DNA from: Callorhinchus milii
Lineage: Eukaryota
DNA: 64,000 nucleotides
Direction of reading: 5' to 3'
Assembly (NCBI RefSeq): GCF_018977255.1
Contig: NW_024704742.1
Location: forward strand, 22,384,001-22,448,000
In this document: positions 1-64,000 of the stretch, in pieces
Layout of the letters: the number at the start of each line of letters is the position of its first letter
How positions within the stretch are numbered: the stretch's first letter is position 1
The notes under the pieces: model-generated
The model's input: the letters and a program-made list of their open reading frames with translations, nothing else
Database searches by the model: none
Told to the model about the DNA's origin: nothing
Translations under genes and position numbers: made by a program

Positions 1-114
1 TCTGTACAAGATGCAGAGATCAGCGGGCAGTGCGCAATCTGTGCAGCCCCAGAAGCTCCCCAAGAAGTAAACTTGTATTCTACCCATTAATTCCCAGCTT
101 CCCCAACTTTTTAC

Positions 115-657
115 CTCGCAGTGATTCCACCTACACGATTCATTTTCGACCTAATTTTGTCCTCCAGGAGTCCATCCAATCCATGGCAACTGTTTGGAAC
201 CCGTATCAGGTATTTGGCTTCCGTGCAATCCGTGGCCAGTATATGGTGACGATGCGAATCGTCTGGAATCTCTGCCACCCACGCATGGCGCCTGGAGTCC
301 TTGCGAGGCTTCTGGCATCCTTGAATTTTTTGTGAGGCATTTGTTCGTGTAAGGTGTCTGGCGTTCATGCTATTTTCATAAGATGGCTTGGGTCCATGCT
401 TGGCAGCTGGAGTCCGTACAGTCTCCACCCTTGCAGTCTGCACCAGAGGTTTATAGGCTGAGCGGTTCTTGTAAAACCCACGCGCGATGTCTGCAGTCAA
501 TGCCATACTCCTGGAGTCCGCACAGTCTACACGATGGGTCTGGAGTCTTCGCAAGGCAACAGTTTCAACTACACTGCTGGGGTCTGGGCTCCGTACTAGT
601 TGTTTGGAGGCCGCTCAGACAGGCTGAGGATCCTGGAGTCCGTGCAAAGAGCTGAAC
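115..657 (-). CDS. Putative 543-nt coding exon of an unidentified gene; one in-frame TGA at 615-617, internal ATG at 506
   Basis: On the minus strand: acceptor tgtttag|G at 658/657 (weak pyrimidine tract) and donor GAG|gtaaaa at 115/114. Length is 181x3 with phase 2 at both ends. The frame is open from 614 to the donor (MALTADIARGFYKNRSAYKPLV...LDGLLEDKIRSKMNRVGGITAR). CpG-rich versus the flanks; ATG 506 has Kozak context AGTATGG. Confidence 0.5.
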
Positions 658-679
658 CTAAACAGTTACTTTCGGATGC

Positions 680-885
680 TCCGACACAGCAACATAAGAG
701 AACACGAGTTTAGGATTGCAAAGACCAATGTCAGGACACAAAACAGAAAGTTTCCCTTTACTGTGAGGTTAATTCCCAACTGGAACAGGTTACTATTACG
801 GGTGGATGAGACCAGGACATTGGGGCAGCATCGGAAAAGGAGGAGGCCATTCAACCCCTCGAATTTTATGAGATCATTTCATGTT
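680..885 (+). mobile_element. Degenerate CR1 LINE 3' end
   Basis: Translation IREHEFRIAKTNVRTQNRKFPFTVRLIPNWNRL resembles the CR1 ORF2 C-terminal motif RGHxxKL...R...RKxFFTxRVVxxWNxLP. Confidence 0.65.
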
Positions 886-1213
886 CTGCTATTTTATTGG
901 GGGGGTTAGAGCACAAGAGCCCATTTTTTGGAAGGATGAGATCATATATAGGCAAAAGACCCCTTCTTCATCCAATCTTGTGATCCTGGGCGGAGTAACC
1001 GAAGACCACATTCTGTTGCAAGCAAAAGAGCGCAATAATGTCTGGCAATGGGATGGGTGGTGGGGGGGGTATTAGCCTGAGCTTCACAGAAGTAAATACT
1101 CTCATCTATCTACAAAAAAAAATCAGTCTTCAGGGGCGCAAACAAAAATATCAAACAAACGAGATGGTATTGCTTCAGCAGATGAGACAAACGAAATCAG
1201 TAAAGATGCAGCC

Positions 1214-1972
1214 TGTGTGTGTGTGTGTGTGTGTGAGTGTGTGAGTGAGTGAGTGTGAGTGAGTGTGCGTGTGTGTTCATGAGTGAGACCGAGTGAGTGT
1301 GTAAGTCAGTGTGTGAGTGGGTGTGAGAGTGAGTGAGTGTGTGAGTGTGTGAGTGTGTGTGTGAGTGTGTGAGTGAGTGTGAGTGAGTGTGTGAGTGTGA
1401 GTGAGTGTGTGAGTGAGAGTGTGAGTGAGTGTGAGTGTGTGAGTGAGAGAGTGTGAGTGTGTGAGAGAGTGTGTGTGAGTGAGAGAGTGTGAGTGAGTGT
1501 GAGTGAGTGTGTGTGTGTGAGAGTGAGTGTGAGAGTGTGTGAGTGAGTGTGTGAGAGTGTGAGTGAGTGTGTGAGTGAGAGAGTGTGAGTGAGTGTGTGA
1601 GTGAGAGTGTGTGAGTGAGTGTGTGAGTGAGTGTGTGTGAGAGTGTGTGAGTGAGAGAGTGTGAGTGTGAGTGTGTGAGTGAGAGTGAGTGAGTGTGTGA
1701 GTGAGTGAGTGAGTGCGTGTGTGAGAGTGAGTGAGTGTGAGAGTGTGTGAGAGAGTGTGAGTGAGTGTGAGTGAGAGTGTGTGTGTGAGTGAGTGTGTGA
1801 GTGAGTGAGTGTGTGAGTGAGAGAGTGTGAGAGAGTGTGTGTGAGTGAGAGTGTGTGAGTGAGTGTGTGAGTGTGTGAGTGAGTGTGAGAGTGAGTGAGT
1901 GTGTGTGTGTGAGTGTGTGAGTGAGTGAGTGAGTGTGAGTGTGAGAGTCAGTGAGTGTGTGAGTGAGTGTGT
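1214..1972. repeat. Compound (GT)n/(GAGT)n/(GTGA)n microsatellite
   Basis: About 760 bp made almost only of GT and GA dinucleotides. Confidence 0.98.
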
Positions 1973-2016
1973 ACACGGGTATACACAAAAAGACAAGTCA
2001 ACCACAGGACATCTAC

Positions 2017-2300
2017 CTGTAAAGCAGTCACTGGCTCCGGCCCCGGGAGGGAGGGAGGGAGGGGGAGGGAGCACAGACCCTGGTGATGGAGCAGTGCTTT
2101 CTCCCTGACGGTGCGGCACAGGCGCGACTTTTGAATTAATTGCAGCCGCTGTGCAGTTAGGACCCCCCTCCCCCTCCCCCCCCGGGGGGGCGGTGCGGGG
2201 ACAGGGCGGGGACGGGGCGAGGCCGCGCCGCGGGACCAGTGGCCATCCCCGCAGGTGCGTTTGAATGTCGCGCCGAGGGCAGAGCTCGAGGCACAAACCC
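2017..2300 (-). promoter_or_regulatory. CpG island, candidate promoter with non-coding first exon
   Basis: High GC and CpG density with GC boxes (gggcgg at about 2189 and 2204). Minus-strand donor ACAG|gtagat at 2017/2016; a plus-strand donor-like CAG|gtgcgt also occurs at 2254/2255. Confidence 0.6.
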
Positions 2301-2356
2301 GACTTCTCATTGCTCTACTGTTACTGTTTAAACACATCTGTACCTTAAACACCACC

Positions 2357-5300
2357 CGCACTGGGCCTCTCCCCCACTCACTGGGCCTCTCCCCCACACA
2401 CTGGGCCTCTCCCCCCACACACTGGGCCTCTCCCCCCACACACTGGGCCTCTCCCCCACACACACTGGGCCTCTCCCCCACACACTGGGCCTCTCCCCCC
2501 ACACACTGGGCCTCTCCCCCCACACACTGGGCCTCTCCCCCCACACTGGGCCTCTCCCCCACACACTGGGCCTCTCCCCCCACACACTGGGCCTCTCCCC
2601 CACACACTGGGCCTCTCCCCCCACTCCCCACACACTGGGCCTCTCCCCCCACCCCCCACACACTGGGCCTCTCCCCCCACACACTGGGCCTCTCCCCCCA
2701 CACACTGGGCCTCTCCCCCCCCCCCCACACACTGGGCCTCTCCCCCCCCCACACACTGGGCCTCTCCCCCCCCACACTGGGCCTCTCCCCCCACACACTG
2801 GGCCTCTCCCCCCACACACTGGGCCTCTCCCCCACACACTGGGCCTCTCCCCCACACACTGGGCCTCTCCCCCCCACCCCCCCCCCCACTGGGCCTCCCC
2901 CACACACTGGGCCTCTCCCCCACACACTGGGCCTCTCCCCCCACCCCCCACACACTGGGCCTCTCCCCCCACACACTGGGCCTCTCCCCCACACACTGGG
3001 CCTCTCCCCCACACACTGGGCCTCTCCCCCCCACACTGGGCCTCTCCCCCCACACTGGCCTCTCCCCCCCCCCCACTGGGCCTCTCCCCCCCCCACTGGG
3101 CCTCTCCCCCCCACTGGGCCTCTCCCCCCCACACTGGGCCTCTCCCCCCCCACACACTGGGCCTCTCCCCCCACACACTGGGCCTCTCCCCCCACACACT
3201 GGGCCTCTCCCCCACACACTGGCCTCTCCCCCACACACTGGGCCTCTCCCCCCCCACCCCCCCCCCACTGGGCCTCTCCCCCCCCCCACTGGGCCTCTCC
3301 CCCCACACACTGGGCCTCTCCCCCCACACACTGGGCCTCTCCCCCCACACACTGGGCCTCTCCCCCACACACTGGCCCTCCCCCACACACTGGGCCTCTC
3401 CCCCCCCACACACTGGGCCTCTCCCCCCACACACACTGGGCCTCTCCCCCCACACACTGGGCCTCTCCCCCCACACACTGGGCCTCTCCCCCCCCCCCCA
3501 CTGGGCCTCTCCCCCCACACACACTGGGCCTCTCCCCCACACACTGGGCCTCTCCCCCCCACACACTGGGCCTCTCCCCCCACACACTGGGCCTCTCCCC
3601 CACCCCCACACACTGGGCCTCTCCCCCCACACACACTGGGCCTCTCCCCCACACACTGGGCCTCTCCCCCACACACTGGGCCTCTCCCCCCACACACTGG
3701 GCCTCTCCCCCACCCGCACTGGGCCTCTCCCCCCACACACTGGGCCTCTCCCCCACACACTGGGCCTCTACCCCCCCCCACACACTGGGCCTCTACCCCC
3801 ACCCGCACTGGGCCTCTCCCCCACACACTGGCCTCTACCCACACCCCCCCCCCCCACACACACTGGGCCTCTCCCCCACACACTGGGCCTCTCCCCCCCC
3901 CGCACTGGGCCTCTCCCCCCACACACTGGGCCTCTCCCCCCACCCCCACACACTGGGCCTCTCCCCCACACACTGGGCCTCTCCCCCCACAGACTGGGCC
4001 TCTCCCCCCACACACTGGGCCTCTACCCCACCCCACACACACTGGGCCTCTACCCCACCCCACACACACTGGGCCTTTACCCCCACACACTGGGCCTCTC
4101 CCCCACACACTGGGCCTCTACCACCCACACACACTGGGCCTCTCCCACACACACTGGGCCTCTCCCCCCACACACTGGGCCTCTACCCCCACCCCCACAC
4201 ATACTGGCCTCTCCCCCCACACACTGGGCCTCTCCCCCCACAGACTGGGCCTCTCCCCCCACACACTGGGCCTCTACCCCACCCCCCACACACTGGGCCT
4301 CTACCCCCACACACTGGGCCTCTCCCCCCACCCCCACACACTGGGCCTCTACCCCACCCCACACACACTGGGCCTCTATCCCCACACACTGGGCCTCTCC
4401 CCCCCACACACTGGCCTACCCCACCCCACACACTGGGCCTTTACCCCCACACACTGGGCCTCTCCCCCACACACTGGGCCTCTACCCCACCCCACACACA
4501 CTGGGCCTCTACCCCCACACACTGGGCCTCTCCCCCCACCCCCCACACACTGGGCCTCTACCCCCACACACTGGGCCTCTACCCCCACACACTGGGCCTC
4601 TACCCCCCCCCCCCCACACACACTGGGCCTCTACCCCCCCCCCCCCACACTGGGCCTCTACCCCCCACACACACTGGGCCTCTACCCCCACACACTGGGC
4701 CTCTACACCCCCCCCCCCCCGCACTGGGCCTCTACCCCCACACACTGGGCCTCTACCCCACACACACTGGGCCGCTACCCCCACACACTGGGCCTCTCCC
4801 CCCACCCCCCACACACTGGGCCTCTCCCCCCCACACACACTGGGCCTCTCCCCCAACACACTGGGCCCTCTCCCCCCACACACGGGCCTTTACCCCCACA
4901 CACTGGGCCTCTCCCCCACACACACTGGGCCTCTACCCCACACACTGGGCCCTCTCCCCCACACACTGGGCCTCTACCCCACCCCACACACACTGGGCCT
5001 CTCCCCCCACACACTGGGCCTCTCCCCCCACACACTGGGCCTCTACCCCACCCCACACACACTGGGCCTCTCCCCCACACACTGGGCCTCTCCCCCCACA
5101 GACTGGGCCTCTACCCCCCCACACAACTGGGCCTCTACCCCACCCCCCACACACTGGGCCGCTATCCCCACACACTGGGCCTCTCCCCCCACACACTGGG
5201 CCTCTACCCCAACCCCCCCCACACACTGGGCCTTTACCCCCACACACTGGGCCTCTCCCCCCACACACTGGGCCTCTACCCCACCCCACACACACTGGGC

Positions 5301-6900
5301 CTCTACCCCCACACACTGGGCCTCTCCCCCACCCCCCACACACTGGGCCTCTACCCCCCACACACTGGGCCTCTACCCCCCCACACACTGGGCCTCTACC
5401 CCACCCCCCCCCCACACACACTGGGCCTCTACCCCCCCACACTGGCCTCTACCCCCACACACACTGGGCCTCTACCCCCACACACTGGGCCTCTACACCC
5501 CCCCACCCCCCCCCCCCGCACTGGGCCTCTACCCCCACACACTGGGCCTCTACCCCCCCCCCCCCCACACACACTGGGCCGCTACCCCCCCCCCCCCACA
5601 CACTGGGCCGCTACCCCCCCCCCACACACACTGGGCCTCTACCCCCACACACTGGGCCGCTACCCCCCCCACACACTGGGCCTCTACCCCACCCCCCACA
5701 CACTGGGCCGCTACCCCCCCATACACTGGGCCTCTACCCCACCCTCCCACACACTGGGCCGCTACCCCCACACACACACTGGGCCTCTACCCCCCACACA
5801 CACTGGGCCTCTACCCCCACCCCCTCTCCATACACTGGGCCTCTACTCCCCCCCCCCCCCCCCCGCACTGGGCCTCTACCCCCCACACACACTGGGCCTC
5901 TACCCCCCCCCCACACATACTGGGCCTCTACCCCCCCCCCCATACACTGGGCCTCTACCTCCCACACACACTGGGCCTCTAACCCCCCCCCCATACACTG
6001 GGCCTCTACCCCCCCCACACACACTGGGCCTCTACCCCCCCCCTCCCACACTGGGCCTCTACCCCCCCCACACTGGGCCTCTACCCCCCCCCACACTGGG
6101 CCTCTCCTGCCCCCCACACTGGGCCTCTCCCCCCCCACACACTGGGCCTCTCCCCCCCCACACACTGGGCCTCTCCCCCCCCCACACACTGGGCCTCTAC
6201 CCCCCCACACACTGGGCCTCTACCCCCCCCCACAAACTGGGCCTCTACCCCCCCCACACTGGGTCTCTACCCCCCCACTGGGCCTCTACCCCCACACACT
6301 GGGCCTCTACCCCCCCCACTGGGCCTCTACCCCCCCCACACTGGGTCTCTACCCCCCACTGGGCCTCTACCCCCCCCACACTGGGCCTCTACCCGCCCCC
6401 CCCCCACACTGGGCCTCTACCCCCCCACACTGGGTCTCTACCCCCCACTGGGCCTCTACCCCCCCCACACACTGGGCCTCTCCCCCCCACACACTGGGCC
6501 TCTCCCCCCCCACACACTGGGCCTCTACCCCCCCCCCCCACACTGGGCCTTTACCCCCCCACACACTGGGCCTCTACCCCCCCCACACACTGGGCCTCTA
6601 CCCCTCCCCACACTGGGTCTCTACCCCCCCACTGGGCCTCTACCCCCACACACTGGGCCTCTACCCCCCCCCACACTGGGTCTCTACCCCCCCACTGGGC
6701 CTCTACCCCCCCCCCCCACACTGGGTCTCTACCCGCCCCCCCCCCCACACAGGGCCTCTACCCCCCACACGCACTGGGCCTCTACCCCCCACACACTGGA
6801 TCTCTACCCCCCCACTGGGCCTCTACCCCCACACTGGGCCTCTACCCCCCCCCCCTCCCCCACACAGGGCCTCTACCCCCCACACTCTGGGCCTATCCCC
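2357..6900. repeat. C-rich minisatellite, unit about (CA)nCTGGGCCTCT(C/A)(C)n, 18-30 bp
   Basis: Roughly 200 tandem copies of ACACTGGGCCTCT followed by variable C runs; the CTCTC variant dominates on the left and CTCTA on the right. Confidence 0.98.
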
Positions 6901-8090
6901 CCCCCCACCCACCCACACTGGGCTCTGGTCTCTAACCCCCCACCACAACACTGGGCTCTGGGTCTCTAACCGCCCCTACACTGGGTTCTGGGTATCTAAC
7001 CCCCAACATTGGGCTCTGGGTCTCTAACCCCCACCCACACTGGGCTCTGGGTCTCTAACCCCCCCCCCCCAACACTGGGCTCTGGGTCTCTAACCCCCCA
7101 CCCCAACACTGGGCTCTGGGTCTCTAATCCCCTAACACTGGGCTCTGGGTCTCTAACCCCCCAACACTGGGCTCTAGGTCTCTAACCCCCCAACACTGGG
7201 CTCTAGGTCTCTAACCCCCCAACACTGGGCTCTGGGTTTCTAACTCCCAATACTGGCTTCTGGGTTTCTAACCCTCAATACTGGGCTCTGTGTTTCTACC
7301 TCCCCCCTCCCCCATACTACCCACTCTGTTTGTAAGCCCCCAATACTGTGCTTTGTGTTTCTACCCCCCCCCCCCCCCCCCACACACTTCAATACTACCT
7401 ATTTTGCTTCTAATCCCCTAATACTGGACTCTGGGTTTCTAACCCCCCCCCCCCCCCAATAATGGGCTCTGTGTTTCTGCCCCCCATCCCCATAATATCC
7501 ACTCTGTCTGTAAGCCCCCAATACTGGGCTCTGTGTTTCTACACCCCCCCTCTCAATAATACCTATTTACTTCTAATCCCCCAATAATGGGCTCTGGGTT
7601 TCCTACCACCAATACTGGGCTCTATGTTTCTAACGCCCCAATACAGGGCTCTTGGTTTCTAACCACCAATACTGAGGTCTGGGTTTCTAACCAACCCAAT
7701 ACTGGGCTCTGTGTTTCCCCTACCAGTACTGGGCTTTGGGTTTCTAACCACCCCCCAGTACTGGGCTCTGGGTTTCTGCCCCCGCGCCCCCAAAATGATG
7801 ATTGCATAAATTCATCCTCTATTGTGTTCCAGAAAGAAAACCAATCACCATCACTGATGGCCTCAGGTATCCAATCATGTGCACTGATGGCCTCACCAAT
7901 ATGGTCAGGGACAGAGCCCCAGCCCCAGTATTGTTGATCTGAGAACCCCAGCTCCAGTACTGAAGCCCAATTAACCTAACTCCCAGTATTGGGGGTCCTG
8001 GAAACCAAGCCTAATGCATTGATTTGCTAGAAATACAACACCACAGTATTGGAAGCCCTGGAAACTCAGCCTCATTATTGGAGACCCATC
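6901..8090. repeat. Degenerate older part of the same minisatellite
   Basis: Units drift from ACACTGGGCTCTGGGTCTCTAACCCC to AATACTGGGCTCTGTGTTTCTA; reverse-complement units (CCCAGTATTG) appear at about 7910-8090. Confidence 0.85.
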
Positions 8091-8250
8091 AGTTGCTGTG
8101 CGTTGGATTTCCATAACTTTATTATTGTCCTCTACCTCCAGGTAATTTGTGATTCTCCACACAGGTACAGTATTTTGTGATTATTTTCAACCCCCTACCC
8201 CCCATAATACAATAAACCATCAAGTGTACAAAAATAAATGAAGCACTCAC

Positions 8251-8303
8251 CCAATTTATGTTCCAAGGCCAGTCTGCTGAACTGTTCCATGAACCAACTT
8301 GAC
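8251..8303 (-). other. Possible 53-nt cassette exon
   Basis: Acceptor tttgattgacag| and donor |gtgagt; open on phase-2 entry (SSWFMEQFSRLALEHKL). No homology recognised. Confidence 0.3.
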
Positions 8304-8544
8304 CTGTCAATCAAACAGGTATGTGGATGTTCTGCTGCTGGAGAACATATGTCGGAGCAGAGGGTTTTCATTCAGCAGCTCACTCTGGAGCTAACGGCTG
8401 ATCTAACACAGAATTGGATCTAGGTGCTCCTGAGCTCAGAAATGCATTGGTTGGTTGCAATTTGCTTCAAGAAAAAGGCCCAATTCTCAAGACAGTGATA
8501 ATATAAATATACTGTCATTAAAACCTCAGCTGACCTCATTTTCA

Positions 8545-8800
8545 ATAATATTAATATTTGATGTAGCACCTTTCACCTCAGGAAGATCAAAACACTTCAC
8601 AGCATTTTACTGAAAGTGTAGTGACTACATATGTGATAGGCAAAATTTGTATACAGCAATTTCCCAACAAACAGCCATGAAGTGAATAAACAATTTTATT
8701 TGGGGGCTTGTTGGCCAAAATACCAGGAGAGACTCCTTTCAGTTTTTGAATAGTGCCATGGGATCTTTAAAGTCCACCTGAACAGGCAAGTAGATCTCAG
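8545..8800 (-). mobile_element. Old Deu-domain SINE fragment with L2-like tail
   Basis: tagtgccatgggatctttaaagtccacctgaacaggca is the reverse complement of the Deu domain. Confidence 0.75.
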
Positions 8801-10847
8801 GAGCAAGTTTTATATTCTCAATGCCTTTCATTAAGCATTAGATTAAGACAGCATTAGATCTGTAGACAGCATGAGCAAGAATACAGACATTGTGATGTAC
8901 ACAAACTGAATTTGTTGCGTCAATTGCAGCTTTCAGGTTGCGACCTCTCCTTTGTGAAACTCACAAATCCCAAGTCACCAACAGCCATATAAAATCCAGC
9001 AAACACAAGTGAGCAAAATTGACAGCTATTTTGCTTATCTATTTTTGACTCACGATTTCTAGGCCACACATTGCATTATGAATTTGACAAACTAAAAGTC
9101 AGAATTAAATCCCTTTGTTTGGTCTGAAGTTTACAACATTTATGCTCTAAAACAGATTTTCAAATGAAAAAACAGCATGTAAGTTTTTTAACCCATCAAT
9201 CATGAAAAATACTAATTAGAGGATAACAAATTTTAATTTGCTACATGTAATAAAATTGAAACATGAATAATACAATATTCAGAATGTTATTCCAACTACA
9301 AAAAAAAATAATCAGTTAAATGATGAGGAACAATTACATCCATCTATAAGATTACACCACAATTTTCATTTGGGAAGCATCATGGCATAAAACTGGTGCA
9401 AAAGTTACAGTATATAATATCAATCACACTCCAATTTGGCTGCTCCAACTCTGCCAAGATCCAGCAAAGTGGAACGGTAAAGTTTATAGACTATCCAGTT
9501 TAATAGCTGGAACAAACACAATACCCCAGAAGCCAATTGTCATTATGGCACAACAGAATTATGACCAAATTTTATTCAAAACAATGGTTGTGCAATTGGC
9601 TCTACGGTAATAATATTAGTCTATTGAACATTTCTATTTGACAGAAAGCTTTTAATTCCAGAATAAGCAAATTTTGATTCAGACCCACCTTATCTCTACC
9701 TACAGTGAGAGATAAATTCCTCAGCTCTTGAAGTCTGGGCTCCAGCAAAATGGCACTACAAAGCTCCACTCTAGTGACAATCCTAAAGAGATCCTACCTA
9801 AACTATGCTCAGGTTGTTTCTGACTTACAAATATTACAACTTAGACACATCTTAGAGACTCAAGTAAATATGACAGATGAAGATACTGTAGTTCTCATTT
9901 ATTATTAATATTGTTTATTTTATTGTCTAAAAATACTCCAAATTAACCTTGCATTAACATTGTTTGGTAACACTGAAAATCACACAGTAAGGACCACATT
10001 TGTATACACAAAGGAGGTTAACAATACTCTATAGTGTAAGGAAGAAGCTTGTGCTCCCAAGAACACAAACAAGACCGTTTTACATACCTAACTTGTTAAG
10101 ATCATTTTTATCATATAGACACAAACAGCTTTTAACCAGTCAACATTTATTTTCCATTACCAAAATAGTTGAATGATGAGCGCTCAAGCCTCTGTGCCTC
10201 GATGCACTCACTTGTCAGCAGAATTCATGGTCAAGAATGCACAGACCTGGTACCCCAGGTCGTGGGGGGCACATCCAGTTACAGAAATGCACCTTATTCC
10301 CTTTACACCACCTTCAGCACAGAACTCAATATTAAAAACTAGTCCACATTCATACAAAAAATGACCCTGAGATTTGCACAGGTGTGGTGAAGTCAGGTTG
10401 GTGATGAGGAACTCAGCAGTGTGTAGGCTGCATGGAGAGCTCGAATGGCTGGCGTCTCCGGAGAAATAACTGTAGTTATACTTCTCTCCCTCAACATCAG
10501 TGCTCAGATTTTGGGTTCTCAGGCTCCCTGACACACCAGGCCATGGAGATACCCAGGATATTTCCAGGTACAGAAACATAACACCCATTATCCCTTAATA
10601 CCACCTTCACCACAGACCTGACTTTCCAGACCTCCAATAATCATCAAACCTTCTGCTGAGCAAGTGTCATTCTTTTACTCTCTTCCGCTTTTTAAAAGTC
10701 ATTTTCGTTATATTGTTTTTCAGCTACAATTTATATGAAAAATTAAAATGGTTATTTTGGACATATAAAATTAAGATAACAGGTTTGGATATGTGACAGC
10801 ATAAAGGTGGTTTATAGTCTAAATCTTCTTGTATCTATAATCTGTCT

Positions 10848-11324
10848 TCTATACTAATAAAACAACAATGTCTGTCTGCGCTTCAAGAAGGATCTCAATA
10901 ACCGATTGACTTAGAGACATGATTTATACCTCATTGGAAAGATTTTACATCTGGGAGTGACATGGGCATATTGGGGTCACCAAGTCAAAGTGGCGCTGCG
11001 GCAGCGAGGGTTACAAAGCACCTACACTGCAGTAACACCTGGTGCCCGCGCCGGCTGACCGTAGTGCTATAGCATCCCGCATCACAGAGCACGCACATAG
11101 CCAAGTGGCGGGAACAAAGTAAAGAACACTGACGAAGCTAAGCCGCAGAAACATCAACAAAATTACATTCTTAAAGTACTGAGTCCTCCCAAAAGGAATC
11201 CACCCACAGGAGTCCTCCAGATGAGTGTAAAGATGAAATGTCTGTCTGTGTGTTGTCTGTATGTCAATCTACATTCCATATTGGATCCTTTAGTTGCAAG
11301 CAAAGCTGCAACGGGTACAACTAG
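10848..11324 (+). mobile_element. Non-autonomous Helitron, about 480 bp
   Basis: 5' end TCTATACTAATAAAA (alternative start after an A at 10834). 3' hairpin gttgcaagc-aaa-gctgcaac (11293-11312) followed by gggtacaaCTAG and then T. No TSD. Confidence 0.8.
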
Positions 11325-11879
11325 TTAAGCTATAAAGGGGCCTTCTCCGAAATAATATTTCTTCCGGTGATTTTTACTTGGTTATTAGCACCACCTATAT
11401 TTTACAAACACATATGGAAAACTAAATTAATATTTTCCCAGGATATTGCACATGTTTTGTACAAAGGGTAGCATTTCTACAGTATTTACTTTGAGAATTT
11501 GACAGTTTAGCAGTGAGCAGAAGAAAATAAAAGTCGGCAATGTAAATAAATAATAATAATAATCCTTATATTTGATATAGTGCCATAACCATGTTTTGCC
11601 TGAATAGCTGTCCATGTTTTGAATACAAGGATAAATTTATTGTAACAAGCTTTGGATTACCCCATTATGCAGTTTGGATAAAATTGATTTGTAACACTTA
11701 GTATATGTAAATGTGGTTTATGGATTGTGATATTGAGTAATGGAATTGGATTTTAGCAGCGATGACTAAAGGCACTTTAGTGGAGGAAGTGTAGCTTTAT
11801 CCAGTGTAATTAAACTATTTAAAAGTCAGTATATTGCAAATTCCATTCTCATTACTGCAGTGATCAATGGATCTCATAT

Positions 11880-12135
11880 ACCATTCCCTGAATGCGAGAA
11901 AGTAAACCCAGAACAATACTTTCAGATGCACTGACAGCAGAAACAAGAAATTTTAGTACATATTTCTTTACCCAGAGGGTAATTAACAACAAATTTGTTA
12001 CCAAGTGTGGTGATTGAGGTCAGGACACTGGACTTATTTAAAATTAATGCTGTGATGGGACGACAGCAGGATAAGGTATTCTGGAAGGATGAGGTCAAAA
12101 TAGGCTGAAGAGCCTTCTTCATTCAAAACTCTCAT
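11880..12135 (+). mobile_element. CR1 LINE 3' fragment
   Basis: Shares cagaacaatactttcagatg, tatttcttta, ggtaattaacaac, ctgtgatggga and aggatgag..caaa blocks with the CR1 copy at 35480-35845. Confidence 0.7.
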
Positions 12136-14174
12136 GAAGCTTCCACATTACATCTGATAATGCATGCACTAAAAACGAAAGAAATAATAATTTGAAAAAC
12201 CTTTTGTTTGTTCCATTCCATTTTGTTTTCATTATTAAAAACAACCATATCATTTGAGACAAAACCCTTTTGCACTCCAGCAATGTTTCACATTTTGGCA
12301 ATTTTCGGAAATCGAAGATTCCAATCTGATTGTTCAAGCCGACTGTCTCGAATTAGCTCATCTCCACCAGTTTTAATAATATTACAAATTAACCCCCCAT
12401 TTGTTGTAAATTATTGAAGAAAGTGTAGATGGCAAAATGTTAATTCCTCAACCATGTGAGGAGCACATGGTTAAGACTTATTTTATGACAGAGTATTTGG
12501 AGAGATGCTAAAAAACTTTCTTCTTCCTCAATAAGACTCTACAAAGTATTTCAACTTTAATTTCACCAACCAACTATGCTTCTTAGTCTGTAGTTTTACT
12601 GTACACCGTCTTATCAAAAATGTATTGCATTTTCCTAATAGTATTCATCTGACTCTTTCATCCAAGTTACTTCTTTGAAAGAACAGAGTATATAATACTG
12701 TAAATAGAATAATTCATGATATGCTATGAAATATGAAGTTTTCTGCACTAGAGTTGAGATTTTGAATTCCTACATAATGTAGTTGCTCCCAAGTTTTTTC
12801 TTCTCCAAGGAAAATGAGACTCCCAGATTCCACAACTGTTCACACATAAGCCTTTGAATTATCTCAGAAAAATCAACAATCATAAGCTTTAATTTCAATT
12901 GCTTTCCCTTTTCTTTAGGGGAAGGCACCTTATTACCGTCAAACCTTTTCACACCATAGTACCTGTGTTCCCTTTGCCAATCCAACCCAATTTAATAATC
13001 TTTATAATAAGCAAGTGAAAAAGATATGAAGAAGAACCTCATTTTCAAGGTTTTTGTTCTATGATGATTGTTGATAAGTGTTTTACTGCTCTGAAACAAT
13101 TCACTGCACTGAGAAGCACAATGATAGTTTACTGGAGAGTATAACATTTGCTCTGTGATTTAATTTCAGAATGTATATTTTAAAATTATAAACAATTTTT
13201 GCAGATTTACAATGGCTGGAATACTGTGCTGCTTTTATTTACAATGTGAAAAAGATTTCCATAATTCAAGCATGCTTGCAGCATTCCTGTGTCACAGGTC
13301 TTTCCCAGTTGTAACTGTGACATGGTTTATTACATTTTTTGTGGTTATTTTGATTACCTGAGACTGAATAATTCACTGGAATAAATTTAAATAAAACTAT
13401 TTACATATCTGAATTGTCAATGAACAGTTTGGCACACTTCCGAATCACCTGGCATATACGGTGAACTGAATAACATATCAGTAACATTGAATTAAAGCCA
13501 TTAAAGTAGTCATATAGTATGGAACTTTCATGCTTATGAAAACAAAGTAAAACTAAGGAAGGTAATTAAAATATATATATAGGTGTGAATTTTACCGCAT
13601 TTCAAAGTGGAATTATTACATTAAATCTGTTATCAAACAATAGAATTTCAATGGATTATTATTGATTGGCTTCAACTCTTAACCTCTCTTTCCCAACTAT
13701 GAGACTATGGTTTGTTCCATAGAAACTTTTCAAAACCATGTGGCTGCCATCTTTTTTCAGACAGACCAAAATAAAACAGATCGAATCTAACCTTTTGAAT
13801 TACTGTGTTCAAACAAATATATATTTTGAATGTTTTTCAACCATCCAATTGTAACTAAAAGAGTATGTTATGGCCTGCATATAGGTGTGAATTTTACCGT
13901 ATTTCAAACTGTACATGGAAGTTACTTTGATTTTAACGTAGTTGGGCATAAAATCATGAGTACAACTTTCACAACACTGCAACTAGGAAACCAGAATTCA
14001 TGGTATTCTGTAACTGCAGTATTTTTGTTGTAGGACTGTTGACCACTCTATTCTCCACCAATTCTCCTCCTAGACACACTTGCATTACTCCTGGTTTCAC
14101 TCTTACCTGTGCTAGGGTCTTCACCATCTTATCTAATGGATTATCCTCTTGTCCACACATAGTCATGTGTAACG

Positions 14175-14820
14175 ATCCCTAATGCTCCATCCACAGTCCT
14201 CTTCTTTCTATCAGCTTGGTAACATTATCCACAGGCATGGAATCTACTTCGCATATATATGTAGATGACACACAACTCTACCTTTCTCTCTCTGGGGTAA
14301 CTTCGGGACCACTGCTGCTCTGATAGATTTCATGTCAATCACAGATTCTGGATGAACTGCAACTTTCTACAAATAAACTTCAACAACACTGCAGCTATCC
14401 TACTTAATGCTTGTCAGCACTTCCTTACTTCAGGCACTGACCTCCCAGATTGGTTACCCAATTCACAGAGCCTGTACTGAACCTCCGCATTTTGTTCAAC
14501 CATCAGCTCTCCTTTAAACCTTTCAACTGGCTATGACCAAGTGCACTTGCCTCCATCTACGCAACATTGTCTGCCTCCGCCACTCCTTTACCCCGCACCA
14601 TACAACCCCCTGTTTTTTTCACCTCCAGACTCAACTGTTCAAAGCGCTGCTTGTCCATATCTGCAGCTCCACCCTCCACAAGCTGGAGACCACCTAGAAC
14701 TCCACAGTCTATATCCTGTCCTGAATCAGACTCCACAAGTCCATTCCCCTTCCACCCCATTTTCACCCAGATCCACTGGCTTCCAATCTCCCCAAATGGA
14801 GTGATTTTAAGATACTTTTT
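14175..14820 (+). mobile_element. Degenerate L2 LINE RT fragment
   Basis: tatgtagatgacacacaactctac (YxDDTQLY), acctccagactcaactgttc (TSRLxxxN), atccactggcttccaat (xHWLP). Confidence 0.8.
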
Positions 14821-14824
14821 CTGA

Positions 14825-15090
14825 ACTTTATTTGGGGGACTGTTGACTAGGTCATCGCAAGAAGCTCTTCTCTTTTCGAATAGTGCCGTGGCATCTTTAA
14901 CATTCACCTCAACAGGTAGATGGGACCTCGGTTTAACACCTCATCCGAAGGATGGCACTTCCGACAATGCAACACGCCCCTAGCACTGGATTGGATTGGC
15001 ATCTTAAACAATGTGATTCCAATTCCCGAGGTGGGATTTGAACCCACAACTGTACGACTCAGAGGCTACCACTGAGCCGAACTGGCACAC
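14825..15090 (-). mobile_element. Deu-domain SINE with tRNA-like head
   Basis: Deu core gcatctttaacattcacctcaacaggtagatgggacctcggtttaacacctcatccgaagg; B-box-like ggatttgaaccc on the reverse strand. Confidence 0.85.
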
Positions 15091-16062
15091 TTAAATAATA
15101 CAAATTCATAGCCAAAATATTTTTTAAATGAAGCCATTTGATGCTTATTAACCAGGTTGCAAGCCTAAAATAGAAACCTGCAAAACCAAGATGCATCTGT
15201 AAATTGGGGATAATGACAATTTAAACAACAGTCTGAGCACCAAACAAATTCAGTGAAGAATAACCTATTACTGTTTATAAATAAATTAAGCCTGTCAAAA
15301 GATAATTTAATGGTGCAACTAGTATTTCAGGGACTTGTACTTCCTCATACACCTAGTATTGAAACTCTAAAGGGAGAAAAATTTCAAGATTTTTATGCAG
15401 ATCCTAATATAATGTATACAATTCTACTGCACTTTTTTAATCGTATACATATATATTTAAAAAACACACCCCTAATACAAGGATCATAAGAAATAATTGT
15501 AAGTTTGTCACAAATCATCTTCTTGTTACAAATTAATGCATGCAAAAAAACACAATTACTTAAACTATACTACTATAGAACACCTTAAAAGAATAGACAG
15601 CTATTAATAAACAATGATACTATTTTCCACATAACTCCTCCTGGAAAATTTGACACATATGTAAATTGTTACATTTTCACAATTGCACACTCATTACAGT
15701 TATCGTGAATTTACATAAATTCAACAATGAACCCAAAATAAAACACTACAGTATGTGAACTCTTCTGCCAATTCAGTTTTCAAGCTATTTTAAAAGCTTT
15801 CAAAGCAATATTTTTATAACCAGCATGTCAAAGCTGGTTGACAAGCTAAAAAAGGATACTGCTAATATGGTCTACATAGTTTTTATGACTGCAGGAACAA
15901 ATGCTAATTTCAGCTAACACATGTAAAATTTATACTTAATTTATTCTTGGTTGTTGTTCCATAGCCTTCAATGCATAGTATATAGCCAATCGTTCTCTCA
16001 GCTGAGAGAAAAGTTTTAAGGCAATATGTTTTACTAATTGAAATCTGCAGAGGTAGACTTAC

Positions 16063-16152
16063 ACATTAACTTCATATTTGGAGAGTCTCGATTGTTCATT
16101 CTGTTTTTTCAAGCGTTTTGCTGTTGCTATTCTTTCCTGCCGTGTTGGTATC
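16063..16152 (-). CDS. Coding exon 3 (90 nt, phase 2-2) of unidentified minus-strand gene
   Basis: Acceptor tttcttgtttccag| and donor |gtaagt. Joins in frame to exon 2 and reads (R)IPTRQERIATAKRLKKQNEQSRLSKYEVN(V). Confidence 0.75.
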
Positions 16153-16389
16153 CTGGAAACAAGAAATTCCCATTAGATATAATTTCATTGCTTTGAAAAG
16201 CTTGTTTTTCTTTTTTAACTGAGGACTAGTGGTTTCAGAAATAGAAAGTGTCCAACATTGCATTTCTTTGCCCATCATGAGCACTTGCATTTAACACTCA
16301 TCTGAATCCATTTTAGTGAGTTCAAAGTCCCGATATAGGGCTCAACCCATAACTTTCTAACTCTGAAGCATTAATACCATAATTTTTGC

Positions 16390-16620
16390 AATGCCTCACT
16401 TTCCAGCCTTCCCAACTGCACCCTCTGAACTCCCTTCCAAAATCCCTTTGCCTCGCCCCTTCCTCTCGGCTTTCAAATCCAACCTAAAGTCTTACTACAG
16501 TACCTAACTGTGCTTTTAGCCTCCCCGAGCTCCCAGCTCAGGCTCTCTCTCACTCAGTCTGTAAACCACAATGAGATATTCTGTGATTGTGAAAGGTCCT
16601 ATATAAGTGCAGACTGTTGA
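16390..16620 (+). mobile_element. L2 LINE 3' end fragment
   Basis: ctctgaactcccttcc...ccctttgcctcgccccttccctc...ttcaaatcc...gtgaaaggtcctatataagtgca, as in other L2 tails in this window. Confidence 0.6.
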
Positions 16621-16672
16621 AAGCACAAAACATTCAAATGCTGTTATAAAAATTAATCAAAAGCACACTTGC

Positions 16673-16788
16673 CTGTAAGTTGGCTTTGGAAATTGACTAG
16701 ATGGTGCCGAAGCACAAATTGCCTGCTGCAGCGGCAAACTGGGAAGCCCCCCTGGGCACTGGCCTGTAATAGCTGATAAAATACTCAT
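16673..16788 (-). CDS. Coding part of exon 2 (exon 16673-16836) with start codon
   Basis: Acceptor aatttattgcag| at 16837/16836; ATG at 16788 (ACAATGA); reads MSILSAITGQCPGGLPSLPLQQAICASAPSSQFPKPTY; donor ACAG|gcaagt (GC-AG intron). Confidence 0.7.
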
Positions 16789-17211
16789 TGTAACTGTACA
16801 CTAAGCCAGGTAGAGCGATCCAGAGATATTGAAATCCTGCAATAAATTAATAGAGTTCACAGATTTAGCCAAGTTTTGATCTGGAGAGAAATTTTTTATC
16901 CCCTGTTCTTCCATATCTCAACTCGCCTTGTAAATGTTTCACATTTGCTGACCGAGATTGTAGTTCACAAAACGACAATCGTGAATAATTAAAAGAAACA
17001 CTGGTTTCTTTTAGTTTAATTGTAGTTTTTTTAAAAAATTATTCTAATCAAGAACAACAGCAAACAGTTTTAAAAAAGAAAAGTTGCAATAACTCCTTTG
17101 TCTAAACAATTTCTTGACAGAATAAAATGTTTACGTGTTCACATTAATGGTAAAATGCATTGTGTTGATCACCCTGATGTGATAGTTGTATTCACTTTGC
17201 TGCTAATAGGT

Positions 17212-17425
17212 TTCAGTCTGGCGTAGTTGGTAGCACTCTCACCTCTGATTTCAAACATTGCGGGTTCAAGTTAGAAATCTAGGCTGCGCTCCAATACAGT
17301 TCTCAGAGTATGCTGCATTGTCAGGTTACTGACTTTCAGATGAGATGCTAAACCGAGGTCCCATCTGTCTGTTCGGGTGATTAATAAAGATACCATTGGA
17401 TTATTTGAAAAGAGAAAGGAGTTTC
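17212..17425 (+). mobile_element. Deu-domain SINE, 5' part
   Basis: tRNA-like head tggcgtagttggtagcactctcacctctga...gggttcaag, then Deu core ctttcagatgagatgctaaaccgaggtcccatctg. Confidence 0.8.
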
Positions 17426-17465
17426 AACTGAAAAAGAGACTGGATGAGTGCCTTTTCACATAACT

Positions 17466-17792
17466 GGAGTCCTGTAGCTCAGTGGTTAGAGCACTCGCTT
17501 TGCAAGCGAGAGACCTGAGTTCAATTCCAGGCAGGGTGAAACCTTGGGCAAGTTTCCTTACTCCACACGCCTAATAATAATCCCTTCAAAAAACAAACAA
17601 AAAACAATAATAAATTGGTCATTTTCAATCTACGACTGTTTGTGGGACATTGCTGTGCGCAATTGGCTGCCACGTTCGCCCACAAATATACAGTCAATTC
17701 ACTTTACAGTGTGTTCTGTGAAGCGCTTTGGGACGTCCTCCCGACGTGAAAAGCGCTATATCAAATGCAAGGATTATTATTATTATTATTAT
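17466..17792 (+). mobile_element. Young full-length tRNA(Ala-like)-derived SINE with L2-like tail
   Basis: A box tagctcagtgg, B box gagttcaattcc, body ccttgggcaagt..., tail tgaagcgctttgggacgtcctcccgacgtgaaaagcgctatatcaaatgcaagga(tta)n; several near-identical copies in the window. Confidence 0.95.
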
Positions 17793-17819
17793 AACATCTC
17801 ACAGGATTTACTCCAGATT

Positions 17820-18140
17820 GTACTGACTGTGTAGGCCAATGCTGCAGCCCATTTATGCACAGCAGTGTCCCACAACCAGCTATGAAGTGAATGACCAGTT
17901 TTATCGAGGATTCTTAGCCGAGACATCAGGAGAAACTCTCTTCTCTTTTTGAGTTATACCATGGGATCTTTAACGTCCAATTGCATAGGCAGACGGGACC
18001 TCGGTTTAGGGTTTCATTCGAAGAATGGAACCTCAGACTTCCCAGTACTGTACGGGAATGTCAGCCCAAACTATGTGAGTTCAAATTCATAACGTTTTGA
18101 TTCAAAAGCCAGAGTCTTGCCAACTGGCCCAGGCTGAGAC
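17820..18140 (-). mobile_element. Deu-domain SINE
   Basis: ccatgggatctttaacgtccaattgcataggcagacgggacctcggtttag (reverse Deu core). Confidence 0.8.
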
Positions 18141-19523
18141 ACATTTAATCAAATTTACGCAATTACCACATTTTAGATCCCCACCTCCACTGTTTCAGGT
18201 ATTTGTCAACAACCATAGAGTAATTATTCTATCAAGGAAACTCTTCAAAATTGATCAAAGCGGTTTTCTGTATTTATATTTTCACAAAAAAACAATAAGG
18301 ATCATGTTATTTTTCAATTTCTCAATTCAGCATTTCACTAAAGACAACATTTTAGCAACATTTATTCCTAAATGGAACAGTCAAATCAAATCAATACCAT
18401 TACTAACAGATACAAAAGACTGATTTTAGTATGTCTAAAAACTAATACGTTTCAGACAAAAACTGAATACATACATTTGAAATTAGCTTTCAGCAGAAAA
18501 CAAGATATTTCAAGAATGACGAGCAAATAATACATTTAGAATGATAGAGGAATTTATTTTGCCAATTTGGGCTTAAAATGTAATGCTGTGATTACCGATC
18601 ATTGCATCTAAAACTCCATCCAAAGGGATTTAATAATGAAAGCGGATTTCATGAATTAAGTTCACAGCATTAAAATTATGTTTGCGGTTTGGTGTTTCTA
18701 TCATTGCTGGGATTAACCTCAGTTTCAAATGTAGGTAGAGATTAGTCAGTTAAGTAATTGTTGAAACTAAATGACAAACAGGATGCAGGACCAAAGGGCA
18801 ACAAAATACTGTACCCCAAAGCTGCCTCGATGGGATGTTAGTAAGCCAGTGAATGTTTTGCTGGTTGCCTTGCATCCGAGCCGAGGCCAAAACACATCAC
18901 TGCTGCGGTTTCAATCACATCGCATTTATGTACGTTTGCGAGGGGGAATCGGGTCTATCACCAACTGACAGGAAGAGAGAGCGTGGGAGGGTGAGGGGGG
19001 GGGGGGGGAGAGAAACTTTTCAGACATTAACAAAGTGTTTGTCTCGGAGTGAGTTATTGGAGCTTATGACGCAGGTTGGGATAAAGCCAAGTAGCCTAAT
19101 ATCTCGAGCAGAAAACACCCGCAGCTGCAGTTAAACAAACAGAAGGAGTAAATAATATCCTCGACACACACACACCACACACAACAAGCGTAGATAGAGA
19201 GCAAGTGTCAAGTTAGCAAGAGTTGCAACCTTGTGTCAGACCCCCAGGGATCTAGATAAGACAAGTGGAAGAGTTTTAACTCACTTCTCGCCCGCTGGAG
19301 AGACAGACAGAGAGGGAGAGGGAATAGATTGTATTGTGTTGTAACGCAGTGAACTGTAGACCAGGCAACCAATTTGTCACAGCGGGAAATGTGCTGCACT
19401 GGTCACAGCAACTGAGAGAGAGAGAGAGAGAAAGAAAGAGAGTGAGTGATGGAGGGAGGAGAGACAAGAGAAGAAAGGAAGGAAAAGAGAGAAAAGAGGG
19501 GAAGAAGGTTGATGGGAAGAAGT

Positions 19524-19850
19524 GGAGTCCTGTAGCTCAGTGGTTAGAGCACTCGCTTTGCAAGCGAGAGACCTGAGTTCAATCCCAGGCAGGTCAGGGC
19601 GAAACCTTGGGCAAGTTTCCTTACTCCACACAGATCCTAATAATAATCCCTCCAAAACCAAAAACAATAATAAATTGGTCATTTTCAATCTACGACTGTT
19701 TGTGGGACATTGCTGTGCGCAATTGGCTGCCGCGTTCGCCCACAAATATACAGTCAATTCACTTTACAGTGTGTTCTGTGAAGCGCTTTGGGACGTCCTC
19801 CCGACGTGAAAAGTGCTATATCAAATGCGAGGATTATTATTATTATTATA
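19524..19850 (+). mobile_element. Young full-length tRNA-derived SINE (same family as 17466)
   Basis: Near-identical to 17466-17792. Confidence 0.95.
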
Positions 19851-19879
19851 AGTTGTGTGTGTAGTTAACACATCAGGGC

Positions 19880-21320
19880 TGGTGTCAGGGCTCCTCGGGG
19901 CTGTGTGTGAGTTAGTGAGTGAGCACTATCGGGGCTGTGAGTGAGTTAGTTAGTGAGCACTCTCGGGGCTGTTAGTTAGTGAGTGAGTTAGTTAGTGAGC
20001 ACTATCAGGGCTGCTCGGGGCTGTGAGTTAGTTAGTGAGTGAGTGAGTTAGTTAGTGAGCACTATCAGGGCTGCTCGGGGCTGTGAGTTAGTTAGTGAGT
20101 GAGTGAGTTAGTTAGTGAGCACTATCAGGGCTGCTCGGGGCTGTTAGTTACTTAGTGAGCACTATTGGGGCTGCGAGTCAGTTAGTGAGTTAGTGAGCAC
20201 TGTCAGGGCTGCTCGGGGCTGTGAGCTAGTTAGTTAGTGAGCACTATCGGGGCTGTGAGTTAATTAGTTAGTGAGCACTATCAGGACTGCTCGGGGCTGT
20301 AAGTTAGTTAGTGAGTGAGTTAGTTAGTTAGCACTATCAGGGCTGTGAGTTAGTTAGTGAGTGAGTTAGTTAGTGAGCACTACCAGGGCTGCTCGGGGCT
20401 GTGAGTTAGTTAGTGAGTGAGTTAGTTGGTGAGCACTATCGGGGCTGTGAGTTAGTTAGTGAGTGAGTTAGTTGGTGAGCATTATCGGGGCTGTGAGTTA
20501 GTGAGTGAGTTAGTTGGTGAGCACTATCAGGGCTGCTCGGGGCTGTGAGTTAGTTAGTTAGTGAGTGAGTGAGTTGGTGAGCACTATCAGGGCTGCTCGG
20601 GGCTGTGAGTTAGTTAGTTAGTGAGTGAGTGAGTTGGTGAGCACTATCAGGGCTGTGAGTTAGTGAGTGAGTTGATGAGCACTGTTGGGGCTGTGCGTTA
20701 GTGAGTGAGTGAGTTGGTGAGCACTGTCGGCGCTGTGAGTTAGTTAGTGACACAGTGAGTTGGTGAGCACTGTCGGGGCTGTGAGTTAGTGAGTTGGTGA
20801 GCACTGTCGGGGCTGTGAGTTAGTGAGTGAGTGAGTGGGTGAGCAGTGTCGGGGCTGTGAGTCAGTGAGTGAGTGAGTTGGTGAGCACTGTCGGCGTTGC
20901 TCGGGGCTGTGAGTTAGTTAGTGAGTGAGTTGGTGAGCACTGTCGGCGCTGCTCGGGGCTGTGAGTGAGTGAGTTGGTGAGCACTATCGGGGCTGTGAGT
21001 TAGTGAGTGAGTTAGTTGGTGAGCAGTATCAGGGCTGCTCGGGGCTGTGAGTTAGTTAGTTAGTGAGTGAGTGAGTTGGTGAGCACTATCAGGGCTGTGA
21101 GTTAGTGAGTGAGTGAGTTGATGAGCACTGTTGGGGCTGTGCGTTAGTGAGTGAGTGAGTTGGTGAGCACTGTCGGGGCTGTGAGTTAGTTAGTGAGTGA
21201 GTGAGTGAGCACTGTCGGCGCTGCTCGGGGCTGTGAGTTAGTTAGTGAGTGAGTGGGTGAGCACTGTCGGCGCTGTGAGTTAGTTAGTGAGTGAGTGAGC
21301 ACTGTCGGCGCTGCTCGGGG
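19880..21320. repeat. Minisatellite, unit about GTGAGT(TAGT/GAGT)nGAGCACT(A/G)TC(A/G)GGGCT(GCTCGGGGCT)
   Basis: About 35 tandem units of 30-60 bp directly visible. Confidence 0.97.
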
Positions 21321-21345
21321 TTGGGGGTCTCGAGCTGTTACTCAC

Positions 21346-21441
21346 CGCCGCCGCCACAACCTGAGTCTCGGCGTCTCCTTGACAACCGCGCGAGCGTCAC
21401 CACCACAAGGGCGGGAACCGGGGCACGTGCGGCCCCGCGCC
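21346..21441 (-). promoter_or_regulatory. CpG-island promoter and non-coding exon 1 of the minus-strand gene
   Basis: CpG-dense block with donor GCG|gtgagt at 21346/21345, GC box gggcggg, E-box CACGTG (about 21424) and an RFX X-box at 21373-21386. Confidence 0.75.
21373..21386. promoter_or_regulatory. RFX X-box GTCTCCTTGACAAC
   Basis: Close match to the 14-bp X-box pattern (GTYNCY-AT-RGNAAC type), located at a putative TSS. Confidence 0.6.
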
Positions 21442-23095
21442 GTCACTCCCCCTCCCCCCCCCCCCCCTCCTGGTCACTCCCCCTCCCCCCCCCCCTCCTG
21501 GTCACTCCCCCTCCCCCCCCCTCCTGGTCACTCCCCCTCCCCCCCCTCCCCCTGGTCACTCCCCCTCCCCCCCCCTCCCTCCTGGTCACTCCCCCTCCCC
21601 CCTCCTGGTCACTCCCCCCCCCTCCTGGTCACTCCCCCTCCCCCCCCCCTCCTGGTCACTCCCCTCCCCCCCCCTCCCTCCTGGTCACTCCCCCTCCCCC
21701 CCCTCCCCCTCCCCCCCCCTCCCCCTCCTGGTCACTCCCCCCCCCCCTCCTCCTGGTCACTCCCCCTCCCCCCCCTCCCCCTGGTCACTCCCCCTCCCCC
21801 CCCTCCCTCCTGGTCACTCCCCCCCCCCCTCCCTCCTGGTCACTCCCCCCCCTCCTGGTCACTCCCCCTCCCCACCCCCCCCTCCTGGTCACTCCCCTCC
21901 CCCTCCTCCCCCCCTCCTGGTCACTCCCCCTCCCCCCCCCCTCCTGGTCACTCCCCCTCCCCCCCCCTCCTGGTCACTCCCCCTCCCCCCCCTCCCCTGG
22001 TCACTCCCCCTCCCCCCCCTCCCTCCTGGTCACTCCCCTCCCCCCCTCCCCTCCCCCCTCCCCCTCCTGGTCACTCCCCCCCCCCCCCCTCCTGGTCACT
22101 CCCCCTCCCCCCCCCTCCTGGTCACTCCCCCTCCCCACCCCCTCCTGGTCACTCCCCTTCCCACCCCCTCCCCCTGGTCACTCCCCCTCCCCCCTCCCTC
22201 CTGGTCACTCCCCCTCCCCCCCCTCCCCTGGTCACTCCCCTCCCCCCCCTCCCTCCTGGTCACTCCCCCCCCCCTCCCTCCTGGTCACTCCCCCCCCTCC
22301 TGGTCACTCCCCCTCCCCACCCCCCCCTCCTGGTCACTCCCCTCCCCCCTCCTCCCCCCCTCCTGGTCACTCCCCCTCCCCCCTCCCTCCTGGTCACTCC
22401 CCCCCCCCCCCTCCCTCCTGGTCACTCCCCCCCCCTCCTGGTCACTCCCCCTCCCCACCCCCCCCTCCTGGTCACTCCCCCTCCCCCCCCCTCCTGGTCA
22501 CTCCCCCTCCCCACCCCCCTCCTGGTCACTCCCCCTTCCCACCCCTCCCCCTGGTCACTCCCCCTCCCCCCCCTCCTGGTCACTCCCCCTCCCCACCCCC
22601 CTCCTGGTCACTCCCCCTTCCCACCCCTCCCCCTGGTCACTCCCCCTCCCCCCTCCCTCCTGGTCACTCCCCTCCCCCCCCTCCCCTGGTCACTCCCCCT
22701 CCCCCCCCTCCCTCCTGGTCACTCCCCCCCCCTCCCTCCTGGTCACTCCCCCCCCTCCTGGTCACTCCCCTCCCCACCCCCCCTCCTGGTCACTCCCCCT
22801 CCCCCCTCCTCCCCCCCCTCCTGGTCACTCCCCCTCCCCCCCTCCCTCCTGGTCACTCCCCCCCCCCCCCTCCTGGTCACTCCCCCTCCCCCCCCCCCCT
22901 CCTGGTCACTCCCCTCCCCACCCCCCCCCTCCTGGTCACTCCCCCTCCCCCCTCCTCCCCCCCCTCCTGGTCACTCCCCTCCCCCCTCCCCCTCCTGGTC
23001 ACTCCCCTCCCCCCCCCCCTCCTGGTCACTCCCCTCCCCACCCCCTCCTGGTCACTCCCCCTTCCCACCCTCCTGGTCACTCCCCCTCCCCCCGC
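21442..23095. repeat. C-rich minisatellite, unit CCTGGTCACTCCCC(T)(C)n
   Basis: About 60 tandem units with an invariant core CTGGTCACT and variable C runs. Confidence 0.98.
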
Positions 23096-23392
23096 CGCCA
23101 GGTAACTCCCCTCTCCCAGCGGCCAGTGGCCAGGTCACTCCCTCTCCCCGCGGCCAGCGGCCAGTGGCCAGGTCACTCCCTCTCCCCGCGGCCAGCGGCC
23201 AGGTCACTCCCTCTCCCCGCGGCCAGGTCCCTCCCAGCGGCCAGGTCCCTCCCAGCGGCCAGGTCACTCCCAGCAGCTGGGTCACTCACAGCAGCCGGGT
23301 CACTCACAGCAGCCGGGTCACTCCCAGCGGCCGGGTATCTCCTGCTCCCAGCGGCCAGGGCACACCCGCTCACCGTGGCCGGGTCACACCTG
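23096..23392. repeat. Degenerate related units (GCGGCCAGGTCACTCCC) flanking the array
   Basis: ggccaggtcactccctctccccgc and cagccgggtcactcac repeats share the GGTCACTC core. Confidence 0.85.
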
Positions 23393-23447
23393 CTCTACTG
23401 CTGCCTAGGTTCACTCTAGCCAGGCTGGGAATGGCTTCTTACCCAAT

Positions 23448-23550
23448 CGCCCACAAAATACACAGTCAATTCACTTTGCACTATTTTCTGTCAAGAGTTT
23501 TGAGAATAGCGTGATAAAGCGCTATATCAAATGCAAGGATTATTATTATT
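23448..23550 (+). mobile_element. 5'-truncated young SINE (3' tail only)
   Basis: cgcccacaaaatacacagtcaattcacttt...gcgctatatcaaatgcaaggattattattatt. Confidence 0.85.
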
Positions 23551-23579
23551 AATTGAGGCGTATTTTTTATTGCTCTGTG

Positions 23580-24105
23580 TGTGGGCACAAGCAGAAGCCG
23601 ATCACCATGTTTATACTTTATTTGGGGGATTGTTGGTCAGAATACACGAAGAAACTCCCATTTTCTTTTTCGAACAGCACAATGAGATCTTTAATGTCCA
23701 CCTGAATTGGTAAAAACGATACCAGAGGTTGCTCAAGACAATCTGCTGCCCCAGGCAAAAGTTCTGGGTGCCATCCCCCTCCTATCCCATAAGAAGTATG
23801 TTAGATTTAGCATTAACTGAAGAGAGATGAGTTTACCTTAAAACGTCTACAGATGGCCGCTGGTGTTAGCATGCTGCACTTGCTGCAGCTCTGTCCATCT
23901 CAATTTTGTTGGTAAAGCATAAAGCGTAAAAGATTCTCAGAAATCTGCCCAATTTACCTCGGTTTAATGCCTCATCCAAAGGACGATATCTCCAATACCC
24001 CTGTACTGGAGTTTCACACTGAACTGTGAGCTCAAACTCCCAAAATGAGGCTTGAACTCACAACCTCTGACTCAGAGACAAGAATGCTATCAACGGAGCC
24101 AGGCA
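23580..24105 (-). mobile_element. Deu-domain SINE split by an insert of about 245 bp
   Basis: Deu core gagatctttaatgtccacctgaa ends at about 23710 and resumes at about 23956 with acctcggtttaatgcctcatccaaaggacg; head ttgaactcacaacctctgactcagag. Confidence 0.75.
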
Positions 24106-25412
24106 TACAACCTAACAAAGCTTAAGAGTATGCTATTTTTTTTCTCCTTAAAGAGCAGTTTTAATAAAAGCACTCTCCCCTCTATAATCAACAAATGAAT
24201 GTGGTATTGCTTTTCCTCGGCAGGACCGCAGTATTCCGACTTGAACAGTTCTGGAACAGCTGTCAGTTCGGAAGAGGAAGAGTGAGGACTCTCAGCTGGA
24301 ACTGTTCAAACTGCAGCTGAGCCCAAATGAAACAGTTTCAACAATTATATTGTTTAATATGGAATTAAAACAACGGTTATTTCTTAATTGTAAAGGTTAA
24401 TTTTGCAGCAGTACATTCCCACCTCTTTCATTCTCCCCCCAAAACATTTTAGCTTGATGAAAGTAATCTGCAGAGGTGCAATGGATAGATAACGGGGCTT
24501 TAGTAACTCCGACTGCTGGTAAGACACTATAAAGAAGTGACTGCCATCCTAGCACCAGGGCTGCAACTTGTCTGTCTAGTATTTCACAAGCCTTAGATGG
24601 ATTGTGTCAGTGACATGAATTGAAAGATGTAAGCTCTCAGTTCCTATCAGTCCTTGACAACGGAAATGGTTGAATATAGCTAAAACTGCACAAATCTGCA
24701 CTTACACAAATATTCCTGCATGATCAAGGTCTGGAAGAGGACAAACTGATTTCCGGGCATGGCCCTTATTATATGATTGCTAAAAATGGGATTATAAATG
24801 ACAGAAATGCGTGTAAACAACCTGACAAGATTTGTGAACCTTGAATCCACAATGTTCTGATCCAGAGGCGAGAGACAATCTTGCATAGTGGCAGCCTGAA
24901 GCTAGTTAACAAGACCTGTAATATATGGTCAGCCTAGTTTGTCCTCTCAGGAAGTCTTTCCCCAAATCCTCTGAAATACAACTTTGGCCATGCGTTTGGT
25001 GAACAACCTTAAAATATTCTTTCTCTTCTCAGTGCTCTCTGTAATTTCCCTGAAGTGCTTTGATACCTTTTACCTTACAAGGAAGGTGCGATATGAATGC
25101 AAATAGTGTAGTTGTTGTTCAATCAGTGTGCTGCCAAACACACCTTTCCAAGATAATGATAGTGCTTGGGTTCCAGCATGATTCACTTTGGATTCTCACT
25201 GTCGAATCACATTTTATTTTGTGGTGAGTAATCACCATGAAAAGAGTAGTATTAAAAGCGCATCACTAGCTTGATCATTTTTAGTTTGTTCGAAACCAGC
25301 TGTGAAGGTATAAATTATAAATAATAACAAATACCAACAAGTGAATTACAAGCAATAATCAAAATGTAGGGTTCTTAATAACATTCAATAACTCATCGAG
25401 TTTATAACTATT

Positions 25413-25710
25413 GGGGAGAAATTCCACTTTGTCTGGATTTACTCTTTTAATGCATGATTTTAGGGTGTCCAGAAATTACCAAATTATTGAATTCAATTTT
25501 AACTTATAAATTGAGTTTCTGAAGTTCTTAAAAGAACCTAGATAAAATTGGCTTCAAAATTAAGGCTGTATTTAAGAATTTGTGAAATTCTGTGTGCTCT
25601 GAAATGCAGCTCTGAGATGCTATCCTGCGTGAAGGGTGCTCTATAAATGCAAGTTGTTGTTGTTGCTACATAGAAGGAATAAATTTAGTCCAAGTTGAAA
25701 CTTCTCCCCC
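25413..25710. mobile_element. Old palindromic MITE-like element with an inserted L2-type tail
   Basis: Ends ggggagaaattcc and aaacttctccccc are inverted repeats; internal arms match 51737-52053; insert at about 25608-25665. Confidence 0.6.
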
Positions 25711-25994
25711 AAATTACTTGCTAAAACCCTACCTCTCTGCCTGGATTACCTCCTTTTTATTTCTGCTCAAGTACCCATTATTCTCTGAGCATTGTCCTTC
25801 AATCTTGCCTGTCCCTCGTCAAATAGGGACATGTTATTAATAGTTCATTGACCGCTTTTATCTTACTCTTTTCCTTTTCAATCCCCGAATAGTTTTTGAA
25901 ATATGTTCATTCTCTTGGTGATCGATATGCTCTGTGCTGATCAGCTCCTTGGGCCTCTTCGTGTTATAGTGGTACCTATTGTCCCAAGTAAATT

Positions 25995-26008
25995 GTCACC
26001 ATGGCAAC
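25995..26008. promoter_or_regulatory. RFX X-box GTCACCATGGCAAC
   Basis: Essentially perfect match to the RFX consensus GTNRCCATGGYAAC, 4.6 kb upstream of the gene promoter. Confidence 0.55.
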
Positions 26009-26424
26009 TGTAGTAGAAAAACAGTACTTACACGGGGTGGAATTGAGGGCAGTTCCTATCATGTAAAAGTCACACTGCAAGGTTGATAAACCTCAACCCA
26101 AAGATATTTCAGTTGGACATTTAGTTGAGCTGTAACGTCAATTTCTTGCTTTTAAAAATAAGTAGCCCGTCTTTGTGTAATTCGATCTTTGAAAAATATA
26201 CAGCTGTGGATATTTCAAGAGGTGTTGACTTTTTTCTCCCATCCTTAACCCAGGGCACTGAGATAAGTTGTAATGCCCCCAATGAGGTAAACTCACTCAA
26301 TACATTTGATCCAGTAACTTGGATGGCTTAGTACTGCATGTTTACGCATTTTTAAATGTTATTTTTATTTGTCCAATACAATGATACATGCAGTAAACAG
26401 ATGAGCAATATTAATAATGTTTAG

Positions 26425-26592
26425 GATCGTAGGAATAGGAGTGGGCCATTCAGCCCCTTGAATCTCTTCCGCCATTCTATTCAATCATGGCTGATCTGTA
26501 CATCAACTCCATTTATTTGCCTTTGCTCCATATCCCTTGATATCCTTACCTTTCAAAAATCTATCGAACTCAATCTTGACAATTTCAATTGA
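26425..26592 (-). mobile_element. CR1 LINE 3' tail
   Basis: aggaataggagtgggccattcagcccc...tcatggctgatctg is a typical reverse CR1 3' UTR. Confidence 0.75.
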
Positions 26593-27774
26593 TATACATT
26601 TACCCTTGCATTATAAAGAAATTATAATTTGATATTGCCCATTTCTTTGTTTAAAGTGGGATTAGACAATCTGTTATTTAATTAAATTCAATGCACAGCA
26701 TTTTGTAAATCAAATGTAATTCAGAATCAGTCTTAGTTACTTGTTGACACTGCTTCACTGTACAAAAGTGTGCTTTTTCAGTTCTGTAACGGAGGATACT
26801 CGATATTCCTCGGTTCCCTGCGGAATGGCCCCAGAATAATCCTAGTATTCACTTTCATGATGGAAACTTTTCATTTTAACTGCATCTAGATTAGATAGTT
26901 TTCTCTGCACGTGAAAGATCAGCTTTAATAAAAGTATATAAAAAAATGCCATAAATCTATAGTAACCACATAAAGCAGAATTCTCCAAGAGACTGATTAA
27001 CATTAACTTTGTGTTGAGGTTTTCAATAATTAGAGGATGTTCTGGTGTGGAGCCATGACTGTGTTGGCCTTGATAGCATTTCCCAAGGCTGACAGCAATT
27101 ATTACATCCTACACTTTCTACCTTCTGTGCCTCCAGCCACTAAAGATCTTTTCAGATGAAAGGTCTATTAATTTCATACAATCTTGTCACAAAGTTGGAG
27201 ATGCAAAGATATTGCATACACAGCAGGTTTCTCCAATTTCTCTAAAAAAAAACAGACAATCGTTAATTACTTTTGGTCTGCTTTTTAAAACTTTGATACT
27301 ATTTTGTGGTCCTGATGAACAGGTTTTGTTAACTAGGCTTGTATAAAAGCTTATACTAATGATTTTGAGAAAATAGTTTCATGTTCAGAGTTAAATGAGC
27401 ATAATACAGTTCAATAGCCTTGCAGGAAAGTTTGAGTTCTATTCCATATCAGCAGTGAATTTCAATCCCACATCTCTCCTTTGAATCTTTCGCCAGCAGT
27501 ACCCCATGGCACACTCACACACAGAAATTCCTAAGCCTCTTGCCAACCTACGCCTGACATTCTCAAAATTAGGTAAACCAGAGTCGTCCCTTCAGGGAGA
27601 AAGAGTGCATTCCAACCCAGACACAGGGAAATTTCCACATGTAGATGGCATACATATGTGGAATTCTCAGGCTGGATACTCTTATGTACGGTGATGGGTA
27701 TCCTTCCACATTTGTCAGACACTCGGGTGACCAAAAAGAATCAAGAATGCCTACTTTCACCTCTGGAACATTGC

Positions 27775-28460
27775 ACTCTTACAACAATTTATAGAGCGTC
27801 ATTCACATGGGATGGATGCCTAGAAACAGTTTACAAAGACAGTGGCGTCACCAAGCAACACCTATTGTCTCTATCACCCACCTTTGCCGTTTAAACCATT
27901 ATGTATGTCTATTTTACCTTGAGGATAGATTTCTCTAATGCTCTCCTCGCTAGCCTCCTTGGCTCCACTCTTCACAAACCTTGACATGTCTAGATCTGTA
28001 GCCTGAGATATCTCCCACACAAGATCCTATATACCCATCATTCTATCCTTGCCAAGCTCCATTGACTACTTGCCCTTCAGGATATCGTTTTCAATATTCT
28101 CTACCTTGTTTTAAAATCTCTGTATGGGTTTGTTACACTCTATTTACATATTCATTTCCAGGCTTGTGTTCCTGCCCACATCCTCTGCTCTTCTGTTTGC
28201 CCTTGGAGACATCTTTCCCAGGCTTGAGAATAGTCTCTCTGCTTCTATTTTTGATTCCAAAACTATTATTGTCCCGACGACTGTCAATCAAATCAAGTAA
28301 TTTGTCAACCAAACTTGACTTTCTACTTGATCTCCGGCTTTACGTCAAACACAACTATCTTTCCTTCACCAAATTGTTTTAACCATCTTCTGGAACATTG
28401 ACCACTTGCTTCCCTATCTCAACCCTGCAAGCTGAAACTTGTCAATCCCTTTGTCAGCTT
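27775..28460 (+). mobile_element. Highly degenerate L2-like fragments
   Basis: accttgaggatagatttctctaatgctctcctcgctagcctcct (SRxDxxNALLAxL) and aagctccattgact (LHW-like). Confidence 0.5.
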
Positions 28461-29294
28461 GATTTTACGCTTTTTCGATTCTTTTTTCTTAAATACCATT
28501 TCCTAATACAAACTCCTCAACAAGCTCTGCCAAATCTGCTGCACTCTGCAAATAGATCAAATATGTTGCACCTGCTCATTGCAATGGTTAAATACCCCCA
28601 CATGTACAAAGCCTCAGAGAGTCTGAATCAAATGGTAAACTTCCCAGTTTAATTCAATTACAGCAACATTTAAGTGCCTTTAACTCCATTTTCAAGTACA
28701 TTTTCACTAACCATCTATTTAATCTGTTTTCACTAACCTTTATTATTTGCCACTTCTGTTTTAAATACATAACATTTAAGTGCTATTGAAACAAATTTTC
28801 TTTCTGCCATGATTTATGCATCAATTTTACTGATGAGAGGAGTATCACTTGCAATATTTCAACCATTAGTGGCATTTTGTTTTGTTGGTGCAGGAGTATA
28901 ATGAGAAACCATTGGATTTGACTGTCCCACTGCCCACATTTTTCATTCCTATCTCTTGGGGCATTTATCTCAAAGCTGAAATCAATGTAACCCTCTAGTG
29001 AAGGATGCAATAACTACTGGATTATGTAATAATTTTAGGTCATCCAGTTCCCTTCCCCCAAACCGAATAAGCATAGATTATCATTCCTTTTTTACAAGAA
29101 TGTTCTTTTACTCTGGCAGAAAATACTGCAAACCCATATACACAAGAACACTTTCTTTGAGCCCCAGCACCCACTGTCATTGTCCCAAATTGTCCCCCAA
29201 ACTTAATAATTCATCAAATTCTAAACATACCTTATAATTGGCATACCTTTTCTTTTAAAAAAGTTTTGGAAGTTTAAAAATTACTGGTAAGATA

Positions 29295-29520
29295 ATAATA
29301 ATCCTTGATTTTGATATGGTGCCATGCCTTAAGTGCTTCACAGGATTCACTCTAAGGTTTAGTGATTTTGAACACAGCAACCCTTTTTGCACGGAGCAAT
29401 GTCAAAAAGCGATGTAGTGAATGACCAATATTATTTGGGACATTGTTGGTTAGAAAATATTGGAGAAGTTCCTTGCTCTTTTCAAAGGGATCTTTAATGT
29501 CCACCTGAACAGGCAGATGT
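29295..29520 (-). mobile_element. Old Deu-domain SINE 3' fragment
   Basis: gggatctttaatgtccacctgaacaggcagatg; (aat)n tail at 29295. Confidence 0.7.
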
Positions 29521-30329
29521 CACATAGTGAGTCATCAGTCAACATTAGATCAATGTTGGGCCAATAATAATTTGTAATTACTTATCACAACATTGTAACA
29601 TCAGTCACTCTAAGATGTACTTTCAATATTCATTTTTGCACAACTATTCAATATTCCACTTGCCTCGTTTCTGCAATTTCTCTTACATATTCACTTTCAG
29701 TTTGATGGCATGTAAAAGCAGGCTTTCGATATTTTTCTAACATCAAAAAAAATTACCTTTTTTTTGTATAGTTTTAGCCAATATATTTTGATACCGTTCT
29801 CTAGAGGCTTATGGATTTTTCCCTTTAAAATTCCTTTACTGAACTGTGAATCTCATGCTCTGTGAAATGTAGCTTAGACTTTAATTTGACTTCATACATT
29901 GTTTACTTCAGTTACCTTGGTAGAAATCTGAGTCATTAGAAAAAATCAAATGATCTATTTCTATTTGTAAAGCGGTCTTATTTGCATGATTACATCTGTT
30001 GTGTGAAAGTGATAACCATTGAATAGCTTAATATTACTGCCGACAATCAATTAACATAGAAAGAAAATACCTAATAAATTATACATTATGACTGGGTGAT
30101 AAATCTGAGTAATTAGCCCATATTTATCATCTATGTTGCTGGTCAATCATCTGGATTGACAATTTCCGCCTGATGTTTGTTATATTAATACAATTTTATT
30201 TTTTAAAAAAAAGGTTGCTTTTTTTGACTGTTGTGTATTAACCATACTTCTCATGCTCTATGATGAACAACAGAATACTGCAATGTGAAATGTGAAGGTA
30301 TGTTTACCTTTTGCACGTTATGGAGATGA

Positions 30330-31062
30330 CTGTATTCCACATGTATGCGGATGACACCCAACCCTATCTCCCTGCCTCCACCCTCGACTCCAGGACATCT
30401 GCTGTCAGACTGTATGTCAGACATCAAGTCCTGGATGAGAGCTAACTTTCTACAGTTCAACGTCACAAGACTGAGGCTCTCCTGATTGGTTCCCGTCAGC
30501 GCCTCCACACCTCAGGCACTGACAGCATCACCATCCATGGATGCACACTCGCCCCCTCCCTCGCCTCCATCAAGACCCATCTCAAGACCTTCCTCTTCGA
30601 CCATGCCTTCGATCATCCTCCTTCCCCCCCACCCTCCACCCACCCCAATCCCGACCCCCAGCTCAGGTCCAAAACACTGGTTGTCCAGCACTGGAATGTC
30701 CTCCTGACTTAAAGACGCTATGAGTCCTGGAGTCCTGTAGCTCAGTGATTAGAGCATTTGCCTCGCAAGCGAGAGACCTGGGTTCGATTCCCGGCAGGGT
30801 GAAACCTTGGGCAAGTTTCCTTACTCCACACCCCTGATAATAATCCCTCAAAAAAAACAATAATAAATTGGTCATTTCAATCCACGACTGTTTGTGGGAC
30901 ACTGCTGTGTGCAATTGGCTACCGCGGTTCGCCCACAAATATTGTCAATTCACTTTACAGTCTATTCTGTGAAGCGCTTTGAGATGTCTAGAAGACGTGA
31001 AAAGCGCTATATCAAAATGCAAGCATTATTATTATTATACAAATGTAATTTTGTTGTTGTTA
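30330..31062 (+). mobile_element. Internally deleted L2 fragment with a SINE nested in its tail
   Basis: cacatgtatgcggatgacaccca (HMYADDTQ). The tail aaagacgcta...tacaaatgtaattttgttgttg is interrupted by the SINE. Confidence 0.85.
30729..31038 (+). mobile_element. Young full-length tRNA-derived SINE
   Basis: Same family as 17466; subfamily with tttgagatgtctagaagacgtg in the tail. Confidence 0.95.
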
Positions 31063-31719
31063 TTGTATCTGTTGTTCTGAAACCAAATACATACTGGTTT
31101 GAAATTGTTGTTTCTCATGAATAACATGTCAGGAATCTGCACTGAGAAGTATTTAAATAGCTATTAAAATAAAGAACTTGAGTGGTCAAGTGGTTGAAGT
31201 TCAACTGTCCACAGAGATCCCACTTTAGTCCTGACAGTGGATAAAGTAAATGGCTTTGACTGGAATCTATATGAGATTAGCTGGCCACAGAGACCAATAA
31301 GAATCGACCCCAAATTTGATCTTTATAATTAGGCAAAATGAACATACCAATAATACAATTTAATTATTTATATGTACGTGTAACTAATAATAATTTGAAT
31401 AATTATTCTCAATTTAAAATTAAGTGTTAACGTATCATTTTTATTATACTGGGCATTTTGAGGGCTAAGATTTTCCAAATAATGAACACTTACTTTAAAT
31501 TATTCAGCATCAGTTACGTGGACCCGTAGCGTCAATATATGATTCTTTTGTGATCTCATGGCAATACTGAACTTCAAAATGTATCATCTCATACCAAACC
31601 TCTCTGTGAGGACCTATTCTCCTCCATTCAGCGGGGATATTGATTCTTTTACTCTTTGACTTCAATATATATTAAAAAAATCTATTCACAGACTTGCCCC
31701 CTCCCTAACTATACAATCT

Positions 31720-32225
31720 TTTCCAATCCTGTTTGTCTGCTGATTTTAGTTGGTTGCTTATTCCTCACTCTCTCCGTGTCATCATTGGCAACTAAGTGTT
31801 TACCACTACGCCTCTAGCTTCTGGAATTCTTTATCATAGCCTTTGTTTCTTTGGTTCGTGCCTTTGAAACCTTCCTAAAAGCATATTTCAATTATGCATT
31901 TGGTCAACATCACTGATTCTCTCTTCTTCTTACTCAGTGTACCCTGAGATAATTGTCAAGCACTTTAAGATTTTCATTCTACATCAGAGGTACCGTATAA
32001 GTGCAAGTTGTTGTGTTAAACCTGTAGCGAAGTACAAATAACCAGCAAATAGGCAGCATAACTTCTTAAAATATATAACAAGAAGGACCTCCGCACCCCA
32101 CTCCCATTGGCCCCAACTCCTCCCAAATCCAACCCCCAGTTTGGCTACAAACTCTCAATTATCCTGCATCGTGGGATGTCCTCCTGATGTGAAAGGTGCT
32201 ATATACTGCGAATGCAATTTGTTGC
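31720..32225 (+). mobile_element. Two old L2 3' end remnants
   Basis: ttctggaattct...ccttcctaaaagcatat...tataagtgcaagttgttg and gggatgtcctcctgatgtgaaaggtgctata. Confidence 0.55.
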
Positions 32226-34984
32226 TAAATAGTTCAGGTTACCTACCTCCCAAACTAATCTGAACAATAACTCACAATGTAATGGAGCCTGTGTTTTTTT
32301 TTCAGTTCCAGACTCAATCCTCAGACCTTCCAATCTCACACTTTAGAGACAGGATTTAAATTGTGACCGAAGAGAAATAAGATTATAACTGGGAAGCATC
32401 AAGGAAAAGGTTCAAGCAATAGGAGGGCTGGCTGAAGCACAAGTCAATAGACTGGAACTTCAAAGAAGATTTTTTTTAGCTGTAAAGCCCAGAAGAATGA
32501 ACGAAGCCTCAAGGCTTCAAGAGATTTTGCACACCTAACAGTCGCCTCTGCCCACAAAATATTCTTTAACCCTTTGAGGGGTGCTGTAGCATTTCTGTAT
32601 CAAAATAAATATCAGGACTGTAACAAACTTAAAGAAAATCAAAGGTTGGTCTATTCCTCATGGATTTGAGGAAAAAATGTCAGGTGTCCAAGGATCTCTT
32701 CTGATATATCTGATTCTGATTAATGTTTAGTTTGGTTCATGTCATAGCATTGGTCTGTGGAAAGGTTCAAAGGAAAAGTTGGAACCAAAATAACTTTTGC
32801 AATTATATATGAGATGTAGATCCAGGATTTGTTTTAAAAACTTTTGAATAGTTGCTGTTAATATGTGTCAGAATATTTAAAAAAATGCTATTTTATTATA
32901 ATATGGAGTACACGCTTGTAGATTCCATTCCCTTCTCCCACTGAGTTTCTATTCTCAGATGCACTACTGTGCATTGGAAAACTCAGACGTAAAGTCACTG
33001 GTGCATACTTCTTACTCTGCGTGCTCATTGCAGCTCATTTGCCTTTGTGAATCAAATGCTTTTATCTCCTCAATTTTGTTGATAGATTTGTTGGTTCTCT
33101 GCAATTGCAAATTACTTAAAGACATTTTTAAAATATAAAATGAAATTATGATTTTTAAATTTGCACTAAAGTTATTTATAAATGCAAAAATACAATTTTG
33201 CGGGCAGAGATTTGTGCTTAGCACAAAAATGTGTGATACATGGAAAGCATGATGCATAACAACCCCTCTGGTGACAGGCTTAGATTTAGATGATCACCTT
33301 TTTGGGCAATTGACATTATGATATATATACCCCAATTTCTACATGGTATTGAATTCCATCACCTAGTTTTAAAATTCTAGCAAATAATTCAGTTTCCTGA
33401 AATTGGAAAGGATTGTAAACCAGGAAATAAACGACAAAGGATATCTCCAAGCAATCTACATAAGTGGCGCTGTGGGATGGATAGTAAATCCTTTATGGCA
33501 CAGATAACTTGGAGACTGGCATTTCTCTTTTTCCCCAATTCTTTTCTGCTTTTAGTTCCCTAAGGAGCTGTTCAAGCTATTTTCTTTATCATGGACATAA
33601 GCCAGTCTAGCTCATGGACTATTGCTCCAGAATTGGAGTAGTTACAATACAGAGGAGCCACCACAGTGTGTTCATTCTCCCCTCCTCTTGGAGAACAGCC
33701 TATTGCACTAAGCACTTCATCTAACCATGCAGCCAAAATTGTTGCAGGCAGATTCAAGACATGGGAAACAAAGCTTAACACTATCCAATAACTGAAGAAT
33801 TGCTACATAACCCATGGAAGGCAGATTAAAATTAAAAGAAATCCTGAGACATGACCTTGTGGTCAACAGTCTGACAATTACTAGCCAATATGGGAAACAG
33901 GTTCAAGGGAAAATAAATAACGAACATGAGCTTGCGAATGCCTGGAAAGTAAATGTTTGCAAACAAATATTTATATTCAAAAGAGAGTGAAATTTCTCTT
34001 GCATCAATTTCTCATATCAACAAAATGTGTAATCATTTTGACGATATGTGCTTAAATGGGATTTTCCATATTTTCATTGTATATCGTCAATCCATTGCAT
34101 TTAGTAATCAGATTAATTTCTTGTTCTGGCAGGGCTTCATAGCTTATCTAGTCTATAGTTCAAACTGAGAAAGATGAATTATTGATTAACATTTCTTGTT
34201 AGAATACTCTCACCTTCAAAAAGATTTCCATGTCGTGCCTGCAAAATTGTAGTTTGATTGTCACAGTCAAATGTGTTTATGAATCTACAAAAACAGAAAG
34301 GAATATCTGACTTTTGTAGTACAAGTGCGGTTGTTTGTGACTGGACTTAAAGTGACGTTGAGTCTTATCAAATGGGAAAGATGTGTGTAAAACATATGTT
34401 GATATTCATTGCTGGGGTTTGCACTGTGCAGTGGAATTTGGATGTTCAGGTTAAAAAGAAAATTAAAAAGAAAATTAACTCTTGATATTCTGCCCAGTAT
34501 TTGCAGTACGTACTGTAAAATAGATTGCACCCAAAAATATATAATTAAACTTTATTACACATTGCAACATTTCACGTTTCTTATGATCTGCGATATAGAC
34601 TGAAGTCAAAATTATCACGTAGTCTTCATTGAAGGCTGTTTGTCTGAAAGTTTAAGATGGCACAGAATTGTGGAGAATTCTTAAATTAATTTGGAAGCAA
34701 GCAAGTTCTTTTAAAGATTGAATTGAAGAACTTTCCATAATTCTGTATCATCTTAAATTTTAAGACAATATAGTCCAGACTAAAACAAGGACTTAAGGAC
34801 TTAATGTTTTTTTTAATGCTGAGGTGTGTCAGAGTGCTTGTGGCTGTTGTATTGGGTAATCTGGGGGTAACACTTGTCTCATCTCTCAATGCGTTTGAAA
34901 CAGTGTGAGGCAGCAATTACCTAAGCAAACATATTGCCAAATCAGTTGAATTCTGGTCCTCAGAAGCCAAACTTTAGATAAGCA

Positions 34985-35845
34985 ATGGTTTAGTCAGGCT
35001 TCACATAGAATACTGCGTACTGTTCTGCTTGCCAAAACATAAGGGGCTCCCCAGGTCCAGAGGCAGTGCACAGGAGAGCAATGAAGCTGATCCCCAGAGG
35101 CACAATAATAATAATAATAATAACAATAATAATAATAATCCTTGCATTTGATATAGCGCTTTTCACGTCTTCTAGATGTTTCAAAGCGCTTCACAGAATA
35201 TACTATAAAGTGAGTTGACTATATTTGTGGGCGAAACACGGCAGCCAATTGCGCACAGCAGTGTCCCACAAACAGTTGTGAATTGAGTGACCAAATTATT
35301 ATTGTGTTTTTTTGAAGGATTATTATCCCCGGAAAAGCGATCCGCCAATCGACTAACAACCAGGTTGTTACTGCTAGGTAAACAGAGGCGTGTAGAGTAA
35401 GGAAACGTGCCCAACATTTTGCCCTGCTGGGAATAGAACCCAGGTCTCAGCTCTAACCACTGAGCTGCAGGACTCCACTGGCTACAAGAATGACCTATGA
35501 GCAAAGATTAGACAAGCTAGGACTCCTCAGTCTTGAAAACAGTTGTCTCAGAGGGGATCTTATAGAGGTGTATAAGATTTTAAATTGGATTGAGAATGTG
35601 AGATCAGAACAATACTTTCAGATGTACTGAACAGCAAGATGTTGCAAAAGGCAATTTCAGAACAGACACCAGGAAGTATTTCTTTATCCAGAAGGTAATT
35701 AACAACTGGAACAAATTGAGACTAGGATGCCTGACTCATAAAAAACAGTTTGATTCTGTGATGGGAGGATGACAAAATGACTATTTTATGAGGATGAGAT
35801 CAAATGGGTCGAAGGACTTTCATTATCTGACCTTCTCTTGTGATA
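34985..35845 (+). mobile_element. CR1 LINE 3' fragment interrupted by a SINE
   Basis: ttagtcaggcttcacatagaatactgc (LVRxHxEYC) and cagtgcacaggagagcaatgaagctgatccc (VxRRAxKLIP); resumes after 35477 with ctcagaggggatcttatagaggtgtataag (LRGDLIEVYK). Confidence 0.85.
35104..35476 (-). mobile_element. tRNA-derived SINE, longer variant with an extra internal segment of about 58 bp
   Basis: Reverse copy of the family, with extra sequence at 35328-35385. Confidence 0.9.
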
Positions 35846-36422
35846 TCTACAAGATATTCTGGCTGAAAGTAGAACCAAAATAGGAACCACAATAGTTGGA
35901 GGATGTATTGCGGAGGAGCAGTTTGGGTGAGGTCATCTTTGCACTGTAGACTGATGATGGGAAGTACAATAGATACTATTTTAGGCATCAACGTTTTAGG
36001 AACAGGATGAGCTAAAATGACCTGTATAAGGAACAATGTTTAAGGTGCTTAAATTTGGCAAGGGAGGCAAATACAAAATTGATGGAGCTGGTACAGAATA
36101 ATTTCCTGGGAGGGACTGCAATGGCAAAAGCTTTGCTTCTGGTTGTGAAAATAACAATAACTCTGAACTTTTATACAAATGCTTCATTTCAGGCTTCAAC
36201 GGGGCACGTTTACAAAGGTGCTTAATGCTCAGTCTGCCAATTACTGTGGTAGATATATTTTGCCCAAAACAGGTAGGCTCAGAATTTACAATAGCAATTT
36301 TCAACATTGCTGTATCCAGCATTTACAGGAGGTAAACGATTGATTGATTCCATTCTATTAATGTGCAATTGGTTATATGACCATCAAGGATACAAAATCC
36401 AGGAATTCATGATGCTTTTTGT

Positions 36423-36736
36423 GGAGTCCTGGAGCTCAGTGGTTAGAGCACTTGCCTCGCAAGCGAGAGACCTGGGTTCAATTCCTGGCAGGACGAAACC
36501 TTGGGCAAATTTCCTTACTCTACACACCTGATAATAATCCCTCAAAAAAAATAATAAATTGGTCACTTCAATCTACGATTGTTTGTGGGACACTGCTGTG
36601 CGCAATTGGCTGCTGCATTTCACCTACAAATATACAGTCAATTCACTTTACATTCTATTCTGTGAAGCACTTTGAGACGTCTATAAAACATGAAAAACTC
36701 TATATCAAATGCAAGGATTATTATTATTATTATTAT
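36423..36736 (+). mobile_element. Full-length tRNA-derived SINE
   Basis: Same family as 17466. Confidence 0.95.
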
Positions 36737-36931
36737 CTGTTTAAGATGGAAATCGCTACATACTTAGCTAGTAAATGTATCAGAAAGTGTGGAGAAAAGA
36801 CAACTAAAGAATATTGAGTTGCAGATCAGTTATGTTCTAAGAAAATTGCGTAAAGGCTCAACAGGCTGAATGGCTACTCCTGTTGTTACATTCCTATCCT
36901 GGTTATGTTGGAAAGGAAAGATGGTCTGGAG

Positions 36932-37147
36932 CAGTGGTTGCTAACCTGTAGCCTCCAGGCTAGACGTGACTCGTGGGCCATCAAGAAGCTCCCCCACCAA
37001 AAAACATTCGCACAAATCTACGTAAATATGTGTTCGATCAGAATATGTTTTCAGTTTTTTCTTGATTGAATGTTTCTTGATTTATGGCGTAAACCAAGAA
37101 ATATTCAATCAATAAAATTTATTTTATCGGCCCACCATAAAGGTTGG
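36932..37147 (+). mobile_element. Non-autonomous hAT-like DNA transposon
   Basis: Begins cagtggttgctaacctg after gtctggag; internal sequence matches the reverse copy at 42030-42254. Confidence 0.7.
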
Positions 37148-39609
37148 TCTGGAGGGATAGGCATAAGGTGATTTGGGTAATGTTTTGCAGCCATAGTTTA
37201 TGACAGTGACCCCGAACTTATCACTATAACAATGACCTTTCACTTAGTAAAGCCCCAATAGGGGATAGATTTGGATGCCGGATGCTCCTCTCAGGTTGAC
37301 TCACATGGTTTTGAAAAAAAGTAGATGGAGTTATTTCAGACTCAAATCACATTTGTCTCCTAGGGATATCAGTCTCCTAGGCTCAGCACAAATATCAATA
37401 ATATAGATTCATTTAAATAAATAATAATCCTTGACAGCACCTACATTATCGAATTGTTTCAAAGTGTCTCACAGGGTAATGAATTACATGTTTGTAATAC
37501 TACTGTAACCTACTTAATGATGGACCTCTGAACTGGCCCTTAGTGAGGAGAATAGGTAATAGGATCCATATTCTGCACTCTTGGTTTGAATTAGAGAATT
37601 TGGACTATAAACAGATCAACAAATGAGATTCATCCCTATGTATATCCCATCATTTAACAAAGCATCAAAGCACTGCTTCAACAATTCATTATGCTCTGAG
37701 GCACATCCTGAGCTTTGGTTTCTAAAATTTCACACACACCATATCAGACAGTTACTTAACCTGGCACTTTCTGAGATCAATTGATAAGGTTCCTGATCAC
37801 TATCATGAACCTCTGAGGAATTGACATTCATTCGCATGCTATGGCATTTTCTTATCATGACTGCCTCCTCCTTAACATGTAAACAAGTTATCCCTAAGTT
37901 GGAGCACTTTGTCGGTACCTGGTATGCCTGCAGTGAGATTTTTTTTGCTTCTTTTACTTACCCTACCCTAAGGTTTATTGCATCTCACAGCTGGATTAAT
38001 GCTTCCAGATGCAAATACTGGCAAATGTTGGGAGTATTTTCCACTCCTATAACTCTCCTATGTTCATAACCCTGAAAGAGCTTGTGTTAACAACAATAAA
38101 TTGCATTTCTACAACCCTTTCACTTGGGATAATATCATGGAATGCTTAACAGCATCGATATTGCCCCTCAGCACATACAATCTGGAAAAATTCTTAACTT
38201 AGGAACGACTCTAGGGCCTACAGTTTACAATACAAGAAATATTTTCTTCAAAATTAACAAAAATGTTAGCCTTCCCTTCCGGCTCTCTGACCCTTTGTAG
38301 TTGATATGCCAACTACAGTTGTAAAGCCACGAGTAACATAGTTATATTGTAGATATATTTATATATTTACATTACTTTTCTCCTGACCAAGAAGTTCTTG
38401 ATGGGACAAGCAAAAAAAAATCCCATTCCCTTCAAACCCCCACCACCACAAATCCCCCACCCCAACCCCCTCACTGCTATAAGCACAAGACTCATTCTTG
38501 AAATAGAAAGCAAAACAATTGGGATACAAAATATTTTTTTTTCTCTTAACACTGTATTGTAAGCCTTTTGGAACATTTAATTTAGCTAAAATATTCATTT
38601 GGATTTTAAAAAAAAATCACAGAATATTTAAAGAATATTTGGTCATCAAAGTCTTAAGGAACTCCAGTGAAGTATGTCACATGATGTTTTACACCAGTTC
38701 AGGTCAGAAAGTGCCTTTCAGCTGGGTTGTTTCGAGGTTGATAGCTGAAGGCTGCAAGCTGCTGACATTAAACAGATTTTAGGTTATCAATGACTTTAAA
38801 AGTGAAAAAGACTGTGTCTGTCTTAGGTTCTATTTTACACCCAGCAGAATGATCAGAAGCAATGTAAGTTGCCTTGTGATAGGCTTTGTCTTTTGCATGA
38901 AGCATTATATACCCAGTTGGACTACAAATCAAAGAGGATCTCTTTGGCAACTTAAGAATTCTTTTTTATAATCTAAACCCGATTGTAGTTTCATGGTAAT
39001 TTCATGCCATCAATCATCTCCTTACCTCCAGTCTCAAGGTCCAACGGTTTCCCAGTAGATCTCATTCATGCCATCTCATTATAATTCTCGAGGTAAGAAA
39101 AAGAGCTAGAAAAACTAAAATAAAATGAATACAAGATGCAAATTTTCTTTGCCGAAAAGTCAAGTCCACTGAAGAAAAAGGCCACTGAATGTTTTTGATC
39201 TTTCTAACAGAAATGCATCTGTAGAGGAAAAACTTGTAACAACCAGACAGATAAGATAGTTAGCAGAAAGCAGTGTAAAGCTGCAATTTAAAAATAAATA
39301 TACAGCAACATTAACTAAATTTTAAATCAGAAAAAATCACCTTTTGTTTTTTTAAATTTAAATTTATATAGTTTAAAGCAATATAATAATCCTCAATTTG
39401 CTTCATCAGAAAAGTAAATTATTAAGTTAATATACTATCTATTATTGAGAAAACATTTTTTAAACGGGGCAAAAAGATTAAAAAACAAAAAACATTCATA
39501 TTAATGGCAAACTGGGGTTCAGCATTCAGCCATTTCAACTTGAGGAGGAGTTGGTTCTTAAGTAGTACAGACTGCTGTGCTGACTGTTCTTCCTCCTGCC
39601 AGGTAGTCT

Positions 39610-39842
39610 TCATACAATCATAAAATATTATAGCACAGCCGAGGTCATTCGGCCCATCGTTCCTGTGCTGGCTCTTTGGAAGAGCTACCCAATCAGTCAT
39701 ACTTCTCCCCTCCTTGCCCATAATCTTGCACATTTTTCCTCTTCAAGTACCTATCCAATTCCCTTTTGAAAGTTGTTATTGAATCTGTTTCCACCACCCT
39801 TTCAGGCAGTGCATTCCAGACCGCAACAATTCTCTGTGTTAA
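39610..39842 (-). mobile_element. CR1 LINE 3' end
   Basis: tcattcggcccatcg...gctctttggaagagcta...ccaccaccctttcaggcagtgcattccag (reverse WNALPE). Confidence 0.85.
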
Positions 39843-40469
39843 AGAACAAATACAAAAATATGTAAATATAAAAAAAATCTTCTAAGTCAAATTAATATGG
39901 AAGAGCTTTAACTGGATTAACATGTACATGTACCTGTTTTCTCAAATAACATTGTTTTTATCTCTGTTAATTCAGAACAGTTGAATGAGTCCCTTCAGTC
40001 CCCAAATGATTTATCTGAATTACCAAAACCAAATCAACAAACCATCCCTTCGGGACGAAATTTGTGGTGTTTATCCCTGATTAATCCTCAGCTTCAATTC
40101 AGAAATCTTGTGATACCATCTTGACATTTCCAGGTACGGGATCAGTTTCGTCTATTCTATACCAATGCTGACCTTCAGTATCAAGGCAGTGAGAGGGTTT
40201 GCTTCTCCCCTCTATTCCCATTCCCCACCATCATGGTCTCGGCACAGTTCAAAGGAATTGTTGTTGTAAAATGCTGCCCCAATATGAAAAACATTTTCTT
40301 CTACTGAAGAACACATTCACTGCCAATTAGAATTTGAGTGCAATAGAAGAGAATACCAACTGAATTAACTTAGTTTATTTTACTCCTATACTCAAATACT
40401 GCCTCGTAGCTTGGCACCTGATAATTTAAACATGTTGTGATGATATTCCTGAGTTGGCTTGAGGAGGAT

Positions 40470-40755
40470 GTCTCAAAGCGCTTCACAGGATATACTGTAT
40501 AGTGGCTGTGCATATTGTAGGCGAACGCTATAGCCAATTTCGCCAAGCAATGTCTCACAAACAACCATGAAGTGAATGCCCAATTTATTTGGGGGGGATT
40601 GTTGGTGAGGGCACTGGGAGAAACGCCATCCTCTTTTCAAGTAGTGCCACAGGATCTTTAACGTCCATCTTAACAGGCAACGGGACCTCAGTTTAACATT
40701 TAATCTGACGTCCACCACATCCAACAATGTAGCACATCCCCAGCATTGCATTGAA
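40470..40755 (-). mobile_element. Deu-domain SINE with L2-like tail
   Basis: tagtgccacaggatctttaacgtccatcttaacaggcaacgggacctcagtttaac. Confidence 0.8.
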
Positions 40756-42029
40756 TGAATATTATGTTGAAGCACCGGCTGCATCTAGTATCACTCACTC
40801 TGTTCCTAACTGTGTTGTCAGGTATCTCATCTCAGAGAGGAAAACAGAATTAAAGGGAACATCATAACTAACCACTCTTGAATTTTTTCTAGTGATCAGT
40901 TTTGCAACAACAACTTGCACTTATATAGCATCCTTCATGCGAGATAGCATCCTGGAGTGCTTCAACAATTGGTTTTAGAGAGCCTTTTGCACATTGCTCG
41001 TCCATCCTATTGGTCAGCCAGGCTTCATGGGAGGACACTGGATGAGGAAAGGAACTAAAACTGTAAAAAGTTACATAATTTGCCCTATTACTCTTTCTTT
41101 CCCCCCTCCCCCAGAAGTTGCATACAGAGAAGGAATTATAGTCCTAGTTTGCTTGACAACAATCAGAATGTTAAATTATCTTAACTTAATTTCATTTTTT
41201 TTAAAAAAATGATATTTCAAAGGAAAATGCCAATCCTGTAACGGTTTTCCTTGGCTAAATGTGACATTTTTCAGGAATTGTTTTTAATATCATTAGTAAA
41301 CTCTGTCAGTGGCTCAACTTTCAGTTTCAGTTCCTGAATGAGCTGTGTATTTCTGTAGAGGGAATCAACTTTGTGGTTAAACACAAGGCTCATCAGGTAA
41401 AAACTGACACTTTCACTTACATCTGGTACTATGCGGTTAGTCAATGCCTCAGTGTGAACCCCTCTACATGGCTGCAGTTAACTGGATAAATTGTGCTTCT
41501 ATCATAGCAGATAAACTGATATTCAAAGGATGTGACACTTGAGTGATTTGTTTATTATTCATGCTGTGCACTCTACATATTCAGGATTCAAAGCTTCTAA
41601 ACATTGTAGTAGTGTATTAAGAAGGGCCCCATTACTTGGACATTTGCTATTCCGCAGCCTATTTGCTAGATTAGTCCAATACAACAGTGTTGTTAATTTT
41701 CTTTATGTTTATCAATTGGCCACACAAAGTCCAAAATTACCAGTGGGTTTTGCCATTCAGACAACTTTGTCTTAAAATTTCAGATCGTGCCGAATTCTGG
41801 ACAATTTGTAAAAAATCTGGTTTAATTTGGAAGATGGTTTTCTTAAAAAGAATCAGATTCCACTGGACTGTGGAGGGTGTCACAGGCAAGCCAGACCTCT
41901 TCCTACCTGGCATCTCCCTACCTGGCTGCCACAGGTGTGTTTGACCAGTAGAGGGTGCTGTAGAGGGACCAGGAAATTGGTTGTGCCCGCAGAATCTTGC
42001 AGGCAATGAGCTATCCCACAGTAGGTTAG

Positions 42030-42254
42030 GGGGTTCTCCTCAACCTTTATAATCGGCCAACAAAATACATTTTCTTGATTCAATATTTCTTGGTTTATGC
42101 CAAAAATCAAGAAGTAGTCAATCAAGAAATAAATGAAAACACACCAGCGATTGGACATGGACTTACCATGACTGGTGCATATGTTTGGGGCGTCCACTTC
42201 TTGATGGCCACACCGGCTACTTATGGCCCACGGGCCACAGGTTGGCCACCACTG
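42030..42254 (-). mobile_element. Non-autonomous hAT-like DNA transposon (same family as 36932)
   Basis: Ends ggcccacgggccacaggttggccaccactg followed by ctctag; internal ttcttgatt...tatttcttggtttatgcca is shared with the other copy. Confidence 0.75.
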
Positions 42255-43114
42255 CTCTAGCACTAAATCCAACACCCACTGAGTAAATCTGGGTTTCCTT
42301 ATTGCTTCATTTGTTCAATAGTCCATTTTCCAATCAGCTCATTTTACACTGTGTAGAGTAGTGGGTACCTGAAATGGTCAAGGCTGCCTTGGATGCTCTA
42401 ATGTGATTATTACTGATCTCTGATGATTGTCATCTTGGTGCAGAGACTAATATAAAACTCAATGGAACTAAAATTGGGACTTTCGTGGCTTCGTAGTAAC
42501 TGGTGCAAGCATACATTAAAACAGCCTCACATCTGACAGCCCCAAAATAAAGCCTATATACATATTTAAGCCTATCTTTTGTTTCATCAAAAGTAAGCTA
42601 TGTTGATCATAGAACTTTAGTGGAAGTATTTCTCATGCATGTAGTTCTTTTAAACCCGTTTGAATGATCACATCATGGAGAACATGATGTTTCTTAGATG
42701 GTGATAATATGTTGATATGTGGCTCCAGTTTTCCTATGTTAATCTATTTAGCAGTATTCTTAACCGTCATTTACTTGGTCTGGATTCACTGGTTTTAAAT
42801 TGAGTTTGTGTTAATCACTCAGATTGTTAATCTTTTATCTCTTGTTCTCATCATAATTTACTTCACTAATCTATAGACCATTACATAAGATTAATGATGC
42901 ATCACAACTAATGATAGGATATATGAATAATCATAAGATTACACCTAATTCCCTCACAATCGCCACTGAAGTGAGTCTGTTTTGCCTCTAGCAATTGACA
43001 TGATATGCTTCAATGGATCTTCTTCACAGTGCCTATATTTGCTTGCGTCTGGACATCTGACAATTTGATTTGCATCTGTATTGACTGTGGTTCTGGGCCA
43101 CATGAAATCTTTCC

Positions 43115-43336
43115 TTAATATTTACTATCCCTCTAAAACAATCAAAATAATAACAAGTTTGGTCCTCAATTCACGACTGTTTATGGGACACTGCTGAACG
43201 CAATTGGCTGCCGCGTTTTGCCCACAAAATATAGAGTCAATTCACTCTACAATATATTCTTTGAAGTGCTTTGAGATGTCTCAGTGATGTAATGAAGCAC
43301 TACATCAAATACAAGGATTATTATTATTATTATTAT
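43115..43336 (+). mobile_element. 5'-truncated tRNA-derived SINE
   Basis: cacgactgtttatgggacactgctg...caattggctgccgcg...(tta)n. Confidence 0.85.
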
Positions 43337-44129
43337 CCACCTGCCATAAAGATTAAAAAGAAATTGTCTGCTAGCAAATAACCTGGTCAATTTGCAAAGC
43401 ATCTTTTTGTACAGGAACCCTAGAATTTTTCTTGAAGCTTAGCAAACCTGGGAACTTATTCTGCTTCGTCGGGATATAAAAAATATCCAAAGCACATGAT
43501 ACTTTGGTAGATAAATGCATTCTGTGATGTGAAACTAGGCCTTACAGTTCAGGAAAGTCACAGGTTTAATCCCAATTCTTCTATAATGAGTTCAAGCCAA
43601 GATGGCAGGGAATAGGGAGACACTCAGTTGGCCTTAGTTTCTTCAGGCGAGGAAGGGGAGAAATTGATAATGACAATTTCACATAATCACTCTACAATGA
43701 CCTACTGATCAAGTTTGACTTAGGATGAGATTGTGTAAGGTTATGATGCCTGTGGATTTGTATCATGAGTCACTTCAGTATGGAGGTGGGAGGGTGGGGG
43801 GGGTCCACATTTGAGTAAATTATTTCTGATTTCTAAGATTTGCGATTCACGTAAAATTCAATGTCAATAGATGAATAGTTAGCAACAGGAATGACTCCTA
43901 AACAGCACGGTGAGAGACATGACTGATTATAATGTATGTAATTGGATTGCTACCTGGAACAATACCACATCTAATGGCAACTCCATCAATTGAAGTCTAA
44001 CACCCTCCTGTGCTCACACTCTGCTACTTTGTGTATGTTTAAATACCTGTGTATTTTTTCTTGCTGAAGAATAACCTAATCGTAGTTATGAAACATATCA
44101 CCTCAGATCATCCTCTCTGTGTGGTTGTA

Positions 44130-44505
44130 GAAGTGGTCCTCACCCTTGTTTTCAAATCCCTCCACTCCTCTGCACCCTCCTACCTCTCTAACCTCCTCTC
44201 TCCTCACAACAGTGCCCGTTGCCTTCGCTCCACTGGGTCTGGCCTCCTCCTTGTCCTTCCACCATCGGCAGCCGTGCCTTCAGCCACTACGCCCCAAGGC
44301 TCTGAAACTCCCTTCCTCACTCCCTTCACCTCGCTCCCTCTCTTCCTATTTTCAGGTCTCAGCTGAAGACCTTTCTTTTCGACCACACCTTTGGTCACCT
44401 TCCTCCCCCTCCACTTGGCTCGGCCCCGGGATCCGTTGCTGTGAAGCGCTCTGAGACACCGTCTGGCGTGGAGGGCGCTATATAAATCCAAGTTGTTTTT
44501 GTTGT
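44130..44505 (+). mobile_element. L2 LINE 3' end
   Basis: LTLVFKSLHSSAPSYLSNLL...RCLRS motif; tail tgaagcgctctgagacac...gggcgctatataaatccaagttg. Confidence 0.85.
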
Positions 44506-45634
44506 TGGTGGTGTTAATAGAACCTGAATGAGTTTACCATCTGGTCTCCTAAACAACTCTGAATAGGGAGGGTCAAGAAAAAGTGAATGGGGCAAAAAAT
44601 CAACTTAAAATACAGTATGGCATAAAAGGTATTGAACAGATGACGCTAAAAAAATATTAACATTTACAATGCTTGTGTTCAGTTATGGTTAATCAGGCAG
44701 ATAGTCTAGATTTGATACATTGAATAATACACTGCACAGCAATGATATAAAAGCCTCCACTCTCTGCTTTACCTTCAATACCCGCCCATCTAATCCTGGA
44801 TGCCTGTTGGAGTGCCTACTGCTATTTGGGGCTCTCTTTCAAAGAAGCACACAATTCCAACATAAGCACACTTTGGTAGTAGAATTGGCTGAAGTTGCCT
44901 CTCTTTTGTTATTCTCTTTGTGTCCAACTTTTCTGCGGCACATCTACAAGTTTGATTTCGTCGCCCATGTAGTGATTTTGCTCCACCTTAGCTGAATGAA
45001 CGCCAACATGATTAGTATGCAGAACTGTCTTATACACCTCCGTGCACCCAGGGCCACTTTCATACTCAAGGGTCCAATGTTATCTGCCCTGGCATTATAG
45101 CATTCTGCAGTGTTCGTATTCTACAAAGTGAGAGTCAGAGCGTACTTTTTAATTATCCCCAGCATACCTGCAACAACAAAGGTTTTTTAGGTAAAGGTGT
45201 CTGCTTCATTGCATCTTGATGGGCAGTGCTAACATATGACTTCAAGCATCAAGTTTTGCTGCAGGAGGCCTCAGGTAAGATAGAAATGGCCATAGGCTAG
45301 TTGAATCATAAGGGACGAAAGAAACTCATTAACTGAAAAATTGTTCATCATTTTTTAAAAATATCTTGCAAACTTGCAACTAGAAAGAAACTAACCAAAA
45401 ATACTCTTATCTAAAATATATTTTATTTGGTGGGGGGCGGAGGCAGATTATTTTAAATACTGTGATTATTTCTACTTGAAATTTGTACTTGTACAAAAAT
45501 ATTCTTGTAATTATTATCTTATAATGCATTATAAAATAATATTCTTATGTACAATGTTCAGTGCATATAATCTGCAGGTTTGTGAAATGTGTATCAACAA
45601 ATTGCAAGGCAGGTAATACAGTTAGTGATAATAT

Positions 45635-46712
45635 AACAACAACAAAATTATATTTATAGAGTGCCTTTAACGTCGGGAGGACATCCCAAGGCGCTGGACA
45701 GTCAGGTGTCAGGGCCTGAGCATGGGGGAGGGGTGGGGTAGGGGTGAGGGAAGGCAGAGAGATGGGAAGGCGACTGAAGGCACGATCGAGGAGGAGGGTC
45801 TTGAGACGGGCCTTGAAGGAGGCAAGGGAGGAAGCGAGGTGAAGGGACTGTGGAATGGAGTTCCAGAGTGTGGGGGCAGAGGGGCTGAAAGCCCGACTAC
45901 TGATGGTAGGGCGGGACAGGCGGGAGACATGGAGCAGACCGGAGCCTGATGAACTGAGGGAATGGGCAGGTTGGTAGGGAGTCAGCAGGTCAGAGAGGTA
46001 GGAGTGTGCAAGGCCATGGATGGCCTTGAAAGTGAGGCTCAGCGAGGTTGAGTGTGCAGCCGTGAATGCTGTTGCTGCAGGCGCCCGAGGTGCAGAGGTG
46101 CTGGCGCGAGCCAATCAGGAGGGCCTCGGTCTTGCTGATGTTGAGATGGAGAAAGTTGTCCCTCGTCCAAGACTTGATGTCGGACAGGCAGTCGGTCAGG
46201 ACGCCAGTAGTCCTGGAGTTGAGGATGGAGGCAGAGAGATAGAGTTGGGTGTCATCTGCATACATGTGGAAATTTACCCCATGTCTGTGGATGATGTCAC
46301 CAAGGGGGAGCATGTAGAGGGTGAAGAGGAGGGGACCGATGACAGAGCCCTGAGGAACACCACACGAAATAGTGCGGGGGCTGGAGGAGAAGCCATTTTC
46401 TGAGACGAAGTGGAGGCTGTGTGAAAGGTAGGACCTGAGCCAGTCAAAGAAAGAACCTTGAAGGTTGAGATGGGAAGAGAGGCGGTGGAGGAGGAATGGT
46501 CCACAGTATCAAAGGCAGTGGAAAGGTCGAGGAGGACGAGGAGGCAGAGGGAGCCCTGGTCACACATGGTCAGGATATTATTTGTGACCTTAACCAGAGC
46601 AGTTTCTGTGCTGTGGGCAGCATGGAAACCTAATTGGAGGGGCTCATGGAGGGAGTGGGAGGAGAAGAAAAAGCGAAGCTGGGAGGCATCGGCTCTATCA
46701 AGGACTTTGGAC
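45635..46712 (-). mobile_element. L2 LINE fragment (RT domain plus 3' end), frameshifted and internally deleted
   Basis: SKVLDRA...GFHAAHSTETALVKVTNNIL...[60 protein letters not shown]; 3' tail at about 45635. Confidence 0.95.
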
Positions 46713-47859
46713 ATTATAACTGTTTATGGGACATTGCTGTGTGCAAATTGGCTTCCCGAATCACCTACAAATTAAACAGTCAGTACTCTTTATAGACGTT
46801 CTGATTTGAAACGCTCCATATAAAATGCAGGGGGGAATTATTATTATTATTAAAAATAATATTGAATACTCTTTGGGAGGGAGAAGATCCTGAAATGTTG
46901 AATACAATAAAATGATAATATTATGATATACACACTTACTGGTGAGTTCGCCAATTATACTAAGGTTTTATTATTCCCTTGTATCTAATTATTTATTTAT
47001 TCTTCCTTTTTCATAACGTTCGTTATCAGATTTCTTCCAGGCTTCAGCTGTAAGATATGTAGAGAATGTCATCCAATTCCAAGCACTTGGCTTTTTGTAA
47101 GAGCATTTTTCCTGTTGTAATTTGAAATCCTGCTTTATTTTGAAAGCTGTTTCTGTACACAGGCATGCAGTAATTCTACTTGTACAAGAGGCTGTAAGAA
47201 AAGATATTTAAAAACTGATCGAAATCAAGTAATTAGTCCATTGATGCATTCATTTTGAAAACCATAGTAGAGGTTTGGTGATTCACAAGGTCCGATCAGT
47301 AAATTGAGTCATATATAAATACACAATTATCTCAGGCACTTAAACCGATTTAGGACAAAATTCCAAAGTGCATTTGGCCCTTTTTTATATCATAATTAAT
47401 GTAGTTCATTTTTGAATTGGGTTGTTCCATATACAAGTCAATTTCATAAATTGATCCTTCTTATAATTGATCATTTTTGCTAGTTTTAATAGCAAATATA
47501 TGTCAGGATTACAGAATGCTGTAGATTTCGACAATTAAATATCCCACTGACTTTCTAATAACAGATAGCTTTATGCTGAGGTTAATAACCCAGAGCACAG
47601 TAAAAATAAATACAACTTCGACAGATAATAAAGGCAACATTATCTGACATGATTTGTAGTATGGGATTGTCATTACTATGTGATGATGTCAAAGGAGGCT
47701 CTGGGGGAAATTATTGTTAAGTTTTCTTTAATATAATCTTCAATAATCCCTTTTTTTTTGCTGTATTGAAGTACATAAAACAAGTGGTTTCAGAATAATA
47801 ATTCATATTTATACCCAGCTAACCAGTGATATTTCAGCACATATACTCTATGACACAAA

Positions 47860-48015
47860 ACCACAACAACAACAACAGAATTACATTTGTACAGTGCCTT
47901 TCACGTCAGGAGGACGTCCCAAGGCCCCAGACAGTCAATGTTTCGGACCTGAGCTGGGGGCTGGGATTGGGCAGGGGGGGAAGCAGGGTGATCGAAAGCA
48001 TGGTGGAAGAGGAGG
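47860..48015 (-). mobile_element. L2 3' tail fragment
   Basis: acaacaacagaattacatttgtacagtgcctttcacgtcaggaggacgtcccaagg. Confidence 0.75.
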
Positions 48016-48259
48016 CAACTAAATTGGTAAGCAAATTTTATCTCTGCACAGTTCAAGGTAGTTTACTTGAGCACGTTTTTTTGCGAAAATTGAGATCAAA
48101 ACACAAAGAAAAAGATTCATATAAAATTACGACCAAGTAGTCTGGGGCTGTGGCAGTATTTTTGCATTGAATATTTTATCTCAGTTTAGATGATTTTTGA
48201 GATGCTGGCTGGTCACCTCTGGTATAATAAAAGGAGAAGTACATCGCATAACATAGCAA

Positions 48260-48660
48260 ACAGTACAATTTACACTTATGTAGCAAGCTTCGTGTTGGGG
48301 GTTGTCCCAAAGCGCTTGACAATTCTGGCTGGGCACTGGAGCTGAAGGCCAGTACTGAGGCAGGTGAAGAAGGGAAAGGGGACTGAAAGCACGGTCACGC
48401 TGTTTTGAGGTGTATGTTGAAAGAGGGGGAGCGAAGGGAGCAAGTTATCGGGACGTGTGAACGGATTTCCAGAGACCAGGTGTCAAGTGGCTGAAAATCC
48501 CACCCATTGAAGGGGCGTATAGAGTGGGGGGCATGGAGTTGTCCAGGGTTGCCAGAGCAAAGGGAATGGCCAGGTGGGTATAAATAAAGGAGATCGGAGA
48601 GGTCGGGTGGGGTGAGAACATGGAGTGAATTTAATGGCAGAACTCAATCTGCTGGGGGAT
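48260..48660 (-). mobile_element. Old L2 3' fragment
   Basis: gtcccaaagcgcttgaca...tttccagagacc...gtggctgaaa, in reverse L2 3' order. Confidence 0.55.
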
Positions 48661-49740
48661 GGGGAGACAGTGGAGCCGAACATAATGGGAGAATACTTAA
48701 TGCCTCTTGTACTCATAGTAGTCCATAATAAAAGTAATACTGTGGTATCAAAACAATATTTTAGAGTCAATTCAAGTTTTTTCTAAAAAAAAACAGAATA
48801 TTCTGCAAATGTATATATGGTGTCGTTTTTCAGAAGTGAGTTGGCAATGCTCATCAGTTATTTAGTCACTTCCCATATGAAAAGAAAAATTCCACCACAG
48901 CTCCGCATAGTTCAGCCCTCGCTTCTGTGTAGTGCTGTGATGGTAATAATTGTATCTGATTTCTGTCCCTCTTTTACTCAGAAAGAGACACTGAGGTAAA
49001 GTTTGCGATGTTACGATGTGCTAATTAACATATATATGTTAATCACATATATGTTAGTTAATTTAAGATTAAATGATATTTAAATCATGGTCTGCTGGTG
49101 GTTCCCACCTAACACCCTTCACTCCCCACTCAATAGATGTCAGTTTATGTAATAATGGGATACCAGCCTGTTAATGGGATACCAGCTTCACTCTTGACTT
49201 TTTTTTGCTTAAAAAACAGTCCACAGATGGAAAATCCATTGCCGGCTTCTCAGACACTACAACTGAAAAGGTTGTTGGAGATTCTACCTCCAGGACACCT
49301 GGGGAATACTTGGTGTGTTAAATATATTGAAGTCTCTAAGTAGTTCATGGTGTGTTAATTAATAGGTGTTAATTTACCCATTGAAAGATGGTAAAATTAA
49401 ACATTGTTGAATATTTCTATTTGCCTATTACATGACCGATTCCCGTGTTTTTAAAAGCTTGTTATTGATGAAAAAACACATCACTTTCTGATAGACTAGG
49501 GCAAGTTGCAATACTTTAGTTGTAGCATTCTGATCTTTCCACTTGGTTAGTCAATGTTTGAAGGTCTTCAGCAACCCTATTGAATTCTCTGGTGCAATCC
49601 CATTATTATACAGCTCTTTTTTAAAAAAAATTGTTGATCCTTACGGGACTACAGCCAACATAAAATTATCAAAAACACATGCGTGTAATTATTTTACATC
49701 CCCCAGAGTAAAATATTGGCTTTCAATTGCAGTTATTGCA

Positions 49741-50055
49741 GGAGACTTGTAGCTCAGTGATTAGAGCACTCGCCTCGCAAGCGAAAGACCTGGGTTCGAT
49801 TTCCGGCAGGGTGAATCCTTGGGGAAGTTTCCTTACTCCACACGCCTGATAATAATTCCTCAAAAAAAACAATAATAAATTGGTCACTTCAATCCACGAC
49901 TGTTTGTGGGACACCGCTGTGCGCAATTGGCTGCCGCGTTTCATCCATAAATATTCAGTCAATTCACTTTACTGTATATTCTGTGAAGCGCTTTGAGATG
50001 TCTAGAAGACGTGATAAGGCGCTATATCAAATGCAAGGATTATTATTATTATTAT
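49741..50055 (+). mobile_element. Full-length tRNA-derived SINE
   Basis: Same subfamily as 30729. Confidence 0.95.
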
Positions 50056-51736
50056 AGTTGAAGGCAATAAGTGCACATGATAATCCGACTAATATCAATA
50101 TAATTGAACCAATCAGATATTTCACAGTTCAGGAAATGCAGGTTTGTCAAGCAGTCAAAGTTGGGGGAAATAAGCGTCCCTGATTAATAAAGCGACATTG
50201 CTTCTTTACTTGCTTGTCTGTGACAAATAGCTGTTGCCTTTTGGATTAGAAACAACAACTTGCATTTATATGGCGCCCTCCACGCAAGGTTGCATATCAG
50301 TGCACTTAAATAGCGCCCCTTGTGCTTATATAGCAATCCTCACGTAAGGTAGCATCCCAGAGCACTTTTTCCAGAAAGAAAGAACTTGCATTTTTATAGC
50401 AGTTATCACATTGAATGGTCTCAAAGAACCTTACAGTGGTTGCAAACATTTTGCACACAGCAAGGTCCCAGAATTAGCCATCACCCTATTGACTGATCAT
50501 CATCTTATGTTTGTAGACTTTGTGGAGGTCTCTTTTTAGAATGGGGATTAAACATTTCTTAGTCAGTGAGAAGTTAAGAGAGAAGCTGCTCTTTACCAGA
50601 TCCAGCCCTCACAAAATAACTATTAAACCCATCAAAAGCACATTCTCTCGAGATTACAGTTTTAAAAAATCTGACAATCAAAAACATGGTGGTGATGGAA
50701 GGAAGGTGTCGCTACCTTGTGGGTTGGTGGATTGTACTCTTTTGGTCCCAATCTTGTACATCAACATAAACTTTATATTGCTGAAAACCCTTGACCTTAG
50801 AGGAAGAATAAAAATGATACTCCTGTTTAATCACCCAATTGCTTTTTTTCTTGTTTTAAGCTTTGGGACCATTTTGCCTCAGAATTTAAGATTGTGCAGA
50901 ACTGTATAAAATTCTTAAATTTAGTTTTAAAGCTGGTTCTTTTTAAGAACTATGGAAAAATATCTTCTAAATTAAAGGTTATTTTTTAAGATAGGGAAAT
51001 GGAATCAAAGGGTTACTATTAGACCTAATGGAGGAACAGGCTCAACAGGCTAAATGGCCAAATGACAATCTGTTTCTTAGCACTCTTAATAACTTCTGTC
51101 AAAGATCCAGTGGGACAATATGGGATCTTTACGATATGACAGCTACAATCTCAGAAATCTTTTGGTACTATGAGTCATTTAATCAAACTCACAATCACTT
51201 TTATATTTCATTACAAGCATCTATCAAGACATTTATATAAAAGCAATTTTTATATATGGTATTCTGATACAAAGGAAATCAAAGCATACTGAAGTGGTGC
51301 CTCGGGTCAGTAACTCAGCACTATTATATCATTATATGTGTTGCTCATATAATGTGTCACCTTTCATGCAGGATAACATTCTCAGATCACTTGACAAACA
51401 TGGGGTCAGATGCCGCACAAAGGAGGGGAAAGTGACCATTGGTGTGGTCAAAGTGGTAGGTTGTTAGGAGGAATTTGAAACAAGGGATGGAAACAATGTT
51501 GAATCTCATAGTGTATGCAAACTCATCTTGCTTTACCCTATAGAATGCTGTGACAAGTTGCATTAGAGTAATGGTGTGGTTGAATATCATATTGCGGATG
51601 AAGTACTTTATGTTTCATAACATCTGTTATGAGAAGCTGCTTATTTGCAGCTATTCCTAAAGAATGGCCGTCCCTCTCCCCAGTTCTACACATGGAGCTA
51701 ATCCTTTTCATGCTTTGAAAACAATTGCCACTGTGA

Positions 51737-52053
51737 GGGAGGAATTCTACGGGGTCTAGATTTACTCTGTTTATGTAGCATTTTAGAGCGACCAGAATTT
51801 GGCAAATTGTGAAATTCAGTTTTAATTTTGGAATCAGTTTTCTGACATTTTTACCCAAATTCATCTACAAAAACATAATCACTACACTTTACACTGAATA
51901 ATGTGAAGCGGTTTGAGACGTCCTTCCAATATAATAGGTACTATATCAAATTCAAGGATTGTTTTTAAAAGGCTGTATTTAAGAATTTACCAAATTCTGG
52001 CAGTCTGAAATGTTCCATAAATAGAGTAAATCTAATCTCAGGTGGGTTTCCCC
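51737..52053. mobile_element. Palindromic MITE-like element with a nested SINE tail
   Basis: Left arm tagatttactctgtttatgtagcattttagagcgaccagaatttggcaaatt and right arm aatttaccaaattctggcagtctgaaatgttccataaatagagtaaatcta are long imperfect inverted repeats. Confidence 0.7.
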
Positions 52054-52877
52054 CCCCCCCCCATTTATTAATATCGGGAAGCTAGCTTGACTTTGATTTT
52101 AAATCCTGAAGCAGAATTTGAGTCCTGCTTCACAGGATATTGACTCAATTAAATGAGTAGCTTTGGACTACCCTCTATAGAAACAATAAATCACTGAATA
52201 GAAAAAGGGGCTCACATTTCCACGTTCAGATAAATACCAGCAGGAGAGATCATTTACCTTACCAATAGCAATAAAATTATAACTGGTGGAGCCAATCATT
52301 CTGCTGCCTAGTAGTAAAATAAATTAAATTGAGTTTCATTACTTTAAATGAGCGTATCCAGGGAACGTTCCAGAGCTTTTTACAAGATATCATTATACTT
52401 ACAAACACTCCTGAGAGAAAGAAAGAAAATTGTGGAGGGATGTAATCTTAACAATCTAGTTTTGAAGGTTTGATTTGAGGTTGCAGAGAGACTCTAACTG
52501 CGTGCCAGTCTAACTAAGCTATCGTGATATTGGCACAGTAGGTTGAGATGAAGAACACCCTTTGGACTATTTGATCTCAGTCTGCCAGACAATCAAATCT
52601 ACCATCGCCCATTGCAGCATCAAACACAGTGTTTCCAGTGCCCTAGCCTGGACCACCCCTCTTGTTGACTGCCAGTGACTGTAAGGAAATAAAACTGAAG
52701 AATTTGTCACATTGGACTATTATCAGGTGGTACCTGGGAGTGCGTAAAAAACAAGCCTGCCTTATAATGGGGCATAACCATCAGCAACCACTGGCCAGCA
52801 CTTCCTGCTTCCTATGATCAGTGATGTCACTGTGCACACCATACAATTTACATTATAATGCACACTTATACACTTAT

Positions 52878-53752
52878 ACTCGGTCCTCTCGTCTTCAACC
52901 TGCACATGCTCCCTCTTGGTGACGTCATCTGCAGACATGGGGTCAACTTCCACATGTACATCTATCTCTCTGCCTCCGCCCTCGACCCCAGGACCACTGA
53001 TGTCCTGTCAGACTGTCTGTCAGACATCAAGTCCAGGATGAGAGCTAACTTTCCACAGTTGAACATCAGCAAGACCGAGGCTCTGCTGATTGGCTCACGC
53101 CATTGCCTCTACTGGCAGCATCAGTGTCCCCGGATGCACACTCCATCTCACCAAGCCAGTCAGCAACCTCAACTGTCAATGAATCTCCAGATTCGTGCCA
53201 TGACCCGCTCTGCCTTCCCCCACCTCTGCAACATTGCCCGACTTTGCCACTGCCTCACCCCTCAGACCGTCATTACAACCAGGCTTGACCATGCCAATTC
53301 CCTGCTTGTCGGCCTTCCCAACTCTTCCCTCCACAAGTTGTAGATCATCCAGAACTCTACAACTCGTTTCCTCTCACACACCAGGTTCCGTGACCCCATC
53401 ACACACACCCTCTCTGACTCTCACCCGACTCCACTGACTCCCCTTCCCTCAGAGGATAGAATTAAAAACTCTCGTCCTCACCTTCAAGGCCCTCGATAGC
53501 CTTGCCCCCTTCTACCTCTCCGACCTGCTAACCCCTTATCAACCTGTCCGCTCCTTCCATTCAGCAGGCTCTGGCCCGGCCTGCTCCATGTCTCCCTACT
53601 AGTTCACCCCACCATCGGCAGTCTGGCCTTCAGCCTCTGCCCCACTCTCTGGAACTCCATCCCACATTCCCTTTGCCTCGCTCCCTCCCTTGCCTCCTTC
53701 AAAGCATGGCTCAAGACCCTCCTCTTGGACCGTGCCTTCCACCTTCCCTTTG
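52878..53752 (+). mobile_element. L2 LINE fragment (RT C-terminal half)
   Basis: [27 protein letters not shown]...[14 protein letters not shown]...TTRLDHANSLLVGLP. Confidence 0.92.
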
Positions 53753-54111
53753 AGGTGCCTTGAAGGAGGCAGAGAGGAGGCGAATTGAAGTGCAGTGACA
53801 GATTTTGAAAGCATGATGTCTGGATTCTTAGGTAAGAAAATGCCAGGATTCACAACCTAATCGCATTTTAGTTGAACCAGCATTATAATAAGGTGTATTG
53901 TAAGGAGGTCCTTATGTCATACATGTCCAGCTGTACTATGAGATCTTAAATGACTAGAGATAAAAATTATGGGGGAATTTTTACAATTCTAAATAGGATT
54001 TGATTTTATCCAAATGATATTTTACTCTATTTTTGAGAGTGCTTGGTTCCATAAAAATTTTAGGTGATCTGATTCCTAAGGTAGACTCATCTTAGGTAGA
54101 CTCATGTTTAT

Positions 54112-54560
54112 CACGTCATTGAGACATCTCAAAGTGTTTCACAGAATATACTATAAATTGGATTGACTGTATATTTTGGGGGAGTGTATTGTTGAAAGTG
54201 CTGATCTTTAGATGAGATGTTAAACTAAGGTTCCATCCTCTATAATAATAATAACAATCCTTGCATTCGATATAGCGCTTTTCACGTCGGAAGGACATCC
54301 CAAAGCGCTTCACAGAACACACTGTAAAGTGAATTGACTGTATATTTGTGGGCAAACCCCATAGCACTATTCGAAAAGAGAAGGGAGTTTCTTCTGGCCA
54401 ACAATCCCCCGAATCACTTCATGGCTGTTTGTGGGACATTATATGGCCGTTGTATTTGTCTACAAAAATATGCAGTCACTACACTCCAGAGTAAATCCCA
54501 TGAAGCACTTTGAGATGTTTTGACGACATGACATGGTGCTATTTGAAATGCTTATAATTA
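54112..54560. mobile_element. Nested SINE cluster: plus-strand Deu SINE with a truncated minus-strand young SINE inside it (54243-54358) and another abutting it (54112-54180)
   Basis: The Deu core ttagatgagatgttaaactaaggttccatc...cccatagcactattcgaaaagag is split by a reverse SINE tail. Confidence 0.75.
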
Positions 54561-57500
54561 TTATCCTTGCCTTTATGAGATCTGTGCGGAGACTTTGGAG
54601 TGAAAAATGAAACCCAAGGTTTGTTCATTACCATTGTGACGATCAGGAAAATATTGATGGACCACAGGGAGCACTGATTTCAGCAGATCATGATGCCTAA
54701 AAGTAATGTTAGAAATACAAATTTGTAAACCTTAGTTCTAATGATCAAAAAACAAGAGTCACATCAAAGATGACAATGAATTAATTTTGAATAGGATGGA
54801 AAGGGAAACCATTCTACAGATGTTGGGATGTTCAAGCCTGAACCTGGTGTTAAGACAGGGCACAAAATGAAGTTATAATAAGGTAACATTCTGTCTTTGT
54901 GTGATTTATTACATCATACATTTTTTTGCCCCTTATGCTTAATAAGATCACAACAGCTCATAGTAAAGCATTTGCTTGCTGATCAAGTGCTCTCTGGTAC
55001 AATACTTAAACTGACTACAAGGAGTAGTCAAACACACAGAAATCACATCAATTAATATTGGGACCAGATAGAACACAGGTTATTTTCCTGCCTGTACTTT
55101 CCTGCCTCTAATATTACCAATTACTGAATGTAAAATATGATTTCTAAAACTAGGTTTTATTTTATCTTCATGTATACCAGTGCAAAAGTGTAACAAAGAA
55201 CACATACTTTCTTTAGATGGCAATTTCATTATAGCGTGACAGCGATGGATTTTTACTGTGAGTTGATCTGTCTAAATGTAAATCAGTTAAATTTAAATCA
55301 AACTTGTGTTAATGAAAGGGTTAAGGACCTAATGAGGTTGGTGGTGTTCATTAATTATGAATAATGACCTTAAGACTTTGGTTCACCTTAATTACCTTAT
55401 TATAACTTCTAAAATCAACTGTTAATATTATTGGATTAATAATATGCACCATGATGAAATAATCACTGTAGAAGTGGATAAAATTAAATTCATGTCTGGA
55501 AGACGTTAGACTTTTATGACATTAATAAAGGAGATCAGAGATACACCAAACCAACATGTTAGATAGTATAACAAATGAACAGTAATTTGCAGTAAGTTTT
55601 ATTTTGTGTAGATTTTATTTATACATCATGAAATGTTTTCTTGTTGTTTCCTTTCTGGAAGGAAGCACATTTTATTGTCAAGGTTGTAAGTCCTTAGTTA
55701 ATGAATGTTTTTCTACTCTTTGCATTCACTGGCATCTAACTTATGCTGATTTCTAAAAATATTTTATTCCTTTTTGTACATTGAGGAATATCTTTATAGA
55801 GACCTTGTGGAAATCTAATTGAATATCTTTATATATGAGACCCACTGACTGCATTGCACATTCTTAGAGCAAGTATAACATTTTCTAAATAAAGAATAAA
55901 GCTCCCACTACATAGCAGAATCCATTGGGTAAAACATTCTCCCCATTCAAAGCAAATAGGGGGAAAAATCATAGTGCTTTAACCCCACTGGCAGAGCACT
56001 CTAAACAATGTTATAAAACAGTATAACACAGTGAGTGAAGCAAAATACTAAAGATGCATATCCACAATTGCATCACTCATGAGGACTAAAATATAGAGGG
56101 GTGGGGGGAGTAATGGTGGATGGAAGACACTTGCTGAATTGTCTGAAGCCAAGAAAGACTCGAGGCAGTAAGGTAGAATGTTACAGAAATTACTTCTATT
56201 GGGCAAGGAGTAAAGAGTAATCCAACTAATAAAAATGCATAATAGTCAAGGAACTTTCTTCTTCCTGTTTACTGACATTTATAGCATCAATACCCATTTC
56301 ATTGGAGTGAGTTCTGACCAGAAACACAATCTCGGGTTGCTGACAATACAAACTGATTGAGCACCACTTATTCTACTTGTAATACCAACAGAATGCCTCC
56401 ATTGTGTCTCTGTCTTGTGCAAGTTACTCCAAGCCAAATGCTACTTTATGTGTAATAAGAAGATAGGATGGTGTGAATTTTGATGTTTCAAAATGACTTG
56501 CGTGTCACTTTATTTCAATATAAACCTTTCTCCACTCTATTTGATCTATTTGCACAAGCTCTGTCTGATGTGGAGACTGCCCGTCTCTGTCCTAAGGCAG
56601 CTGTCAATTGTGAGATTAGCTCATTTGGCAGAGGTCTCATACCCTTCAGAGATCTTGTGGTAGTAGCTGTCATTCAGTACCATGTTTATAAGCTTTTGAT
56701 TGTCCCTGTCAGCTAGCAGCCTAAGGTTGCTGCTAGTGCACAGTCATGTCTTTGATATCTGTCAGCTTTGGCCAGGTCCTTTTAGTTATCCGGTATATCT
56801 GCAGCTCTGAACATGCTTGTGCTCTATTCCAGAACTAATTAGCTCTTTGGAGATTTCCCTTTTTAAAACTTACTATCACAGAGGGCAGGAACTGTTCAAA
56901 AGTTTGCAGATGATAGAAATTCTGCACTCGTCCATCCTGTACAGCTATGATTTAATATTTAAATTGGAAGTTCAAGCCAATATAGGTAAAAAAAAAGTAG
57001 CAACTTCATCACTGAAATTGTGAAGTTGTTTGCAGGTTTCCTCTTTATGCAGATAAAGTAAAGATGAGTCTTTTAATTTGGGCAAAAGGAGTGAACCATA
57101 AGCAGTCATAATATACTGTATAACCCAACATGAAATGCTTTACTTTTTTTCTTTGACTTGTGTTGTGCAAATATTGTGCTAGCTGAATATAAAAGTATGC
57201 AACTTTAAGGTACAAAAAAAACATGCAACAACATCAAGAGCAGGCTTACATCAATGAAGACCCTAAGGATGTCTTTGTTGTCAACTTCAGAAGGAAAGCA
57301 AGCAGCTGAAGAGGACACTGGCAGAAGGAGTGGATACTAAAGAGAACTCAAAGGACTAGTTCTGGGCTAGGTGATTGGTATTCGAGATCAGTCTGGCTTA
57401 TGGCTCTGATCTGAGAGATGAGACTGGCAGTAGAGCCAGAGGGCATTACAGCCAAAACACAGCTTCTGTGCACCATGAACAGCTTGTCTTAATGTCCTGA

Positions 57501-58119
57501 AATTTTCCTGAAATAAATAACAGGCATGCAATACTTTTAATACATGGATGTTAAGCCTTATGAGGTTTTAATGACATTTAGAAAATCACCCGACATGACA
57601 AGTATAATTTACATAGTTCTGCTCTGTATGGCTTTTGTTTTTCCCTTTGGTAATCTTTCTTGCGATCTTAGCAGGATAATGGACTTGAATATGCAGGGAT
57701 TTGTAAAAGGATTCCACGCGTTCCAGACGAGTCTCACAGCCACCTGCTAGAGCTCTGCTTGGAAGTGGATCTTGGCTGATCTGCCTAACTGTGGGAGGCT
57801 TGTGTCCCATAATTTGACTTTACAGAGATCAGAAATAAGATCAGCTCTGAGTGGAAGCTTGAAAGGTCAGCCTGAAACTCAAGCGTGCAGGATTCCAGAC
57901 TCAATATAGCGAAAGTAGAAAGCACACTATTGCTGGCTTCATATAATCACCCATGCCAACCGTTCAAATTAATGGATACCAGGCAAATTAACATTTTACA
58001 TAGAGTTACATAACGTGATAGTACACAGAAATAGGCCATTTAGCCCAACTACTCCATGCTGATGTTTATACCCCACACAAACCTTCACCCCTCATATTCC
58101 CATCTCTTATACCTCTCTA

Positions 58120-59255
58120 ACAAAAACAGAAGTCACTGGGAACATTCAGCAGGTCAGGCAGCATCTATGGCGAAAGGAAAGTGAGTCAACGTTTCGGGTC
58201 CAGGACCCTTTGTCAGAACTGGGGCATGTTGGGAGGGAGAGGTTTTTAAGGGCTAACAGAGAGGGAGCGGAAGGACAAGAAAAACAAAGGAGAGAGTGGG
58301 GTAGAGGACAGGGGATGATGGGTTAAAGATGATGGGTTAATGATGCAAAACGGGGGGAGGGGGGTTTTGCAACAAAACAGGGGAATAGAGGTGTTACATC
58401 AACAACAACAACAACAAGATTCCATTTATAAAGCGCCTTTCACGTCAGGAGGACGTCCCAAGGCGCTGCACAGTTGGGTCATGACCCGAGCAGGGGGAAA
58501 TGGTCAGGGTGAGGGGAGGGAAGGGAGGGAGCGAGGAGGGGGGAAATGGTCAGGGTGAGGGGAGGGAAGGGAGGGAGCGAGGAGGGGGAAGAGAGTCGAG
58601 AGGGGAGCTGAAGGCTCAGTTAATACTGAAAAACAAAGAGTGGGGGGAATTGCAACAAAATAGGCAGACCAGAGAGAGAAAAAGTGTGTCTGAGACCCAG
58701 ATGATGTGGTAATGGTCACAGAAGAGGGGGAGGGGAAAGGTGAGCTGTTTTGGTCTGAAATTGTTGAAATCAATATTGAGGCCAGTGGGCTGTAAGATCC
58801 CCAGCAGATAAATGAGGTGCTGTTCCTCGAGCGTGCGCTGTGGCTCATTGGAACAGCGTAGGAGACCAAGGATGGAGAGGTCAGAGTGCAAGTGGAAGGG
58901 AGAGTTGAAGTGGTAAGAGACCGGAAGCTCAGGGTTGTGCTTGCAGACAGAACGGAGGTGTTCACCCAATCTGCGTTTTCTCTCCCCAATGTAGAGGAGA
59001 CCACATCGTGAGCAGTGAATGCAGTAAACTACATTGCTGGTAGTACACGTAAATTGCTGTCTCACTTGAAAACTGCGTTTGAGGCCCTGGACAGTGGTAT
59101 GGGAAGGAGGCGAAAGTGCATCCCCTGTGCTGGCATGGGAAGGTGCCAGGGGGAGGAGAGCAACTGTGGTGGTGATGGAGGAATGAACCAGGGAGTCACG
59201 GAGGGAACGGTCCCTTCGGAATGCTGAGAAGGGAGGGAAAGATATGTTTAGTGGT
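58120..59255 (-). mobile_element. Penelope-like element 3' part (GIY-YIG endonuclease plus 3' UTR)
   Basis: ORF 58616-59065 FTCTTSNVVYCIHCSRCGLLYIGERKRRLGEHLRSV...PVSYHFNS...EEQHLIYLLGILQPTGLNIDF is a Penelope GIY-YIG domain; tail gacccgaaacgttgactc...gatgctgcctgacctgctg. Confidence 0.92.
58398..58590 (-). mobile_element. L2 3' tail inserted in the Penelope element, with a 46-bp tandem duplication
   Basis: (caa)n gattccatttataaagcgcctttcacgtcaggaggacgtccc; ggggaaatggtcagggtgaggggagggaagggagggagcgagga occurs twice. Confidence 0.75.
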
Positions 59256-60534
59256 TTATGCCACTTCTCTTCTTATAGCTCTCTTTTGCTTTCTCCCTCA
59301 TATAGTTATCACATATGTTTCCTCTAGTTGTGGACTGTGCAACAAGTGGAAACAGGATATCAACAACCCCCCTATCAAATCCTACCATAATCTTGAACAC
59401 CTCTGATGTTGTATTTTCATTGCATACATTCTCCACTAATTTAAAGGTTTCTATCAACAATTGCCTCGTTTTATTTGCCTAGTTATGTTTTTATGTATCG
59501 AATTGAAGTTATGGAGAAGTTTGAAAGTTTTTGTGATCTTGAGAGCGTAGATCCACAATATCTTTTTAAAGTGCAGTGGAACACAAGGTAGAAATTATGA
59601 AAGTAAAAGTAGAGAAATCATCGCACCTCAAAAACCACAATAATTTATATTTATATAGCGCGCCCCCCCCACCACCACCCCCTTCCCCCTCCCAACCAAG
59701 CATCCAAGAGTGCTTGGTCAGTCCCCAATGTATGTGTCCGAGAATACTCAGAAAAGTATGGAAGAGATAAAGGAGTTTTCCAAACGTCTATTTTTTTTCC
59801 TCAGCTAGGTGTCCGAGAGTGCTGCAGGATGTTATCCTGCGTGAAAGGCATTATATAAATGCAATTGTTTGTTGTTGTTGTTGATGCATGCAGAGACATA
59901 TCATCAGGCTTATCCAGATCAGACTGAGATTTCCACATATGAGTACAATATAATATAACATTTGTATAGCGCCCTTCACGTTGGGAGGAAGTCCCAAGGA
60001 GCTGGGACCTACACCTGCAGTCTTCCCTGAGCCTGGAATGGAATATGCACTATTTTCTTGGACAGATATACCCTACTTATTTATGTCTGGAAAATATTAG
60101 GCACAGGTTGGCAAGAGCCATGGTTGGGGAGCGCAGAGTATGCATTGAAATACTGCTGTAGTTTAATCAGCTAAATTGGCATAGGTTGTCATTGCAAATA
60201 CTGACTGGCATGATTCCCGCTGCTTATCCATCTAGAAACACACTACCCATTAGGACTTTGACTTGCAGAGTTAACAGGTGCCCAGTGGGAAGAATCCCTG
60301 CTCACTCTAAGTCCTGACGATAATTCATTCTGGCTGATCTGTCCATCAACAGTGCTTTTGAGTACCTGGCTCAGGCATCTGGACTACCGAGAATGCTACA
60401 AAGTAATGACTTGATTCCATTGCCAAGCAAATACCTTGGAGCCACTGGAGCACTGAACAGATCCTGATTGCCCCCACCCCCACATAGAATAGTCACTAGT
60501 TGGTTATTCGGAATTTAATAAGTACAAGTCCGAC

Positions 60535-61860
60535 ACCGTTGACCATTCTATCCTCCTACGCCGCCTTTCCTCTCAGCTCAATCTTTGCGGACCTGCCCTT
60601 GCCTGATTCGAATCCTACCTGTCCCACTGTCTCCACTTTGTCTCCACTAACGGCTTCTCCACCAGCCCCCGCACCGTCACGTGTGGCGTCCCTCGGGGCT
60701 CTGTCCTTGGCCCTCTGCTTTTCAATATCTCCATGCTCCCTCTTGGTGACATCATCCGCAGACATGAAGTCAACATCCACGTGTGTGCGGATGACACCCA
60801 ACTCTACTGCTCTGCCTCCACCCTCGATTCCAGGACCACTGCTGTCTTCACAGACTGCCTGTCGGACATCAAGTCCTGGATGATCTGATGTATATTTGGG
60901 GAGGATAAGTTTGCAGGGCTATGGGGAGAGAGCGGGGGAGTGGGATTGATTTGGATAGCTCTTTTCGAAGAGCTCACAGACATGATGGGCCGAATGGCCT
61001 CGTTCTGTGCTGTATAATTCTATGATTCCATGAGAGCCAACTTCCTGCAGTTCAATGTCAACAAGCCCAAGCCCCTCCTGCTTGGCTCCCGTCAGCACCT
61101 CCATACCTCGGGCACTGACAACATCTCCCTCTATGGATGCACTCCACAGCTCACGGAGCCAATACGGGACCTCGGCATCCTATTCGTCACTCAACTATCC
61201 TTCATACCCCACATTCATGCCATGACCCGCTCTGCCTTTCCCTACCTCCGCAACATTGCTTGGCTCCCCCGCTATTTCACACCGGAGGCCGACGAGACCC
61301 TCATACACAGATTCATAGCATCTAGGCTCAACTATGCAAACTCCCTGCTTGTCGGCCTCCCCAACTCCTCCCTCCATAGGCTGCAGATCATCCAAAACTC
61401 TGCGACCCATGTCCTCTCCCGCACCAGGCTCCACAACCCTATCACCCCCATCCTTGCCATTGGCTTCCCTTCACATAGAGGATACAGTTCAAGATCCTGG
61501 TCCTCACTTTCAAAGCCCTCCATGACTTTGCTCATTCATAAATCTGTGACCTCCTAATACCCTACCAACCTGCCCGGTCCCTCTGCTCAGCAGGCTCTGG
61601 CCTGCCTTCAGCCACTCTGCCCCACCCTCTGGAACTCCATCCCGCAGTCCCTCCGCCTCACCCCTTCCCTTGCGTCCTTCAAGACCCACCTCGACCTTCC
61701 TCTTCAACAGTGCCTTTGGTCACCATTCTTCCCCCACGCCTGCACTCCATCCTCCCCGATCCCGACCCCCAGCTCAGGTCCGAATCACTGATTGATTGTC
61801 CAGCCCCTTGGGACATCCTCCCGACGTGAAAGGCGCTATACAAATGTAATTTTGTTGTTG
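60535..61860 (+). mobile_element. L2 LINE fragment (RT plus 3' end) interrupted by a CR1 tail
   Basis: gtgtgtgcggatgacaccca (xADDTQ); ANFLQFNVNKPKPLLLGSRQ...ASRLNYANSLLVGLP; tail at 61800-61860. Confidence 0.92.
60884..61029 (+). mobile_element. CR1 3' tail nested in L2
   Basis: gatgggccgaatggcctcgttctgtgctgtataattctatgattcc; the L2 reads tcctggatg before the insert and atgagagcc after it. Confidence 0.8.
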
Positions 61861-63594
61861 TCTGAGCCCTCACTATGTGTGGAGCAGGTTCAGGAAAGAT
61901 TCTGGGAGCCTCTTGGTGAGCAGCACAACTCAGCCGAAAATGACTGAGACCATTGCCATCATCCTCGTGCCTGCAGCACAGATACAAATCCTTACTCATT
62001 AAGTGGTAACTGCTTACCTCTCTGCATAAGCAATTGAGGCAAATAGCAAGCCCTGGATACATGAATGTGTGTTCACAAACCGGGCTGGACTCCAGGTAAC
62101 ATTTTCCAGCAGCTATTGTCCAAAGCCATAGAGTTTTGGCTCTTTTTCAGAGCTCTTTGAAGGATATCTGCCTTTAATATGGTGGAAGGATCTATCCACA
62201 GCAACTTGTGACATGCCAGCCAGTTTGATGTTTTAGAGATCCAAGGCCAATACCATGTACCAGGTTTACTCAACACCAACTACTTAATCCAGACCTTCAT
62301 TGGAATCATCTTGACCAAGAAACCTACTTGCTATGAAGACTCTCCCTACACTTCACCTTTTTACCACAAATCTATCAAATCCCTTGGTCCTGGACTTTGC
62401 AAATGGACTGAAGGAAACTGTTCCATAACGTGACCAGAAGCTCTGAATCATGAAGGAAGACTGTCTGGACACACATTTCATACACTACAAGATTAACCTG
62501 CATTGGGATTTTGCTATCATTTAAAATGTAGTACTGCAAGCTTTTGAGTGAACATGTTTAATAATCTAAATTGATTGGAATGAAGGTTCCTGTGGTATTT
62601 TTCCTAAAACTGAATTTTATATCAAATGCTTTTATAGCTTAATACATTTAGCAATACTCTTTTATGATCTCCATTCATTCCTTTGTTAAAAATAGACATC
62701 ATTTACAAAGTTGAAAAATGCAGCATGCTTCCTATTCTATAGAGCATCGACAGCTTCTATAGGCTTATCCATAACATAGGCTTGTTATGATCCGTGAGAG
62801 GCCAGTCACGGTTCATAAAAACAGGATCAAGGATGAATTTGTTTAATACAAGAACTGTAGACAGATGTTGTATTAGAAGTAAAGTAAGAAAATCCTGTGT
62901 TCCTTGAATAAATTGTACTTCGTAACAATAACAATGCCTTTATTGAATAATTTATTTCAATGGGACGTTTTGTTATGTGAGAGCTGAGACTAATTTAGAC
63001 CTATGAATGAATTTGATACATCTTTAAAGTGAAGACTGAAAGTATCATTCTATTGCCTTGCATTTTGTACCAGTCAGATATTGATTCTACAACAGGAAGC
63101 TTCAATTAGATAAATTTGTTTTATTTTGCTCTTCCTGCCGTACTCTGTTGTAATAAAAAGGTGTAGTACTTATGGGAACACACATTCTCCTTACAGAATC
63201 AACAAAAATATAACATTAAAGGATAAAAATGGTTCCTCAATAATCTGGTAGAGGATTCCCCAGAACAGTGACATTGTGTGTAAAGTGAGTTGGAGGCTAA
63301 GAGAGGTGGAGATCTTCTACTAAAACTGTCAGATACAATTATTATTAAAGTGCATTGTGCTGTCTGCTTAAGTACTGTCAGGGTGTTCACAAAGTCCCGT
63401 TAACCCCTTTTTTTTCTTGCAATGAATTGTTATTTTCTGTTACAGATGAGTCGAGTGTAACAATGTCTGATACCAGTAATTTCCCCATCACTCCATCCAT
63501 GTTACGGGAGATGCCACACCAATCATGGCACCGGATCATTATCTGCCATGAAAATGATGGCACTCACACCGATCCTCTGGACCGATCCTCTAAA

Positions 63595-63960
63595 TACAAC
63601 AACAACTTGCATTTATATAACATACCTCACGCAGGATTAGTGTCTCAGAGCACTTGACAGTGGTGGAGCATGGTGTTAAGCCAGGGGGAGAGGGGAGGTG
63701 ACCGTAGGCACAGTCGAATAGGAAGGTTTTCAGGCTTGACCTAAAGATGGGGAAAGATGGGGCAAGGCAGAAGGATTGAGGGAATGTTCCAGAGTTTTGG
63801 GGCATAGTGGCTGAAACTGCGGACGCTGATGGTGGAACAGAGTGCACGAGGGACAAGCAGGAGGCTGGAGCCAGTTGAATGTAGGGAACGGATAGTGGGT
63901 GTGGGAAATAAGCAGGTCAGAGAAGCAGCGAGATGCTAGGGCATGAGGGATTTAAAGGGT
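63595..63960 (-). mobile_element. L2 3' end fragment
   Basis: acaacaacaacttgcatttata...gaggggaggtgaccgtaggcacagtcgaataggaagg...gggaatgttccagag. Confidence 0.75.
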
Positions 63961-64000
63961 CAGTTAAGCACTTGTATTGAATACAATTAAATGCTTCTAA

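What the first reader, a model, noticed from the sequence alone, without database searches (positions are those of the whole stretch)
115..21441. Unidentified minus-strand gene with an X-box promoter, a GC-AG intron and a possible second internal promoter
Seen: exon 1 donor in a CpG island (21346); exon 2 (16836-16673, ATG 16788, GC donor); exon 3 (16152-16063). These splice in frame to MSILSAITGQCPGGLPSLPLQQAICASAPSSQFPKPTYRIPTRQERIATAKRLKKQNEQSRLSKYEVNV. Exon 3 ends in phase 2, matching the phase-2 start of the exon at 657-115. Established: X-boxes at a TSS mark RFX-regulated, often ciliary or testis, genes. Inference: an uncharacterised, possibly ciliary gene continuing left of the window. 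I do not recognise the protein family.
Basis: partly seen in the sequence, partly recalled or inferred. Interest (0 to 1): 0.7.

Follow-up and report, generated by a model that had tools for sequence, protein, structure and literature searches.

The report
Elephant-shark TTC29 with two N-termini
The 'unidentified' gene is the known cilia and sperm-tail gene TTC29 of the elephant shark; its one odd feature is a second, internally started form whose front end has no relative found elsewhere and seems to come from an old decayed DNA repeat.

Summary
The gene is TTC29 of Callorhinchus milii, a known axonemal TPR protein. This supports the GC-AG intron and the ciliary guess. One strict X-box lies at 21373-21386.

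The proposed junction 16063>657 is wrong. It stops at codon 83, and the exon's acceptor in use is 678.

Exon 678-115 is an alternative first coding exon with ATG at 506, already annotated (XP_007897349.1). Contigs of 3 of 3 RNA-like runs join it to the common exon. It is fed by leader exons ending at 2017 (run X1) and 8251 (run X3), so internal transcription starts are likely.

Its 130-residue N-terminus has no credible homologue in four searches. It lies on a decayed repeat of about 49 nt. Translation and tissue are untested.

Verdict: known gene, both isoforms already in databases. The residual interest is modest and lies in a probably repeat-derived, lineage-restricted N-terminus. An earlier scan note on this same stretch mentioned the twin CpG-island layout.

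The parts
21454..23117 (.). G-rich 27-28 nt minisatellite directly upstream of promoter P1
   Evidence: TRF; 69% G on the gene's sense strand
21373..21386 (-). X-box-like site at promoter P1
   Evidence: fits the strict consensus of PMC2375033; binding not tested
21346..21441 (-). probable non-coding exon 1a (5' end unknown), donor after 21346
   Evidence: sequence; CpG o/e 0.99; junction to exon 2 not tested with reads
19895..21319 (.). CACT-rich compound tandem repeat at the start of intron 1
   Evidence: TRF
16673..16836 (-). TTC29 exon 2; CDS from ATG 16788
   Evidence: 100% identical to V9KTG9 residues 1-39
16153..16672 (-). GC-AG intron (CAG|GCAAGT ... TTCCAG|G)
   Evidence: inferred from the database protein, no reads laid here
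16063..16152 (-). TTC29 exon 3, phase-2 donor; joins the common exon left of the window
   Evidence: 100% identical to V9KTG9 residues 39-69; tblastn hits of 5 shark/ray TTC29 proteins at 45-56% identity, E 1.5e-6 to 2e-3
8251..8267 (-). 3' end of an extra leader or internal exon (5' end unknown), donor TGG|GTGAGT, spliced to 678
   Evidence: loose end of one contig of run X3; located
2359..6850 (.). G-rich 21-nt minisatellite directly upstream of promoter P2
   Evidence: TRF; 58% G on the sense strand
2017..2360 (-). CpG-rich internal promoter P2 and leader exon 1b, donor CAG|GTAGAT after 2017, spliced to 678 (only 2017-2041 seen in a contig)
   Evidence: loose end of one contig of run X1; located; GC 0.64, CpG o/e 0.69, no X-box match
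1214..1972 (.). CACT/CA microsatellite at the start of the P2 intron
   Evidence: TRF
115..678 (-). alternative first coding exon: 172-nt leader with in-frame stops at 668-666 and 617-615, ATG 506, 130 codons plus phase-2 donor; decayed repeat of about 49 nt (20+29)

Best explanation
This is the 5' end of Callorhinchus milii TTC29, with two mutually exclusive N-termini on one shared TPR core encoded left of the window. (1) Promoter P1 at about 21.4 kb (CpG-rich, one X-box, probably RFX-driven: inferred) gives exon 1a > exon 2 > GC-AG intron > exon 3 > common exon. Its product is the conserved 472-aa protein (shown at protein level), which by orthology helps dock inner dynein arm d together with ZMYND12 (inferred from literature). 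(2) Internal starts (CpG-rich P2 at about 2.0-2.3 kb, and an exon ending at 8251) splice to exon 678-115 and on to the same common exon (splicing shown in contigs). Scanning from the exon's first AUG at 506, with a purine at -3 and G at +4, would give a 534-aa isoform in which a 131-residue basic, probably disordered segment replaces the conserved 69-residue N-terminus (translation inferred, about 60%). Two in-frame stops ahead of AUG 506 prevent any fusion of the two N-termini, so exon 3 > exon 678 transcripts would be non-productive. The exon most likely arose by exonisation of a decayed non-coding minisatellite of about 49 nt (inferred).
For: V9KTG9 (P0003) and A0A4W3IE88 (P0122) begin with the exon 2+3 translation and continue into the core. 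A0A4W3HPK5 and XP_007897349.1 begin with 506-117 at 100% identity and continue into the same core. The core search returned 208 proteins at E<=1e-20, and nearly all named rows among the 120 listed are TTC29. P0003 carries TPR families and matches the solved TTC29 chains 8j07_d3, 9d2f_L and 9fqr_Fp at E 5e-113 to 5e-109. The human donor variant c.176+1G>A, p.Tyr60* (table in PMC13583038) places a phase-2 intron at the same point as donor 16063. In one search, 3 of 3 RNA-like runs (2 studies) show a loose end at 115 whose letters translate to the start of the common exon. X1 joins 2017>678 and X3 joins 8251>678, while the genome-sized run X7 runs on unspliced. The frame is open for 166 codons back from the donor, matched in 1, 7, 23 and 40 of 5000 null sequences under four models. 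The other two frames of 506-115 hold 5 and 4 stops. Of the 3 variants seen in the exon, the one in the CDS (228) is synonymous and the one at -3 (509) keeps a purine. A 9-mer family occurs 7 times (0 of 500 simulations reach this), and autocorrelation peaks at lags 49, 20 and 29 (0 of 300 simulations).
Against: There is no peptide or ribosome evidence for AUG 506. One synonymous variant says almost nothing about selection. A repeat-derived sequence can be poor in stops by origin: the chance of 0 stops in the fixed frame given 9 in the three frames is only 0.026, and an open frame of at least 130 codons appeared in up to 125 of 5000 null sequences. TRF finds no array in the exon even at score 30. 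My hand-cut units average 46% identity against 33-42% for shuffled units. Each upstream junction rests on one contig of one run with 23 and 16 loose letters. The runs are only guessed to be RNA, and were chosen because they hold this exon. Exon 1b has upstream ATGs at 2337, 2310 and 2246 that close before AUG 506 or out of its frame, and could lower its use, depending on the unknown start site. No reads were laid on the P1 exons. An X-box alone does not predict RFX control (PMC2375033).
Confidence: 0.88

Rival explanations
1. The gene identity and splicing are as above, but exon 678-115 is not translated into a stable protein. It is a leader or poison exon: initiation is damped by upstream ORFs or shifts to a Met inside the common exon, and exon 3 > 8251 > 678 transcripts are degraded by nonsense-mediated decay.
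For: No homologue of the 130 residues. Several shark and ray annotations start at the internal Met of the core (P0142, P0144, P0153, P0154). All 16 candidate acceptors upstream of donor 8251 give an early stop (codon 71-114) when placed after exon 3. Upstream ATGs are present in both leaders.
Against: The first AUG of the exon is in the one open frame and in a strong context. The open frame is rare under the null models. RefSeq and a UniRef model both use it, though these are predictions.
Confidence: 0.35
2. One reading: an uncharacterised gene in which exons 2, 3 and 657-115 are consecutive coding exons.
For: Exon 3 and the exon ending at 115 do share phase 2.
Against: The join stops at codon 83 with acceptor 657, or codon 73 with 678. 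Contigs use 678. V9KTG9 skips the exon. The protein is TTC29.
Confidence: 0.01
3. Exon 678-115 is a captured fragment of another gene or of a mobile element, not a decayed local repeat.
For: CpG o/e of 0.68 is high for this window. One weak hit (E 2.5e-5) among 1.84 billion representatives.
Against: That hit is a plant NB-ARC-LRR protein whose score is summed over LRR repeats (best pairwise stretch 28.5 bits). No Pfam family matches. No second copy in the window. The 49-nt period is not a multiple of three, and motif copies lie in all three frames.
Confidence: 0.1

Closest known systems
C. milii TTC29, UniRef V9KTG9 / A0A4W3IE88 (P1 isoform) and RefSeq XP_007897349.1 / UniRef A0A4W3HPK5 (internal isoform)
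   Same: 100% identical to exons 2-3 and to 506-117 respectively.
   Different: Nothing at protein level. What is added here is the acceptor at 678, two upstream junctions and the repeat origin of the exon.
Human and mouse TTC29, Chlamydomonas p44 (docking factor of inner dynein arm d with ZMYND12/p38; MMAF infertility gene)
   Same: TPR core and N-terminal approach to the core align. The phase-2 intron before Tyr60 is shared. Function per PMC10629824 and PMC10266980 (passages read).
   Different: None of the 160 other TTC29-search proteins held resembles the alternative N-terminus (phmmer, only P0001 and P0002 pass). Function of the elephant-shark protein was not tested.
Xenopus ttc29 in the Rfx2 target programme (PMC3889689, passages read)
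   Same: An X-box-like site at P1 fits RFX control.
   Different: P2 has no X-box match. No binding data exist here for C. milii.
Alternative first coding exons and exonisation of non-coding repeats (general class, from my own knowledge, no paper read)
   Same: An internal promoter plus a new exon that supplies its own AUG in frame with a conserved core.
   Different: The source here looks like a decayed minisatellite rather than a SINE or LINE; not proven.

Membership tests
TTC29 orthologues | Best matches are TTC29 over the core | tested here: met
TTC29 orthologues | TPR repeats in the core | tested here: met
   P0003 passes the Pfam cut-offs for TPR_12, TPR_8, TPR_7, TPR_1, TPR_2 and others; the core is encoded left of the window
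TTC29 orthologues | Conserved N-terminal approach to the core and phase-2 intron just before it | tested here: met
   alignment; human c.176+1 donor
TTC29 orthologues | Synteny next to POU4F2 (PMC3206014) | not testable with these tools
   no genome held; no other coding gene recognised in the window (33 ORFs scanned, only 2 RT fragments)
TTC29 orthologues | Axonemal location and binding to ZMYND12/DNAH1 | not tested
   literature only
RFX/X-box target promoter | Consensus X-box close to the start site | tested here: met
   P1 21373-21386, strict consensus, 52 of 5000 shuffles; not met for P2
RFX/X-box target promoter | RFX binding or conservation of the site across species | not testable with these tools
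   no vertebrate genomes or ChIP data available
GC-AG intron | GC donor with strong consensus that is actually used | tested here: met
   CAG|GCAAGT; only this donor reproduces V9KTG9; no reads laid
Alternative first coding exon | Spliced to the common exon from an independent upstream leader | tested here: met
   115>common exon in 3 of 3 RNA-like runs; 2017>678 in 1, 8251>678 in 1; start sites not mapped
Alternative first coding exon | Translated from its own AUG | tested here: inconclusive
   open-frame statistics and AUG context only
Exonised minisatellite | Tandem periodicity above chance, period not tied to codons | tested here: inconclusive
   motif and autocorrelation tests positive; TRF negative; no non-coding ancestral copy seen

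The most novel reading that the evidence does not exclude
A decayed 49-nt minisatellite beside an internal CpG promoter has become a de novo coding exon. It gives a conserved inner-dynein-arm docking factor a chimaera-specific, 131-residue basic N-terminus in place of its ancestral one, as a translated, tissue-restricted (for example sperm) isoform made from non-RFX promoters.
Probability: 0.3. Interest if true: 0.45.

Novelty: already known. Interest (0 to 1): 0.2.

Why it matters
As posed, it does not: the gene is TTC29 and both proteins are in public databases. What remains is a tidy case of N-terminal swapping on an axonemal docking factor. If translation and restriction to chimaeras hold, it would be a clear vertebrate example of new coding sequence born from a minisatellite, and a natural test of what the N-terminus of TTC29 does. 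It also corrects the gene model: acceptor at 678, two leader exons, and no exon 3 > 657 junction.

Tried and rejected
Atlas search with the exon 2 frame: no usable hit. Atlas search with residues 1-130 of P0002: no feature hit, all structure rows TM 0.29 or less. Near-length homologue search for 506-117: 4 candidates, none at E<=0.01. Longer-length search: only P0001 among 399 candidates. The single hit was rejected as an LRR repeat artefact. Structured RNA in exon 678-115 was rejected (z 1.13, 83 of 100 shuffles fold as well). Rfam found only 5 tRNA-like matches in the window; the two I aligned are heads of a near-identical SINE-like repeat. My exon finder was too strict and found no further TTC29 coding exon; tblastn of P0001 and P0122 found none either. 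The statistic 'no ATG upstream of 506' was dropped because it holds by definition of the first ATG. P1 and P2 showed only low-complexity similarity of their CACT repeats, so a duplicated promoter is not supported. One search listed no holder on record as RNA; this is not used as evidence either way. One search timed out and was rerun. No structure model of either isoform was obtained, so disorder rests on composition alone. Paper searches TTC29+isoform+'alternative promoter' (0 papers), TTC29+Callorhinchus and TTC29+'elephant shark' (1 paper each, PMC3206014, about a teleost enhancer) found no description of the second isoform; subscription journals are largely not covered. The pattern used was recalled and was found in no paper, so I re-tested with the consensus of PMC2375033.
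Full report
Observation. The last step fails. Joining exon 3 to 657 gives a stop at codon 83, and the AG before 657 is a poor acceptor on my rough matrix.

Identity. The open frame at 611-114 found one protein among 399 candidates: UniRef A0A4W3HPK5, TTC29 of Callorhinchus milii, 100% identical over 506-117. Its cluster partner is RefSeq XP_007897349.1. A search with the core (residues 125-330) gave 208 proteins at E<=1e-20, of which 120 were listed, nearly all named TTC29. Among them V9KTG9 begins with the exon 2+3 translation (residues 1-68 identical, residue 69 split by the intron) and continues directly into the core, skipping the exon near 600; A0A4W3IE88 does the same. That V9KTG9 derives from cDNA is my recollection and was not checked. 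Five shark and ray proteins hit exon 3 by tblastn at E below 0.05, and the alignment of 24 sequences shows the N-terminus leading into the core across jawed vertebrates. P0003 carries TPR families and matches solved TTC29 chains at E about 1e-113. In chain 8j07_d3, taken as human because Ile41 and Tyr60 fit the numbering in PMC13583038, the core begins at Tyr60. The donor variant c.176+1G>A listed in that paper (passages read) puts a phase-2 intron exactly where donor 16063 lies. Only the GC donor reproduces V9KTG9; 3 nearby GT options do not.

Known function. From passages read: TTC29 forms an axonemal complex with ZMYND12 and DNAH1, and its loss causes flagellar malformation and infertility (PMC10629824). 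The ZMYND12/TTC29 pair, equivalent to p38/p44, associates with inner dynein arms d and g (PMC10266980). Xenopus ttc29 came from the Rfx2 target set and is needed for ciliogenesis (PMC3889689). There is one X-box, 21373-21386, fitting the strict consensus of PMC2375033 (passages read). Ten such sites lie in the window and 52 of 5000 shuffles of the promoter stretch contain one. The same paper warns that an X-box alone does not predict RFX control. PMC5024701 (passages) added nothing specific; its consensus table is in a supplement I did not open.

The second exon. I laid 4 of the 12 listed runs on 1-1200. X1, X3 and X4, guessed to be RNA and from 2 studies, each show a loose end at 115 whose letters translate to the start of the common exon. 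The genome-sized run X7 runs through unspliced. X1 also has a contig that continues from the exon into the intron at 1-114. X1 and X3 cover the exon up to 680 and 679. Their loose ends map to 2019-2041 and 8252-8267, each followed by a GT donor (after 2017 and 8251), which fixes the acceptor at 678. X4 covers only 115-482. Tissue, start sites and levels cannot be read from contigs. The 2.0-2.36 kb region is CpG-rich without an X-box match; the 8.25 kb region is CpG-poor, with one loose-consensus match at 8334. Whether the 8251 exon is a first exon or follows exon 3 is open; all 16 candidate acceptors tested would stop the P1 frame early.

Is it coding? The first AUG of the exon (506) has a purine at -3 and G at +4 and lies in the one open frame. 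In-frame stops at 668-666 and 617-615 block any read-in from upstream. The frame is open for 166 codons back from the donor, seen in 1 to 40 of 5000 null sequences; 130 codons or more were seen in 6 to 125 of 5000. The other two frames hold 5 and 4 stops; the chance of none falling in the fixed frame is 0.026. Three variants fall in the exon: one synonymous, one at -3 that keeps a purine, one in the leader. This is suggestive, not proof; I put translation at about 60%. The segment has net charge +11 and falls on the disordered side of a charge-hydropathy line; the conserved N-terminus (+7) sits on the line. No homologue was found among the 162 proteins held apart from P0001 and P0002, in two homologue searches, in Pfam or in the Atlas. 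The one hit among 1.84 billion representatives is a plant LRR artefact. These searches contain no other chimaera that I could identify, so the age of the exon is unknown.

Origin. A 10-nt motif occurs 9 times with up to 2 mismatches (0.11 expected from the rest of the window; motif chosen after inspection), in all three frames. In a test that re-chooses the best motif each time, 0 of 500 simulations reach the observed 7 copies. Autocorrelation peaks at lags 49, 20 and 29 inside the exon and not in its flanks; 0 of 300 simulations match it. TRF finds nothing, and hand-cut units are only 46% alike against 33-42% for shuffled ones. The simplest reading is an old minisatellite of about 49 nt, like the arrays that surround both promoters, later exonised. 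A period that is not a multiple of three argues against a protein repeat, but a repeat origin also weakens the open-frame statistic.

Verdict. Searches found no paper on the second isoform; PMC3206014 (passages) concerns a teleost enhancer recycled from a ttc29 exon. No supplements were opened. Earlier scan notes were not used as support. Interest 0.2; 0.45 if the repeat-born N-terminus proves translated and lineage-specific.

Noticed in passing
window 1214-6850 and 19895-23117: Both promoters have the same layout on the sense strand: a kilobase-scale G-rich minisatellite upstream (58-69% G) and a CACT-rich repeat just past the first donor, with unrelated units.
   Followed up: partly
window 25995-26008: Near-palindromic strict X-box about 4.6 kb upstream of P1; a possible distal RFX site.
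   Followed up: no
window 23277-23313: Three strict-consensus X-box matches arise from an 18-nt repeat in the CpG-rich patch on the far side of the P1 minisatellite.
   Followed up: no
window 8251-8560: Unannotated exon end spliced to 678 in run X3, in AT-rich, CpG-poor DNA; either a third start or an internal poison exon.
   Followed up: partly
window 17469-17538, 19527-19596, 30731-30802, 36425-36496, 49743-49814: tRNA-Ala-like calls. The first two are the heads of two about 95% identical SINE-like copies; the others were not aligned.
   Followed up: partly
window 45993-46723: Broken reverse-transcriptase fragments of a LINE-like element on the minus strand.
   Followed up: no
window 6907-7777: A further 28-29 nt decaying minisatellite adjoining the P2 array.
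   Followed up: no
P0147-P0149, P0151, P0152 (Narcine bancroftii TTC29 models): These models carry an unrelated in-frame insert of about 33 residues at the same intron before the core, so this intron has gained an exon independently in a ray.
   Followed up: no

What the first reader, a model, noticed from the sequence alone, without database searches (positions are those of the whole stretch)
1214..23392. Two CpG islands share the same three-part architecture and polarity
Seen: island 1 (2017-2300) and island 2 (21346-21441) each have a minus-strand donor near the left edge, a GTGAGT-rich array to the left (1214-1972; 19880-21320) and a C-rich minisatellite immediately to the right (2357-6900; 21442-23095). 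The corresponding arrays have different units, so this is not a recent duplication. No comparable array occurs elsewhere in the 64 kb. Inference: promoter edges act as hotspots for strand-biased repeat expansion (recombination, R-loops or G4), or the arrays act as island boundaries. This is the most system-like pattern in the window.
Basis: partly seen in the sequence, partly recalled or inferred. Interest (0 to 1): 0.7.

Follow-up and report, generated by a model that had tools for sequence, protein, structure and literature searches.

The report
Repeat arrays flanking TTC29 CpG islands
Two small CpG-rich patches at the start of the elephant-shark TTC29 gene are each hemmed in by long locus-specific tandem repeats, which looks like ordinary repeat growth beside CpG islands rather than a special system.

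Summary
They are strongly strand-biased. No comparable array lies elsewhere in the window.

Both "islands" belong to one gene, TTC29, on the minus strand; the match is 100% to Callorhinchus milii TTC29.
- Island 2 is its first exon and promoter. Spliced contigs from two studies join the donor at 21346 to downstream exons.
- Island 1 lies inside the 22-kb intron 3. Its donor is only a motif and was not tested.

Each array unit is unique to this locus. The two modules share no homology apart from SINEs.

In 327 kb sampled from this genome, 4 of 6 array clusters abut GC-rich CpG islands (P about 0.02-0.06). One of them flanks the first exon of an SHB-like gene, where both arrays are G-rich on the same strand. 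A crude genome-wide pattern count shows no preferred polarity.

Island 1 with its arrays also recurs 22.4 kb upstream at 98.7% identity, next to a 30-N gap. This is probably assembly redundancy.

Verdict: promoter-proximal minisatellites, a known kind. The shared polarity is probably coincidence. The scan noted a similar case before, on other DNA (e1-627199).

The parts
1214..1972 (.). L1: imperfect (TG)n/(GTGA)n array, G/T-rich on the + strand. It lies in TTC29 intron 3 and reads CA/CTCA-rich in the pre-mRNA.
   Evidence: TRF. GTGAGT x82, GC skew +0.96. Present in both assembly copies.
1973..2356 (.). Island 1: a 384-bp CpG-rich unique patch (25 CpG, o/e 0.67, GC 0.62) with GC boxes. It is an orphan intragenic CpG island, and a possible but unproven alternative promoter.
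   Evidence: It lies inside the intron between TTC29 exons at 16062 and -5908.
2011..2020 (-). Candidate donor ACAG|GTAGAT (exon end 2017). It is a motif only.
   Evidence: Sequence read. No transcript evidence obtained.
2357..8080 (.). R1: C-rich minisatellite. The core is 21-bp CACTGGGCCTCTCCCCCCACA units, homogeneous next to island 1. It grades through CTCTACCCCC variants into 28-29-bp decayed units distally.
   Evidence: TRF. Sequence. Self-similarity falls from 0.70-0.78 to 0.35-0.39. A two-unit pattern is found only here and in the assembly duplicate, 60 of 60 hits.
117..506 (-). Open frame used as the first coding exon in the 528-aa TTC29 model P0003. It has a GAG|GTAAAA donor at 117. 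It is not conserved.
   Evidence: tblastn. Only P0003 of 120 TTC29-family proteins matches it. No Pfam family.
16672..16836 (-). TTC29 exon 2. It holds the ATG at 16788 and follows an AG acceptor at 16838-16837.
   Evidence: tblastn of P0002 aa 1-39, 100%. Sequence. The contig overhang matches 16806-16835.
16062..16154 (-). TTC29 exon 3 (aa 39-69). It is followed by the 22-kb intron that holds R1, island 1 and L1.
   Evidence: tblastn. Sequence.
18935..18964 (-). Start of an alternative second exon (acceptor ...tcctgtcag|TTGGTG at 18964). Its downstream end is not determined.
   Evidence: The overhang of the X4 contig joined to 21346 matches here exactly. Sequence.
19526..19850 (+). Full-length tRNA-derived SINE copy, ending about 30 bp before L2.
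   Evidence: Rfam tRNA hit at 19526-19597. Alignment A1.
19880..21320 (.). L2: 34-102-bp units (GTGA/GTTA runs plus GCACT(A/G)TC(A/G)GGGCTG(CTCGGGGCTG)). It is G-rich on the + strand and lies in TTC29 intron 1, starting about 25 nt after the donor. Units near the island carry somewhat more CpG.
   Evidence: TRF. Sequence. GTGAGT x86. The unit pattern gives 11 of 11 hits in this array only. CpG profile.
21346..21378 (-). TTC29 exon 1 (non-coding), with donor GGCG|GTGAGT. The contigs end at 21375-21381, so the true 5' end is not fixed.
   Evidence: read laying. The X1 contig joins it to exon 2. The X4 contig joins it to the exon at 18964.
21321..21441 (.). Island 2 core: 121 bp of unique sequence (16 CpG, o/e 1.08) between the two arrays. 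It holds exon 1 and about 60-95 bp upstream of it.
21442..23095 (.). R2 core: 27-28-bp unit GTCACTCCCCCTCCCCCCCCCCCTCCTG, CpG-free, upstream of the TTC29 start. It is G-rich and G4-prone on the gene's coding (minus) strand.
   Evidence: TRF. 32 canonical G4 motifs, 19.3 per kb. The unit pattern gives 49 of 50 hits here.
23096..23395 (.). R2 tail: 18-38-bp CpG-bearing units (CTCCCAGCGGCCGGGTCA and similar) sharing GGTCACTCCC with the core.
   Evidence: TRF. Sequence. 20 CpG.
23409..23554 (+). 5'-truncated SINE copy abutting the R2 tail. SINE homology may reach to about 23378 (GGTCA...CTCTAC). This suggests, without showing, that R2 grew out of its broken 5' end.
   Evidence: blastn hits at 23447-23554. 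Alignment A1.

Best explanation
The finding covers the 5' end of one gene, TTC29 (a tetratricopeptide-repeat gene), transcribed on the minus strand.

Gene layout:
- Island 2 is the TTC29 core promoter plus a short non-coding first exon. Its donor at 21346 is spliced either to exon 2 (16836, which carries the ATG) or to an alternative exon at 18964.
- Island 1 is an orphan CpG island in the middle of the 22-kb intron 3. It may or may not fire as an alternative promoter.

The arrays:
- The four arrays are locus-specific tandem repeats born in place. Low-complexity, strand-asymmetric seeds beside the GC-rich patches were amplified by replication slippage and unequal exchange. The seeds would be (TG)n/(GTGA)n runs on one side and C-run-rich sequence on the other. 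For R2 the seed was possibly the broken end of a SINE.
- They persist because they lie in introns or upstream DNA.
- R1 shows a young, homogeneous end at the island and an old, decayed far end.
- Arrays beside CpG-island first exons recur in this genome. This is a mutational habit of such regions, already known for human VNTRs.
- The matching left-G, right-C polarity of the two modules is most simply a one-in-four coincidence or a local effect. It is not a rule or a device.

Shown: the arrays, their uniqueness, the gene structure and the island 2 splice.
Inferred: the mode of growth, the lack of function and the status of island 1.
For: - Arrays and strand bias.
- Gene identity: one search gives a 100% match to C. 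milii TTC29 over 70% of the exon query. All 118 other named or unnamed hits listed are TTC29-like or unlabelled.
- Exon map: one search places aa 1-69 at 16788-16062 and the next exons at -5893, -7354 and -16166. Island 1 with L1 and R1 is therefore intronic.
- Exon 1: one search shows the X1 contig (320 nt, study P1) and the X4 contig (464 nt, study P2) both ending their match at 21345/21346. Their overhangs match 16806-16835 and 18935-18964 exactly. Expected chance matches are 0 in 100 shuffles each.
- In-situ origin: the unit patterns occur only at this locus. L2 gives 11 of 11 hits, R1 60 of 60 (including the assembly duplicate) and R2 49 of 50. The tool notes that counts are lower bounds.
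- No paralogy between the modules.
- Gradient in R1.
- Recurrence elsewhere: 4 of 6 array clusters in 326,673 bases abut strong CpG islands. Cluster B flanks the first coding exon of an SHB-like gene (96 hits at E<=0.001, and those that carry a source name are mostly SH2 domain-containing adapter protein B or F-like).
- No polarity rule.
- Human precedent: PMC8096271 passages report VNTRs enriched 1 kb upstream of genes, in CpG islands and at TSSs.
Against: - The association with CpG islands (P 0.02-0.06) and the island-proximal youth of R1 also fit an active, island-centred process, not mere tolerance.
- At both islands the G-rich strand would be the leading-strand template for forks leaving the island. 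It would also be the template strand for divergent transcription. A coincidence reading does not explain this symmetry.
- Only R1 shows a clear gradient. L1, L2 and R2 are flat, so 'growth from the island edge' rests on one array.
- The sample is small (6 clusters, one chromosome). My CpG-island criteria also pick up LINE and SINE fragments.
- The runs laid are only guessed to be RNA, although a contig lacking a 4.5-kb GT..AG intron is hard to explain otherwise.
- Function was not tested. About 60 copies of a CCCCTCCCCC-type box directly upstream of a 121-bp core promoter could matter for TTC29 expression.
Confidence: 0.6

Rival explanations
1. Island-centred initiation drives the arrays. In a species whose PRDM9 looks degenerate, CpG islands would be fixed sites of meiotic breaks and/or replication origins. 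Repair or fork stalling at their edges would nucleate and keep expanding the arrays. The G-rich strand would be the leading-strand template on both sides, which would explain the flip of skew at each island.
For: - 4 of 6 array clusters abut CpG islands.
- R1 is youngest at the island.
- The skew flips from + to - across both islands.
- R2 has 19.3 G4 motifs per kb on the strand that would template leading-strand synthesis for a fork leaving island 2.
- Baker et al. 2017 (PMC5519329, passages read) report three things for C. milii PRDM9. It is partial (KRAB-SET). Its zinc fingers show no rapid evolution. It was the sole species with an ortholog in which no testis expression was detected.
- The abstract of PMC7063842 states that the G4 minisatellite CEB1 is unstable during leading-strand replication without Pif1.
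Against: - The SHB-like promoter has G-rich arrays on the same strand on both sides.
- Genome-wide mirror-image counts are equal, 108 against 116.
- The L arrays have no G4 motifs.
- Three of four arrays show no gradient.
- There are no recombination or origin data for this species.
- Many strong CpG islands in the sample carry no array: 24 of 26 in the 200-kb block.
Confidence: 0.22
2. The arrays are functional parts of the TTC29 regulatory region. They would act as multi-copy factor-binding platforms or as boundaries that keep the tiny islands nucleosome-free and unmethylated.
For: - The unique core at island 2 is only 121 bp, so any proximal regulatory sequence must lie in the arrays.
- R2 repeats a CCCCTCCCCC-type box about 60 times. 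That such boxes bind Sp/KLF/MAZ-type factors is recalled, not tested.
- L2 units nearest the island keep somewhat more CpG.
- Human promoter VNTRs can alter expression (introduction of PMC8096271).
Against: - No assay or conservation data.
- The units at the two islands differ.
- Arrays elsewhere have other units and polarities.
- R1 and L1 flank an island with no shown transcript.
- Decay at the far end of R1 suggests no constraint on sequence.
Confidence: 0.08
3. The arrays, or their size and arrangement, are assembly artefacts.
For: - A 22.4-kb direct duplicate (98.665% over 22,471 columns) ends in R1 at a 30-N run.
- The copies differ by 55 mismatches and 162 gap openings. Of these, 127 are short deletions in the upstream copy. 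They break TTC29 exon frames there, while the TTC29 protein sequences (P0002, P0003) hold each exon once.
- A 25-N run also ends an array at the SHB-like locus.
Against: - L1 and the first 1 kb of R1 are present in both copies. They differ only by 5-9-base indels in the arrays.
- The window contig runs through all four arrays without N.
- Contigs of two runs end or continue in L2 units at 21290-21320.
- The N run could be a withheld stretch rather than a gap, as the tool text allows.
Confidence: 0.07

Closest known systems
Promoter- and CpG-island-proximal minisatellite VNTRs of the human genome (Eslami Rasekh et al. 2021, PMC8096271; single-gene examples such as the INS and HRAS1 minisatellites are recalled)
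   Same: Tandem units of 7-100 bp lie within about 1 kb of a start site or CpG island. The units are locus-specific and GC-rich. The enrichment is described genome-wide (passages read).
   Different: Here two arrays of opposite strand bias clamp a very small unique core on both sides. The species is a holocephalan. Polymorphism and any effect on expression are untested.
G-quadruplex-forming minisatellites CEB1/CEB25 (PMC5491262, PMC7063842; abstracts seen)
   Same: R2 carries a canonical G4 motif in nearly every unit on one strand (32 in 1,654 bp). In yeast such arrays rearrange in an orientation-dependent way.
   Different: R1 has few canonical motifs (7 in 4.5 kb) and L1 and L2 have none. 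No instability data exist here.
Class IV 'reverse GC skew' CpG-island promoters (Ginno et al. 2013, PMC3787257; methods passage read)
   Same: Downstream of the TTC29 start the coding strand is C-rich (L2 skew -0.53 on the minus strand). This is skew opposite to the R-loop-prone class.
   Different: Here the skew comes from a tandem array, not from diffuse composition. Their classes were defined on human promoters. R-loops were not measured here.
Orphan intragenic CpG islands (recalled concept; no paper read here)
   Same: Island 1 is a CpG-rich, GC-box-bearing patch inside a gene, away from the annotated start.
   Different: Its methylation state and promoter activity are unknown.
   Same: A C-rich, G4-prone minisatellite directly flanks a CpG island. 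That case was judged ordinary and derived from a retrotransposon end.
   Different: That one grew from an L1 tail. Here a SINE end is only a possible seed for R2, and the other three arrays have no visible transposon origin.

Membership tests
CpG-island promoter (island 2) | GC >= 0.5 and CpG o/e >= 0.6 over >= 200 bp | tested here: met
   Marginal. The core is 121 bp with o/e 1.08. The 200-bp criterion is met for 21191-21570 only when repeat flanks are included.
CpG-island promoter (island 2) | Holds a transcription start or first exon | tested here: met
   Contigs of runs X1 and X4 (two studies) carry 21346-21375/78 joined to downstream exons across GT..AG introns. The exact start site is not fixed, and the runs are only guessed to be RNA.
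CpG-island promoter (island 2) | Unmethylated in the germ line or in tissues | not testable with these tools
   No methylation data. CpG retention is the only hint.
CpG-island promoter (island 1) | GC >= 0.5 and CpG o/e >= 0.6 over >= 200 bp | tested here: met
   2101-2400: GC 0.65, o/e 0.73, 23 CpG. 1973-2356: o/e 0.67.
CpG-island promoter (island 1) | Holds a transcription start or first exon with a used donor | not tested
The donor at 2017 is a motif only. The model P0003 starts at 506, not in the island.
Minisatellite / VNTR | Head-to-tail units of about 10-100 bp | tested here: met
   R1 21 bp x196, R2 28 bp x61, L2 34-102 bp. L1 is closer to a compound microsatellite (periods 4-12).
Minisatellite / VNTR | Copy number varies between alleles | tested here: inconclusive
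   The two assembly copies differ in the arrays by 5-9-base indels, not by whole units. No population data.
G4-forming minisatellite (CEB1-like) | Four G-runs of >= 3 with loops of 1-7 within or between units | tested here: met
   Met for R2 (32 motifs, 19.3 per kb on the minus strand). Weak for R1 (7 in the core). Not met for L1 and L2 (0).
R-loop-prone GC-skew promoter (Ginno class I) | G-rich coding strand downstream of the start | tested here: not met
   Downstream of exon 1 the coding (minus) strand is C-rich: L2 + strand skew is +0.53.
Paralogous modules from a segmental duplication | Collinear homology between the two island-plus-array units | tested here: not met
   blastn with word size 9 gave 18 hits, all <= 205 bp and non-collinear. 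Those at 17.6-19.85 kb fall on the SINE copies.
Dispersed repeat or transposon-borne array | Unit sequence found at other loci in the genome | tested here: not met
   L2 0 of 11, R1 0 of 60 and R2 1 of 50 (2 mismatches) hits lie outside the locus or its assembly duplicate. By contrast, pure (GTGA)12 is common: 2054 + 1750 overlapping matches.

The most novel reading that the evidence does not exclude
In the elephant shark, whose PRDM9 appears degenerate, CpG islands would be fixed initiation sites for meiotic breaks or replication. Tandem arrays would then accrete at their edges, with the G-rich strand as the template of the outgoing fork or transcript. Paired arrays of flipped skew would be a sequence-only fossil record of initiation sites, readable without any functional assay. 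The TTC29 locus would then show two such sites 19 kb apart.
Probability: 0.1. Interest if true: 0.6.

Novelty: new member of a known kind. Interest (0 to 1): 0.25.

Why it matters
Mostly as a correction and a caution.
- The two "promoters" are one promoter and one intronic island of a single gene.
- The striking symmetry is not a genome rule.
- The region is an assembly trouble spot. It carries a probable false 22-kb duplication that doubles three TTC29 exons.

If the small-sample link between arrays and CpG islands holds genome-wide, the elephant shark would be a cheap place to test an open question. The question is whether promoter-directed recombination, expected where PRDM9 has decayed, leaves a repeat signature. 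That would bear on how hotspots shape vertebrate genomes.

Tried and rejected
- **Old tandem duplication of a 19-22-kb unit.** Rejected: the two modules share only short, non-collinear matches, mostly to SINE copies.
- **Arrays as copies of a dispersed satellite or transposon.** Rejected for L2, R1 and R2.
- **Expression search.** No RNA holder was listed. Runs X1-X6 are only guessed to be RNA.
- **Read laying coverage.** Parts of the 181-base stretch had no cover (21325-21344 and 21381-21470). Nothing is inferred from them.
- **Reads over the arrays and island 1.** I did not lay reads there. Array lengths and island 1 transcription therefore stay untested.
- **Genome-wide sampling.** Flanks of (GTGA)n loci could not be cut out either.
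- **Conservation of the TTC29 N-terminal exons and of the 117-506 frame.** Of 120 proteins, only the two C. milii entries match there. This is uninformative for short, fast-evolving exons.
- **Pfam on the 114-614 frame.** No family.
- **Notes of this scan.** There are none on this genome.
- **Apparent fifth example at C1:60.02 Mb.** A C-rich repeat beside a 'CpG island' proved to be a 100-bp repeat in a LINE tail, so I did not count it.
- **Gradient of repeat homogeneity.** Clear in R1 only.
Full report
**What is in the sequence**

The window is vertebrate-like: GC 0.44 and CpG o/e 0.28. It is G000:C1:22384001-22448000 of a 991.5-Mb assembly.

- L1, 1214-1972, is an imperfect (TG)n/(GTGA)n mix.
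- R1, 2359-6711, has 196 copies of a 21-bp unit, CACTGGGCCTCTCCCCCCACA. Variant 23-29-bp units continue to 7777. By eye, decayed units run to about 8080.
- L2, 19895-21319, has 34-102-bp units rich in GTGA/GTTA.
- R2, 21442-23093, has 60.6 copies of a 28-bp unit. A tail of 18-38-bp CpG-bearing units follows to 23395.

Nothing comparable lies in the other 40 kb; the longest TRF row there is 96 bp.

The strand bias is extreme. GC skew is +0.96 (L1) and +0.53 (L2), against -0.62 (R1 core) and -0.81 (R2 core). The hexamer GTGAGT occurs 82 and 86 times in L1 and L2, and 15 times in the remaining about 52 kb.

The "islands" are small. Island 1 is 384 bp with 25 CpG (o/e 0.67). The island 2 core is 121 bp with 16 CpG (o/e 1.08).

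**What the islands are**

An open frame in the left flank matches TTC29 of Callorhinchus milii at 100% identity. It also matches TTC29 of many vertebrates.

I mapped the 472-aa protein P0002 by tblastn.
- Residues 1-39 lie at 16788-16672 and residues 39-69 at 16154-16062, on the minus strand.
- The next exons lie 5.9, 7.4 and 16.2 kb to the left of the window.
- The ATG exon is preceded by an AG acceptor, so a non-coding exon must lie upstream.

I laid contigs of four public runs on the repeat-free stretch 21290-21470.
- One contig of run X1 (study P1) covers 21345-21378. Its overhang matches 16806-16835 exactly.
- One contig of run X4 (study P2) covers 21346-21375. Its overhang matches 18935-18964 exactly, just after a good acceptor.

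Island 2 is the TTC29 first exon and core promoter, with two splice forms. One caveat: the runs are only guessed to be RNA, and contigs cannot fix the start site.

Island 1, L1 and R1 lie inside the 22-kb intron between 16062 and -5908.
- The island 1 donor (ACAG|GTAGAT at 2017) is a weak motif that I could not test.
- A gene model (P0003) uses an unconserved open frame at 506-117 as its first exon.
- Island 1 is therefore best called an orphan intragenic CpG island and a possible alternative promoter.

**Origin of the arrays**

The two modules are not paralogous. A sensitive blastn between them gives 18 short, non-collinear hits. Those between 17.6 and 19.85 kb fall on copies of a tRNA-derived SINE.

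The units are locus-specific in the whole genome.
- The L2 pattern gives 11 of 11 hits in L2.
- The R1 pattern gives 60 of 60 hits in R1 or its assembly duplicate.
- The R2 pattern gives 49 of 50 hits in R2 (the tool notes that counts are lower bounds).

Pure (GTGA)12, by contrast, is a common microsatellite: 2054 + 1750 overlapping matches.

R1 is homogeneous next to island 1 and decays with distance. Self-similarity falls from 0.70-0.78 to 0.35-0.39, and the unit types change. The other three arrays show no such gradient.

The R2 tail abuts a 5'-truncated SINE. Its GGTCAC core may continue SINE sequence.

L2 begins about 30 bp after the 3' end of a full SINE and about 25 nt after the exon 1 donor.

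**Is this a rule?**

I could hold only 326,673 non-redundant bases of this genome: the locus, 200 kb at C1:5.0 Mb and 25 kb at C1:60.0 Mb.

Arrays of 200 bp or more form 6 clusters there, and 4 of them abut a GC-rich CpG island.
- The four are island 1, island 2 and two in the 200-kb block.
- Random placement gives a mean of 1.5-1.8 (P 0.02-0.06).
- The two that do not are a CT/CA-then-GTGA array in the left flank and a (GATG)n run.
- Most strong islands carry no array: 24 of 26 in the block.

One of the new cases is the first coding exon of an SHB-like gene on the + strand.
- It has (GTGTGTGGGTGT)n directly upstream.
- It has (TGGAGTGGGTGAGTGA)n starting at its donor.
- Both are G-rich on the same strand, so the window's polarity is not repeated.

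I also ran a crude genome-wide count.
- '(GTGA)4, 130-160 bases, C10' gives 108 matches against 116 for its mirror image.
- The G10 partner gives 166 and 164. These are overlapping matches, not loci.

With two islands, matching polarity has a chance of about one in four (inference).

**Mechanisms weighed**

- R-loops are disfavoured. Transcripts leaving either island in either direction would be C-rich, the reverse of the skew that promotes R-loops. The TTC29 promoter resembles the "reverse skew" class IV of Ginno et al. 2013 (PMC3787257, methods passage).
- G4 potential is high only in R2 (32 motifs), low in R1 (7 in the core) and nil in L1 and L2.
- An island-centred initiation model would explain the skew flip. 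Baker et al. 2017 report a partial, slowly evolving and unexpressed PRDM9 in this species (PMC5519329, passages). Orientation-dependent instability of G4 minisatellites is also known (abstract of PMC7063842). This model is contradicted by the SHB-like case and by the mirror counts.
- Enrichment of VNTRs near start sites and CpG islands is already described in humans (PMC8096271, passages).

**Assembly**

The stretch -19024..3377 (island 1, L1, the first 1 kb of R1 and three TTC29 exons) recurs directly upstream at -41416..-19122.
- Identity is 98.665%, and a 30-N run sits exactly at the junction inside R1.
- The copies differ by 55 mismatches and 162 gap openings. Of these, 127 are short deletions in the upstream copy. 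They break exon frames there.
- The TTC29 protein sequences (P0002, P0003) hold each exon once.

This is most likely redundant assembly at a contig break caused by the array. The N run could in principle be a withheld stretch instead.

The duplicate also shows that L1 and proximal R1 assemble reproducibly. A 25-N run likewise ends an array at the SHB-like locus.

**Verdict**

The "system-like" shared architecture reduces to one promoter and one intronic island of TTC29. Each is flanked by in-situ-grown, locus-specific repeats whose common polarity is not a genome rule.

Noticed in passing
G000:C1 about 22342585-22364880 against 22364977-22387377 (window -41416..-19122 against -19024..3377; loci L005-L009): A 22.4-kb direct duplicate at 98.7% identity, with a 30-N run at the junction inside the R1 array. 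It doubles three TTC29 exons, and the upstream copy carries many 1-bp deletions. Probably a false duplication in the assembly.
   Followed up: yes
L027:836-3754 (G000:C1:5170836-5173754): The first coding exon of an SHB-like gene (MAKWLREYFNFG...) sits in a CpG island between two G-rich arrays. The downstream array, (TGGAGTGGGTGAGTGA)n, begins at the exon's own GTGAGT donor, in sense orientation. The intron therefore opens with dozens of donor-like sites. A 25-N run ends that array.
   Followed up: partly
window 17468, 19526, 30731, 36425, 49743 (+ strand): Five Rfam tRNA hits are the heads of a tRNA-derived SINE family. Further 3' fragments occur, for example at 23447-23554 and in the left flank.
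   Followed up: partly
window 101-650: A CpG-rich stretch (25 CpG, o/e 0.67) with a loosely repeated CTGGAGTCC(G/T) motif about every 60 bp. It overlaps the unconserved open frame that one TTC29 gene model uses as its first exon.
   Followed up: no
window 45548-46723 (-), 52825-53340 (+), 60500-61826 (+): Fragments of retrotransposon reading frames. The one at 45993-46508 hits Pfam RVT_1 (E 1.9e-16). Their GC-rich 3' parts pass loose CpG-island criteria and inflate island counts.
   Followed up: partly
left flank, window -43857..-43177 (L005): A 680-bp array with the mirror arrangement: CT/CA-rich on the left, then (GTGA/GTCA)n on the right. It has no CpG island between or beside it.
   Followed up: partly
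window 16672-16680 (-): TTC29 exon 2 appears to end at a GC donor (ACAG|GCAAGT) rather than GT. This is inferred from where the protein match ends and was not checked against transcripts.
   Followed up: no
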